Shown in pieces: positions 1 to 64,000 of a stretch of DNA of 64,000 bases. The position numbers and the translations under genes are program-made. This DNA comes from Ramazzottius varieornatus (lineage: Eukaryota > Animalia > Tardigrada): positions 314,679-378,678 of the forward strand of contig BDGG01000003.1 in the NCBI GenBank assembly GCA_001949185.1, in the 5' to 3' direction. Every line of letters starts with the position of its first letter. Position 1 is the first letter of the stretch. The notes under the pieces were generated by a model. That model saw only the letters and a program-made list of their open reading frames with translations. It had not been told where the DNA came from and did not search any database.

Positions 1-886
1 CCCTCCACGGAATATTTGTCTTGAGCACCTTTTGTTGCGTTGAAGAGGGGGAGAGAGTTGGGATTAATTAAGGGTTTAATGCACAAGACAACAGGGTCAG
101 AAGGGATTATTTTTCTCATTGTTGTGCCCAGATGAAATTATTCTTCTGATCTTCCGCTTCGGCTTGACCAGCACGAATCAAGACTAAGCACAAACAGTCC
201 TCTCGATCCTCGCCTTCTGGATCAAGGACACGTCTCAGCGCGAGAGAGCTCTCACTAGTCCGTAAATTCACCGTACCAGACCACAAAAATTAAACTTCAT
301 GACATTGTGGTCTTGACTGTACAGTACTTATCGTCACAAAGCGATCGAAAAACCGCGTTTTTCTGGATTTCGATTTTCGGTTCTTCTCTCAAACTGATTT
401 TTCTCGAATTCGATCGAGAAATCTGAGGAATTGCAGTCTCAAAGTAGAACTGGAATGACGATACCGGTGTGGGTCAGAAAACTATTGCACTGTTTCGTCC
501 AATTTTGTTTTCGCTAGGCCGCGCATTGGCGCGCAACAGTGAAAATCGGCACGTACGGTTGGGGTGATACAGGCCATATTTTGCACTGATAACCACGGAA
601 TGTGATATTTGTGGATATTGATAGGCGTCTGTGGGTTGCCTTTTTCAACATAACGCTATCCGTTCGGTAAACACTTCTGCGCCGAGCCAGTCTTTATCTT
701 CTTGTCCTTCTCCAGTTTCCCCGCCGTGCATTCTGTACCCCGACGCACAGTTCAGACAGTTTCTACACATAAATAAATATTCCAGCTCTCGCATTTTGTA
801 TTCATCACCCGTATACCCAACTGTCCCTTTGCCGTAAGCCCATAAAGCGACGATAGATTACCGCACAAAGGCATTTGTATTCCTCA

Positions 887-923
887 ACCGACCGACCGAC
901 CGACCGACCGACCGACCGACCGA
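887..923. repeat. (ACCG)n tetranucleotide microsatellite, about 9 units
   Basis: accgaccgaccg... run read directly. Confidence 0.9.
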
Positions 924-1759
924 GGCTATTCCGCCGTCCATTATCATATCTGTGCCCTGCGTTGCAGTCCGTTGCGTGCTGCGTTGGTCACTGTAATGAG
1001 GAAACACTGGCCAGTCGGTCGGTGCAGCTGGAGACCATCACGAGAAGGATGGATTGACAGGCTGATTTACGCCCAAGGGGACAGCTCTGAAGTGGCCATC
1101 ATGACCGAAGGGAGGAACAGACCGAGCAGATAATGGCCATTAGTTATGGTATATGTCCAGTCTAGGAGTTTTGTACCCAGAAGGGCCAAAGAGAAAAGTG
1201 GCCTGCTGTATCTCATCTCCATTCGGAAGTTATTATCAGCAGCAGAAAGGGTACAGACACTGTTTGCCAAACAAGATAGCAACACGGCTATACTTGGCCG
1301 GCGAAAGTTGAGGAAACATTCGCAAGGCAAAGTGGCCATATCCTCCTCGTTGGGCTGGTATTGAGTGGACAATCGCTCTTTTCCGCACTTTCCTCGCGAC
1401 AACGTACAGTACTATCCTGATTTCATTTTGAAGTCTGATTGTTTCTTTTGTGTTGAATCCATCAGCGGGGAAAAAAACATGAGCTGACAATGGACGGTTG
1501 AACCGGTGAGATCGAAATCATTCGTTTGTACTGAAGTTGATATCTGGACCGGACAATTTGCTGCGGTTCTTCCAAAAGGCTTCTTGAGTTCGTTTGGATG
1601 ATATAGTCATCAAACCTGATTTCTGGATGTTGGGAGAATGCGGAGGCCTGGCCGATGGTGGAATTGAGCATATATTGTGTGGAATAAATACGGACTTTTC
1701 ATTTTGAATGTTGCTGTCTGTTTGCCTCTGATTGTGTGGCACACATTCTTCTGTCAAGA

Positions 1760-4700
1760 ATGAATGATTTATTTAAATGGCTGTTTATTCTGGGAAGCAG
1801 CTGGCTGTATGTCTGCAACCTCGGTAAGTAAACCTACACAGAATTTTTGTCTACACTTGCCCTCAACTGTCCGTTTTACTCTTTGATCAAATTTGAACGC
1901 ATCCAGCTTTTGACACAACTATTAATCTTAAATTACAAAACAAAACGGAAAAGCACTTTAAATTTCAGTGGTGAGAATTTTGATTTCGGAACTTTACGTG
2001 TATAAATCTTTTCCCATTCTTGCTGGAAAACTGTCGATTCTTTTGCGATGTGTCGAAAAACTGTGTGAGATCTTTGAAAAAATCCGGGCCCGATTAAATA
2101 TACAGCTGACTCGATATGGCATGATTTACTGCATAAAAAGATATAGACGAACATATAAACGCAAACTATCTATTTGCAGACGGTGAATTTATGGTTTTAC
2201 GAGCAGAGTGTGTTTTCCCAGCTGTCTTCACTATTTCTACCGCCAAATATGACGATGAAAATTTTATACGAGGCGGTTTTACGACACGACGTCTGTGATA
2301 TGAGTTCATCTTGCGACCACAAACCATTTTCGTTCATATCTGCTATTCCCCCTTCAAAAACTTCTGAACCATGTGGACGCAATCAGATTTTCTGTTCTCA
2401 TTTTTGTTTCTTCTCATTTCAGTGCATAGCTACGACGACTTTTACTTCACGCAACATCCCCGGTTTCCCGAGAACGTGGTGGAAGGCCAGCGTTTGGTGG
2501 TCAACTGTCAAGTGGACGACGCGACATCCATTGTCTACCACTGGCAACAGAATGGGCGGAATATCGACAACACTCTTCGGCGGTGCCAGAACGGCTCTTC
2601 GCTGGTCTTCGAGATTGTCCACAGACAGCGTGACGTGGGAGAGTACCAGTGCACAGCCTTCAACACCAGCTCCGGACACAGCGTGTCTTCGTTTACCGCG
2701 CAGTTGAGCGTTGGGTGGATCGGCCAGGACGCGAAAGTAGCGGTAGTGTCACCGAAGAACGTCAAAGAAATCCATGAAGGAAACTCTTTGACTTTGAACT
2801 GCATCATCGAAGGTACTTAAAGGGGTTATAAATCTAGGTTTTCAACTGATCACAGCCTACTGTAGTCTAAAACGTGAGCAAATGAGTGAACCACAACGTT
2901 CTCTCGACTGGCGCACTCTTCCAGCCACTAACAATGACCATCTGCGCCACTTCGGGGTATCTGTATGGTTCAACTCGTTTACCCGCATCTCGTTTGTAGA
3001 AAATTGCCAAATTGAGGTCCGTTGTGGAGTACAATTTACCCGAAAATAGCTGTAACTGTGGCTTGTTTCCCGGCGGATACGCATTGATATGTATCAAGAC
3101 CTCACAAACTCGCCTTCTTTTGCAGGGAGCAAATATCACGTCACTTGGTACAAGAACTCGGTTCGTGTTTCCCTGGATGAGCGCATCCAGGTCGACACGG
3201 TGCAGCAAACGTTGAACATCAAGGCATTATCGGTCAGCGATGACGGTGTGTACTCGTGCGAAGTGGCTCTTCTGGCCAACGACAAAGCCTCAACGGCAGC
3301 AGCAGCCACCGCCACTGTTGTCAGCACCAAGAACTTTGCGCTTATCATCGCCCGCGCCAATACTCCCACCATCCGTATCGTACCACAAGATATCATCGTC
3401 AACAGAGGTGCACCGGCTCAGCTGGACTGTGCTTATGATGGTGCCGTCCGCGTTGAATGGTTCAACCAGGAAGATTCGCCCATGCGCAACTCAAGTGGAA
3501 AGAACCAGAATCATGTGCTGTTCCCTAACGGTACGCTATACTTTCGGAGCGTTGGAGCGAATCGAGACGCTGGACTGTATCGATGTGTTCCGCTGGTGGA
3601 AGAGGGAACGGAAGGCCGTGAAGCGACATCTGGCGGATACATTGCCTACGTAAAAGTAGCCGGTAAGCCCAAGTAAATCATTTGGATAAGTATTTGATCA
3701 AGTTGATGGTGGTGCCTTTGCAGTGAAACCAGAAGTGGACAGCAGCAGTATCATTCCCCAGCCAACCAAAGACGACAAGTATGTCGTGCGAGCCGGCTCA
3801 GCCCTGGAGGTCTACTGCCGACCGAAAAACCACGAGACCGTCAATCCGCCGCCGATCGTTACCTGGCTCAACAGCCACAAGGAGAAAATATCAGACTCTC
3901 CATTCCTCTTCATCGGCCAGATGCAGACCAACCAAGCTGGACAGTACTCCTGCCGGGTCGAAAACGGCTTCGGGAATCCGGAACACGCCATCAACGTTGT
4001 CGTTACAGGTACTGTAAAATGACCAGACGATAGTTGAAAGCACGGCAGACAAACCATATAGTTTTGGCAAGGGGTGCACACTCTCGACCATATCGGCTGG
4101 AAGCGTGCGCCACTTGAGTAGAGAACGATCTGAACGATTTCGTTTGCCGAGCTCTCACTTACTTCCTCTGATTCAACGTCTAATATGCGTCATGAACTGA
4201 CTTCTATGGTTTCCTAGTGATGCCGGTAATTTCACAAGAGCCTTCTGATGTGAGGGTGGAGGAAGGAAAGACATTCCGGATGTCCTGTGGCTTCAAAGGT
4301 TCAGCTGGCTCCTTGACGAACATCACCTGGCAAAGAGTGACTACCAGTATCAACGGACATTTTCAACGAATTGCCACGTCCTCCCGTATCCAAATATCCA
4401 ACCAAGACGCCTCCATGTCCTACCTGCAGGTCCTGCGCGCCCAGGCCGACGACGACAACGGTGTGTACCGCTGTCAAGTCACCACTCTCGGCTTTGACCC
4501 TGTCTTCTCAGAGAACGCCACGGTCTTCATCCGCGAAAGGCTGAAATTCACCACCAAGCCCATTAACCAGCACTTTGAGTTGAATTCCAAAGCCAAGATT
4601 CACTGTCGTGCTCACGCGTCAGAAGACGTGACTATTCAGTGGGCCTGTGAGAACGGGACAAGGTTGCCGTCGCACGTCCGATGGAACAAGAACGGGACAT

Positions 4701-6776
4701 TGGTCTTTGATACCGTGAAGAAGACGGACGAAGGATGGTACAACTGTACGGCGTCGACGACGAAGGAGAAGCCCATCAGTGTCAGTATCAAAGTGGACGT
4801 GGGTGTCTCGCCAAAGTTCACGGTCAGACCCAAGAACCATACGGCCATCATTGGAGAGATGGTCGTGCTGGACTGTCAGGCTGTGGGAGACCCCATGCCT
4901 GCCTTGCATTGGGACAAAGATGGCAAGGATAATATTACGGAATTGGGAAGATGGAAAATGATGGGCAATGGTTCGTTGGTGCTGGAGAACGCCAAGCCGG
5001 GCGACAGAGGGCGGTACGGATGCATTGCAGGGAATAAGGGAGGCTTCGCCCGCGAAGAGGTATGAACGATGCAGACTGTGCTATACCGTATGGAATATCG
5101 TTAAAAAAATAGTGTACAACGATGCTCGAAGTTCTCTTTCAGCCAACCATTCTAAAACAAATCTCTGGCGGCAGCTGATGCTTGTTTAGAATTTGTGAAA
5201 AATTCAGAAGACATTTTGGTATCGTTCCAGATTGAGCTGGACGTTCAAGAAATGCCCTCTTCGGTCACCCAAACTCTGACCCTGACCATCAGCTGTGCAG
5301 CGGGATATATTCTCTTTGTCGTGGTCCTCATCGTCTACTGCAAGCGCAGTCGCTCCAAGAAGCGCGAACCCGAGTCGTCGGCCATGACCGCCGTCAGTAC
5401 CAGTCAAGTCACACTGCAGCCCAACGCGTACGCCTACTCAACGCCCGAGTCCCAGTCCCTCTTACCCAAAATCCTGTCCCATCCACCCAGCCTCATCTAC
5501 TCACCCCGCACGGCGCATTCCTCGCATCTGTACGAGAAGAACCCGTCCGGCTCCGATCCGGCCAGTTCGGCCTACTCCAGTGCGGCCAACAGCTGCACGA
5601 TCTCCCGTCGGAATCTAGTCAATCCTCGCAAGTTGGGGAAAGGCTGGTTTGGGGAGGTCTGCCTGGCGGACACAGCGGATGCCGTCTTCTCGGTCGTGTT
5701 GGTGAAGGTGCTGGAATCGAGAGATGAGGAAGTATACAAAGCTTTCAAGACGGAGTTTAGCATGTTCCAGAAACTGGACCACGAGAATGTGATCAGAAGT
5801 ATTGGACTGTGTCCACCGAGTTCGATGAACAAAGACCTGTGGGCGGTATACGAACATTCGAGAGCAGGAGATTTGAAGTACTTTGTTCAGTCTAACGCGA
5901 AGCTGATTACGAAAGAACACTTGATCAACTTTGCCCATCAGATCGCCACGGGAATGGAGTATCTGTCGAGACACCGGTACACCCACCGCGACCTAGCCAC
6001 GAGGTAAGACTTTGGCCGACGGTCAAACAAGACAAGTTATGACCACGGTATCAGGAAAAAACCGTACGAAGTTGAGGCTTCGGATCGATAATGGCTTCAA
6101 GCTTGGCTGCGTGTCGAAAAGACGACCGGACGTCGGCAAATGATTTCACCCAGATGGTTACTTCGAGTGGCGCACGCTGTTAGTGTTGTGGGCCAAGAGC
6201 CTGCGCCACTTGGGGAGCGATCCGGACGAATCCTTCTGCCGACGTCCCAAATTAGGACTTGATTGACTTTTCGTCTTGCTAGTATTCATAGTCACTCTCT
6301 GTGAATGTTTGGTTAAAAAGACAGTTTTCTGTTCGTGCTACGACCTTATTCTTCGTCGCAGGAACTGCATCGTGGATCTGCCAGACGGACTCAACCCAAT
6401 CGTGAAAGTAGGGAACCTTTCGGTGACGTCTCAAGGCCTGAACGATGAAGATTACTTTCTTTACCGGAACCGTCGAATCCCGCTGCGATGGATGCCGGGA
6501 GAGGCAGTGTCGGAAGACGAGTACAGCGTCAAGAGCGACGTGTGGTCCTTCGGAGTTTCTCTCTTCGAACTGCTGACGTACTGTCAAGTTCAACCGTACG
6601 AAGGCTTTGCCGACACGGAAGTTTTCCGGCTGTTGACGGATGAAGAACCCTTACCGGCTTTAGTCAATCGAGACTTTGCTCATCTTGAGAAAGCCTTGAT
6701 TGTAGAATGTACACAAATCAATGCAAAAGATAGACCTACTTTCAGCGAAATTTTGTCGCGGTGGAATTTGTCCTAG
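1760..6776 (+). CDS. PTK7: PTK7/off-track-like receptor tyrosine pseudokinase (signal peptide, 7 Ig domains, TM, kinase-like domain). Exons approx 1760-1823, 2423-2812, 3127-3661, 3724-4008, 4218-5059, 5231-6003, 6362-6776
   Basis: Repeated Ig C...W...DxGxYxC motifs; TM (TLTISCAAGYILFVVVLIVYC); GKGWFGEV, VLVK, HRDLATRN, DFG replaced by NLS, PLRWMPGE, SDVWSFG; GT-AG introns keep the frame; exon 1 gives signal peptide MNDLFKWLFILGSSWLYVCNL(V)HS. Confidence 0.9.
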
Positions 6777-7111
6777 ATTCAGTCGCCAGTTGCTGTATGC
6801 ATGTTCCTTTTTTATTCCAGCTTCATCGTGTTTCTTAGAGGATGGATACTACGATTCGATTCTGCACCATGGTCCATAGAAGCCGAAACATTCAATATTA
6901 ATTTTGCAACCGGTGTATGAGAGGACGCTCCTGAAGGTTTCTTTCGTAGGGCAGTCACCGTGTGATGACCTAGACTCAGAAAAGATCAGACAATCAATGA
7001 CTGCAGCAATGGCCAAAATGGTTGAAACGTCGTTACTGTTGCACCGATATCCATTGATTGTCTCATTACAAATTATTTCTCGTTTTGATATAGAACACGC
7101 GTTGATTGGGG

Positions 7112-10100
7112 CAGGGCCGACGCGCCCTATATCGAATCAAAATCAATGGATCAAACTTCTACTTATGGGACGGTCATGGTGTCGAAACATGAAAATTCTT
7201 CGATTTGATTGATGAATCACAGTGGAGTCACTAAACTGTACTGGTGCCACAACACTTCCGTCAGAAAGTAGTCTTCGGAATCCGAAAGCTGGTTCCGGAT
7301 GCTGACCAGTCGACGTATGCTAGAAGAAGCTGAAGTCTGTATCATCACGTCAAACATTTTCGTTCGATGGTTGTCAAGATGCACCGGTATTGTTCGCACA
7401 GTCGGAACTCACAACAAGAAAAGAAGGGCAGAAGTTTCGGTTAATAAGTGCGTGAGAATTGTGTGATCAAGGCTAAGAGTACGAGACTATCCCGACCGAC
7501 AGCAAATGTTTTTGGCCTACCGTACTCAACCGATGTTAAGAAACTATGCGTCGACAATTCATACAATATTAGTCAGCATAAGTGAAAGTGCACCAATATT
7601 GACAAGGTTAGGTGAGGGAGAGCTAGTCATGACCGGCTAAAAATCCATATCATCGCCGTCGTCGAAATCCTCGCAAGTGTCGTTTTCTTCCGTTTCGTCG
7701 ATGCTCTCGTCGATCTCCATATCGGTCGGATTAGCGATCGTAGTGGGTGGAAGAGGAGAGGCTGCAGCACTGAAATCCGTGTCAGAAACGTATTTTTCCG
7801 CTATCTCACTGGGTGGGATGACGATGTGTTTGTAAACGTCAACGACAGTTAAGTCGGACAACCGTTCGTTTTTCATGGACGTCCTGAACCATATTTTTTC
7901 CCGTTTCAGCACTGAAAAACTTCTTTCCAGCACTAGAGGATGTTATTGGTACCAAAGCGTAAATCATGAATAGTTTGGTTATGACAGTGAATTGCCTGCC
8001 CAAATTTCGATCCACTATTTCTCTTATGACACCTTCGACGGAGCCGAGTGCTGGAGTCACTAGCCTTTCTTGCCACATCGCACACCAGTTTATTACTTCA
8101 AGCGCGAACCATTCAAGAAGGCTGTTTGCTTCCCCAAGATCAGCGTTGTAGAAATTCAGTGCTGGACGGAATAGAGCAGCGGAAGGCGTAGAGACTCGGG
8201 CGAGGGATGGCAGAAGAATTTCCAGCGGCTGCGGCACTTGGGAATTCTTGTCGAACCGTTCTTGTAAAAATCTTCTCATGTTCTGGATGTGAGGGACAAA
8301 TACGTTGGTGCCAAACCAGTTCTCTGCATCTGTGAGGTCCCTCACGGGTCTGTGTCCTGCGGGATCGTTTCTGCCTTCAGGCTTCTTCTTCTTGTTAGTT
8401 GGTTTAGGAATGAGAGGTGTCATTTCGTAAAGAAGAAAGGAGCCGTGATGTAGTTACAGCAACATTCGCGAAAGCTCCGTTCGACTCATTGACAGTATTG
8501 ATGAGAACAGCAAAGTAGTCAAGGGTTGTCTCGATGGAAGACAGCATTCGACTATAGTCAAGGTTTTTAGCTTGCAGGGCACCGGTCAGCTCCTTGAGAG
8601 TGGGCAGGTATTGTTGCGAAAACTGTAAGCAAAAGTTGGTGAAAACTGTCTTTTCAGAACAGAAAGTCATCTGCATTATTTACAAACTCACTGTGAGACA
8701 GAAGACGAATTTGTTGGTTAGCAAAATTTCGCGAATAGCCTTTGCGCCGTTTCGGCCACAGAGATCAAGGTTGCCGTTGCTTCTCAGGGCCTCTAGACCA
8801 TCCACCAGATAAGAACAGGAACCGAAAGCAGCGCTCGAGACATCAGCATAAGGAGTCCACCTGGTATCGCAGATGGTTGATGGTACTTTGGTACCTCTAG
8901 GGCAGCCGAAGTTCTCCAGAAGATAAGTTCTGCGCTTCGGTGTACCAAAGTACTTCCCGATCTTGTTGACCTCACCGTAGAATTTGTGGATCCACCCCAT
9001 CTGCACCGCGTTTCCAATCACAAGGTTGACCGAGTGCGCATAGCAGTGAGTGTAGATTGCTTTTGGCTGGACCTTGGTAATCTCAGCTCGAACTCTTTTG
9101 ATGCGACCCCGCATGTTTGCCGCGCCGTCGAAACCTTGGCCTCGACGAATTTGTGGGTCGAGTTCGTGATAGGTGAGTCTCTCCGTGTTCTTTTCTGCCA
9201 GTGCCTTCTCTACAGTTAGAGACAACGGAGAAAATCAGATTATGCTGGCCTAATTAAGAATGAATACTGACGCCAAGGTGCTCCTTAACGGTTGTGCTTT
9301 AAAACACATCCACAAACTCGATGAAAAACTCCTTTATTCTGAAGCCATGGAGGTACCGAATAGTAATGGACATTCGATCTATTTTGGAAAGATCTCTTGT
9401 CCCGTCAGCAATTTTTGAGAAGTGCTGCTCTGTTTGATCTGTAAAGTAACGACAGAAAGTAAAACAAACAGTACCTGACATTCTTCGACCTGATGAGCAG
9501 CTTAAGCTCTTAGTAAATACCTCAATCAGGATTTTTCTTCCGTATGTAGCTGCCCTGAAGAGCAATAAGTTTGTTTTAGAATAGTAGAATCGTAACGTGG
9601 TTTGGCAGGTTCTTGCTTGACGTTGTTAAGAAGTTATAGGTCGACAGAGTCCATTCGGAACAAATACATCGCTCCAAATTTGCTGAACCCCCATCCATCA
9701 ACATTGAACAGCTCGTGACCCGTGCTGATCTTCATTTCCTTACTTTTCAACTTGCATTTGGTGCCGCGGAAAGCAATTTCCTGTCGGGCTAGAAGTTCGA
9801 CGATTTTTAATGACGAAATATAAACGGAAACCTTGTAGCTGTTCTTGGGATCAAGCGGTAATATGTTGGTCTCTTTGAATGCAAGGGCATTTGCTTCCGC
9901 TTTGATATGATAATGTCGGTTGACATGTCTAACTGCGTTCTCGGGAGCCTGGTAGAAATTGGTGATTGGAATATTGACAAACTCACCGACTTTCTTGGTC
10001 ATGGGTACCCCAACCGTGAAACCCAACGCGCCGCAACGGCAGTAAACTGAACTCTTTTGTTGGACCATTCCAGCCATTCATGGTCTTTGTGATTTACGAA

Positions 10101-10991
10101 AACGTTTTAGAGGTTTCTCGCCCGCTTCGCGCCACTCCCTGATGAACTCTTTCAACCCAGTGGGATGGTCTTCGTCCCGATTCAGCAGGAACTGGAGCAC
10201 GTGGAGATCCACGGTGTTGCAGTCGTTGGTCACATAATCGGCGATGGTCGTATAGTATAGTTGCGCCGTAACAGGTCCACACATCAAGAAATACCACGCA
10301 GAGCCGCATATCTGGTGACCGCAATCGGATCCGTGATGGAAACTAGTACTCAAATATAAGCAAAAAAGGCTGGCGATAAGGAACAAACATTATTCCAATG
10401 ATGGCACTTCAAGGCTGTTTCCTCCGTTAAACAGTTTGGTATTCTTTCGCTTGAACAGGCGTCTATGCGCAGCAAAACCTTGATCGAAAACTGAGTCAGG
10501 GACAGACTGCAGGAAACACATTTATTTCGGAGCAAGTGCAATGCGTCCTGCATATCCTGTTCGTTGGTGGGCTGCCCATTTCCGTTGATCAACTACATAC
10601 AAATGGCCCTGGCATTGTTATTCTCACCTCTCTTTTGATATTTTTGCACGGCTAGAATTCATGCGTTGACTGAACGTGAGCGTTAGATACACATCGAAGC
10701 TTGCACAAGGCACAACGCTCTGTAGTTTGCATTTTTTGGCCAATGCCTTTGTTTGTTAAATAAATATCAGTGTAAACACAAGCAGCCCTCAGACTTTGTA
10801 TAAACTAGTTTACACCGTTGTATAGATTTCTGATTACTTCTGTGATCAATGCAGGATGTGTAGTATCGTGGTGACAACGCATCCCAACAATCAAATCGAA
10901 GTATTTTCATGTTTCGACAACATGAACGTCCCATAATCAGAAGTTTGATCCATTCGATATAGCTTCCTCCAACGACCGCCCGATAGCTCTG
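7112..10991 (-). mobile_element. Degenerate hAT-superfamily DNA transposon (ZMYM1/THAP12-like transposase, several stops and frameshifts)
   Basis: Fragments 7637-10400 with ADGTRDLSK, GQGFDGAANMRG, YTHCYAHSVNL, CDTRW, ERSFSVLKR..MKNERLSDL; about 65-bp imperfect inverted repeats at 7146-7211 and 10888-10953; exact ends and TSD uncertain. Confidence 0.85.
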
Positions 10992-11711
10992 ATGGACAAA
11001 TATAGTCACACAGAAAGTTCCAACTCGATTGGAATCTTCTCTGAACTTAAAGAGACGAAATTTGAAAGTACGGTACTCGTGAGACGGAGCTTATTACTGT
11101 GAATCAGTCGTGTACATACGTGCTTCCGTACCGCTGTAGCGAGAAGGCCTGTCCCATAATTTCCCCTCGTACTTCTACGACGCTTTTTGGCTTCGATGAG
11201 TTAGCACAGTAGTGTATATATTAACATTACGTTCAAATGCTGCAAACTCGAAGTTTTTGGACGTTTCATTCATGGCAAAGACAAGAAGCCAACTCGAAGT
11301 AATTAGATCTTCGGAATCGCGTGGTTCCATGTCCGAGTGGTGTCATGTCGCAGATAAAACCTCCGTATTTCTTTGTTTTTGAACTGACTTCGAATTTTTC
11401 TGTCCTATTAGTCAAAAATCTCCCACAGCTGAGGGAGGGATCAGTGAAAATGTTGGGGGGAGCGGTGTCCTCGAAGTTCTGACCAGATCTGACAATGAAG
11501 AGGGTACGGGTCGAGATTTTCGTCTTACGTCATACTTGGAAGGCCTCCCAGGCAAGATAAAGTTGTAGAGAAAAGACGCTTACTTGAAATGCCAACCGTT
11601 CGGTTGGGGCAACCAAAAACTGAATGAGTTGATCGGAGGTCAACGAACGCGTCTGTTGATTTCTCGAACCAAATGATCCGCATTGGCCACGTTGGAATAG
11701 CTGCACTAGGC

Positions 11712-12713
11712 TATAGCTATACGAAGAGGCAGTCCGCGAGCAAAAACGAGCAACACGTCAACCGAATCGAATGTAAAGTGCATGCACTCGTTCAACGAGC
11801 ACAATGGCACGCACATGCAATCTGTCAGCAGTTTATGCAATGGAACCTGGTATAGCAGGCTGTTTTGGGATCATGCCAGCGTTAAACAAAGTACCGGTAC
11901 TACCCGGTAATACCTGTACTAAGTACCGATTTCGCAGTACTTGTACTTTACCAGCTACCGGCGCTCGATAACGGTACCCTACGGGAGGTATTTCAGGTAT
12001 TTACCAGGTATTTACCCGGTATTACCCAGTATTTACAAGTGAAACATCAGAGTCCATGCACTACCGTATGCCAGCGTTGTGGTGCATGTAGGTGCGCGAA
12101 GCCAAAAGTGCATTTTGAAATTGTTTTTTTCGGTACTATCGGTGTTCTTTCTGGAAAGTACTTTACCGGCGGTATTACCTGTGAATCTTGCCGAATAACG
12201 ATACTTTACCTGTGAACCTTGCCGAAATACTTTACTTTACCGAGTGGCGAGGAGCCAGTACTTGTTCAACAGTGGATCACGCTCCAGCCTGACCTCGAGC
12301 GTTTTCGAGCAAGTTCAAAAACCCTTTCTTGCAAGAGACAATCTTGTTCTATTTGTCCAGCCGAAGATAGACCAATCCTTCAGGATTAGTCTGATGTACT
12401 GGCTGAGTTGACCTGGAATCTAAAAGGTGAGATATGGCGCGATCAAAGTACGCCAAAATGGCCGAGCCTGAGAGCGAGCTGGGCTCAATCAGACAATCCG
12501 TTTTAGCCGAACATGCGAGAACGACAAATTCGAAAGCGCTCTGTTTGTACGATACGGCCTGCCTTCGCCAAGGCGTCGTTCCGTGACAGACTGACGTCAT
12601 ACGGCTCACTGGTGGTCGTACAGCGTTCGCCCCTGTACATGACGTCATGTCGCTGGCTAATCGTGTCAAGGCCGTGCAGCCGGTATACTGCGCTGCGTCT
12701 TCGTATAGCTATA
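11712..12713. mobile_element. Non-autonomous hAT-type element
   Basis: TIR TATAGCTATACGAAGA(G/C)GCAG at both ends; perfect 8-bp TSD CACTAGGC at 11704-11711 and 12714-12721. Confidence 0.85.
11877..12274. mobile_element. hAT-type MITE nested inside the 11712-12713 element
   Basis: Ends CAGCGTTAAACAAAGTAC / GTACTTGTTCAACAGTG; 8-bp TSD GATCATGC / GATCACGC; internal TACC/GGTA repeats. Confidence 0.7.
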
Positions 12714-12970
12714 CACTAGGCTGAACTTTTATAACGAGCAGTAGCTGCTCTGCTAGCGGCCACACTGGCAATTGTTCGTTCATGAACAACAGAAGAGCGC
12801 TTAGACATGATTCACTGCTGATGTTTCCCTTGCTGAGGGATGAGAAATATGGTAATAAATAGCTTAGATCAAAATCATGGGAAGAAAAAATTAGATGAGC
12901 AGAGAAATCAGAAGACGGAAGTTACAAAAGACGTGATGACTGGCACACTGCGTACGCTCGTACGATACGT

Positions 12971-13693
12971 TCACTCTAATTGAGCTTGGAATGGTTCCTC
13001 AACGGCATCACTTCCGGAAGCTTGGTCAACCTGATCACTGGATTCCGAAGAGTCCACGCGCGACTGCTTCTTGACGCTGCTGCTCTTGCTACTGGTACGG
13101 CTGCGGGAAGACTGGACGGCCCCGGTGGCGGCCTGCAGTTCGTAGTCATCCTGGTTGTCCAACAGGACATTTCCCTCGGTGTACAGACGGCTGTTGGAGG
13201 AATCCTGGAACTGCTTGGACTGGCTGCAGTCGACGTTCCAGAACCAGTCGCAGACCAAGGTGATTTGGTTGAACAACTGCAAACAGGGAAGATGAATCAA
13301 GTGATGAAGTGAAAGACCGCTTGGAGCTCTCATGTGTGAAACTATCAGGTGTGAGACTTACGCTCATATTAGGGCAGAGATAACTGGTCAAGTTGTCATT
13401 GACGTCACATCGATGGAAGACCTGGCAGCGGCTGCTGTCATCAGCGTAGAAACCAGGCTGCTTGAACGAAGCGCAGTCAATGTTGGACTGCGGAATCTCC
13501 GACAGAGTGGGGTGGTCCTGTCCGGGTTGGGCAGCTCTTGGATTTGATCAGTAGCCAGAGGAGACTTTCCTCGACGCTTGTCTAAGGTGTCGCAGACTTT
13601 GGGGTTCTGGTCGCCATTGGCACGGCGAACTCGGTGCAGCGAGCCAGCGCTGGCCACAGCCACCAGGACGGAAAGGACGACGAGGAACTTCAT
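12971..13693 (-). CDS. Secreted chitin-binding type-2 (peritrophin-A/CBM14) protein with Ser-rich tail
   Basis: Signal peptide MKFLVVLSVLVAVASAG; spliced domain IDCASFKQPGFYADDSSRCQVFHRC..SYLCPNMS|LFNQITLVCDWFWNVDC; the junction near 13520-13600 needs a weak intron or a frameshift. Confidence 0.8.
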
Positions 13694-13953
13694 GGTTGCT
13701 GCTGCTGCTGCTCCTACTGGGGAAGAGGAAGAAGTAATGCCGATGTAGACAAGTGGAATTAGGTATGAGAACTGATGCTTTTTCGAATTCTCTCGTGAAA
13801 AACCTTTTATACCTCAAAAGCTTCTCCGTTTTCCCGTTTTTTCCGTAATTAGTCTCATTGAGTACAAGTTTGCCGCTGGTGACGTAAACGGCAATCTTGC
13901 TTTTTGATCTACAGTCCACACTGTATGAAACTCTGCCAAGTGTCAATACAAAT

Positions 13954-16124
13954 CAAGGGATATATAGTTCACAGAGATGGTAGACATCGTAGAAATGGGA
14001 GAAGCAAAGAGGACCCTTGCACCAACCGCAAATCAATATGACAGTGTGTTTACAGTTTTCGTGGAAGCAATGACTTGTCGTGGAAGCAACTTATCGAAGC
14101 GAAACTCGGCAGGGTTGACGTATCTAATCCATCCATCTGTGTATCCGGATTCGTACCAAGCTGCGGGAACAAGATTCTCAAATCTAGGAGACTGGAACTG
14201 CTGATAGATTAACGAATGTAATCTGAGTATTACATCCCTGTGATGCATCTGGATAGGTGGGTTGTGCAGAATCACGAACTTAGAAATCTTTTTGAAGAAT
14301 CCTTTGTACATTCTGAAAAACAGAACATGGAGAGGCTGGATACCTCCGATCACTTTCAGTGGGATTCGGTGCATTTCGTATTCCACGTTGTCAGGTTTGA
14401 GTTCCATCACAGAGTCTTGATCGTTGAAAGTCGTCCAGGAATCAGCCAGCTGAATGCACCGGTCCACCATATGAGGAAAAAAGACTTCAGCACACCATTC
14501 CAAGTAGAGCTTCTTAGCCATCTTTCCTGATGTTAAAGCCGTCACGTACCAATTTTCAGCTTTGAACATCGTGCGAGTTACAATTGGCCCAAATACTCCC
14601 TTTGGTTCTTGCAACGTCAGAAAAAGCTTTGGAAGAAACTTGCGAGTTCCAGGAGAAACAGTCATCATTACGGTGTAACTATGAGTCATAGAGTTTTCGG
14701 ACTGGGTTATAGCTTCCACGTGTTTAACACCACAAATATCCAACGTACGACCAGGTTTCATCTCATATTCAAAACCTGACTGATCCGCATTCCACAGACA
14801 GTCCAGTCCGTAATCTGCGATCCTTAATCGGACGAGAGCTACACAGTCGGCAGCGCTCTGTCTCACCTTTGGAAGTTTCTTGATGGACTTTTCAGTCACA
14901 AACTTCGTGATCTTTCGATCACAAATACTGTAATACCTGAAATAGTTAAATAACTGATTAGTTTTAACGATAGATAACAAATCTATCGTCGCAAACTGAT
15001 AGGAAAATATACCGTTTTAGTTTTTCAACCCAGTCAGGAGACGCTTTGAACCCCTCCAAACCCACGGCCTGATTTGCTGTAAGTGCCCATCGACGGAGAT
15101 CCAGATCCTTGACCACATGCTTCTTCTTCTTCTTCGCCAAAAAGAACTGCTTCCCAGTTTCCAGTCTAAGCGCTTTCAGCTTGTCCATACGTGAACCACC
15201 CGTTTCCACATGCTTCTCCCAATCTTGCAATTGACGGACACTGGTTACTCTTGTAAATCGATATTGGACTGCTGTAAGACTGCGCCGTTTTTTCGAAGTC
15301 GCGTTCTTCCAAAAGGCAACCGAACGTTTCTTATAGTCCAAGTCAATCATCTGACTGGGTTCGGCTCTTGGATCTGGAATCTTTGGAACGAACAGTTCAT
15401 GTGAGGAAGGTTCAGTGCCGCTGGAAGGAGGCTCGGTCGTCAGGTTGTCATCGAACTCCGCTTCGTCAGGAGCGCTCAACAAGTTGAAGCTAATGATAGA
15501 CTACTCAAAATCCTCGAACGTTGCATGATCAATTTGCAGATCACACTGCAGATCTTCTTCGATTGCTCGTAGAGGTGTGTCAGTTCCTGTAACCTTCTCG
15601 TCAATTAAACCTAGACAGTGACAGGTTAGTACCAACTTCCGACATGGTTTTTAGCAATAATTTCGATTTGAGTTACATAATCAGTCTTACCCCTGAGGAC
15701 TTCCTTCAACAGCTTATCAGCTTCACTTGGAAGTTAGGGCATCGTCAAGCTGGAAAGTCTGTCTATAATCCACTTCGAGAAGCTTGAGAACATTCATCGG
15801 ATTGACGGCGTCCATGTTTCACGGAAGACTCTTGCAAAGATTGAATGAGTTTTCAAAAAGGATGCCACTTGAAGGCTGAAAAAGATCAGTACAGAGCAGC
15901 ACTCAATCAAAGGCAAATCAATTACCGAACAATCAAACGTTTTGATTTGGCCATGCCGTTTACGTCACCAGCGGCAAACATGTACTTAACTTTCTCTTCC
16001 CATAATCAATTTCAGGATTTCTTTTAAGACCTTTTGTTTAGCCCAATCTGCGGAGGAAACTGTCCTCTATCAGACTGCGCATCCTGAATCTCGTCAGAGG
16101 GAACCGATTGGCGTTAATCCCTTG
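13954..16124 (-). mobile_element. Degenerate Tc5/pogo-like (CENP-B HTH + DDE_1) transposon
   Basis: FKASPDW HTH, WNADQSGFEYE..RTL, ADSW and IQPLHV motifs in ORFs 14033-15482; only an 8-bp CAAGGGAT/ATCCCTTG terminal match, so ends are tentative. Confidence 0.75.
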
Positions 16125-16938
16125 TCAGAGCGTTGGCTACGGGACAAAACGTGATGGGTCATGTTCCTGTTTCGGATTTTAGCACTGCGTAATTCGCGAG
16201 AGGCGGTCGCAGGTCAATTCGCGGGCCGGCAAACCCTATCGAGTTTCAGGTCCCGAAAGCGGCAGACTGGTATGACAGGGAAGAACCACGAACCGGAAGT
16301 GAAGCCTTGAAGAAAGTCCGCACGTGTACTCTTCATACGCGCATTATGCTATACTTGGTTCTCTCTCGTAATGGCATGAACGAGCTGGGATGAGGTAGCT
16401 GATTCCTTCGCTGCAATGGCTTCGCACTGACAAACACATTCCATTCGCCCTCTCGATACGCCCACCGACAGTGGTACAGCATATTGCTTATCTCCTTCTT
16501 TTTGGACTTTGGACCTTGTTAAAGCCGACCGCCATCCTTCTCAGCTTAATCACAGATAACGCTCCCTATCCGTTATTCGTTAAGTTAGTTCACAGTTGGT
16601 GGGCTTTCCCATTGTCCAGACGCGGTACACCATGAAAGCCTACACCGTACCGTACATACGTCTCCATCACAAGGGTCTTCAAACACAAGCTGTACACCGT
16701 GAAGCAAACCCCGTACGCGATAACGGTGAGAGCCCTAACAACCCAGTGGAGTGGTCTAATTACGAGAACTCAGTCCGGGTTTAAGAGAATATTATTACGC
16801 TGCGAGCATTGCGTAATGATACCGCGGAGCGGCAGATGGCGCTGCTGTGCTCCGCTTTCGGGCCCTAGAACTACCATCAAATTTCTGCATTTCATAACAA
16901 CAAAATCAGCGAACAGCTGATCGTTCGTCGCTTTTGCA

Positions 16939-18072
16939 ATGTTGCTGTTGCAGCACGGCCAGTTATCCCAATTGATACGACAGCTGGAGCGCTCTTTACC
17001 TTTTTCCTCCAGCGTGAGTAGCATCAACTGGCTTGGTAAACCGGTAAGTTCAACTCTTAACGGTGAGATCCCACGTTTTCCTCTGCAGATTCATCATCTA
17101 GCTAACGAGCAGCTGCGCCACAGGCTCCAATGGCCAGGAGTAAGCTTCGTAGTGGACGCCTTCCCGAACTTTTCTGTCTGCATTGCTCGCACCTGCTGCA
17201 CTGACAGGGTTCGTCGACTAGATCACACTTTCCAACTGTTGCCGTACAGCTCTGTACAACACATGCACATCATATTACAAGCTAATGATTTTTACAGGAG
17301 ATCGCACCATTCGTGCACGACGTTGGAGTTTTTGTCCACTCAACAAACTCAGAGAAACTACAATCCCTACTGGAAAATTCACAATGCCTGGACTGGAACC
17401 GACGCATGTACTTCCGCGTAGTCAAGCACCCGCATGATTCTGACATCGTCGTGAAGACTTGCAAGGCTATGGATGGCACAACCACCATAGAAGACCCTGC
17501 TGTCTGCATCCACTTTGATTTAATAAAAAACCCGTCAAAGTGAGACATTTCAATCTTCTTCACTTTGCAGCGAAATGTTGCACTCCAACCTAACGTACTA
17601 ATTTATATTGTCCAGGCACGAATTACCCAACGGATTTGTATTAAGTGAACTGAACGAGAACCATGCCGAACAGCTGATTCAAGATCGGAACTTTGGATGT
17701 CCGAGACTAAACCTGCTTTTCTACCGCTACATCCTGAAGAACTACCCGAGCGCCGCTGTCGTCGAACAAGGAAGTACCGTGCCTGTTGCCTACATTGCCT
17801 ACCGGCCGGAAGGATGCTTAGCTTTAGGCTACACAAACCCCAATTACCGTGGGAGAGGTTTTCTCAAGGTCGTGGTCCATGAGATGCTGAGGAAGCTGAA
17901 GCAGTTAGGTTTCACTCATACGTGCGGTTACGCGGCTGCAAACAACTATCCGTCGGTCAAGGGGATGTTGGCAGCCGGCGGAGTCATCGTAGAAAACTAC
18001 CAACCCGATTTTATACAGTACATTCCGAGGCACTGGACAGAGGATCAATGTCTGTCGCGATTTCAAGCCTGA
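16939..18072 (+). CDS. Glycine-N-acyltransferase-like GNAT (FR47-like). Exons approx 16939-17013, 17089-17208, 17298-17539, 17616-18072
   Basis: C-terminal GNAT motif A (GYTNPNYRGRGF) and NYPS; N-terminal L..SLPFS..IHH...F.VD.FPNF pattern typical of GLYAT-like proteins; GT-AG introns. Confidence 0.75.
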
Positions 18073-18151
18073 AGACTTCCTTAGCATACGTTACTGAACT
18101 TTTGATTTAATATTGGTGTTCCGGACCGGACTTCGCAACGTAAACCGGTAG

Positions 18152-18351
18152 CAGTGTTGTATTTAGTTTCAGTCCCTCATTTAGTTTCAGTTTTCGTTGG
18201 ACTGAAATCAGTTTAGTCTAACGGCATATCAGTATCGTTATAACGAACTGCTTTAAATCAGTTTACATATCAGTTTACAAATCAGAGACTGATACAGCGT
18301 GAGACTCAGCTGATTTCAGTCCGACGAAAACTGAAACTAAATACAACACTG
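18152..18351. mobile_element. 200-bp MITE
   Basis: TIR CAGTGTTGTATTTAGTTTCAG / CTGAAACTAAATACAACACTG plus an internal inverted repeat; no clear TSD. Confidence 0.75.
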
Positions 18352-19075
18352 GTCGGGTGCACTGAACGATAGGCTCATAAGACTGAGCAAGATAGTAAAC
18401 TTGTTCAAGTAGTCACTTTCCCCAATAGAGGACTACTAGAACGTTGGAGGAACGGATTCTTCAAGGTTGTATCCGACGAACTCTTGAGATAGCTGAAATA
18501 AGTCGGCGACAAGTCTCCCTACGCTCTGGGCAGCGCAGAGGGCGCCTCCATGAAAGCCATGTTGGCAGTAGGTGGCGTTGTTTACACAGTAAAAACTGTG
18601 CAGCGGCGGGCATGGAATGCGTTCCCAACACCTGGACCAATGCCCGGAACTTCTCAAACGCCGGTAAGAGATGTATGTTCGCTTTTGAGAACTATTGTGG
18701 CATCGTAGAATTAGAGTTTTGGACTAAGATATAATCCAAGAACCTCACGTCGGCTGACTGCAGATGGCTTTATACCGAAATCGAACGCTTATTGATTTCT
18801 GCAATAACTAAATATAGACGCCACTGTCGGACACTTGGCTAGACTGTATTGGCGGCAGACGGCGCGAGTTATTTCTTTTCCATGTTTACATGGGATCTGC
18901 CACAGCGAGCAGTTATCGATCAGCAAGCGACCAGGATCAGCATGTTAGCCAACATCACCCCAGTTGCCGAAATGTATTGCCCAACTTGAAGTCTCGTACA
19001 TAATCAGTTACAGTGGTATCGTCGTTTGATTCTTTCAGTAAATAAAGCAGCGCGTTTGACATTAGCTTCCACGTT

Positions 19076-20284
19076 ATGGTACCTCAAGAACCCATTATGG
19101 CCACCCGACACCTTCCTCCGCGAGCAAGAGCCGACAACGTGCACATGGATGAAAGGATAATTGGCCAAGAGATCGAGTCAGGATACACCCGCTTCCGCAC
19201 GATCATCGTCTTCGCTATCATTTTCGTCTGCTTTGCTTTGGTCTATCCACGATTCATCCATCCTGCTATCAAGCAGGCATTTGGCAGCAAAAGGGACAAC
19301 AAGGGTGAGCCTTTCGAGGACAAATTCCTACCGCCGAGGTTCCAGCAACGTCCAACGATGACGCATCCTGGACATCCTCCTTCGAACATGCAAAAAAAGT
19401 AAGATGCACTCATTTTGCTTCAACGTCCAACGCACAGAAAAAGGGTTTTACTATCGGTTTCTTTTTTTCCCGGCGGCAGGCCGACACATCATCCAGGTTC
19501 GCGCTTCACCGGAGAACACGGCCATGTACCTGAGTCCAAAGGAGGGATATACTTCATGTTACCCTTATACACCGTCGGTATTATCGTCTTCCTCTTGTAC
19601 ACGTTCTACAAAATCCTGTCGCGAGGATCGTACCAAGCTAAAGACTTATATAGTCCAGCCAACACTTCTCCATCCAGTGTTCGGTATAACCCGGCACAGC
19701 AAAGCTTCGTTACCGACCCTGTCGCCGCTCACTACGAAGACCAAGTCTTGCAGGTTGACATTGAGGACGACCAACAAGACGAACTGGAGGAAAACGCAAC
19801 GAAGATTACAGAATTTCAGTTACGAGCACTTGAAACAAAGCTGGCGGAAACGGAAGCTCAGATGAAGAAACTAATTGCACAAATGCAGGGCGCGGTGGAC
19901 ACGACTGCGAAGATCTTACCACAGGGGGGTATCGACACAGAAGAGCAGGAAGGGGACGAAGAAATGGACGATCTCGACGAGACCTCCGGAGGTGAGTTGT
20001 TGGACCAAGAAGAGAATGGCGAAGAGTCGGTGACAGTCGAAGATGAAGAACTCGAAGAAGAAAACACACCTACGGATGAATTGGCAGACGTGCGGATGGT
20101 TTCACAAGCGAACGGGAACATCGAGGGGAACGAATCGAAAAAGAGCGTGGAAGTGTTTGAGCAACAGTCTGTTACTAGAAGGCGACCAAAGATGGCCGAC
20201 ATGGGAAAAGAAAACAGAAGCCCGACATCGTGGAACGAGCCTTCAAATTATTCAGTCGTAAGGCAAGAAAATGTGCGAGACTGA
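19076..20284 (+). CDS. RIC3: RIC-3 nicotinic acetylcholine receptor chaperone. Exons 19076-19398, 19480-20284
   Basis: Two hydrophobic segments separated by a Pro-rich spacer; FMLPLYTVGIIVFLLYTFYK; coiled coil QLRALETKLAETEAQMKKL; acidic tail. Confidence 0.85.
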
Positions 20285-20539
20285 CAGCCTGTGGAACTAA
20301 ACGTTCAAGGTCACGAAAGTTTGATCACTAAGGACGTACGTCTACAATTAAGCTAACCGAGAGGCGAGTCTTCTTCCTCTGAAGACCTCGTGCTGTGCTC
20401 TTCATCGGAAGAAATTGCCTGCAATTTTCCGGAGTGTCATATTTGCAGTTTTCTCTTCGCAATAATACAGCTTCCCTTGATTGTCCCACTTCGCTCTCCA
20501 CCGCTCGCTCACCGTAGTCGATCCTGCGAAAAGTCAGGC

Positions 20540-22100
20540 TACATTACTGGGCGTTTATGGGGACTGCAGGTGAATGCCATGCACATAGTACGTGATAGGT
20601 TGTCCCGCGTAGAGCTGTCGAAAACCAGAACAGACCAGACCACTTAGAAAGTGGTTTATATGATTTATGAGGTTCGTGGTTTGACATCCAAACCGAACCA
20701 CTTCAAACCATATGGCATCTCAAACCAAACCACTAAAACCGGTTTCGATCTCACGCCAAACCATATGAACCACTGGTTTATGTGGCTTAATACGGTTTGC
20801 GGTAAAGGGAAATTTCATACGAAATCTGCAGATTCTGTGCTAGAAGTCGGGCCAAAATTGGCCGTCCGACAGTGCCAATCTCTGTCCCCCCACTGCCACC
20901 GTGCGCAGCCACATCGTTCTGAGTGCCACGGGATGCACAGCTTTAACTGGGTGAGCACTGTGTCATAAGCTGCGCGACATCAGAACTACGCCTTCCGTCA
21001 GGTAAAAATCGCAGTTCCGGCAGTGTTGGACAACACTGCTGGTGGAAAACTGATTGCACTACCGGATGGCTTGCCACGGTGCCTTTACAATTCCGGCACG
21101 CGCCAGTTTTGCCTGTTTGCGTGTGTTCGTAGAGAAAACAGCAACTGTGGCTCAGTTCCTTGTCCTCGGTGGTTATTTTCGTTGGTTAGTCAATTGAAGA
21201 AAACTGTCAGAATTTGCTATGTACTGGTGATCAAAAAGCTGTTCGCAAGCCGGTTCAAACCAGTGGTTTATGTGGTTTGGTTTGAATGGTCTGGTTTGGA
21301 GTTTAGACCAGATTACTTTTGGTGGTTTGCGGGAGAAACCATTTTCATTTAACCGGTTTGGCATGCAAACCACCACTTATACCAAACCAAACCAAACCAT
21401 ATGGTACAAACCATTGACAGCTCTATGTCCCGGATGGAAATTCCCGTGTTGGGAATACACAAAAACGAATATGACAACACCATGTTCGTGAACCGCGATA
21501 GTTCTGGCGATGGGTTGCAGCTATGATTGAAAGACCTGCAAAGTGCGAGACTGTGTCGTAGACCGGCTTGATTGTAAAAAAAGCACGACAACGCTGCTGG
21601 CTTACCGAGGGACGATCCCGACGGTTCTCGCATTTACGGCGGACGAGATCGTTTCTCCAGTTATGCACTCTCCTTCGTCGGCCAACGTTGGCTGGCATTA
21701 GAGAGAAAGTAAGGTTTGTATGCATGTTCGACCTGGAAGAGATTGTGCCTTACCATATCAAACAGGTACTCGTCATCGCTGTACGGATCGCCGCATAATA
21801 ATTCACCCGTCTACCTGAAACACAAACATCAGCTTCATTGCCGGGTCAGCTCAGAAAGGTAAAAACGGTAAACGACAATTACCTTACTTACCCTGCAAGA
21901 TACCGTCCAAGAGTAATAAGTCTAGTCAGAGCCATGATACCCCATCCGAGAACTTCACTGATGTAAACACACGCCATCCGAGCAGTGATAGGTTTCTGAG
22001 TCTCGCGCTGTGGACAGCTCTCGTCACAGTCATGAAGTACCGAACATCCTTCCAGATTCTCAATCCCGCTCATATCAGACATCACATCTCGCTTTCAACA
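20540..22100 (-). pseudogene. Spliced SET-domain (SUV39/EHMT-type) lysine methyltransferase pseudogene
   Basis: Minus-strand exons give CDESCPQRETQK..LGWGIMAL..|*TGELL..DDEYLFDM|..VNARTVG..R|SFNHSCNP; in-frame TAG, frameshifts and a MITE insertion. Confidence 0.65.
20610..21425. mobile_element. hAT-type non-autonomous element with (CAAAC)n/(GGTTT)n subterminal repeats
   Basis: TIR TAGAGCTGTC / GACAGCTCTA; near-TSD TGTCCCG(C)G / TGTCCCGG. Confidence 0.75.
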
Positions 22101-22769
22101 AACTCCAGTAAGCTCGGTCCGTGCATACTTATTCGTTCCGCTATATCTTCGGGTCGCGACATTTTCCTTCAACAGCGAAGTTGAGTGCCAGCAGACCAAT
22201 AATTGCAAACCTCGTAACCGTCGACCCTCGCGTCAGCTCGTCACAGCAGATGTCGTTGCAGAGCCTTCTTTGTGTGGTACGACATGTCCCAGATCACCGC
22301 TTCAGCAGGCTATCAAGTTCTCTCACAAAAGCTGCCTCTTGCGTTCTCCTGGTTCCGCGTTATCATGCGCAACACCTCCATCTGTTCTGAGTCTCTTTCC
22401 CGAAGCCGGCGGCGCTTCTAGATCCTTCTGCTGTCTCTATGACGGCATTCGCAGATGGTACAGAAGTTCCTACAATGAAGAACAGTAAAGTCGAAACGGA
22501 TAGCAACACAAGCGAAATGCAGTGTTCCGGCATTTCCGCCGGATCCGAAGCTGGACTTTGAGCTTCTGAGCTTTCAGATATCCACACAGGGCAACAAGTG
22601 CCTGCCTCACAGGGGGATCAAAGCTGAGACTATGGAAGCTCGCCTGGCTGTTACTCGCAAAGGATTGATTGGTGTAAATGTGGATTGATTTGAACAATCA
22701 CAATTTCGCCAGATTTCGCAATTGTTTGGCCATGATCCCGCGGCTCCCGTATGGTTTTCCTGTCCTAAG

Positions 22770-23052
22770 ATGTCCCATGTAGCTACGTCGCGTGTCCAAG
22801 CCCTCAAGCTCTACAAGAATCTTTTGCGATACTCACAAAGGCTCCAGTATACTGATAAGGACTATTTTGTCGAGAGGATACGGACGGAGTTTGAACAGAA
22901 TCGCGACGTGCAAGACCAGGCTGAGCTGGATCGCTGCCTCAAGGTGAAACAAACAAACCCCCTTCCCTTTTGAAATTCGCGATTCCTGAAAGATAGTCTT
23001 GGTGTGTTTCTAGAGGGGAGAAGCTCTTATTCAGCGAAATCGCGTCGTTTGA
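22770..23052 (+). CDS. 70-aa LYR-motif mitochondrial protein, AltMIEF1 (MIEF1-uORF/L0R8F8)-like. Exons 22770-22943, 23014-23052
   Basis: SRVQALKLYKNLLRYSQRLQYTDKDYFVERIRTEFEQN..DRCLK|RGEALIQRNRVV*; LY(K/R)xLLR plus L-x-YTD-x-D-(Y/F) and IRxEF, as I recall for AltMIEF1. Confidence 0.8.
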
Positions 23053-23106
23053 AGGTGGACGAATTTCCGTTTTCGGTTTGAATTTCAATTACAGTAACTG
23101 CTCAAG

Positions 23107-23843
23107 ATGAACCCTTTGACTAATACGCGCAAGATCAACGAGCTGAATGATCGCGAAGCCCAGCTGAATATTCCCGAACACAAATCATGGCATGCGCAGT
23201 ACACCGAAAGCGCCTGGATATTCATCGGTGGGCTTCCCTTCGAATTGTCCGAAGGCGACGTTATTTGCATATTCTCACAGTAAGTCCTATCAGCGAAGTG
23301 TTTCACCAGCTTACGGAGGTAATGATGGATCTGTTTGTGTTTCTCAGGTATGGAGAGCCAGTCAACATCAACTTCATTCGGGACAAGAAGACGGGCAAGT
23401 TCAAAGGCTACTGTTTCCTCTGCTACGAAGATCAACGCAGCACCGTCTTGGCTGTGGATAACTTTAACGGCACGAAAATATGTGGACGAACAATCCGTGT
23501 GGATCATGTGGCCAATTATAAACCACCGAAGGAAGGCACGGACGATGAAATAGCCAGGATGTTAGCCGAAAAAGGCTGTGGACCGGAAGTGGCGAAGGAT
23601 TTGGAACGGATAGCTTCGTCCAAGAAAGACGACGGTGGTCGGCGTCAGCGCGACCGATCTCCCTCTGTCGAGCCTAAGGAAGAAGATAGACGCTCTGGGA
23701 GAGATCGGCTGGAAAAAGAAAGATCACCAAGGAATCGTTCGGAGAGGGACCGTGGAGAAACGAAGCGAGACGAGCGGAAGCGACCGGAAAGAGAACGCTC
23801 TCCTCGGAATCGACGCGAAGATGGCTCTCGCAGTTGCAGATGA
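23107..23843 (+). CDS. RBMX2: RBMX2 (Snu17/IST3) RES-complex RRM protein. Exons 23107-23279, 23348-23843
   Basis: [38 protein letters not shown]|[43 protein letters not shown]; RS/RD-rich tail. Confidence 0.95.
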
Positions 23844-24541
23844 AAGCAGAGGTTAAAAGACGGTTGATTGCTGCCGTGAACTTGATTGTTCTGCTTTACA
23901 GTATGTTATTAGACATTACGTCATGCCATTGGTTATGTCTGATAGGCACGTTACCGACATTACTTCACTGTTACCACCTGACCAGTGGTCAACGTAGTTT
24001 TCCGAACGGAATGTCCAAATGCTTTTTCAGACTTGGTTCAGAAGATCGAAATGATGAAATTGAGGAATGAAATTGTGCTCTTTATATGCCACGGACTGAC
24101 GGATATAATGCGGGACATCCAGAAAGTTGGTTTGAAACGCCCGGAGAATGTGGGAATGGTCGTGCAAACAAAGCCCAGATTTCCCCTTCCACCAGCCTGC
24201 ATGAGGTCATTGCTCAGCTAAACTTATCCTCGAGAAAATTAAATTCTCTCTCTGACCTGTGGGCTCTAAGGACGTATTCATATCCGCCGGCAGCCTTCGA
24301 TGAGATCAGAGAAGCCTTCCAAATTCCTGCAGCGCTGAGACAGCACATTTTTCGCACGAGGTACCGATCTCGAATCTAACCCACCGGCATTCAGACAATC
24401 AAGCGATCGGGCTACACTGAATCGAACTTTCCTTGAAATTCTGGTTTTGGAACGGCGTTGTTCTGACGTGATGGATCTATTATGGATTTTCCCGGATTAA
24501 CAGGGGGTGGACTTTTCGTCTGATCAGCTGATAGCGACGCC

Positions 24542-24548
24542 TATAAAA
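24542..24548 (+). promoter_or_regulatory. Candidate TATA box for the fasciclin gene
   Basis: TATAAAA about 90 nt upstream of ATG 24634. Confidence 0.45.
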
Positions 24549-24633
24549 GCAGCTTCTTCGATTTTCCTTGCAGCTTCACTGCTTCATGCTTTCCTCCTCA
24601 TAACTACTTAGACAGACATTTCTAGGTGGAAAA

Positions 24634-26401
24634 ATGAAGCTTCTACTGTGTGCTCTCCTGCTAGTTGCAGGTGCATCGGCTTTGAAGCGACAGACCGATT
24701 TCCTGGACGCCTTTCCCGAAAGCTGGTACGAGGAAGCCAAGAACGCCAAGGATGACGGCCTGCCGGATATCCCGCATTTCCTGGACGCAGATGAAGATTT
24801 GTCCCAGTACTTCGGCGATAGTTTGATGGCCACCGGCCGCGGTAACAAAAACGTTCTGGAAGTGGCTGCTGAGAATGGAGCTACCATCTTTGTCAAAGCG
24901 GCGAAATTGGTCGGCCTGGAAGATGAGCTGTCCAACACAAGTAAGTTCAGTATGCAAGTGCATGACCCATGCTGCGGTCAACCTGGCGCATGCGCAGTCT
25001 TACGCGTCAGTGCGCATGACAGCTTGACCAGTGGTCCGATGCGCAATGTATCACCCTGTATGGAGTGTGACGTCATTCATCAGTTCATGGTGTTAATCAA
25101 GAATCAACCGATTACGCCGCTCTTCTGCAGACAACATCACGGTCTTCATCCCCACCAACCGAGCTTTCCTTCGTCTGGATAAGCTCATCTACCTGTACTT
25201 CCTTCGCTACCCCATGCGTCTTCGAGCCCTCATCCAGTACCACATGATCAATGGATCATTCCGCCTGGACAAGCTGAAGGACGACCGAAGCTACAACACC
25301 CGTTTGAGAAACTTGACGGCTCGATATGATGTGTACGGTCACGACCACAGCAACAGGACGGTAAGAAATTTCTTCGCGGAAATTCGCCTCGAGTTGGCTG
25401 ACTAGCGGTTTGCTTTGTGTATCGTGCAGACTCACGTCATTCAAGGGGCGCACATCAACTGTGAACAGCGCGACATGGATGCCTCCAACGGTGTGGTCCA
25501 TTTCATCGACGACGTTATCCAGCGCATTTCCTACTTCAGCAGCTACAAGGCCCTGTCTGGATGCCCGCAGTTCAGCACCCTTTTCGACGGTTTGGCTGTG
25601 GCTGGACTCACCGACAAGCTAAAGAGTGCGTTCCTGTTGTTGTTATAGATGGAAGAAGGAAATTTACCGATAGACAACCTTTGGTGTTTTCAGATGGTTC
25701 GCTGACCATCCTCGCCCCGACTGAGAAGGCTTTCCGACGCCTTCCTGAAGGCGTATGGGAGAAACTTATCAAGGACAAGAGCGCCTTGACCGGTAAGACA
25801 TCTGATCCATTTTTTCATATTCGAAATTAGCTTAGAGAAAGTCTCGAAACTCTGCAAACAAACCCGAGAAGACTGGTCTTTGATCCAAGTGGCGCACGCT
25901 TTCAGCCTTACCGGCCGGAAGTGTACTGCTCTTGGAAAAGGACCTTGGCGAGTTGAATTGCCTATGGTTTAACTACTTCGAGTTTCGACTGAAAGTCGGA
26001 ATTGCCGTGAAATACTCTGGAAAATTCACGGGTTATTTCTACAATTGTAGCTGTCCTGAGTATGCATGTTCTGAACAAGACCTACTTCGCACGAGGTTTC
26101 CGCGATAACGACGTTCTGCCTTCGCTGAACAAACAGTCGACCGTGACCGTTCATGTTCGAGGAGACCGTACCGGTACGGACAGTACTTTTATTCATGTCG
26201 GAAGGTAAGGTAGACATCTTTCACTGACTTCGTCTTTCAGGTAAGGAAGCCAACTGCCGGAATTGCCGCTACGAAGTCTTCGTCAATGAAGCTAAGATCG
26301 TCTACTTTGACGGAGTGACAACCAGCGGAATCATTCACGCCATCGATCGCGTCATGATCCCCAAAGGCTTGTTAGAAGAACTCACAGGTGAAACTGTGTA
26401 A
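24634..26401 (+). CDS. Secreted two-FAS1 (fasciclin/TGFBI-like) protein, about 6 exons
   Basis: Signal peptide MKLLLCALLLVAGASA; TVFIPTN and TILAPTEKAF (H1); ASNGVVHFIDDV and SGIIHAIDRVMIP (H2). Confidence 0.85.
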
Positions 26402-26935
26402 CGCGTCGAGTCTGCTGTACTCTGGTTCAAATAACTTTCCGCTTCGCATGATATTCTGTTCTTTCTCTCTGGGTTGATTTCCTTCTTTCTGCTCGGGTAC
26501 GCGTTGTGCTGTAATACTGTTTTCGTTTTATTGAATTTCGACTTTCAGCCTACAACGCAGTACTGATTTGGCTATTTACTTTCCGCGAGCAATCGACTTT
26601 TGCGTTGTGATAAAGTTGGCTTGCGTGTAAACAAAGGTGAATCAGTGACGAGGATCGCTTTCTGAACAGTTCTCGTTAGCCATACCACGAACTCACAGTA
26701 CCGGTTCGACATGAACCTCCTTTGCAATCGGTCAGTTCTCTGCTGCTCTGCTAGAATTCGACGGAAATATTTAGTGGCGGGAATTACTTTGCGCTACCTT
26801 GCCGCCACCATTCAAGTTTCGTGAAAAAGCAAAGCTGGTTGGTTATAATATAGAATAGCATATGGTACATCAGTACTCTAATATGAACAGACATATATGC
26901 AACAAATGTTTTGAAAATAGGCCTTGGTTTTACAG

Positions 26936-27686
26936 TTATTTATCGAGGTACGTTGTTTGATAAGGCCTTCGAGGCTTGGTGGCGTTGTCGTTATCCACTT
27001 TCCGCACAATAATCGCAGCGGCCAGGCAGAAGATGAACTCAAACACTGCTACAGCCATCATGGTGGCACCCATTATTTGAACGTGGTAGGCAGTCTCGCA
27101 ATGTGGTGGGAAATAGTAAATCCATGGAGCCTAAAACCAGAAGTTTTGGTAGTGTGTTTCCGACGATATCAAAAGAGCCTCTGTTGGCTGAAGCGAATTT
27201 CTGGAAAAACTGTTCTTACGAATGGGAACTCGCAATCTTTGTAAAGGAATCCTTCCGGGTCCAGAATGCGCCAGCCGATGGCCAAGCCCAGCATGATCAG
27301 TGCAAGGACTGCCGACAGGATGTTCAGAAGGATCACCCACAATAGCAACCGGTGATATCCAGGCGTCTCTGGGTCCTTCACTCCATGGACGATGCCGACA
27401 ATCCCCGTGATGAGGAGGAACCCGCCAAGCCAACATCCGGGTCCAAAGCGTCCCTCGAACTGTGTATTTAGTTGGTGATAATAGGACTGCATTATGAAAC
27501 CTGTAACAAATCCGTCGTTTTAGCCACATCTAGCTAGACCTCGACGAAATTGAAAAAGCACAAAAAACCAGATTAAGCGAAATCAAATACAACGACATAA
27601 AATCACCCACATGCTATTTGAAGGATGATGAGCGATATTCCGAAGAAGCAATGGACCACACCGATGATCAGAGATTGGAACGACAT
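26936..27686 (-). CDS. Small four-TM membrane protein (CD20/MS4A-like topology). Exons approx 27686-27611, 27500-27220, 27130-26936
   Basis: Spliced ORF MSFQSLIIGVVHCFFGISLIILQIA..GCWLGGFLLITGIVGI..LLWVILLNILSAVLAL..MMAVAVFEFIFCLAA with 4 hydrophobic helices and a Cys pair in the last loop. Confidence 0.7.
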
Positions 27687-28514
27687 TTTGAAGATACAGA
27701 AAATTCACTTCCTAAGGACGATCCCGTGCTGCGGACTGAATGAATTCCCGAAGAAGTATGTCCAAGTCAATCAATCATACATTGCATTGGATGAGGCGAT
27801 TGCTGCGGGTTTCGCGCGAACAGCAGTCGAAGTCTACGCGTTGGTTCTTGCAGAATATGTGAGACAATGGTCGGGTAAGTGAGGTGAGAACGATCCTTGC
27901 TTTGCGTATTTGGTATCGCCTTTATTAGCTTAGTAATAAAGTTGAGAATTCCGGTATCGCGTACGAGAAGCGTCAGCGGACTTATCTCTGGACTAGAACC
28001 AGGCAAAGCGAACTTATCTCGAGACTACGGAGGTGTGTAAACAATGAGCCATATGGAACAAATATTTGACAACTATCACCAGTTAGGGCATTTCGTACGA
28101 CGCGATTCAAGCCGGCTGTAATGCAATTAATACCCGACTACCAACAGTACCAATGCACAATATACGTATACTGTAGTCTGTATCGTACAAATTATTTTTT
28201 TTACAAATGCACTCGTCTCACAGAGGATTCTTGCTGTCCGCACGAAGGAGAACGCGCTTGTTCACATCAGGTCGTTTCACCGCCAAAACAAAGAACGTGG
28301 TGAAGCAAGGCTAAAGGAAGTTGTGTCAATCAACAGCTAAAATAGTACACGAATTAACGCCTGATGTACTACGGCTTCAGTCCAGTCGAAGCGACTGTAG
28401 TTCAATCACCAGAAACGGTAGCAAAACGGAAGCATCGAAAGTTGAAACTGAAAACCGGAAAAACAATATCCGTCGGTCGGCTACGGTTCGATGGGTGGTT
28501 AGTGTATGTTTCCT

Positions 28515-28802
28515 TCACCAGTACTCAGCTTCCGTAAACTTTTGCGAGAGCAACCTGCTCACGCTAGGAACAAGCCATGCTTCGTCGGTTTCCTTGTTGA
28601 ACTCAAGTTTCAGTCCTTTCTCTTCCACGAATTTCAGAATCCGGGTCTTGCACGGCGCTATGTTCAACGTAAGTGATACTTCCGGCTTCATTAGGATGTT
28701 CACTGAAACGAATCGGTACTCGAGCTCCGGCCATCCCACAAACGACAACAAGAAGAAAACCATTCTTGTGCCCCGACTTCCGTCGAAGCATCCTTCCGAC
28801 AT
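28515..28802 (-). CDS. Hypothetical 95-aa protein (weak chromo-shadow-like pattern)
   Basis: ATG-initiated ORF with upstream splice-like signals; no confident family match. Confidence 0.3.
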   Translation of the reverse strand: MSEGCFDGSRGTRMVFFLLSFVGWPELEYRFVSVNILMKPEVSLTLNIAPCKTRILKFVEEKGLKLEFNKETDEAWLVPSVSRLLSQKFTEAEYW

Positions 28803-29859
28803 CCTACATCAAACATTAATAACCTAGTAATCAGACACAACGAGCATAAACCGATCCAGGTTCCGTCGATATTCCGTTCCTCAGGCTTTCGGACATACAG
28901 TAGTTTATGATTATCCTCTAGTCCGATTTGTCCTTCGTCCTTAGAAGAGAACGTATGGCGATTGGTGACTTACCGATAATCCAGAACTTCCTTTACCACA
29001 CATAACAGTCCTCACGACGAGCTGTTTATGCCGCAAACGGTTGATTTAAAATTTGAGTTTGCTTGATCAACGGAAATTAGTCGTGAGTGAGGCAAAATTG
29101 TGTTTTTCGAAAGTCTCGGAAACGGGAGCGGAAATGCGCGAGTTTTGCGGGGTAGGTTTGTAGGCAAACTTTGCCTCCTGGCTAAGTTGAAATTCATGGT
29201 TTTCTCTCTGGCTAGTCTCTGTCTTCCGTTATTCCCAACACGAATAGAGATCGAGGAGCCTGTACGCAAAACGGTATCTCGCAACGTGAAGCACTGTGCA
29301 GATAGAGATCAGCTGAGAAGTGAGAATTTGAAATTTGGAGTCAAGTGTGCAGAGAATAATCCGTTTTCGCGTTCAAGATAAGCTACTCGAGGGCTGCTTA
29401 TCTTGAAAGCGAAACTTCGTAATCCACTTTCAAGATCAACACAATCAACGGAGTTTTACGGCTTGTCGTGAGGAGGACTAATGGTGACTTCGCTTTTCGC
29501 TTGCGGGACGCGGGCTTGACAAATGTCCCGTTCACGGAAGTTCCGGTAAACCGATATCTGCCTTTGCGCGAATCAGTTCGGTCGCACATCAAAAGCGTGT
29601 GATATCTTACGTACGTAAGAGTACGCATTTTAGTGATTTTACCAGGTCTTTATCGAAAGGTTTCAACTCTGAAAAACCGAAAGTGAAAACTTGAAAGGCC
29701 AAAACCATGCACAGGCGCTGCGAGATTTCAAACCTGATTTCCGCTCCCTGAGTTGTAAAACGGAAAAATTTGTTCAAACTTATAAAAATACCGGAACGTT
29801 CTGGAAAGCTGAAACGACATAAAAGGAAGGGTTCAAACGATCAAAGACCAAACCATGCT

Positions 29860-32800
29860 CTACGCCATGTTGTTCCTTCGTGGCTTTTTGGCGTAAAAGA
29901 CCTCATCCTCCGATTCGGTTTCATCATCGAACACCTCTTCTTGCCGCAACGGCCTGAAGCCTTCGCGTGACGAGCGTCGTGGTCCGCCAATCAGGTTCGT
30001 GCCATCTTTGAGGGCTGGCTTGAAGCGGTAAAGCGTGTCCTTCCACCGTGACGCGGAAGACTGCCGATTGCGACGTACGCAGCAGTAGCCTAGTACCCCG
30101 CACAGTACGAGAGTGGGGACGATGAAGAAGGCCAGCATGAGGAAGGAGTATCCACCAACATCGGGCGAGAGTGGATTAGCAGCCAGCAGATTCAAGGAGG
30201 TAGAACTGCTGTTGTTGGATTTTGCTGCTGACTGTTTTTGATTCGTCAGTTTCGACACCACAGTTTTTTCCGATCCTACAAGAAAGGTAATCATCCATTG
30301 GGACATTCGGATCCTCGTTACCTCAAGTGGCGCACGTATCCAGTCAAAGAAAACTGCGCGACGAGAGGTGACAATCCTTCCGAGATTATTTGCCGGCCTC
30401 TCGTTCAGCAAACGTACCTTTGAGATGGAACTGCTGGATATTTCCATTCAGTTCCACGACGAAAATGCACTTCTGATCCCGAGAAATAGACACTGCATGG
30501 GGTGAGGCCATCGGGGTACTCGGCGAGTTGACCACTCCGATGGTTGTGCCTGTGGTGACATTAACCAGGATGGCTTGGACCGTGGTAAATTCTCCTGGAA
30601 GATCCGCAGCGCCATTGACCGCTACCATCAAATCGCCTAAACAAACAAGGAATAACCGTTACTTTCCGCCTTGTCATGTTTCGCAGTCCCAGGCATTGAT
30701 TGATAAACCGTATGGGCGAGCATTTCATGCACCTGCATACACTTGTACTGATAGCCTATTTGGATTGCTGTATGCAGGTACTGTAAATATTCGCTGCGTC
30801 CGCGCAGTACGTCATCGTACAAGTGAAGTACAGCCCCGGTCCAGTTTCACGGATTGCGCAACCCCCTACCGGGGTGCATCGTCACGTACGTGTACGTACT
30901 GCGCGGACGCAGGGAATATTCACAGTACATAAAAATCAGTCGCGCTAGACGAACGCATTCTCCTGCAGACAGCATCACTGCGACAGCTATGCAGTTTGAT
31001 GTACGCAGGTGTATGCAAGTTCCTCACATGACATCTGCTGGCTTCCTCCTTGTTATGTCCGTACCTGCAGTGTCGATAGCGAAGACTTTGAAGCCAAATT
31101 CCGGTACTTGATACAGTCTCAGAAACTGCAAGTTTTGCGTGTTGAACGCCTGGACCCTTCCGTTCTCGCGGTCGGCGATGAACAGAACACTCTCGTCGTC
31201 ACTGAGCTTGATGTCGTGTGGAATCAAGAAGTCGGCCGGAGCTGGCTGGATGGATCCCATGAAGGCTAATGGGTTGTACTGCTGTTGACCAAAGTGGCTA
31301 ATGTATCTTCCGTCCGGTGTGAATTTGATGACGCGGGAGTTGCAGTACCCGTCCGCCACGTAAAAGTCGCCGTTGGAATGAACGGCCACCATGGTGGGCT
31401 TACAGAAGTGCTGACCATCGTGGCCCGGCTGGAACTGCGTACCTGCAGAACCAGATTGAAAATGAAACTGGGGACATATTTCTCGAAACCGTTACTGGAA
31501 TACATACCAAGAGTAAGAGTTGGTTTGCCGTCGGCGAGTTTCATCACCTGGTGGAGTGCCACGTCGGTTACCCAAACGTCACCGGCTTTGTCCACTGTGA
31601 TACCATGGGGCAAGTAGAACCTGCAAGAAGAAGGGTGATCGCTTGAGTCATAAGTGAATACGGAAAAACAACCGATAGCTCGGAAGGCAGTTTTATGGGC
31701 GTACATATTTTGCCCGAATTCTTTCTTGATGGCACCGGTCTTTGCATCAACCACGATGATGGCGGCTTCCTGGATGGGTCCTTCTTGGATCTTGGTGTAA
31801 ACGTTATCGAAACCAAAGGATGCACCGTCCCATTGATGACTTCGACGGTTGAATATGTACCTGTCGAAAGCAAACACCAGCCTTAATTTCGAACGAACTG
31901 CGAGCCGGAAGTCGACCGGAAGTGAAATGATACGACTTTACGCTTACACATTGTCATCAGTATGGTCTAATGCAATGCCAGAAACCTGTCCGAGCTTCCC
32001 CAGTTTGGCACTCCATCTCGCGACTTCCTCATAAACTATAAAACAAGGTGTCAAAACCTGACAAAAATACCAGCAATTGTTTTCTGAAATAATATGGCAA
32101 AAGTTGTTCTTACTGTATTTTGAGCTTGGTGATTTCGGTTGCCCAACTACCACATTGTTTCCAGCCGGTTCGTCCATCTGGTGTCCATGTTCTTGTTCAT
32201 GATGTTCTCCTTGATGTCCCAAATTATTCCCATAATTACCGCCAATGGTCGGGTCCGGTCTTTTGGCAATGGTGATGCTGGTATCGAGCAGCTCGCCTTC
32301 CCTGCCCCTGCCTCGTTCAAAGTTCTCTCCCAAATTCTCCATGCCCGGCCTTCGTCTTGGCAGCTTGATTTCGTTAGCAGCCACATCTTCCGGTAAAGTC
32401 TGTTTGAGAGTGACATTCGCTTCCGGCATGGGCATCGGCGGCATCGTCGACGAGGTGGAGCCAGCCATTCCCGTCGCACCATGATGTTGATGACCCATGA
32501 CTTCCGACGCCGGTAGCGGGATGGAAGCTTCGCGAGGCAGCTGGTAATCCATCAAGTTCATATCCACATCCGTGCATCCTTCTGCAAAGTTCATATAGAC
32601 CTTGGACCAAATTAATACTATCAAAAATGAAGAATATTCTATTTCACCTCGGACGGTGTTTCGGTCAGCGTAGTACATCATGTAAAAATTGCACATCTCG
32701 TCGTTGTGTGTCGGACCCATGATGGTAGGTGTGTTACGTGTGGTCGAATTGTAGACGCACCGAGCGCCGAGAATGGTTCCGGCCGTGATATTGTGAGGCT

Positions 32801-34325
32801 TGTCCATATGGTAGAAGGCTTGCGGGTTTTGTGGGCTCTGCTTGCCCAACAACGTCCATTTGCCTTCGTCCTGATCCTCGGGTTTCATGTACCAGCCGGA
32901 GATGACCGTACCGAGGCTATGCGCGTGAGTTCGGAAACCGAAAGGATGGATGACCAGGTTGTCGGTGTAACGACACATCACGTTAACATTGACCACTGTG
33001 GGAAAAACAAATGGAAATATCATAGACTATGAAAGCTCGGCGAATAAACTGGACAAACCTCCAAGTAGCGCACGCTTTCGGTGTTATTGGGTGTGAGCGT
33101 GCGCCACTTCGAAAAACGTGCAAGATTGTTTCCCCAAGTGGCGCACATTATTAGTGTTATTGGCTGCGGATGTGCGCCACTTGAAAAACCGAGCTTGTCG
33201 AGTTTGTTTGCCCAAGTCCCATATAGAGTCTCTTGATGATACTAGTTTAATGAGAAAGGGAGGGTTGTTACCGGGTGTCCGAGCAGGTATCCACTGGCCA
33301 CCACCAGCCATGAGGAGGATGCCCGCCGCGTACCGTCTCGGTTCGCTGGTAAGTATCATGGAAATGCCCGAGTTATCGTTGGTGACCACCGCGCTGTAAT
33401 GGATTTGGATAAAGATGCCTTTGACATCCGTGTTCTGACCGATCTTGAAACCCACATCTGCGAAGAAAAAAGAGCAAAAAGTCAATTAGCGCTGTCCGAC
33501 AGTCGTCTGCTCAATCTCAAGGTCGGCCGTCTTGAGACGCTGTTCGGAGGCGACCAACCATCGATGCGTCACACAAAGGCTGCTCAAAAATGTTTACCGT
33601 CGGGGAGTTGTAAAGAAGGAGCGTCCTTCGCCCAGGCATACAGAAACTTGGAAGCTCCTCCGCACGCAGCCTGCACTGGGTGATCGTTCAAACATTTCCA
33701 GGCGTTGTTGGCGCCTTGCGTCTTGACGGGATTCGAGCACCCGTATATCAGAATATGGTGAACTTGCTCAGCTGAGGCGTGTGGCACGTATTTCTCTAAA
33801 AAAGAAAAGTTCATCGTCATATCATAACATCCGGGAAGTTCATTGTCAGTAGGAATATTAGGTGACTACAATTGGCAACGATGCAGCCACGTGCGACTGT
33901 GTTCCCTGAACTGTACTCACGGCATGAAACACAAAAAATGAGTGTGACGTGACCGCCACATTTGCTTAAATCATTAGATTCATTGAGCATGATCTAGTAA
34001 TATTCATGATGTCACACGCAGACGAGATCGGGCAGCCAACTTTTGGTCATTTTACGGTTTTTTCTCTTCAAATTCCACTTTAGCGAATTCGGGTCTTCCA
34101 GAACTCGCCATCTGGAATATACATCCAGGTATTGCACTTACTTATGTATCGAACATCGAAAGCCGTGTTAACTCCCATACAGTAATATTCATCTTCTGTG
34201 GTAGTATTAACATGAGGCATCCACAACGCAATTACATCTTCTTCGTCTTTCGCGCTGAGTGATCGTTCAGCTACAACTCCACATATTCCCACCAGGATAC
34301 ACAACAGGATACATCTGAGAATCAT
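29860..34325 (-). CDS. PAM: Bifunctional peptidylglycine alpha-amidating monooxygenase (PHM + PAL + TM + cytosolic tail), about 11 exons
   Basis: Cu ligands VHHILIYGC, IQIHY, RTHAHSLG, EMCNFY; PAL NHL repeats FYLPHGITVD, VWVTDVALHQV, FYVADGYCNSRV, IADRENGRVQ; TM; tail REGF..DDETESEDE. Confidence 0.95.
30781..30925. mobile_element. 145-bp intronic MITE with TA TSD
   Basis: About 32-bp TIR CTGTAAATATTCGCTGCGTCCGCGCAGTACGT and its near reverse complement, flanked by TA. Confidence 0.8.
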
Positions 34326-35901
34326 GTTTTCAGAGATCGGGGGAAAACCGTCCGATGGGAAGCGGTAATTATACAGCAGATGGAAGCAGCTGGCTCACAA
34401 AATCAGCATAGCAATGATCACGTAACGTCTATGCTGCAGGTGGAAAATCGATGCCAAGTAAGAGCTGCTGCACTTTCTTCACCGATCGCACATACGTCGC
34501 AAACAGGTTTCCGAGAGGTATTCAGACAATGTGTGTGCGTTTTTTAGCCTCTCATCGTAGTAGTACCGCAATCAAATGAGAAGCACCTTGAACAGATACA
34601 GGTAGACTGATCATGAAGCAGACCCACTCGTACACATTTCTGTTTGTCTTTCAACGAGGATATGCAGCTCACACAATCAAGTTGCGCAGTGACGTCACGC
34701 GGCACACCCTGCACTAATCCGGCTCGTTCCGCTAGCAACGTCCGTTTCACGTGCTCTGTGGAACTTCGGTTCTCTTATCATGCTTTGATAACTTCCAGTT
34801 TGCTCAGGATTCCGAGTATTCCTTGTGCACACAAAACAACTCGCGTGCGCTGAGGTATCGAGTAAAAATCGCAGAAATGCACATGTAGGAGAGCGAACAA
34901 AATCTGAAGACTGGCCTCGTTCCTACTGTATGTGCCTATCACTAATACACTATCCGTGCCCTTCAGCCTCGTTCCCTTAGGTCTCCCATGCCAGTCCTGC
35001 CAGTGCTCCCTGTGACAAAGCTGTTTCGACGCAGTAGGTATCGACGGCCTGAAGTTTCGATGCATGAGTACGCAAGGCGAGATCACAAATTGCGACCTGT
35101 TTGCTCTTTCGTGATGTTATTTCGGTAGGGGAATAAGGGAGTGCGGCATCCGGATGCACTAAGGTTCCCTCATGAGGGTAAGAAAGGCAATTTTTATGAG
35201 GTGTCGATAGGACGATATCCCTCTCCAGATACTACGTGTTTTTTGCACAGTCACGGAACACCTTCGTGGCCATACGAAGGTGTTCCATACGAGCATACGC
35301 CGCAAAAGCGCGCTACTTGCATTGGGGCTCCCCATCGAAGTCGGGAGCTTCACCGTGGAAGGAAAAAGCCACGCACCTCCCGTGTTTGCACAAAGACGTT
35401 TGTATCGTCCTGCATACACCACATCATTTGGGCATTGCTACAGAAAACATATTTGGTCTAATTATGATGAGTAGCTGCAGTCCCGCCGATAAGCAGCCGA
35501 TCTAGAGTTCAAGAATGCTAATATTAGGGGAGCCGGAAATTATCATAATTATCAGCGGTACAATGCGACCCGTGGCACGCTGACTAATTCAGACGTATCT
35601 GCCACAGTCTTCCGCCAAAGGCGACTGTACCGTATCTGGACAAAACTTGTTCTAGAAATCCCATCAAATACATGACACACAAAGAATTGTTTAACATGAC
35701 CGATACATCTGCAATGCAGTAGCCTCGCTCGGGTTACATCAAACGGCAGCAAAACCGTACCCTTATCACTGGAATGTGTTACAGTGGCCACCCACAACAG
35801 CATCAGGTACAGACAATTCCAATAAATATTAAAAGATATGTCTAGAGATCGAGAAATCAACCACATCTTTCATGACCTTGAGATGCGCATGTTTTGAGTC
35901 C

Positions 35902-36291
35902 TCATCCATTCCTGTGAGACTCCATCCGCGACATGGTAAGCTCGCATCGCTCTCCGCCGTGCCCGAGTGTGCATGTGCACGATCTCGTGGACAGCCCCGC
36001 CCTGTAGGAGCACTTTCCACCATTCGAACACCAGTCGCGCTCAGTACACGGTACCGATGTATCCCGAGCACGGTAGCCACGTTTGAAGCGAGGCTGAAGA
36101 GTGACGGTGTTGAAAGGAGGAAAGCTAGGGTCTTGTCCCAATACGGCTGAATCCCGTGGGTTAGCAGCACTGTAGCTGTTCTTTAGGTCAAGGTTGCCGT
36201 TAAGGTCGACAGATCTACAGTGACTAGCCACGATACACAACAGCAGAATCATAACGACTAGCGGAAGCGGGTCGCCCGGACTGGTGGTCAT
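35902..36291 (-). CDS. Small secreted single-EGF-domain precursor (signal peptide, propeptide, RFKR site, EGF, C-terminal Gly)
   Basis: LVVMILLLCIVASHC signal; RFKR; C-x5-C-SNGGK-C-x10-C-T-C-TLGHGGER-C; ends ..HRNG*; no TM. Confidence 0.8.
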   Translation of the reverse strand: MTTSPGDPLPLVVMILLLCIVASHCRSVDLNGNLDLKNSYSAANPRDSAVLGQDPSFPPFNTVTLQPRFKRGYRARDTSVPCTERDWCSNGGKCSYRAGLSTRSCTCTLGHGGERCELTMSRMESHRNG

Positions 36292-37855
36292 CTTGTCCAA
36301 CGCAGCCTACGATAAAGGGGTGAAATTCTGAAATTGCAGCAAAAATAAAGTTAACGCAGGTAAAGTAGCGCTTACCTGAAAAACGAAAACGGGAAATCCA
36401 CTGAGATCGATGAGCATAGAAATGTGCTGTGTACAGAAACCCGGAAGTACTGCAAACTTTTTGAACGGAAATACTGCTGGAACATCTTCTTGTAGTTTGT
36501 CGTTTTATAGCGAGTCTGCCTTGTTTTGTCTCCTTGATTTGAGTCAGTCAAGTACGTTATAACGAGTCATGGATGAGGAGTACTCCACACTGATAGATAA
36601 GCCTTTGTCTCGTTTCCACCAAAAGATAATATAACTTCACCGCACGGCGTATCAGAATGGTCAGGAAATTGACATGTCGTAGAATTTTTCCGTCTTTATC
36701 GGATTCACACCCAAAGAACGACTTTTCTTTTATGCAGCAGACACATCAGTTAAAGATACCAATGTCTCAAATGGAAATACTATAAACGGAGAAAAATACT
36801 CGTTGTTCTTTATGAACTTATGTCTGATGGTAAAATAACACAATTTTTTTCAAGACGACGACTGTAATCTGGACTGTAACGTTACACGCAAATTTTTAGA
36901 TGGACGAATCGTAAGTCCGTCTTGGATACTTTCTTCTCCGGTCTTTTTATTGATATGCAGCGTACGTGTGACGCAAATTTTTAACATAATTTTGTCCGGG
37001 TGCGCACGTGGAGTAAATTGGAGTATCTGTACGAAGGTTTGGTGGCGCTGGCGAGAAACTGTGGTACGCGACACCATTTCATAATGTCAGTGTAACAATT
37101 ATACTATCTTTATCTGGGTGCCATAAGCTACCGCGAGTACGCTGAACGTCGTCGGTGCTTGGCAGCGAAGGTCTATATCCGGTGTGTCCAGCGAGCGTTC
37201 GCTAAGGCGACCTAAACAACTGATTAGCACCCGAGCGGCATCCGTGTAACGAATACCTTCTGCGTAGGCTGCGCATCCGCTGTAGTACAAAGTCTCGCTC
37301 TTTGACGCAATTTTTGTCCGTACACTGTACCGGTTGTCGGTTTCGTCGTGCGGGATTCTCGATATGCAATCAATTACTTGCATACCCGGATACGCAGCTC
37401 AAGCATCCTGCTACCTCGAGTTCAATTTCGCGCTTCGCAGACCGAACTGTTTGCAGCACGACGGATAGCTCGTCTTACGCCCCGGTCGTGCAGCATTACA
37501 GCCTCGGTACTTCCAAATGTCTAAAACGAGCTTCAGAACCGTCAGCGTTAAGGTTGTTACATTGAGTGGCAGCATCATAAGAATGTGCAAATCAAATACG
37601 AACAACATTTTGGTCTTTCACACAAAGGACTACGGAACAATGTTCACAATACAAGATAAACATGTTTCCGTCATCCGTCATCGCACATTGGATCATACGC
37701 CAATTTATCCAATTACACAAGAAAGTAAAGTTTTAGAGAGCCATTGCCCGCTGCTGGTTTCAATGCTTATGGGTTGCGCCAATGGTTCTTTTTTAACAGT
37801 GCACGTAGCTACCGTCGTGTAGGCCGACTTGTATTGGGAAGAAGCCCAACACAAG

Positions 37856-38510
37856 CTAGAGTTCCTGGTCGACTTTTAGTATCGCAGCGATGACTTCCTG
37901 GATGAGGTTTTTGTCGCCGGTTTCGAGAACGGTGTCATTCTTCCCAGAAGTCAAAGCCACTGCAAAGTTGGCAGCAAAGTACTTTAAGGTTGTCTCTTTC
38001 AGTCCTTTCGCATCGACCTTATCAGCCAGAGACAAGAATTCTGCCCGTTTTCCATGTTGGTGACTGCGCTCAACGCGTTTCACAGTCGAGCCTTTCGTAA
38101 TTATCCGATGGTAGGTTTCTGGCGTCCGATTTTGGATATTGCAGACTACCATAGTACACAAACTTCAGAAAGGAGTTCGGGGTTCAGTCGTTGATCTTTA
38201 TGTTCTAGATGAGGCATCGTCCGGTCTCACATTCTGTCAGGCTTGATTCAAACATTCGATAAGAGACTGGCGATGCGCTTTCGAGGATGACTTTATGTGC
38301 GACGCGTTCGGTTCTATCGATACCCGAAGAAACCAACACGAAATCTCGACCAGTTCCCCAGTTGTATGTCGCTCGGCATCGGCCTTGCAACAACCTGAGC
38401 AATGCTGATTCTCTGTTCTTCGCTGAGGGGAAAGCAGATCAAGACCACAGAAAGTTGCAGGGCATCGTTCATAAGTACCAGCGTTGGGTTACAGCCCCAG
38501 ATGTCCAAGT
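37856..38510 (-). pseudogene. BTB/POZ (SPOP-like) pseudogene
   Basis: DFVLVS..AHKVILESASPV..MFESSLTECETG, then stop and frameshifts, then FLSLADK..GLKETTLKYFAANF. Confidence 0.7.
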
Positions 38511-39494
38511 GACTATGATAGGATCAAATTTACAGATTCCACCCGAAAAGTTACAGAGAACGTGTTCGGACTGACCCACAAACCAGATAAGGTCAGCATA
38601 CATGAGCTGCTAAACGGGGCCTTGCCGGAACGTCAGACACACTGATTGAGCGATTGATTGATAACGTTCCGCTAACAAATAGGTAGGACCGATATGGCGT
38701 ACGTCATACATTGATAATGTACAGTACGTAATGTGATGTACTCTACTAACAAAACTCAAAATGAGCTCTTCATTCAATCAAGGGATCCGAGCAACAGAAG
38801 AAAACCGTCTCGCCAAACACAAGCAACCGCTGGGCTGCAGAAACCGCGAGCGAGATTGTCTGAACCGGCTGTCTGTGTGTGGATGTCTACACCGCGTACA
38901 CGTTACCAACTGTTTGATCATGACTCATCAGACGCTTTTTCGACGCCTTGCGGTTTTGGCAAGCCATGTGCAAGTGGAGGCCCATTTTAGCAGCTCATCA
39001 CTGAAGATCATGCTGGCAAGGACTTACCGGTCACCCGGTGGAGTGATTTGAAACTGCTTCGACCTGCCAAATTGTCCCCTTCACAGTCCTGTTTGTCAAG
39101 CCATTGCATGTTCCTACCGGTAAATCCATGCCAGCCTGGTAAAAGAGTGGACTGCGCTACACTGGCCCTACTCAGAATTCAGATTTAAATCCACAGATTT
39201 AGCTCAGCTAAATTCGCGTGCAGATTGGCCCATAGCCTAAATGTAGCCCGCCCATCGAGCTAAATCTAATGCACCGAAACAGGTCGATTTAGCTAAATCC
39301 AGCGGCGTAAATCCAGTTGTGACGTCACATGGCTTACTGTTTTCCACCGAAAACAGCTGTTTTGCACTCGTCACCCGGTACTTCAGAGACGTGTTCTGGC
39401 GCGAAGACGGAAACATTTTCAACGTTAGTTTCATGATACTTTTATTTTGATTCACTTTATGTTAGGTCGCTGAAGTTCGTTTTTTCTTTCGGAA

Positions 39495-40857
39495 ATGTCT
39501 TCTTGCGACGCTCCTTCGATACTCTACAGAGGACAGATGCTTCCTAAACCAGCAGTTCAGCAAGTTCTTGTACAAAGTAGGATGGCAGAAAAGTGTACGG
39601 TTCAAGCCACGAAGAGGGAAGGATGGACTAAGCAAGCAGAAGAAAGCCTCCTCCAGTGGTTAGAAACACCTGGAAACTACGACAAGTTTCGGTCTGCTCC
39701 GCAAGACAAAGGAGATGGAAGGAAGAGAACTAGCTCCAACACCAGGATGGACATCACGCGGAAGATCGTGGAGCATCTTGCAAAGTCGGGTGCTGTAAAG
39801 ACGGAAAAACAAGTAACCACTAAAGTCCATAACCTTGTTGGGAAATGGAAAGAGGCTCATCTAGCCAAGACTGGGACTGGTTTCGGTGTCAATGGCGAAG
39901 GAACCAAAAACGGAAAAGCGCTACGGGGTAAGACGAACTTTCAATTTACGGAACTGTGAAAAAACATTTCATCTTGCTTTCAAATGAACGATTTGCTCAC
40001 TTTCGAGTTTTCGCTGGTGGTTAGACAGTTCTGATTGGTTGATTATTTCAAAGCGCTATAAGGTAAGATGAGGCTGTCAAAATACGAAAGTGTGTAAATA
40101 CGGTTTGTTTAAGCTTTTACCGAACGATTTGCTCACTTTCGTGTTTTCGGTGATGGCTCAGCAGCTTTGATTGGCTGATTATTGCAGAGACCATACTCGA
40201 CATTTGCAAGTACTGGGACCGTCTTGATCCTGTTTTCCGCGATCGTGCTGGGATGTCTGCACCTTTTACAGGTGATAACGAAGATGGCGTGGCGACCAAC
40301 GTTTTCACACTAGCCGTAACAGATAACACGGAAAAGACTATGGAATTTCCCGAAGGGACAGCCGAAGTTTCAGCAGAAGTACCGAAAGACAGACCGACTT
40401 CTCGCTACTCTGAATTAGAGGACCATCGGTCGGTTGCTGATAAGATGCTTGACGGTGATTATGTTCCATCAGACGACGAAGAAACTCTCACTGGATCACC
40501 TGGCTCAGCTTCAAAGAAACGTCCAAAAAAATTCAAGTCTTTGTGTGACGGCATGGATAAAAAGCCAAAAGAGAAAACAATGGATCTGGTAGGGATACTC
40601 GTGGCTAGCGGGAAAGAAAGGAATGAGCGTGCAGCGGCTAGGAACGAGGTCATGGAACGACGATTCACCCGAGAGTTGGACTTGAAAGAAAAAGAACTGA
40701 GACTGAACGAACAGCGACAGAAAGATGATCACGAGACGAAGATGGAAGAGCTCAGAATTTGACACCAAGAGATTGATCTACGCAAAGCCGAAATGGAATT
40801 CAAACGGACGGAGATGCTTCTAGAGTTGGAGAGATTGAAGCAGCAGCGTTTACAGTA
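39495..40857 (+). CDS. Harbinger Myb/SANT-like DNA-binding ORF (intron approx 39928-40187), premature TGA at 40760-40762
   Basis: WT..EESLLQWLETPGNY..V..KVHNL..KWKEA..TGFG; CKYWDRLDPVF; the coiled-coil tail continues in frame after the TGA to TAG 40857. Confidence 0.75.
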
Positions 40858-41116
40858 GTGGTTTCCACCATGAACACCAAGACACGAAAGTTAGGAAATT
40901 AGACTTCTTACTTTTTGCTAAACCAAAAAATCCAACTTTCTAATTCTAATCGCTATTGAGACTTGAAATCGAAGTGAACTGGACTGAATCGAATACGTTT
41001 TTCTGGAATAAACGAACTGTTGATATTTTCTTTCTTCCAGAGCATCGATCGTTGGAGAAACGTTCTCTGAATCATGAAATGATACGAAAAATTAGCTTTC
41101 ATGATTCCACTTAAAT

Positions 41117-42364
41117 TTACTGCCATCTTGAGACATATTGCTTGATTCTTTCTCGTTTGGTTGAACCTCGTTCAGTCGCTACCGCTTGTTGATTCGGGTT
41201 TGGAATCGGGCCGTCATCACCATCATCTTCCACTGTCCACTCTTCATCATATTCGTCGTCCAGAAGCATATTATGTAGCATGCAACACGTTCTGATCCAG
41301 TACACAGCGAATTCGTGATCTTTCTTATTCTTGATTCTTAGTCGCAAGGCTTTTAAACTTTGGAAACGGCCTTTGAGCATTCCAATAGTCTGTTCCACGA
41401 TAACCCTAGCCTGACTATGAGCTGTGTTGAAAGCCGTGTTCTCGTGACTGTTGGCCAGGGGTTTCTTGAACGTCGGGACTATGATATCCGATACGGGATA
41501 GGCGCTGTCAGCAAGCAGATATTCATGACCAGAAAAATATTTGAATGGATTCAGAGCTAGCTTCGAATACATGAACACTCTGTGATCATGAGAACAGCCT
41601 GGGAAACCAGCGAAAACATGACGGATGCGTTTCAGATCATCGCAGACGATCATGGCATTAATGGCATAGCTACCTTTCCGCGTGTAGTAATCTTCCCCAC
41701 ACATGGATGGAGCTTCCTGTAAACCAATTAGTGACCCGTCAACATATCCGAGGCAGTGGGGAAACCCTTGGTTTTTTTCGATACGAGCTTTGATGGTAGC
41801 TCGCTCGCTCGTGTTAGGCCAAGTAACGACAGTCTTTTCCAGCGAGAGTAACGCGTACATCACTCTTTCGGTGTAAAGGCTTACAGTGCCCTCTCCAATT
41901 CCCAAACGCGATCCAGCAGTCCATAAAGACGAAGCGGAATCGTCGAATCCAAACCGCGACAATGCTACCATAAGCTGATCAGGCACAGGAGCCTGTTCGT
42001 GATGACTCTTGTTCCTGAAGACAATGTGAGAGCCTATTTTGTCCACAACAGCGAAAAATGCTTGCCTGGTCATTCGGGCGTTTCTCTTGAAGGTCAGCTC
42101 ATCTGACTGGAATATCAGGTAGGCTAACTCTTTCGTTTTTGGTGAGTTCACTCGCGCGGAAAGGTAACGGCTTTGAGTGGCGAAATATCGAACGACAGCT
42201 ATCTTGATTTGTTCATCATCTTCCGAACTGCTGCCATCAGTTTCGCACAACATCTCATCCTCTTCGTCGCTACTAGAATCCAGAACATCATGAAGCACAA
42301 GATCTGTCAGAATTTTGACGTCGACTGACCGAACAAGTTCTTTACGGTTAACTAGACGAGGCAT
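41117..42364 (-). CDS. Harbinger (HARBI1-like, DDE_Tnp_4) transposase, intact 415 aa
   Basis: GYVDGS, YYTRKGSYAIN, GCSHD, LLADSAY, RVIVEQTIGMLKGRF, LHN. Confidence 0.93.
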   Translation of the reverse strand: MPRLVNRKELVRSVDVKILTDLVLHDVLDSSSDEEDEMLCETDGSSSEDDEQIKIAVVRYFATQSRYLSARVNSPKTKELAYLIFQSDELTFKRNARMTRQAFFAVVDKIGSHIVFRNKSHHEQAPVPDQLMVALSRFGFDDSASSLWTAGSRLGIGEGTVSLYTERVMYALLSLEKTVVTWPNTSERATIKARIEKNQGFPHCLGYVDGSLIGLQEAPSMCGEDYYTRKGSYAINAMIVCDDLKRIRHVFAGFPGCSHDHRVFMYSKLALNPFKYFSGHEYLLADSAYPVSDIIVPTFKKPLANSHENTAFNTAHSQARVIVEQTIGMLKGRFQSLKALRLRIKNKKDHEFAVYWIRTCCMLHNMLLDDEYDEEWTVEDDGDDGPIPNPNQQAVATERGSTKRERIKQYVSRWQ

Positions 42365-42821
42365 GGTCGAACTGCTAGTAAGTGAGCGAGAAACAGAAAA
42401 CTAAACTTTGTCACAGCTGGAAGTTCGAGATGCATTCTCGGTGACGTCACCTTGGAATCTACGTCATTGAATCGCTACCGTGATTTAGCCGTTATTTCGG
42501 CACTCAGAATTCAGGTCGTAAATTGGCTGTCTGATTGGTGGATTTCGCTAAATCAAGATCCAACTAAATAAGCCTGATTTAGATAAATCTGAATTCTGAG
42601 TAGGGCCACTGTTCTGTAATTCTGACGTCACCACCCTGATATCTGATAATCCTCCTGGTTGATTGTTGATTTGTTTTGACGTGAGCTATTAGTAACAACA
42701 TCTTACCAGTTGCCTTTCTCAGTTGAGCTAGTTCTCGTTTTCCGGACTCTAGTCCCATCACCTTCCGTCGAAAGCTAGGTGGATTATCCGGATCAAACAA
42801 AGCTAGTGCTTTTAGCCGAAC

Positions 42822-45800
42822 ATGGATTGCTTCCAGGACAAGAGCGCCGGCCACAAAGTGACGCATGTAGCGCTATCCATCAAGCAAGACTTGATCGCAT
42901 ACTCCACCGTCAGAGAGGTAGGACGTCTTTTTCTTCATCGCGAAGGCCCCCTTCTCCACATGGTTATTCGCTGCAGGTACTTGTGTACAACAACGACTGG
43001 ATGAAACTAGCGTCATACAAATCCCAATCGTTCCTGACCAACGAAACTGTCTGCAGGCTCGCCTGGCGTCCAGACGGCCGAGGTAAGAATATCGCACTGT
43101 TTCAGTGGCGCAGGTGGTCAAGTAAAACGCATGATTAGCTGCGCCGCTCGATAAAGGGTGCTTGACGTCGTGTACCTGCATACGCTGAGACGTTCCTTTA
43201 CTGTTCATTACTTGTATGCAAGTGGAGGGACAAATAGGTGCAATGGCTTGTAGCTTCCTTTCTTACTGTGGATTAATTTTACAGCTCTGGCCATCGGATA
43301 CTCAAGTGGGAAAGTCCTCGTTAAGAACGTCGAAACACATGAGACCATCGCGGAGCTGGACCTGGAAAGTAAGATCGACTTGCTGGACTGGGCGCCATCG
43401 TACTGGACGCAGGCGGATATGGACTACTTTACCTCCCAGCGGATATTCCAGGATAAAACAGAATCTTACATCCAAGAAGTCGAACTATCCAAATCATCGT
43501 AAGCTAGTTCCTCTCTCGGAGCTCAAGACCGCCCCTCAAACGTCTTTTATTGCAGGAATGTCGGAGGGGAATCGCAGTAAGACTGTTCGCACGAACCGGC
43601 GTACATAAATTCATCTCAATAATCTGGCAACGAAATCGCTCTCAATTATTTTTTTCCCCAGCAAGGATTCCATAAAGTCATCTTCGGCGATGCAGATGAA
43701 AAACCAAAGAACGTGAGCCTTGTCAAACATCGAGCTGGAAAATCGTTTTGTATTTTATCCGGGGTTATTCACAATTTTCTCTGGTTTAGATTGAGCATCC
43801 TTTCCGTGGTGACCGAATCGCATTCCTTACACCTTTACGCCTTCGGCTTTCTCCCTTTAGCTTTTATCGACCTCAGCGAAGCGGTTGACTTTCAGGTACT
43901 ATCTGCGAAATGAACTCTTTCACTCAACTACAAGAAAACTCTTACGAATGAACTTTTTCTAGATTGATCGAATTCAGCAGTTTTACTTGTCCAGAGACTT
44001 CTCTTCCCTCCTCATTATTCTCAAAGACACTACCAACTCTCTCCACACCCTCACCTACAACACGTCCATCATCCAACACCACTTCGAAGAACTCGAGTTC
44101 CTGGCGAAGCACTACGATCTGCTGTGGTCCTACAGAAAGATCATCGAAGTGGCCTTCAAGCGTCTGTCCGAGAAGAAGGATGAAAGCCGACAAGAGATGG
44201 AGAGCGAAATCCAGAAGGTGCTCGATCTGTTCCTGCCAGACTACAACGCGGCAGTTGCTGTCAGGCCGGAGCTGGCCAAGAGCGAGCAGCCGAAACACTT
44301 CCTGTTGGCTGCGCTGACCGAACAGCTCTTCATGGGGACCCTCCATCCAGCGCTGGAACATTTCTTCGATCACGCAGTGTCCCCACAGACACTAATCAAG
44401 TACCAGACGGGCATTGAGGGCATGCTAAAGACGTTTAGACGGGATACGATGCTTCCTTTTCGGCAGTAAGACATCGTGTATCTAATCAAGTGGGGCACGC
44501 TTTCAGACAGTAATACCAAAGTCGTGCGCCATTTGGACAGACGATCCTGTCGAGGTTTTGCTCGTCGAGCTACCAATTCATTCTTGTAATTTTGTAAATC
44601 ATCAACAGTACTTTCCTAGAGGTAAAATTTTTGTTGCAGGGCCTTAGAGTCTTGTATGGTATCGCTTGTCCTTCTCAACCGCTGGGTGGCGAACGAAAAG
44701 AACTTCAAGCCGATCGGTGCGATGCGCGAAGCCTTCGAGAAAGCCCGGCAAGACTGCTCGTCCTTCTTCCTAAAAATGTTTGAAGTACAATACGTATGTT
44801 CCGACAACCACCTCGCATGGAACGCTTTATTCGTCCCACGATTGTCTTTTCGAGTAGTCTTTTAGTTTTTGTGTAGGTTGCGGAGAAAGAGGCAAAGCGT
44901 TGTCTGACCACCGTCTCGTGGTTGATCAACCAAATGGAAACGCTGAACCCTCCTGACCAAGGCGCCACCAGTCGTAGTTTCTCCGAACGGGACCTTGATT
45001 CGGTCATCTCCGTCTTCCAAGACCTTTTCGGACGGGACGACGAAGAACAGAGTACCGAAGACGGAGTTTCGCAGTGGAGGATGTACGGGTTCGGGGTGGA
45101 CGACTACTTCCTGGACCAAGACTTGCGGTACCCGCTCGATCCTCATCAAAGTGACTTCCAACCGTATTACGACACGCTAACGAACAACATCGAGTGCGTT
45201 TGAGTAGGTCCAACTAGAACTTATGGACAAAATCTCGTTAAAAGCTCCCACCCGTTTTTTCCAAGGTTCCTCATCCACCTGCATACAAAGTAAGGGGTAA
45301 ATACATAGTGTTCGTGTATGCAGGTCCGTGTAACCGTCAGTTTTGACGTTAGCAATCAATTTTCTGTAATCTTCCACCCAACTCGCATACAGTAACTCGC
45401 GCCAACAGTAGTTCATATTATATAGCGGTAAGTGCGAGGCCATAATCTCTGCCTTCCGATGGTAGAGTTTCTGTAGACTGTGGAGAACGTCGTCGACCTG
45501 CATACTTACAATCGTGTAGTTTTCACCTAGCTTCTGTATGTAGGTGTGTGAAAGAGGTCCTTTTTTAGTTTCAGACCTTGGTTTTCGGTCTGCATAATGC
45601 GATTAAATCTTACATAATTTAGTTTTGTCTTTTCACAGGCAGGATGAAGAAAGAGGTTTTATTCAAGGTCCCTTCCTCGGCGACCTCGCCTCCATCCCCT
45701 TTCACCCACCCCGCCGCGCCCTCTTCGCTTACCATCGGACCAAAACAGCCAAGCAGGAATTGACAGCCTTCAACCATTCCTTAGAGCTAGCCTTCTCTAA

Positions 45801-46704
45801 CATAGCTACGGTTATTTCACAAGACATCTTGCTAGTCAGGAAGACTAAGCTGGACCGACAGGACGGCAGTGACTGGGTATCCATGCAGCCATGCCGTGCC
45901 GAGCCAGCCGGAAAGCGACCGGAAGTGGAGAACGCCGTGCAGATTTGCTGGAGTGTAGGCAATCCAGCGAAGACCCTCGTGGTGGAAAGGCTTATGATGA
46001 ATGAGCGCGATGGAGAAGGTGATCTTACTGTAAAAATCGACGTGGAAAAATTCACGATGAAGAATACTGGGTAAGAACAATTCTTCCTAAAAGAATATTC
46101 GATTATAAATCCAAACGTTCTTCTCGTTTGATTAGTCTGACTTTTTGCTCTGTTTCCAGGTTGAAGAGTTCGGAAATCGTTTATTTCCAGCAAGCTGGTG
46201 CAGTCAATGTGATTTTCCTGAGAAACAGTTCGACGTCCCAGACGCAGCAAGGTGGTGAAAACGTGACGATGGCGTACTGGACGGCCGATGAACTATTCAG
46301 TGGGGACGAACATGCCATCGGACCAACGGATGAAATGTACGTGTACTGAAACATAAAATTTTCAGATTTTGTTCGATACGAGAATTCCAACAACAAACTG
46401 TTTGTTACTGATTTTGCAGTGAACTGAATGAGCAATTGACAGGAGCCAACCTGCAGCCGAATATTTTAGTAACGACGCACCTAGGCTCGATGATGGCCCT
46501 GGTAAGTGTTGCAGCTCGGTAAATTTTGAATCTCTTCGGACTGGAAGTCATGAGTTGGGAGTTTGGCTTTTGCTGTAGGTTACTGGGGAGAGTCGCTTGA
46601 GGTTGTTTAGGTTCGCAGCGAATACGAAGCATAAGTCGGTTCTGGACGATACCGACAAGATCGCCGAAGAACTTCGTTTAGATCTCAATGCCTTACCTGC
46701 TTGA
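42822..46704 (+). CDS. ANAPC4: Anaphase-promoting complex subunit 4, multi-exon
   Basis: N-terminal WD40 DLIAY..VCRLAWRPDGR|ALAIGYSSGKV; RLSILSV..LHLYAFG; LFMGTLHPALEHF in the helical domain; predicted last exon ends ..LNALPA* at 46704. Confidence 0.8.
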
Positions 46705-47771
46705 AGCTGGAAAGTTTGCAATGGGTCTTTCGGTATCAGAACGTAGGTTGAAGAATCTGACATACTGAAGCCATCCGGCTACTGTACGTTTAAAGGATCT
46801 TTTCGAGGTAACCCATGAATTGCGACAAGAAGGTACTTTTTCATGGGGATTTTCGTGGAACATACCCCAAGGCAGTACGTAACAGCTACAGTCCTAAGTT
46901 ACACATACTGTTATCCTTTGATTTCTGTGACCGCAACTGCGGGATATCCAACCGACCGACTTTTTTCAGAGTTTCTCCTCCGTCTTATGTGTTATCAGAG
47001 AGGGGCATGACGGAAACTTTTTTCCGAATATCAGCACCGTTAATTTTTAGTAAAATTTCTTTTCTGATGTTGTGGAGTATGGATGATTTGCCCTTATCAT
47101 TAAGCAAAGTTAGAAGAAGAACCTGGCTTTGTAAACGTCAATTGAATACTTTTATACGTGTCCACAGGAACGTCTGCACATTTCCCGCAGGTCTTCAAAT
47201 GTTGTAGAGTGTTCAAGGTGAACACAAGATGTACAGTTTGTCTCGTCGTTGGTTTTCATTTATTGATATCTAACCATTACCCTAATGTTCCAAACCATGG
47301 AGTTTATGCTCTCTCTTCCAGATGAAACGTACACCTATTCAATATTGTATGGGTTGCAAACTCTACAAACTTCTTCTAGTTAGGTTTTTTGTTCGAATGG
47401 AGTCTTAACTTCGAACACCCAAACCGCTAATCAATTCTTTTGGAATCCCCTACTTGTTAAAACCGATTACACGAAACCTTCAATAAGGTTCTCTCCCTTG
47501 TTTTTCTTCATCCGAGAGAAGCTGCGAGCCGAAGATGGAGCGAACAGCTTCCTCTTAAGTTATTTTACCTGGCACTGTTATCAAACTACCAGAAAGCATC
47601 GCCGATATCGGCTACCAAAAGTTTCAAAAAAGCTTGTCGCAAGTAGGGCATTGTTTTCGAAAAGACGAATGCTTTGACAATACAAACCAAAGCCAGATCA
47701 GAGAAGGTAGGAGGAAGAGATATAGAGTTTGTTTCGTAATGTCCGCACACGTGGAGTTGCTCATTGCATGC

Positions 47772-47942
47772 CAGAGCTGCGGAGCTATTTAGCTCGTTTC
47801 AGCTCGCGAGCTAAATCTGCCTTTTTTCTACGAAAACGCAAAATAGGGTTGTGGAGCGCACAAACCTGGACGAGCTTTTTGTAAAAACCTCGTAGAAGAA
47901 AGGCGAAATGAGCTGAACGAGCTAAATAGCTCCGCAGGACTG
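47772..47942. mobile_element. hAT-type MITE (171 bp)
   Basis: TIR CAGAGCTGCGGAGCTATTTAGCTCG with 2 mismatches; 8-bp TSD TTGCATGC / TTGCATAC. Confidence 0.8.
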
Positions 47943-48944
47943 TTGCATACTACGGTAAACGGTTGTCACGTGTATTTGCCAGAACTGCCAGTACTGGTCC
48001 GAACTTTTGACTTCACTGAAAAAATGACCAGGCTGGAGAAACGTAAGACAGTACTGTATGCTCTCGCGAAACTCACGTACGTCACTGACTCTCAAATCAT
48101 TGGGGTCTTACCGTCTAGTTTTACAGTCTGAATGGAGTGACGTACGTGAATTTCGGGAGAGCATACAGTACTGTACCCCCGACGGTAAGCCGCTGATCAA
48201 AGCACTGGGTGGTGCAATCGATAATTATGTGGTGACCGTCGGTAAGTGGAACCGCGGCCATGACCCAGCCTCAAGCAGTTGTGACACATCGTTTCCTCTG
48301 TAATTCGGGTTGTCCCGACTTATAACGGCATGCGTGGCCACAGAGGATTCTTTACGCACCAACGACGCAGACATGATATTTTAATCGGAAAATTAATGAT
48401 CAAAGAGAGAATTACCCATTGATATCCAATTCAAGGCTGGGGGGCAAAGCAAAAATTGTGTATCGCCCATGTGTGGCGGAACTGAAATTATAAACCACGC
48501 GAGTCAGACGAGTGTTGCACTCGGTGTCGCGTTTTCAGGGGGTTTTCGGAAACAATTCGAAACATCCGGCAGGTGTGTGTCGGCGGGTATAACCTTATAT
48601 GGAAGTGATGGAAAGGAAGAGCATTGATGACAGTGGGGTGCAAATGGATCAAGGTTTACTGTAGATGTTGCGCCTGAGTTCCATCACCCAAATTCTACCT
48701 ATTGATCATTAAGAAGGAATATGAGGTCAGGATCAATAAAATAGAGCAAGTGTTCGTGGGGGAGGATATCTGTTGGCGAAAGCAAAGTTACGGTGCCTCT
48801 CAGAGTTGAAGCATAAGTAGAGACTTTGCTGGCTGCAGCTTTCTCCCTATATCGCTCCGAACGAAAAAGATCTCTGGAAACTAGCGTTCAGTAGTAAGTT
48901 CGTCAAGAAAGGAAAAAGTTATCTTTTAGTCCGTGAGAAAGGTA

Positions 48945-49258
48945 CGAGGTAAAACGTGTAAAGTTAGCCGGCCTGTACCGGACTTGTGAAGTTAGCCACC
49001 GCTGTGTCACACGGTGCTTCATTGGTCAGTTGATTGTCGGTCCAGGCTTTTTAACATGGGGTTCTCTCGTTTTGGAATTGATATCCTAGATTCTGTGAAT
49101 CTTCACGTTGATTGCGACTAGTACCATTCAACAGCGCGTTGTATTTTCTATCAACTTGTCCATAAACATTTGGGAATAAGTGCGAATGAACTGGCAAGTT
49201 TGGATGACTAACTTTGCAAGTCCGGTATAGGCCGGCTAACTTTACACGTTTTACCTCG
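48945..49258. mobile_element. Mariner-like MITE with about 55-bp TIRs
   Basis: TA-CGAGGTAAAACGTGTAAAGTTAGCCGGCC ... GGCCGGCTAACTTTACACGTTTTACCTCG-TA. Confidence 0.8.
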
Positions 49259-49421
49259 TACCATGAAATTCGGTTAAGATTTGTCAGGCTCATCGTGCAC
49301 CATGCCGGCTAGGGGTATCAACGCTAATTACTCCGTTTTTATCCACCAGGCCTCCTTGCAGTAACGAGACAGGACGACAGACGTTGGAGGAATATGCGCA
49401 AATTGCCAAGTCAGACCGTGG

Positions 49422-50215
49422 GTGCAACCGAGATCGCAAGTTTTAGTGCTTGGCTCGAATGCTTTCAGTTGTTTGTTATCTACCGTGGACTGGTACCACC
49501 CCGCCTTGCTTTTACCCTTATCTTCATACGGTTGTATCATCCGTGGTTTGTTCGCCAAATACGAGTTTAAAGTCATCTACGACTACGATATCCGTTTCCG
49601 CGAACGTATGGATGACCACGACACCCGCCACCAGCAGTGGTACCGCATCAATCCCATACTTTTGGCCGACGTCATGCCTGCGCCTACCCACACAACTTCC
49701 CCCTACCCAACCACTTCTAATAGTCAGCGCCTCCCTTCCCGTCCGTTGTCCGATGTACTCTGTTATAGATGTGGCAAGTACGGTCATTACGCGACTGACT
49801 GCAAGTCTTCTGCCCGTCCTGAACTAGCCGCTCAGAAAGTCCTATCGTCACCAGCTAGTACCTCAGCGAACCCTCCGCCTAATGTCAAAAAGCCTTTGAA
49901 GCCCTTTCCCACAACCCACTTTGAAATCTGCAGGGACTTCAATGCGGGCCGTTGCAAAAGCCCCTGTCCCCACAACGCCATGCACCTCTGCCTCCAGTGC
50001 TGGAACGACTCTCACCCTGTTACCGAATGTCCAGATCTCGAAAATACCCCAGTCGCCAACAAGTCCACTTAAACCGTGTCAGTTCTCGATCGAACTCAAA
50101 GATCATCCAGACCAGAGTTTCATACACCAGTTCTTACATAGTCTTCGTGATAATTTTAAGATCGGTTACCAGGGCCCTAACCAGCAACGTAGTACACCGG
50201 ATGCTGCGACAACTA
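49422..50215 (+). mobile_element. Truncated DIRS/Ngaro retroelement fragment (gag plus start of the overlapping RT ORF)
   Basis: YDIRFR; CCHC knuckle CYRCGKYGHYATDC; CRDFNAGRC..H.C..C; overlapping frame ELKDHPD..FKIGYQGP parallels the minus-strand element. Confidence 0.8.
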
Positions 50216-50346
50216 GAGCCCGTATGAATATGTATATGTACAGCCAACTGGCTCGTATGAGTATGTATATGTACAGCTAGCTGGTAGGTATGTATATGTT
50301 TATGTTTATGTTTACGTACAGCCAGCTGGCTCGTATGTATATGTGT
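50216..50346. repeat. About 33-bp minisatellite (cagccagctggctcgtatgtatatgta...), left part
   Basis: Tandem degenerate units; the same unit recurs at 56485-56600. Confidence 0.8.
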
Positions 50347-53300
50347 TTGACGCCTGGACCTTCCTTAATTACGAGACGAACACGGAAGTACTTGGGGTCA
50401 ATGAGGGTAAACTGTCAAGGTAGGCGGATATACACAATTGCGTAAACCATTTGCCGAGCCTTCGCACAGTCCCCAAACACAGACCCCAAGCGGAGGCTGA
50501 TTGAACTAACCTGAGATTCGCAGCATAGTTTGGGTCAAGGAGCCCATATCTGGTCGGACGTATCGGTTTGAAGCGTCGCTGCTCCATCTACCCATGGACC
50601 TAATCTGTTCCATGGAGCATCCGGCTTTAGAAGCCGTTGAAGCCGCTCCTATCCGGAAACTATTAGAGGTACAGTCAGCGCCATGGGTCATCGTCAGGCC
50701 AGCTTATTTCCACCATTCTTGGTGTCAGTTTCGATCCTCCGGACGGATATGCAAAATTGTTTTTTCCCCTGACTCGCAAAACATCATTCTTCATGATGCA
50801 TATACATTAGAACCAAAGATTCAAGTAGCTTAGCTTTGGAGACCCAAAAACTGTCAGAATCGGTAATACCCATCTTCACCGTCATCGGAAATACAAAAAT
50901 CAATAACATAGTGACCACAAGTCTGCCCAACGTGAAATTTTTTCTGCATGTATTAGGATGTACGGAACGTGTTTTAAAGCGTTTGGAACAGTCGATTTCT
51001 TTCTCTCAAACTTTAGCAAAAAATCGTTAGAAATGTCTCCCCCGAGATCTGAACACCCTCTTGAAATTCGAAAACTTGTGATTTACCACCATCGGAATCA
51101 CGTGGGAGCCAGTGAAATAGCTCGCCGAGCATGTCTTCCAAGAAGTACAGTTCGAAGTATGATCGAAAAGTTCGAGAAGACTGGATCAGCGGAGGTGAAG
51201 CGGCGGCCGGGACCGATTCGGAAGACCACTGCTATTATTGATCGGACCATTGTGCGTAAAGCGCAGAAAGATCGACGTATTTCTGCAAGTAAGATTCAAA
51301 CAGAGATCAAGGCCGATCATTCCGTCGATATTTCAAAGGCGACAATCAGACGCCGGATCCATGAACGAGGTATGTTTGGAAGAGTAGCTCGAAAGAAACC
51401 CTTCGTGAGCTATGCCAGCAGAATGAAGCGTCTGAAATTCGTCATGCGGTACGGGAAAAAGCCACAAACTTTTTGGGATAACGTGCTGTGGTCGGATGAG
51501 ACCAAAATCAACTTGTTCGGGTCGGACGGAATGGTGAGTGTGGAGAAAGCCGGGTGAGGAATGTGCGCCAAGTTGCACGGTACCAACAGTAAAGCATGGC
51601 GGCGGTCGGCTGGCGTTTTGGGGATGTTTCAGCGTAAAAGGTGTGGGAAATTTGGCTGTAATCAATGGAAATATGAATGGGCCCATGTATCGAGACATAA
51701 TGGACAAGAACGTGCTGCAGTCGGCGAAAAAACTGAATTTGAAGAAGGGATGGCATTATCAGCACGACAACGATCCCAAACGTACTTCCTTCGTTGCCCG
51801 AGATTGGATAGTTGAAAAGAAGCTCAAAGTGTTGGAGTGGGCTCCCTATTCACCGGACCTCAACCCTATCGAGCATTTGTGGTCTGAAGTCAAGTGACAG
51901 CTGAAAGAAAGACATCCTTCGAACCTGGAAGAGCTGGAAGGAACCGTCAAGGAAATCTGGTATGGGGTGGATCCGGCAACATCCATTCCAAACCGACTTT
52001 AGAAGGTGAAAGAAAACCGGGGCTTTCCAACGAAGTATTGAGATACCGGCGCGTAACGAGAAAGTTTTTTGAAAATAATTTTTATCGGGAGGTAATAGAA
52101 GATTTCCTAGGTGGCTAATTTTCAGAGCTATTTGGAAAAATAATATTTTTCTCTCCCCCAGTTTAGCTTTCCTGCTTTGTCTTAACATTTCTAGATGGGA
52201 AATAGTTTGAACTAACTGTACGTAAAGTTTCAAGCGATTTGAAACTCCCGTCGTTGAGCTTTACCAGAAATAGCAGAAACAAGCGGGCCTGACGATGACC
52301 CATGGCACTGAGTGTAAAGCCATTCCCGAGAAAAATTTGTAGCTCGCGATTGACACGTTGGCGAGTCAAGTAGCATCCATCATGGGAAATGAATAATGGT
52401 GTATGTCTTGCTGAAGATCTGACCAGCATATAAGCGTGAAGGTCTTGTACGGGACAAGTATCCGTTTGAGTTTTTGTTAGATAAATTGCAGGAGGTGTGG
52501 TTTTGCGATGGGTTTTATCTCGCCGCAAACATATTTGGACCGAATCGCAGGATGTTTGTAAGTCGTTCAGGACAAGGTTTGATTTGTCAAGACTTGTCTC
52601 CTTCGAACTGGTATACTCGGACACACGTAACATGCCGTAGAAGGCCATGGTAAAAGCCGACCAAAGCATCAGTTGGTCGTGTCGAGGAATGAGAGATCCG
52701 AATAGGTCAGCTTTGAGCTGTCGTAAATGTTCTATTGTCAGAGGCTTTTTCTTGTATGTGTCGGGACGGGTTTGGCTGGTCAGACCTTTCAACATCATTG
52801 AGAGGTAATGGTCATTTCTACCAGGATCTTGGAAACCGTGCTCCAGTTGTTCTGAACGCACGCCGGCTACATAAACTGTCGCTGTTTTCCCGCTTAGCCC
52901 TTCGCTATCCAACCAGGAAACGAACCGTCTGATGGTTTGGCGATCCGTAGGGAGATAAGGGAGATGATGGCTCAAACAGAATGAGCGAAATCGCTCAAAT
53001 CCATTTCGGTAGCCTCTCCTGGTAGAGGGAGCCAATTGCTTACCGACGAGCTCTCGCGATCTTGCATCGAGTTCGAACAGTTTCCGGGTTCTAGCATGAT
53101 CTGCAAAAAATCTAGGATGTTGTCTACCATTATGGGCTCGGTATTGGCCTTGGGATGATTTTCGAAGAACCGCGCGTTGTCGAATCTAGACACAGCATCA
53201 GCCAATGTATTATCGACGCCGCTTATGTGCGTTATTCTTAGCGTGAAATTGTTGTTTGCCGCTTCAAAATAGATGCGGCGTATCACCGTCATGATGGCGA

Positions 53301-56300
53301 CATTCGATGACGTACATTTTGCCCAGATCTGGACCACCGACATAATGTCGGAATGAAATAAGATTCGCTTTGTCTGCCAGTTTGACCCCCGAACAGAACA
53401 CGAGATCAAAACTGGCAACAGTTCCAAAAAAGCAATGGATGGTTTGGCTTCAAGTAGCCAGCTTGGCCATCGTAACTGAAACCATTCTGCGCCGTAAACA
53501 CCACCGCGACCGATGCTACCTGATGCGTCGGTGAATAGATGCATACTTGGGGTCGCCACCCATTTTGTCAGAAGAAACTTGCACGAGCCATTCCATGTCG
53601 GAAGAAAATCTATCCACCACTGCAGATCTGCTCCGAAGCCATCGTTCAGTTTCAGTTTAGGATGGTCGAGTTGTTTAACCTTATGTGCAAGATTGAGCAT
53701 CCTTCGGAGGAAGATTCTGCCAGCCGGGATACATTTGGTTGCAGAGCCCAATTGTCCGCAAATGCTAAGAATTCCCCGTTTAGTAGCTTTCACTCTAGCT
53801 TTGTATACCGTGAACAAATCTTGAATTTCCTTAACTTTACTTTCCGGAATGCTGATAGTCTGAGTTTCAGTATCGAGTTGAATGCCAAGGAAGGTGAGTT
53901 TGGTCGTAGGGCCCTCGGTTTTTCTTCTGCTATGGGCACACCAAGGTGTGCACATAATGCTCCTAGAAAAGTCAACGTATAATGGCACGCAGGTGACGAA
54001 CTAGGTGCAGCCCATCAGAAATCATCGATGTAATGCAAAACGTCGAGCATTCCACCAGTAGTCTTAATTTTCCATTCGAGAATTTTGGAGAGATCATCGA
54101 ATAAACTAGGTGAAGATCGACACCCAAACGGCAGTACCGTATCGAAATAATATTTTCCATCGCACATGTAAACAAGCAGACGCCAATCCTCTTTCGCGAC
54201 TGGTATGAGTCTAAAGGCGCCCTTCAAATCCGTTTTTGCCATCAAACAGCCCTTTCCAAGTTTAAGACAAATATCAATGGCGTCGTCGACTGAACAGAAG
54301 TTAAGGGTATAATCTGTTTTCGAAATGTAATCGTTGACTGACTGTCTGAAGGGTCAGGACAAGTCCATAATAAGGCGAACTCCGCCTAGTTTTTTGGCGC
54401 GTACACCCATGGAGGAACAAATGAAGTGGGGAAAAGGCGGATGGTCCAAAGGACCAACGGTGTGCTTTGCAGCAACCTCTTTGGCTACATAATCGCGTAC
54501 GACCTCAGGGTGTTCTCGAGCAGTTCGAGCGTTAGGAGTAATTTGAGTAACATCAGGGCCAGTATAACCCAGGCGAAAACCATTGACGAAATAATCAGCA
54601 AATTCGGAGTCAGGATAATCCTTCAGGGCATGAGCAAACCGTTCTGGTATCAACGGGGTATATGCTTTATCAGGAATTTCAACAGAAGTAAAATGATGAG
54701 TGGTAACAGGAACGGGTGCTAGCGAAGTAGATGGAACACTAAGCGTAGCGATGGGTGAGCTTGGTATGCCCGGGTTTGAGGCATTGCGAACAGGGCATAG
54801 TTCTGATAACATGGTTCAGCGCAGCCACCGGGTTCGGTAAAACGACTGCAAGCCAGGACCACAGCTTTAGGTCGATTGCCATCAGAGTTAGAATTATAGC
54901 CATCAGATTTCATGTTAGAAAATCTATTAGAAGATCTATTCACACCTTCGTTCTTGCTGGGGCATATTGTTGCGATATGGCCCTTCTCGCTGCATATATA
55001 GCAGGTAGCGATGCGTATCCACTCAGAGTATGGACCTCGAGCAACGGAGCTGATAACTGTGGTAGTAGTAGCAGTTGGCCTGAAATTATTTTTAACGGCC
55101 TTAACGATATCACGGTCCTCGTGGTACCACCCGGTTACATCAGAATCCGGCAATGCCATCTTTTGACGGAAACGTTGGTCATATTCCAACCAAAAGCGCA
55201 CGTCAGGCTTTCGTGAAGCCAACCCCCGGATGATGCCACTATGGGCAAGGAAAGGTATAGCCATATCGGGGTAATAGTAGCTCCGATAGAGAGAGAAAGT
55301 CAAAAACGCATCTTGCCAGGAGGGCAAGTCAACGATCACCAAGTGTCCTGTACTAGGGTCACCGGGTTGTTTGCGCTTGGTGTTATCAGACACATATCTA
55401 TCAGTAACCAGATCCTGGAAAACCACGTAGGCTGCTTTTTGTCGAAGCAACTTGTCAACAGTAGGAGTGACTGGGGGGAAGTTGAAATGAGTAGAAGGAG
55501 GTGGCTTTTTTGAAACGACACTCTAGACAACTGGGGTAGGTGAGGAAGGTATTTGATTGCCGTACTGCTGTAGAGGCGAAGGAGCCCGGGAGACTGAGTA
55601 CGTTGGGGAGGAGCGTACCTGACGATGGAGTGACTCGTTTGTAGCTTCCAGCCGCTTGACATGACGAAGGATGGCGGCAATCTCTTCTGGTGTCGGGTAA
55701 GTGGCGTTGGTAGGCAACCACGATACCTTCCATTTCGGCCTGCTTGTTCGCCTTGTAATCGTCCACCGGAAGAATATCCCATGTGACCCATCAAGACGTC
55801 GTGTCCACCAGGTCCAACTTGGCCACCAACATACGCGCTCCCTTCGTATTCCATTCTTCTTTCCTGTCTTCCTGATCTATTCGACACGCGAAGTAATTCC
55901 GGACCAGTTCCCTGTCTTTCCAGTCTTCCAGATCCACTTTCCAGTCTTCTGGATCCATTCTCCAAGCGGCTTGGGCTTCCCTGTCGGTCTTCTCGTCCGG
56001 GTGCTGCGAACAGCTCCAAGGCCCGATCCACACTGACCGCGCGACGAACGTCTTTCAACGCCGAGCGAAGGCGTTTGGCGAGAGGCACCTCTGGTAACGT
56101 GGTTAGAACTTGACTATCATCAGGCCCAGCTGGGTATTTGGTACCGTAACGGTGTCGTCCACTAGGGCTATCGGAGGCATAGCCCCGTGTAGGCTCTGAG
56201 GTCGCGAGTTTGCCATCGAGAAGACCTAAAAGAACTGAGCAAAAGCTGATGTGCTCACCTCGTGAAACAGTGACTGACTCCAGCTGTGAATTTAGACTGT

Positions 56301-56484
56301 AAGCTACTCAAGATCCACATGGCAACCTAATCAAATTACTATTCTGTCATGAGGGAAATGCCGAAATGGCGTCAACGGTAGTGTATCACCTTTCGGCATT
56401 AACTCTCTTTTTCTTTTGTATTTTCCCTAACTGTAGTTTTCTGGGGCTTCAAATCACTGAGCATCAGTGCTCAGCAAGGCGTTA
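50347..56484 (-). mobile_element. Ngaro/DIRS-type tyrosine-recombinase retrotransposon (gag, RT-RNaseH, YR; degenerate)
   Basis: gag CYICSEKGHIATIC; RT KTDLKGAFR, LPFGCRSSP, HYIDDF; RNaseH LFTDAS, ELLPV, NTLADAVSR; YR AFYGMLRVSE, CPV, SFRIGAAS..GRWSSDA..RYVR; overlapping ORFs; no methyltransferase seen. Confidence 0.9.
50672..52314 (+). mobile_element. Tc1 (DD34E) transposon inserted in the YR gene; transposase from 51033 with a frameshift near 51540 and a stop at 51895
   Basis: TIR CA(G/C)TCAG(C/T)GCCATGGGTCATCGTCAGGCC; TA TSD; WSDETK, QHDNDPK, SPDLNPIEHLW. Confidence 0.92.
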
Positions 56485-56600
56485 CAGCCAGCTGGCTGGT
56501 ATGTATGTGTATTTGTATATGTACAGCTAGCTTGCTCGTATGTATATGTATGTGCGGAGCCACATTGCTGGTATGTATATGTATGTGTACAGCTAGCTCA
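56485..56600. repeat. About 33-bp minisatellite, right part
   Basis: Same unit and orientation as 50216-50346. Confidence 0.8.
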
Positions 56601-56859
56601 AAGATAACCTTTGGGCAACATCAGTCACATGCTAAACCTGAAATGCTTCATCAGGCGACTTCCGTTTGGTCATGTACCAGGGACAGCCTTGGCAGTAGTG
56701 GTGGTTTCCGGGCATGCAGTGTTGTTCCGATACGACAGCGGAACTAAATCAACTGATTCGAATCTGGTCGCCCATGTTAAGCCTATAGCTATAGCGAGTC
56801 ATGTCGAAATTGAGTTCTGCATTATGCATTAGAATACAATGTATCGGAACAACACTGCG

Positions 56860-57130
56860 GGCATGAACTGCGCTAAGTTTACCGACCGATTGCACCGGAG
56901 GTTCCTTTGACGTAATCGCGAGATTTCTTCGCGAATACTCAGCGCACCGAGCTTCAAGAAGTCTAAGGATTGACCGCTGAGCGTTGCAAAAACTAACTTT
57001 CGCTTCTACAGAAGCTGATCAACGATGGACTTCTTGATGATCCTAACGGGATATGGAACTTGGAGGAATCGGGATTAGGGTTCGCGGATATGCACGACAT
57101 GGTTTGCGCGAGAGAAACGTGAAGGAAGCG
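56860..57130 (+). pseudogene. pogo-like transposase remnant
   Basis: LLQKLINDGLLDDPNGIWNLEESG resembles the pogo P..IWNxDE(S/T)G motif; stops upstream. Confidence 0.45.
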
Positions 57131-57761
57131 GTCGGCTACGTCTAAAAGAATTGCTTGAGAAAGAATTTCTGCCATGGGCCAAATGACTACCACCTACAAA
57201 ATTACTCCGCTCTCGACCAAGTTTTCGCTCAACTTTGAAACCAGATTCCCATGAACTGGCTACCATCGTGCTATTCCTGAAAAAATTGTCTGCCGGAAAC
57301 ACGTTTACAAGAAGTCAAAATCTTCAATAAACTGGGTCAGGTCCATTGTCGAAATTGCAACCAACTTTCGCACGTTTTAGGGCTGTTTTTCAAATTTTTT
57401 TTCCCAGTTTTGAATTGTGTACCTGTGGTAGTTTTGTTGTAAACAATTAAAACAGCAACTCAGGTACAGAAAAACGGTTGAAAGTATGAGTCCAGCGTTC
57501 GAGACAAGAGCATTTTTTGCTCGGAAGAGGGTTCCCCGCCAAAATGGCCATATTTGAAGATTTTAATTCATACGCCAAGTTTGTTTGGCGTTTCTGCAAT
57601 GGTTTCTGGTTTTAGAAGATGAACTGCGCCGCTTTAGAAGCCATAAGCCATAAGCCGGAACCGGAACTCGACAAAGGAGTACAGCATGGTAACGATAACT
57701 TTTTGTTCGGGACGAAATACCTTGCCCACTGGAAGTCATACTGATGAACTTTTTCGAACGT

Positions 57762-58332
57762 TTTCTCAACCGATTTGGATGCAATGTATGCCAGTGGAAA
57801 CCCCTTGAAAAGTTGTATAAGGAGTATGAAGAATTGCACGAAAAAGACGTATTGTATTCCCTCGAAAGTTTCGCGCAATCCCCTGACATGCCCGTAAAAT
57901 ATTACATGGCGGGAATGGAAAATATGTATGCCTCCAATCAAACACACTCGCCAATCAATCGGCATACACAGTAACGCTTTATTTCTCCGTGAAAGATTCT
58001 TCCGCCCCGCTGGAACTACACTTGAAAGACGCTTCCAAGTCCTTCCGATGGCTCTGAGGACTTGGAAGAAACTTTCGAGTGCAGTCGTAGCTCGGTGGAA
58101 GAACCATTCACGGAGGAAGAAAGTGGCTGAGTGTGGTGATTGATTGGCTAGTATGCTTGACTGAAGGGTAGATATCTTCTGTCCCGGCCAGGTAATATTT
58201 ACGGGCACGTCACGTGATTACGCGAAACTTTCGAGGGAATACAGTCGTCTTTTTCGTGCAATCCTTCACACTCCTTATACAACTTTTCAAGGGGTTTCTA
58301 GTGGCATACATTGCATCCCAATCGGTTGAGAA
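57762..58332. repeat. Foldback element with about 140-bp inverted arms
   Basis: 57762-57905 is the near reverse complement of 58192-58332. Confidence 0.85.
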
Positions 58333-58399
58333 GTACTTCGGTTGAGGAAAAGTACAGTACGCTGAATTTCTCATTGGGCGCCGCTTTGTGTCAAGTGGT

Positions 58400-59070
58400 A
58401 AGCTTTTTTTTACGAACGATAGACCCCGGGACTTTCTGAACGGTGAGTTTCCTCTAGATCATCAATGTTCAGATTTACTTTGAGTGTTCAAACAGGTCGG
58501 AGGGCTATCGAATGGCTGTTCCAGAAAGTTGGGATCGACTCTTGGTCATCCCACAGTCGGGGAAGATCAGCTGATAAACCCTTTGATCGTCGTAATGTAC
58601 GACCTGTACGGAGTCGTACGCGTAAATCAGGCCCGAGTGCAGGCGCGCATCTGTTCCAGTCAGTCAAGGTGTATTTGAAATCAAAATGGAAACGCTACGT
58701 GATCAAACAACCTAGGACTGGAATATGCAAAGACAACGACGTTTCAACCGCGTTGGCAGTTGCTTCGGCCATTGATTGTCTGAGCAAGTAGTGTTGCTCA
58801 TTTTGATTTCAAATCCACCTTGATTGGCTGGAACAGATGCCAGCCTGTACTCAGGCCTGATTTACGCGTACGACTCCGTACAGGTCGTACATTACGACGA
58901 TCAAAGGGTTTATCAGCTGATCTTCCCCGACTGCGGGATGACCAAGAGTCAAGCCCAACTTTCTGGAACGGCCATTCGATAGCCGTCCGACCTGTTTGAA
59001 CACTCAACGCAAACCTGGACAGTGACGGTCTGCAGGAGACTCACCGTTATCGTTCGTGAAACAGAGCTTA
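58400..59070. repeat. Long foldback/MITE with about 250-bp inverted arms
   Basis: 58440-58688 is the near reverse complement of 58799-59048; the ORF track shows the same peptide on both strands. Confidence 0.88.
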
Positions 59071-59155
59071 GCAACCAGCTGACCCACGCCAGTTTTTCAC
59101 TGTGAGTCATTGAGGAACGGGTTTTTGGAGTTATCCTGTGCAGTTCGAGCGCTGA

Positions 59156-60477
59156 TCATTTGTGGAAGTCCCAAAGTCCTTTCGTCGTATCCGGTAGTCT
59201 GGGGGTCAGGTGGCCGCATAGGCTGTGCGGATCGAGTTTGAGGGGACCACCCAGCTGACGTGGCGGAAATGCCGTCCGTGCTCGCGTAGACGTCGAAGGA
59301 TAACCACGAAGAGCAAGACTATTCGAATACGATGGAGCTGCAGCGTACAGTTCGCTGAAGTCAGGTACAGGTTTCGCGTTCGAAGTTGACAAGGGTGCGC
59401 CCAAGTCAATCAGGTCCATAATATCACCACATTGAGGAATGGTTGGTTTTTGTTGCGGAGTAAGCCCATTCTCGACGAAGTTGTCCGGCTTAATATCAAT
59501 GACAGGTCGAACAGCGTTTCGTTGCGACGCCGAAGCAGACCTAAAAGACAGAACAAACAGACTGATGTAATTAGATGGAAATCCGCAGTGACGTAATGTA
59601 CGATACTACCTGGGCTGATCTTGCCGTCCTTCGTGTTCGGCACTTATCCTGCTGGCTGCCAACGCCATTTGCAACTGACGTTCCTCTTCCTCCAGACTAA
59701 TGGGTGCCAGCGAGGTAGGTGTACTTGCTGAAGAAGGCTGAGCTGCAGTCGGCAGCCTAGGTGGCGGAGATCGTTGAGGTCGCTGGAAACTAGGCGGACT
59801 CGCTGGTCGTGTGCGAGATGCACGAGCCTGCGCGTCTAAAAGCTCGACGTCGCGTTCGGAGCAGGACAAGGGTGCATTCTTGGTCGTGGTGGGTAGCGCA
59901 CCGTTGAAAAAATTACGGAACTGGGGATGTTGATAGGGGACACGCTCCATAATCCTCTTGGCTTTGGCGCGTTCAGCTTTCAAGGCAGGTGTGTCGGTCA
60001 GCAAGACTACAATCTTCCGAGCTCGTTCGCGAATACCTTGTCCTTTCTCCACTCCGTTATCCACATACCTGAACGAAGACCAACCCCTATCATTTAGCTT
60101 TCAAAGCCGAATTTGGGGAAGGGTAAACGAGTTTGTTGCAGCTGTACCTACTTGGCGTGCTGCAGGTCCATCAGCTGGCTCAGCTGAGTCATGCACGCCA
60201 TGACGACAGTTTCGGAGCCATTCTTCAGCAGATAATCGATGACCAACAGAGACTTGTACACTACTCGCCAATGGGTATCGGTAGTCCGTAAGAATAGATC
60301 GGCGACGATGACAGGGGATTTGGTATAGGACATTTCCGCGAGCTGCGCCATTTCCGAAGCCGCCGGTCCCCACTGTTCGTTTGTGGTCAACTCGCGTACT
60401 CGAATTTGGACGGGATCGGTGATCGTGTTGTCAAACATGTAACGGACATTTCGACAAGCCTTGTTTAGTGTATCCAT
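59156..60477 (-). CDS. Epsin-like ENTH protein with a UIM and clathrin-box-like motif. Exons approx 60477-60152, 60068-59610, 59540-59156
   Basis: VRELTTNEQWGP, HWRVVYKSLLVIDYLLKNGSE, GQGIRERA..ERAKAK; UIM EEEERQLQMALAAS; DLIDLG. Confidence 0.85.
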
Positions 60478-61373
60478 CAGCCGTGATCAAGAACAGGTAC
60501 GTCAAGGTTCGATATGGGCAATGTGCATTCCACACTCAAATTCGTAAGTACATTTTTCTGCCATATATACACTAGCTCAAAAAGTTTTACTGAAAGATAC
60601 TATAAAAATCTAAAACCATCTAGAAAACATTTCTATGGAATCAGAATTGAGAAAATTCCGCGTTCTTGACCAAGCTTGGGCTTTGTAATGCACGTACATT
60701 GTTGGATTGACAGTAAACTCAAATTGGTATAATGGCTCAGTTAATCCCGTTCGAAGTCGCTCTGATTTTATGGAGCATACAGTGTCTCGATGTATGTGAT
60801 GATTATTTTTTCTTTTGATCTCCGATTCGGTTAGCGCTGAGTTTCGCTTGCGTCTTTTAATCAACAGATCACTGGGCAACGCAGAATCAAGGCAAACAGA
60901 TCGAGTCGCAAATGAATATCTTCATATGAGAATGCGCCCAAAGAGTTTTGGCTCCGAATCGGTCTTTTATAACATCAAGTTACTAAGAAAAGTGAACTTT
61001 ACCACCGGTTCATTTTGTCGCAATATGTTGTAATACTAAAGTCAAAACGAGTGGCTGAAAGATTTCAGGATATCACTCCAAAAACATAGGGGTGTTGAGA
61101 GCTGGTTTTACCATGAGCAGCGCGCTCCACTTAGGGACGCGCACTAGCGAGCGCTCCCGGTGCGGGTCGTCTCTGCACGATCCGTATTTGATTAATTGAT
61201 TAAAATAACTGTGCACAGCGGACAGCCGATCCGCGTGCCGATTATGCAATACACGGAATTCGATTCTTGCACATTGTTCTTCCTAGCTTTCTAACCTGTA
61301 GTCAAAACTTGATTTTGATTTTGTTGCCACCGATACAGTGTGAGGCTATCACGTAATGCTCGCAGAGCTTACT

Positions 61374-61868
61374 AAGCCCTGTTTCATCTACCGATGGGTG
61401 GTACTTTTAGCCTCCTGGCCACCCCAGGTGCGGGTCGTCCCGGGTAGTGAGCACGCGGCAGACCGGCCAATCAACGGTCAGCTGTCAATCAGTCGAGAAT
61501 GAATGTGTAGTATCACACACGGTTAGCCCAGCGTGTCATTGATTACCTGATTATGTACTCATGGCGCAAATCTGTTCGACTGATGGACAGCTGACCGTTG
61601 ATTGGCCGGTCTGCCGCGTGCTCACTACCCGGGACGGATCCACGCGTACGACTGTGTGAAGGATCTTACATACTGAGGATCAGAGATCCTATCAGTTGAT
61701 CTTCTCCCGTAGCGGGATGATCAAAAGCTGATCTTAGCTTTCTAAAACGGTCAAGTTGACCCGCCTCGCGAACTAAGAACTATAGCCGTAAAAGAATCCA
61801 TAAAAATTGTTGGATGGGTTGGCCAAGAGGCTAAACGTACCACCCATCGGTAGATGAAACAGAGCTTA
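61374..61868. mobile_element. Composite MITE (Harbinger/Tourist-like ends) with a nested perfect inverted repeat of about 50 bp (61436-61486 / 61586-61636)
   Basis: TAAGCCCTGTTTCATCTACCGATGGGTGGTAC / GTACCACCCATCGGTAGATGAAACAGAGCTTA. Confidence 0.8.
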
Positions 61869-62378
61869 ATACAACGATGCATGCGATTTGATAACCCTCT
61901 GTTATCCTATGTCAAACCACTTCAGGTGGTCTAATGGCTAGCCGTTGGTCTTTCTAGGTTGAACACTAGGGTCGGCCATTTGTTTTGCTATGTTTGACCA
62001 CCGATACTCGCCATTGGCATTGATAGGTTGACCGCCCAATTGCAGCTGGTTTATTGGCCCGTCCTCTCTGTCTGTCGGTCAATGGGCGTGGTAACCGGTC
62101 TGGGCATTTTATTACGTCAGATGTGAATGAACCTTGGTTCCCGTCCTTTGATCTTTCCGCCATAGGCTCAGGCTTGCCATATTTTCCCCAATTTAAGGGC
62201 TATAGAATGACTGAACAGCTTTCTACGATGACTCAAGCGGTCTACGATTCATTCTAAAGCTCCGCTGGAAGGCCAGCCTTTTGGGCGGAGCTCTCGCAAA
62301 ACGCCCGCACAGGTTAACTACCCGGTAACTCTTTTCAAGAAAATACGCTGAAAACAAGTCTGATATGACGCTGGTGAA

Positions 62379-62941
62379 TTATGTGGACTTCTTCTTATCG
62401 GTTGACTGATCCTTGAAATAGTCGACTTTCTTGCCTGATTTGGCCTGTTGCTCCTGCAGCGAGGCTTCATCCTTGCCTTCCTCGAAAACGATACTGCCAC
62501 TTCGATGTGTTTCGTGCGCTAGTTCGATGGGATCCTTGGGTTCCGCGTGAGATAACTCTTCCATAACTTCCATCTCGTGCTGCTGAGCTGCGTGCTCTTG
62601 TACGAGTTCCGTTTTCTGGAGTAGGCAAACGTAAATTGCTCAATATGCTCATAGGAATGCGATTCGATCCAGCTTGAGCCTTAAGGACCATGTTAGCGAT
62701 GTTACGTTCAGAGTGAATAAAAAACTTAATAGATGCTCAATCTTACATGAGTGAAGTTTGGCACATCGATCTGGATCTTCGTGTTAACCGTTTTCTGGAT
62801 CTGTGATGTCGGCACACTGTTTCCAGAGGAATATAGCAATCCCGCGTGCACCGCGAAGTTTCGCTTTGGACGATATCCAGCAGCGCCAGACCGCATGGAC
62901 GTTACAGCACGTAGGATCGTTTGAGGTAGCATCATAGCCAT
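62379..62941 (-). CDS. Hypothetical 143-aa hydrophilic protein with a mitochondrial presequence-like N-terminus. Exons 62941-62747, 62615-62379
   Basis: A GTAAGA..TCCAG intron joins MAMMLPQTILRAVTSMRS..RPKRNFA in frame to KTELVQEHAAQQHEMEVMEE..KKKST*. Confidence 0.65.
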
Positions 62942-63514
62942 TTGAACTGCCAAAATAAGTCACTTAGACCGCGATACCGGCGTCATGTTGTCAAAACTTG
63001 AAACGGAACCAATTACAACTTCAGCATCTTCCTAAAAGGCACAACCAGCATGGATTCAAACAAGATGCGCTCTTCGCCGTTGCAGAAAACACGCTGACAA
63101 GCCGGAACAGCTGATTATAAGCTCTTGACAGGCAGCAACACTGCAACAGTGCAGTGCATTCGACAGATGGCGACAAGAGTAACTGTTCCGTCTGTTAGCA
63201 CGACTACGATTTTCACGTTTCGGTGGAATTCTTCGGCATTGTTTGTGGCATGAAACATAAAAGGGAAGTGCTGTAATCGTCTTACGTCAAACCAAATAAG
63301 ATAACCTATCGTTCTCGGTTGCCGGCGATATGACCAACAAGGAATCACTGGGACGATTCTCGTGCCTCTATAATCGTTCATTCATTTTGTCGAAAAGGGA
63401 ATCGTTTTTGCAGCAAGTAGAAAGTCGCCCAAAATTTGGCCATAATTTTAACTGGATTTAGAGTCACTACGAACATATTTATACGTAACGTTGGGAGATT
63501 TAGTTTCTGGAAAA

Positions 63515-64000
63515 ATGGTAGCTGTCCCAGGTTTGACGGTGAATGTTCCTGCTAAACGCGGCCCACCAACGTTCTTCCGGCAATTATGGACTATGATACG
63601 CCGAAATTTACTGTTGAAACGCCGTGCGCTGAAGACAACCATTCTGGTACTGTCGGGTGCATTTTCCCATAGAATAAAATTCCAACCAGGTAGAGCATTC
63701 CAAAGAAAATATCGGTTACAAGGCTATGTACTTGTGTTTAGGAGATCTTTTTCCCGTCACTGTTCCTGATCCAGTTCATCTTCTTCGGATTTATACTCAA
63801 ATCCCAAAAGTCCGAGTTACCCGAAATTCCAGAATTTGCCTCCGACCCGATCAAATATCCAGGTGTCCTATTCAACAGCACGCCCACCTTTTCCATTGCC
63901 TACACTCCTGTCACGGCCCGAACCAACCAAACCATGCTGTTCACTTCCTATGCCTGGTCTCGCGCTCGGCCTGGTTCACTTCTAATTTACATACCTTTCG
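63515..64000 (+). CDS. ABCA-subfamily transporter, 5' end (runs off the window). Exons 63515-63646, 63742-
   Basis: FFRQLWTMIRRNLLLKRR..TTIL|EIFFPSLF is the hallmark ABCA N-terminus; IAYTP follows. Confidence 0.85.

What the first reader, a model, noticed from the sequence alone, without database searches (positions are those of the whole stretch)
2905..44535. Intron-restricted inverted repeat with a fixed 25-nt spacer (CAAGTGGCGCAC-N25-GTGCGCCACTTG), 9 copies in 4 unrelated genes
Seen: cores at 2905-2953, 4068-4116 and 6164-6212 (three PTK7 introns), 25886-25934 (fasciclin intron), 30324-30365, 33062-33110 and 33135-33183 (two PAM introns), 43102-43150 and 44487-44535 (two ANAPC4 introns). 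In 8 of 9 copies the arms are exactly 25 nt apart, although the spacers are strongly diverged. The 30324 copy has an 18-nt spacer and the 25886 right arm is degenerate. Several copies sit in a larger palindrome of about 110 bp with outer arms like (GT)CGGCAAA...TTTGCCG(AC). I saw no intergenic copy even though intergenic/TE DNA is abundant here, and the host introns are among the longer ones. Inference: conserved arms with conserved spacing suggest a binding site for a dimeric protein or a functional pre-mRNA hairpin (splicing aid, small-RNA precursor, gene-body mark). The alternative is an old MITE that targets or survives mainly in transcribed genes.
Basis: partly seen in the sequence, partly recalled or inferred. 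Interest (0 to 1): 0.8.

Follow-up and report, generated by a model that had tools for sequence, protein, structure and literature searches.

The report
Tardigrade palindromic mini-transposon sitting in introns
The paired motif is the centre of a 123-base mirror-image repeat already catalogued as an abundant gene-less transposon of the tardigrade Ramazzottius varieornatus, so its fixed spacing is inherited; what stays open is why all eight insertions in this window lie in introns, likely because the element lands in gene bodies.

Summary
Observation confirmed: 9 cores at 8 loci, 8 with a 25-nt spacer, all in introns of four genes. The organism is Ramazzottius varieornatus. The arms are not a free-standing site. 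They are the centre of a ~123-bp whole-length palindrome, and the spacers are homologous and self-complementary. About 660 genomic contigs carry pieces of it. It is catalogued: Peona et al. 2024 (PMC11071193) list ramVar1-7#DNA/Sola (123 bp, 4-bp TSD, 56-bp TIR) among 56 library rows with this core, all R. varieornatus. The masters have the 25-nt spacer, so the spacing is inherited; a 24-nt variant exists. No strand bias; three loci keep 3 of 4 TSD bases. Not in print in my 10 searches: the intron bias (8 of 8 loci; p 5e-6 to 0.05 by null) and a core somewhat better kept than the outer arms (p 0.004-0.05). Both rest on one window; no genome was held. Best reading: known Sola-type MITE, likely inserting in gene bodies. 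Host co-option is possible but unshown. The scan's earlier notes hold no look-alike sequence.

The parts
2869..2991 (.). Full-length copy (123 bp), core 2905-2953, in PTK7 intron 2813-3125; flanks match at 3 of 4 TSD bases
4036..4156 (.). Full-length copy, core 4068-4116, in PTK7 intron 4009-4217; flanks match at 3 of 4 TSD bases
6127..6248 (.). Full-length copy whose outer arms match the ramVar1-56/-63 subfamily by eye, core 6164-6212, in PTK7 intron 6004-6361; flanks match at 1 of 4 TSD bases
25846..25972 (.). Copy with decayed right arm, core 25886-25934, in the fasciclin-like gene's intron 25793-26050
30300..30402 (.). Truncated copy, 18-nt spacer (core 30324-30365), one outer arm not recognisable, in PAM intron 30276-30417 (gene on minus strand)
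33031..33220 (.). Tandem copy: one pair of termini around two cores (33062-33110, 33135-33183), in PAM intron 32996-33271; flanks match at 3 of 4 TSD bases; tandem forms recur in the published library (ramVar1-10, -25, -48, -50)
43102..43187 (.). Most decayed copy (core 43102-43150, profile E 0.005), 19 nt after the 5' splice site of ANAPC4 intron 43083-43284; outer arms not recognisable, right end approximate
44487..44574 (.). Copy lacking a recognisable left outer arm (core 44487-44535), 21 nt after the 5' splice site of ANAPC4 intron 44466-44639
2371..6776 (+). Host gene: PTK7/off-track-like receptor kinase; the true first exon probably lies further upstream (predicted)
24634..26402 (+).
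30060..34686 (-). Host gene: PAM-like (Cu2_monoox_C and NHL domains); ends approximate
42822..46705 (+). Host gene: ANAPC4 (Pfam E 0.001, below the curated cut-off); intron 8 boundary unresolved

Best explanation
These are decayed copies of a catalogued 123-bp palindromic non-coding DNA transposon of Ramazzottius varieornatus (ramVar1-7, labelled Sola), likely moved by a transposase supplied from elsewhere and likely inserted mainly into gene bodies, where only intron landings survive. Shown: the whole unit is one inverted repeat with the 12-mers 37 nt inside each end. The 25-nt centre is copied from the master elements. Copies number at least in the hundreds. They entered existing short introns in either orientation. 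Inferred: the transposase binds the ends and the internal paired motif, which would explain why master subfamilies vary in the outer arms and spacer but keep the core. Insertion makes a 4-bp duplication. A preference for transcribed chromatin, with exonic insertions purged, would give the intron-only pattern. The hairpin in pre-mRNA is a by-product that is spliced out.
For: Identity: library rows ramVar1-7#DNA/Sola (complete, 123 bp, 4-bp TSD, 56-bp TIR) and curated sisters 1-0, -6, -8, -16, -23, -26, -39 carry the same core, termini and 25-nt centre. The 11-mer occurs 59 times in 56 rows: 55 in the R. varieornatus RepeatModeler sheet, 1 in its REPET sheet, 0 in the H. exemplaris sheet; rows 1-0 to 1-34 all carry it. 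The window's own half-arms rebuild a 123-nt palindrome. Abundance: 664 and 658 contigs of two DNA runs of one sample lay on 33021-33230 at 80% or more. Inherited spacing: 6 of 6 informative joints from other copies give 25 nt (6 of the 12 rows shown, 45 in all, my arithmetic). One spacer base is missing in 5 contigs, about 5% of depth, and ramVar1-52.raw has 24 nt. TSD: 3 of the 4 loci with both termini recognisable match at 3 of 4 bases (p 0.001; p 0.01 counting all 8 loci). Orientation on the sense strand 5 versus 3 among the 8 copies with 25-nt spacers. Host introns minus the element are of ordinary size. Intron bias: 8 of 8 loci, against about 2 of 14 for other palindromic elements (my hand classification), Fisher p 1.4e-4; AWWT target density is similar in introns and non-genic DNA, 29 versus 22 per kb.
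Against: Targeting is not shown: no genome was held, the window was picked for this pattern, and counting by 4 genes under the most conservative null gives only p=0.05. One library entry, a 490-bp hAT element (ramVar4-518), carries a full copy, so not every genomic copy need be intronic. No perfect TSD survives in the window, and the curators marked the TSD 'Unclear' for 5 of the 6 family rows I saw in Table S1. No autonomous partner was found: 'Sola' occurs only for ramVar1-7, and no long entry with these termini was seen, though cells are cut at 400 characters. The core is better kept than pure decay predicts: 26 of 216 bases changed, arm-to-arm mismatch 21% against 33% in outer arms and 50% in the inner stem. 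No copy with a decayed core or only one arm turned up, despite 62-97% detection power with a core-masked profile.
Confidence: 0.6

Rival explanations
1. The same catalogued MITE with no real targeting: it inserts broadly, and the all-intron pattern is a local accident of this window, helped by tolerance of short insertions in introns.
For: Only 4 genes are involved; p rises to 0.05 under the most conservative genome-wide null (using the 12.38 Mb intron and 23.89 Mb intergenic figures). A copy sits inside a hAT consensus. The window was selected for the pattern.
Against: 0 copies in about 37.5 kb of non-genic DNA (20 kb after removing large transposons) against 8 in about 5.6 kb of intron target; other MITE-like elements fill that same non-genic DNA.
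Confidence: 0.2
2. The MITE has been co-opted: the two inverted cores, 25 nt apart, would form a site for a host DNA-binding protein, perhaps transposase-derived, and intronic copies are kept by selection, as HIM-17 uses CERP2/CELE2 motif pairs in Caenorhabditis.
For: Core changed at 26 of 216 bases against 16-19% per arm inferred for outer arms (p 0.05 to 0.004). Three copies lack a recognisable outer arm but all keep both cores, and no solo half was found. Precedent: PMC9757741 (passages).
Against: The spacing and much of the core-versus-rest contrast are already present among master elements. The excess is borderline once master asymmetry is allowed for, and A/T runs in the outer arms may simply mutate faster. 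No binding or chromatin data. The family core is absent from the H. exemplaris sheet, and the paper reports no shared families. The nematode case concerns promoters; 'intron' does not occur in that paper's text.
Confidence: 0.13
3. The copies act as pre-mRNA hairpins that aid splicing or give small RNAs.
For: 8 of 9 folded segments have z of -2.45 or lower; the 30324 copy gives -1.0.
Against: Any palindromic transposon folds this way. The inner stem is 50% mismatched arm to arm. Introns without the element are of normal size, and 29 of 37 introns splice without one. No Rfam match.
Confidence: 0.05
4. An Introner-like element that created these introns on insertion.
For: Two ANAPC4 cores lie 19-21 nt from the 5' splice site, and the PAM copy fills most of a 142-nt intron.
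Against: Splice sites lie 15-134 nt outside the element in six of eight loci, with unrelated flanks; residual introns have normal length; the exon ends beside the ANAPC4 copies match the terminus only at background level (7 of 14).
Confidence: 0.02

Closest known systems
ramVar1-7#DNA/Sola and sister consensuses (ramVar1-0, -6, -8, -16, -23, -26, -39 and about 45 raw rows), Peona et al. 2024 Mob DNA 15:10, PMC11071193 (parts 1-3 of 6 of the text, passages, supplement Tables S1, S3, S4 in part)
   Same: Same species, 123-bp length, whole-length palindrome, termini, core and 25-nt centre; tandem-core variants also listed.
   Different: The paper gives no genomic distribution ('intron' and 'genic' occur 0 times in the main text). 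The window's copies are old and decayed; three lack an outer arm.
Sola1 MITEs (Sola1_NA) of Bombyx mori and Rhodnius prolixus, PMC3845634 (passages)
   Same: Short non-autonomous element with TIRs and a 4-bp duplication; AWWT target called a Sola1 hallmark. Consensus loose ends beyond this family's right terminus are A/T-rich.
   Different: Those have 28-36-bp TIRs around a unique interior and an identified autonomous partner. Here the whole element is a palindrome, no partner is known, and an AWWT preference is not established.
CERP2 and CELE2 MITEs bound by HIM-17 in Caenorhabditis, PMC9757741 (passages)
   Same: Abundant MITE whose inverted repeats carry a motif pair at a narrow spacing (12-16 or 23-28 bp).
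   Different: Those are promoters with shown binding, reporter activity and cross-species conservation, and use two different motifs. Here one motif is mirrored, copies are intronic, and no function is shown.
Gene-body-targeting transposons (Tnt1, Tos17), PMC7337890 (passages)
   Same: Precedent that a family's distribution reflects insertion preference plus later selection, and that some families favour gene bodies.
   Different: Those are plant retrotransposons measured from new insertions. The same paper reports old DNA transposons as depleted from maize gene bodies, the opposite of the pattern here.

Membership tests
ramVar1-7 repeat family of R. varieornatus | Host species | tested here: met
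   Window ORF 19481-20281 is 100% identical to RvY_06553; next hits 38-50% in other tardigrades and unnamed records
ramVar1-7 repeat family of R. varieornatus | 123-bp palindrome with the same termini, core and 25-nt centre | tested here: met
   Window-built consensus is 123 nt with the core 37 nt from the end; compared by eye, not by alignment, with library rows; window spacer consensus differs from ramVar1-8 at 1 of 25 bases
MITE (non-autonomous TIR DNA transposon) | Short, non-coding, terminal inverted repeats | tested here: met
   121-127-bp copies with matching ends
MITE (non-autonomous TIR DNA transposon) | High copy number, interspersed | tested here: met
   664 and 658 contigs laid, 92% running on into unlike sequence
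MITE (non-autonomous TIR DNA transposon) | Target-site duplication | tested here: inconclusive
   3 of 4 bases at 3 of 4 loci with both ends, none perfect; library says 4 bp for one row, 'Unclear' for five
MITE (non-autonomous TIR DNA transposon) | Empty sites or insertion polymorphism | not testable with these tools
   The DNA runs laid are of one sample
Sola superfamily | 4-bp TSD, AWWT target for Sola1 | tested here: inconclusive
   A/T-rich consensus beyond the right end; per-copy flanks could not be read
Sola superfamily | Autonomous element with Sola DDD transposase and shared termini | not tested
The Sola label is the curators'.
Introner elements | Element ends supply or abut the splice sites | tested here: not met
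   15-134 nt of unrelated flank at six of eight loci; residual introns normal. The defining feature is recalled.
Co-opted MITE site (CERP2/CELE2 type) | Motif more conserved than neighbouring element sequence after insertion | tested here: inconclusive
   p 0.004 to 0.05 on 9 cores
Co-opted MITE site (CERP2/CELE2 type) | Host factor binding and regulatory effect | not testable with these tools
   Needs ChIP, ATAC, EMSA or deletion

The most novel reading that the evidence does not exclude
What is probably the commonest repeat of R. varieornatus is confined to introns genome-wide, perhaps in as many as a fifth of them (8 of 37 here), and its mirrored core is held by selection as a site for a host protein: a transposon-spread gene-body mark in an animal that survives extreme DNA damage.
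Probability: 0.12. Interest if true: 0.75.

Novelty: already known. Interest (0 to 1): 0.3.

Why it matters
The element itself is ordinary and catalogued, which removes the fixed spacing as evidence of function. The residue is worth one cheap genome-wide analysis. If the family really avoids intergenic DNA, it would be a clear animal case of a DNA transposon aimed at gene bodies, and a contributor to intron length in a compact genome: it doubles the length of 8 of 37 introns here. If the core also proves selected, it would be a second case of MITE co-option like HIM-17, but inside genes.

Tried and rejected
Whole-genome test: no genome is held, so intron enrichment rests on one window. Metagenome scan for the paired core with 15-35-nt spacers: 68 loci, 0 with a 25-nt spacer, flanks unlike this element; not this family. 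RNA versus DNA contig counts as a proxy for genic location: 10/41 and 18/63 for this family against 21/66, 12/50, 4/20 and 6/16 for other repeats; no difference, and a weak proxy. No run is on record as RNA; the splice joints come from runs guessed to be RNA. Two further runs (another organism's, and a very small one) laid 0 contigs on the element; no evidence either way. Per-position variation among genomic copies: 0 of the 40 rows shown (48 in all) fall in the core arms, 32 in spacers. I gave this little weight: seeds favour the arms, and differences near alignment ends are not listed (the reference's own change at 33067 does not appear). Spacer-indel deficit: 1 event against 3.6 expected, p=0.12. 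Weak matches at 25436-25506 (coding exon) and 8227-8255 (transposon ORF) rejected as chance. Rfam: none. CTCF-like reading of the core: resemblance recalled from memory and imperfect; the passages seen do not state whether this species has CTCF; untested. The original Sola paper is not held. Literature searches; none showed a description of this family's intron distribution. Subscription papers, Dfam and the authors' repository were not seen.
Full report
Observation. A pair scan gave 17 pairs within 6 mismatches: 8 at a 25-nt spacer, one at 18 nt (30324), and no other length more than twice. The single arm occurs 19 times at up to 2 mismatches against 4.64 expected. The copies at 33062 and 33135 share one pair of termini, so there are 8 loci. 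RNA-like contigs splice out 25793-26050, 30276-30417 and 32996-33271. Spliced open frames support the PTK7 and ANAPC4 host introns. Gene names are backed by homologues or Pfam for PTK7, PAM and, weakly, ANAPC4; the fasciclin name was not confirmed.

Organism. A window ORF is 100% identical to RvY_06553 of Ramazzottius varieornatus, with other tardigrade hits at 38-50%. That genome is 55.83 Mb, with 12.38 Mb of intron and 23.89 Mb of intergenic DNA (PMC5531438, passages).

Anatomy. Aligning all 18 half-arms shows similarity running about 37 nt outward from each 12-mer and inward through the spacer. A consensus from 12 half-arms gives a 123-nt palindrome. The eight 25-nt spacers, once oriented, agree at 134 of 200 positions; 200 shuffles reach at most 104. 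So the spacer is the descended centre of one long inverted repeat, not free sequence. Orientation on the sense strand is 5 versus 3.

Abundance. Contigs of two DNA runs of one sample laid on 33021-33230 at 80% identity or more number 664 and 658, and 92% run on into unlike sequence. This counts only copies close to one old reference pair, so it is a floor. Scaling 8 loci per 64 kb to the genome gives about 7,000, probably too high because the window was selected. Six of six informative joints from other copies give a 25-nt spacer (12 of 45 rows were shown). One spacer base is missing in 5 contigs, about 5% of depth.

Identity. Peona et al. 2024 (PMC11071193) curated this species' repeats. Table S1 lists ramVar1-7 as DNA/Sola, complete, 123 bp, 4-bp TSD, 56-bp TIR. 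The core 11-mer occurs 59 times in 56 rows: 55 in the R. varieornatus RepeatModeler sheet, 1 in the REPET sheet, none in the H. exemplaris sheet (cells are cut at 400 characters). Rows ramVar1-0 to -34 all carry it; I infer from that numbering that it is among the most abundant families. The eight curated masters have a 25-nt centre (counted by eye) but differ in outer arms and spacer; one raw row has 24 nt. The search was for the core, so rows with a changed core are under-counted; two such variants were seen (ramVar4-518, 1-284). Five sister rows have TSD 'Unclear'. In the window, 3 of the 4 loci with both ends recognisable match at 3 of 4 flanking bases (p 0.001; p 0.01 over all 8 loci), none perfectly. 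No autonomous partner was seen.

Intron bias. I counted 37 introns in nine genes (introns of four or five other genes were allowed for as 600 bp). Eight hold the element. About 5.6 kb of intron target has 8 loci; 37.5 kb of non-genic DNA (20 kb without large transposons) has none. The chance is 8e-8 to 5e-6 by locus and 3e-4 to 2e-3 by gene. With genome-wide figures it is 2e-4 to 2.5e-3 by locus and 0.014 to 0.05 by gene. Other palindromic elements in the window are about 2 of 14 intronic (hand classification; Fisher p 1.4e-4). Planted copies at 25-35% divergence were found 77-100% of the time, so few intergenic copies should have been missed. Host introns are long only because of the insert: residual median 92.5 nt against 83, p=0.59. 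Against strict restriction, a hAT consensus carries a full copy. By eye, another hAT row has a copy just after a splice-donor-like site, a lead only.

Is the core selected? Against a leave-one-out consensus the core differs at 12.5%, the outer arm at 42% and the inner stem at 37.5%, but subfamily differences inflate the last two. As per-arm rates, p is 0.004, or 0.05 after allowing for asymmetry in the masters. No core-decayed or half copy was found with a core-masked profile (power 62-97%). This is suggestive, not established. Hairpin folding (8 of 9 segments z of -2.45 or lower) is expected of any palindrome.

Mechanism. Shown: a high-copy, whole-length inverted repeat, inherited spacing, insertion into existing introns in both orientations. 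From the published label and general knowledge of cut-and-paste transposons: movement by a transposase in trans with a 4-bp duplication. Inferred: the internal core is a transposase-binding site kept across masters, and insertion favours gene bodies with exonic hits removed. I put this at 0.6, no real targeting at 0.2, co-option as a protein site at 0.13, RNA hairpin function at 0.05 and Introner at 0.02. That the element is the catalogued family is close to certain.

Novelty. The element is already known. My ten literature searches showed no account of its intron distribution, and the source paper does not mention introns. Two of that paper's supplementary files could not be read, and Dfam and subscription journals were not seen. 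Earlier findings of this scan: none by sequence or place; one unrelated foldback element by words. Verdict: real, mostly explained, with one testable residue. Interest 0.3.

Noticed in passing
window 30637-31064: A second, unrelated high-copy palindromic element (30778-30928; depth up to about 12,000 against 23 single-copy), apparently nested in another (30716-31030), fills a PAM intron.
   Followed up: partly
window 39160-42610: Two-gene PIF/Harbinger-like element: open DDE_Tnp_4 ORF (41117-42400, minus) and a Myb-like gene (39474-40762); depth about 200, few differences between copies, so probably recent.
   Followed up: partly
window 52163-56307: DIRS-like retroelement (ORF with phage-integrase SAM-like domain, RT/RNase H-like frames by eye), flanked by related short tandem repeats at 50192-50349 and 56483-56621; a Tc1-like transposase lies at 50907-52000.
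   Followed up: no
window 57763-59048 and 61370-61871: Long foldback elements: 250-nt arms at 58439-59048 (91%), multi-part arms at 57763-58332, and a nested pair at 61370-61871.
   Followed up: no
window 29061-29454 and 38600-39000: Further high-copy repeats outside coding exons, depth in the hundreds to thousands.
   Followed up: no
window 22745-23843: LYR-motif gene and RBMX2-like gene lie about 60 nt apart on the same strand, possibly co-transcribed; names by eye.
   Followed up: no
window 25626-25693: Fasciclin-like intron with donor GTGCGT; contig pieces stop at 25625, but its joint was not among the rows shown.
   Followed up: no
window 8227-8262: Weak likeness (E 0.15) to the element's right arm inside an open reading frame of a hAT-like element (label by eye; no Pfam hit); treated as chance.
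   Followed up: partly
L008, L011, L012, L014, L031, L048, L050, L053, L060, L064, L068: Eleven metagenome loci share a GC-rich palindromic repeat with the same 11-mer arms and a related 32-35-nt centre; looks like a bacterial REP-like family, unrelated to the tardigrade element.
   Followed up: no
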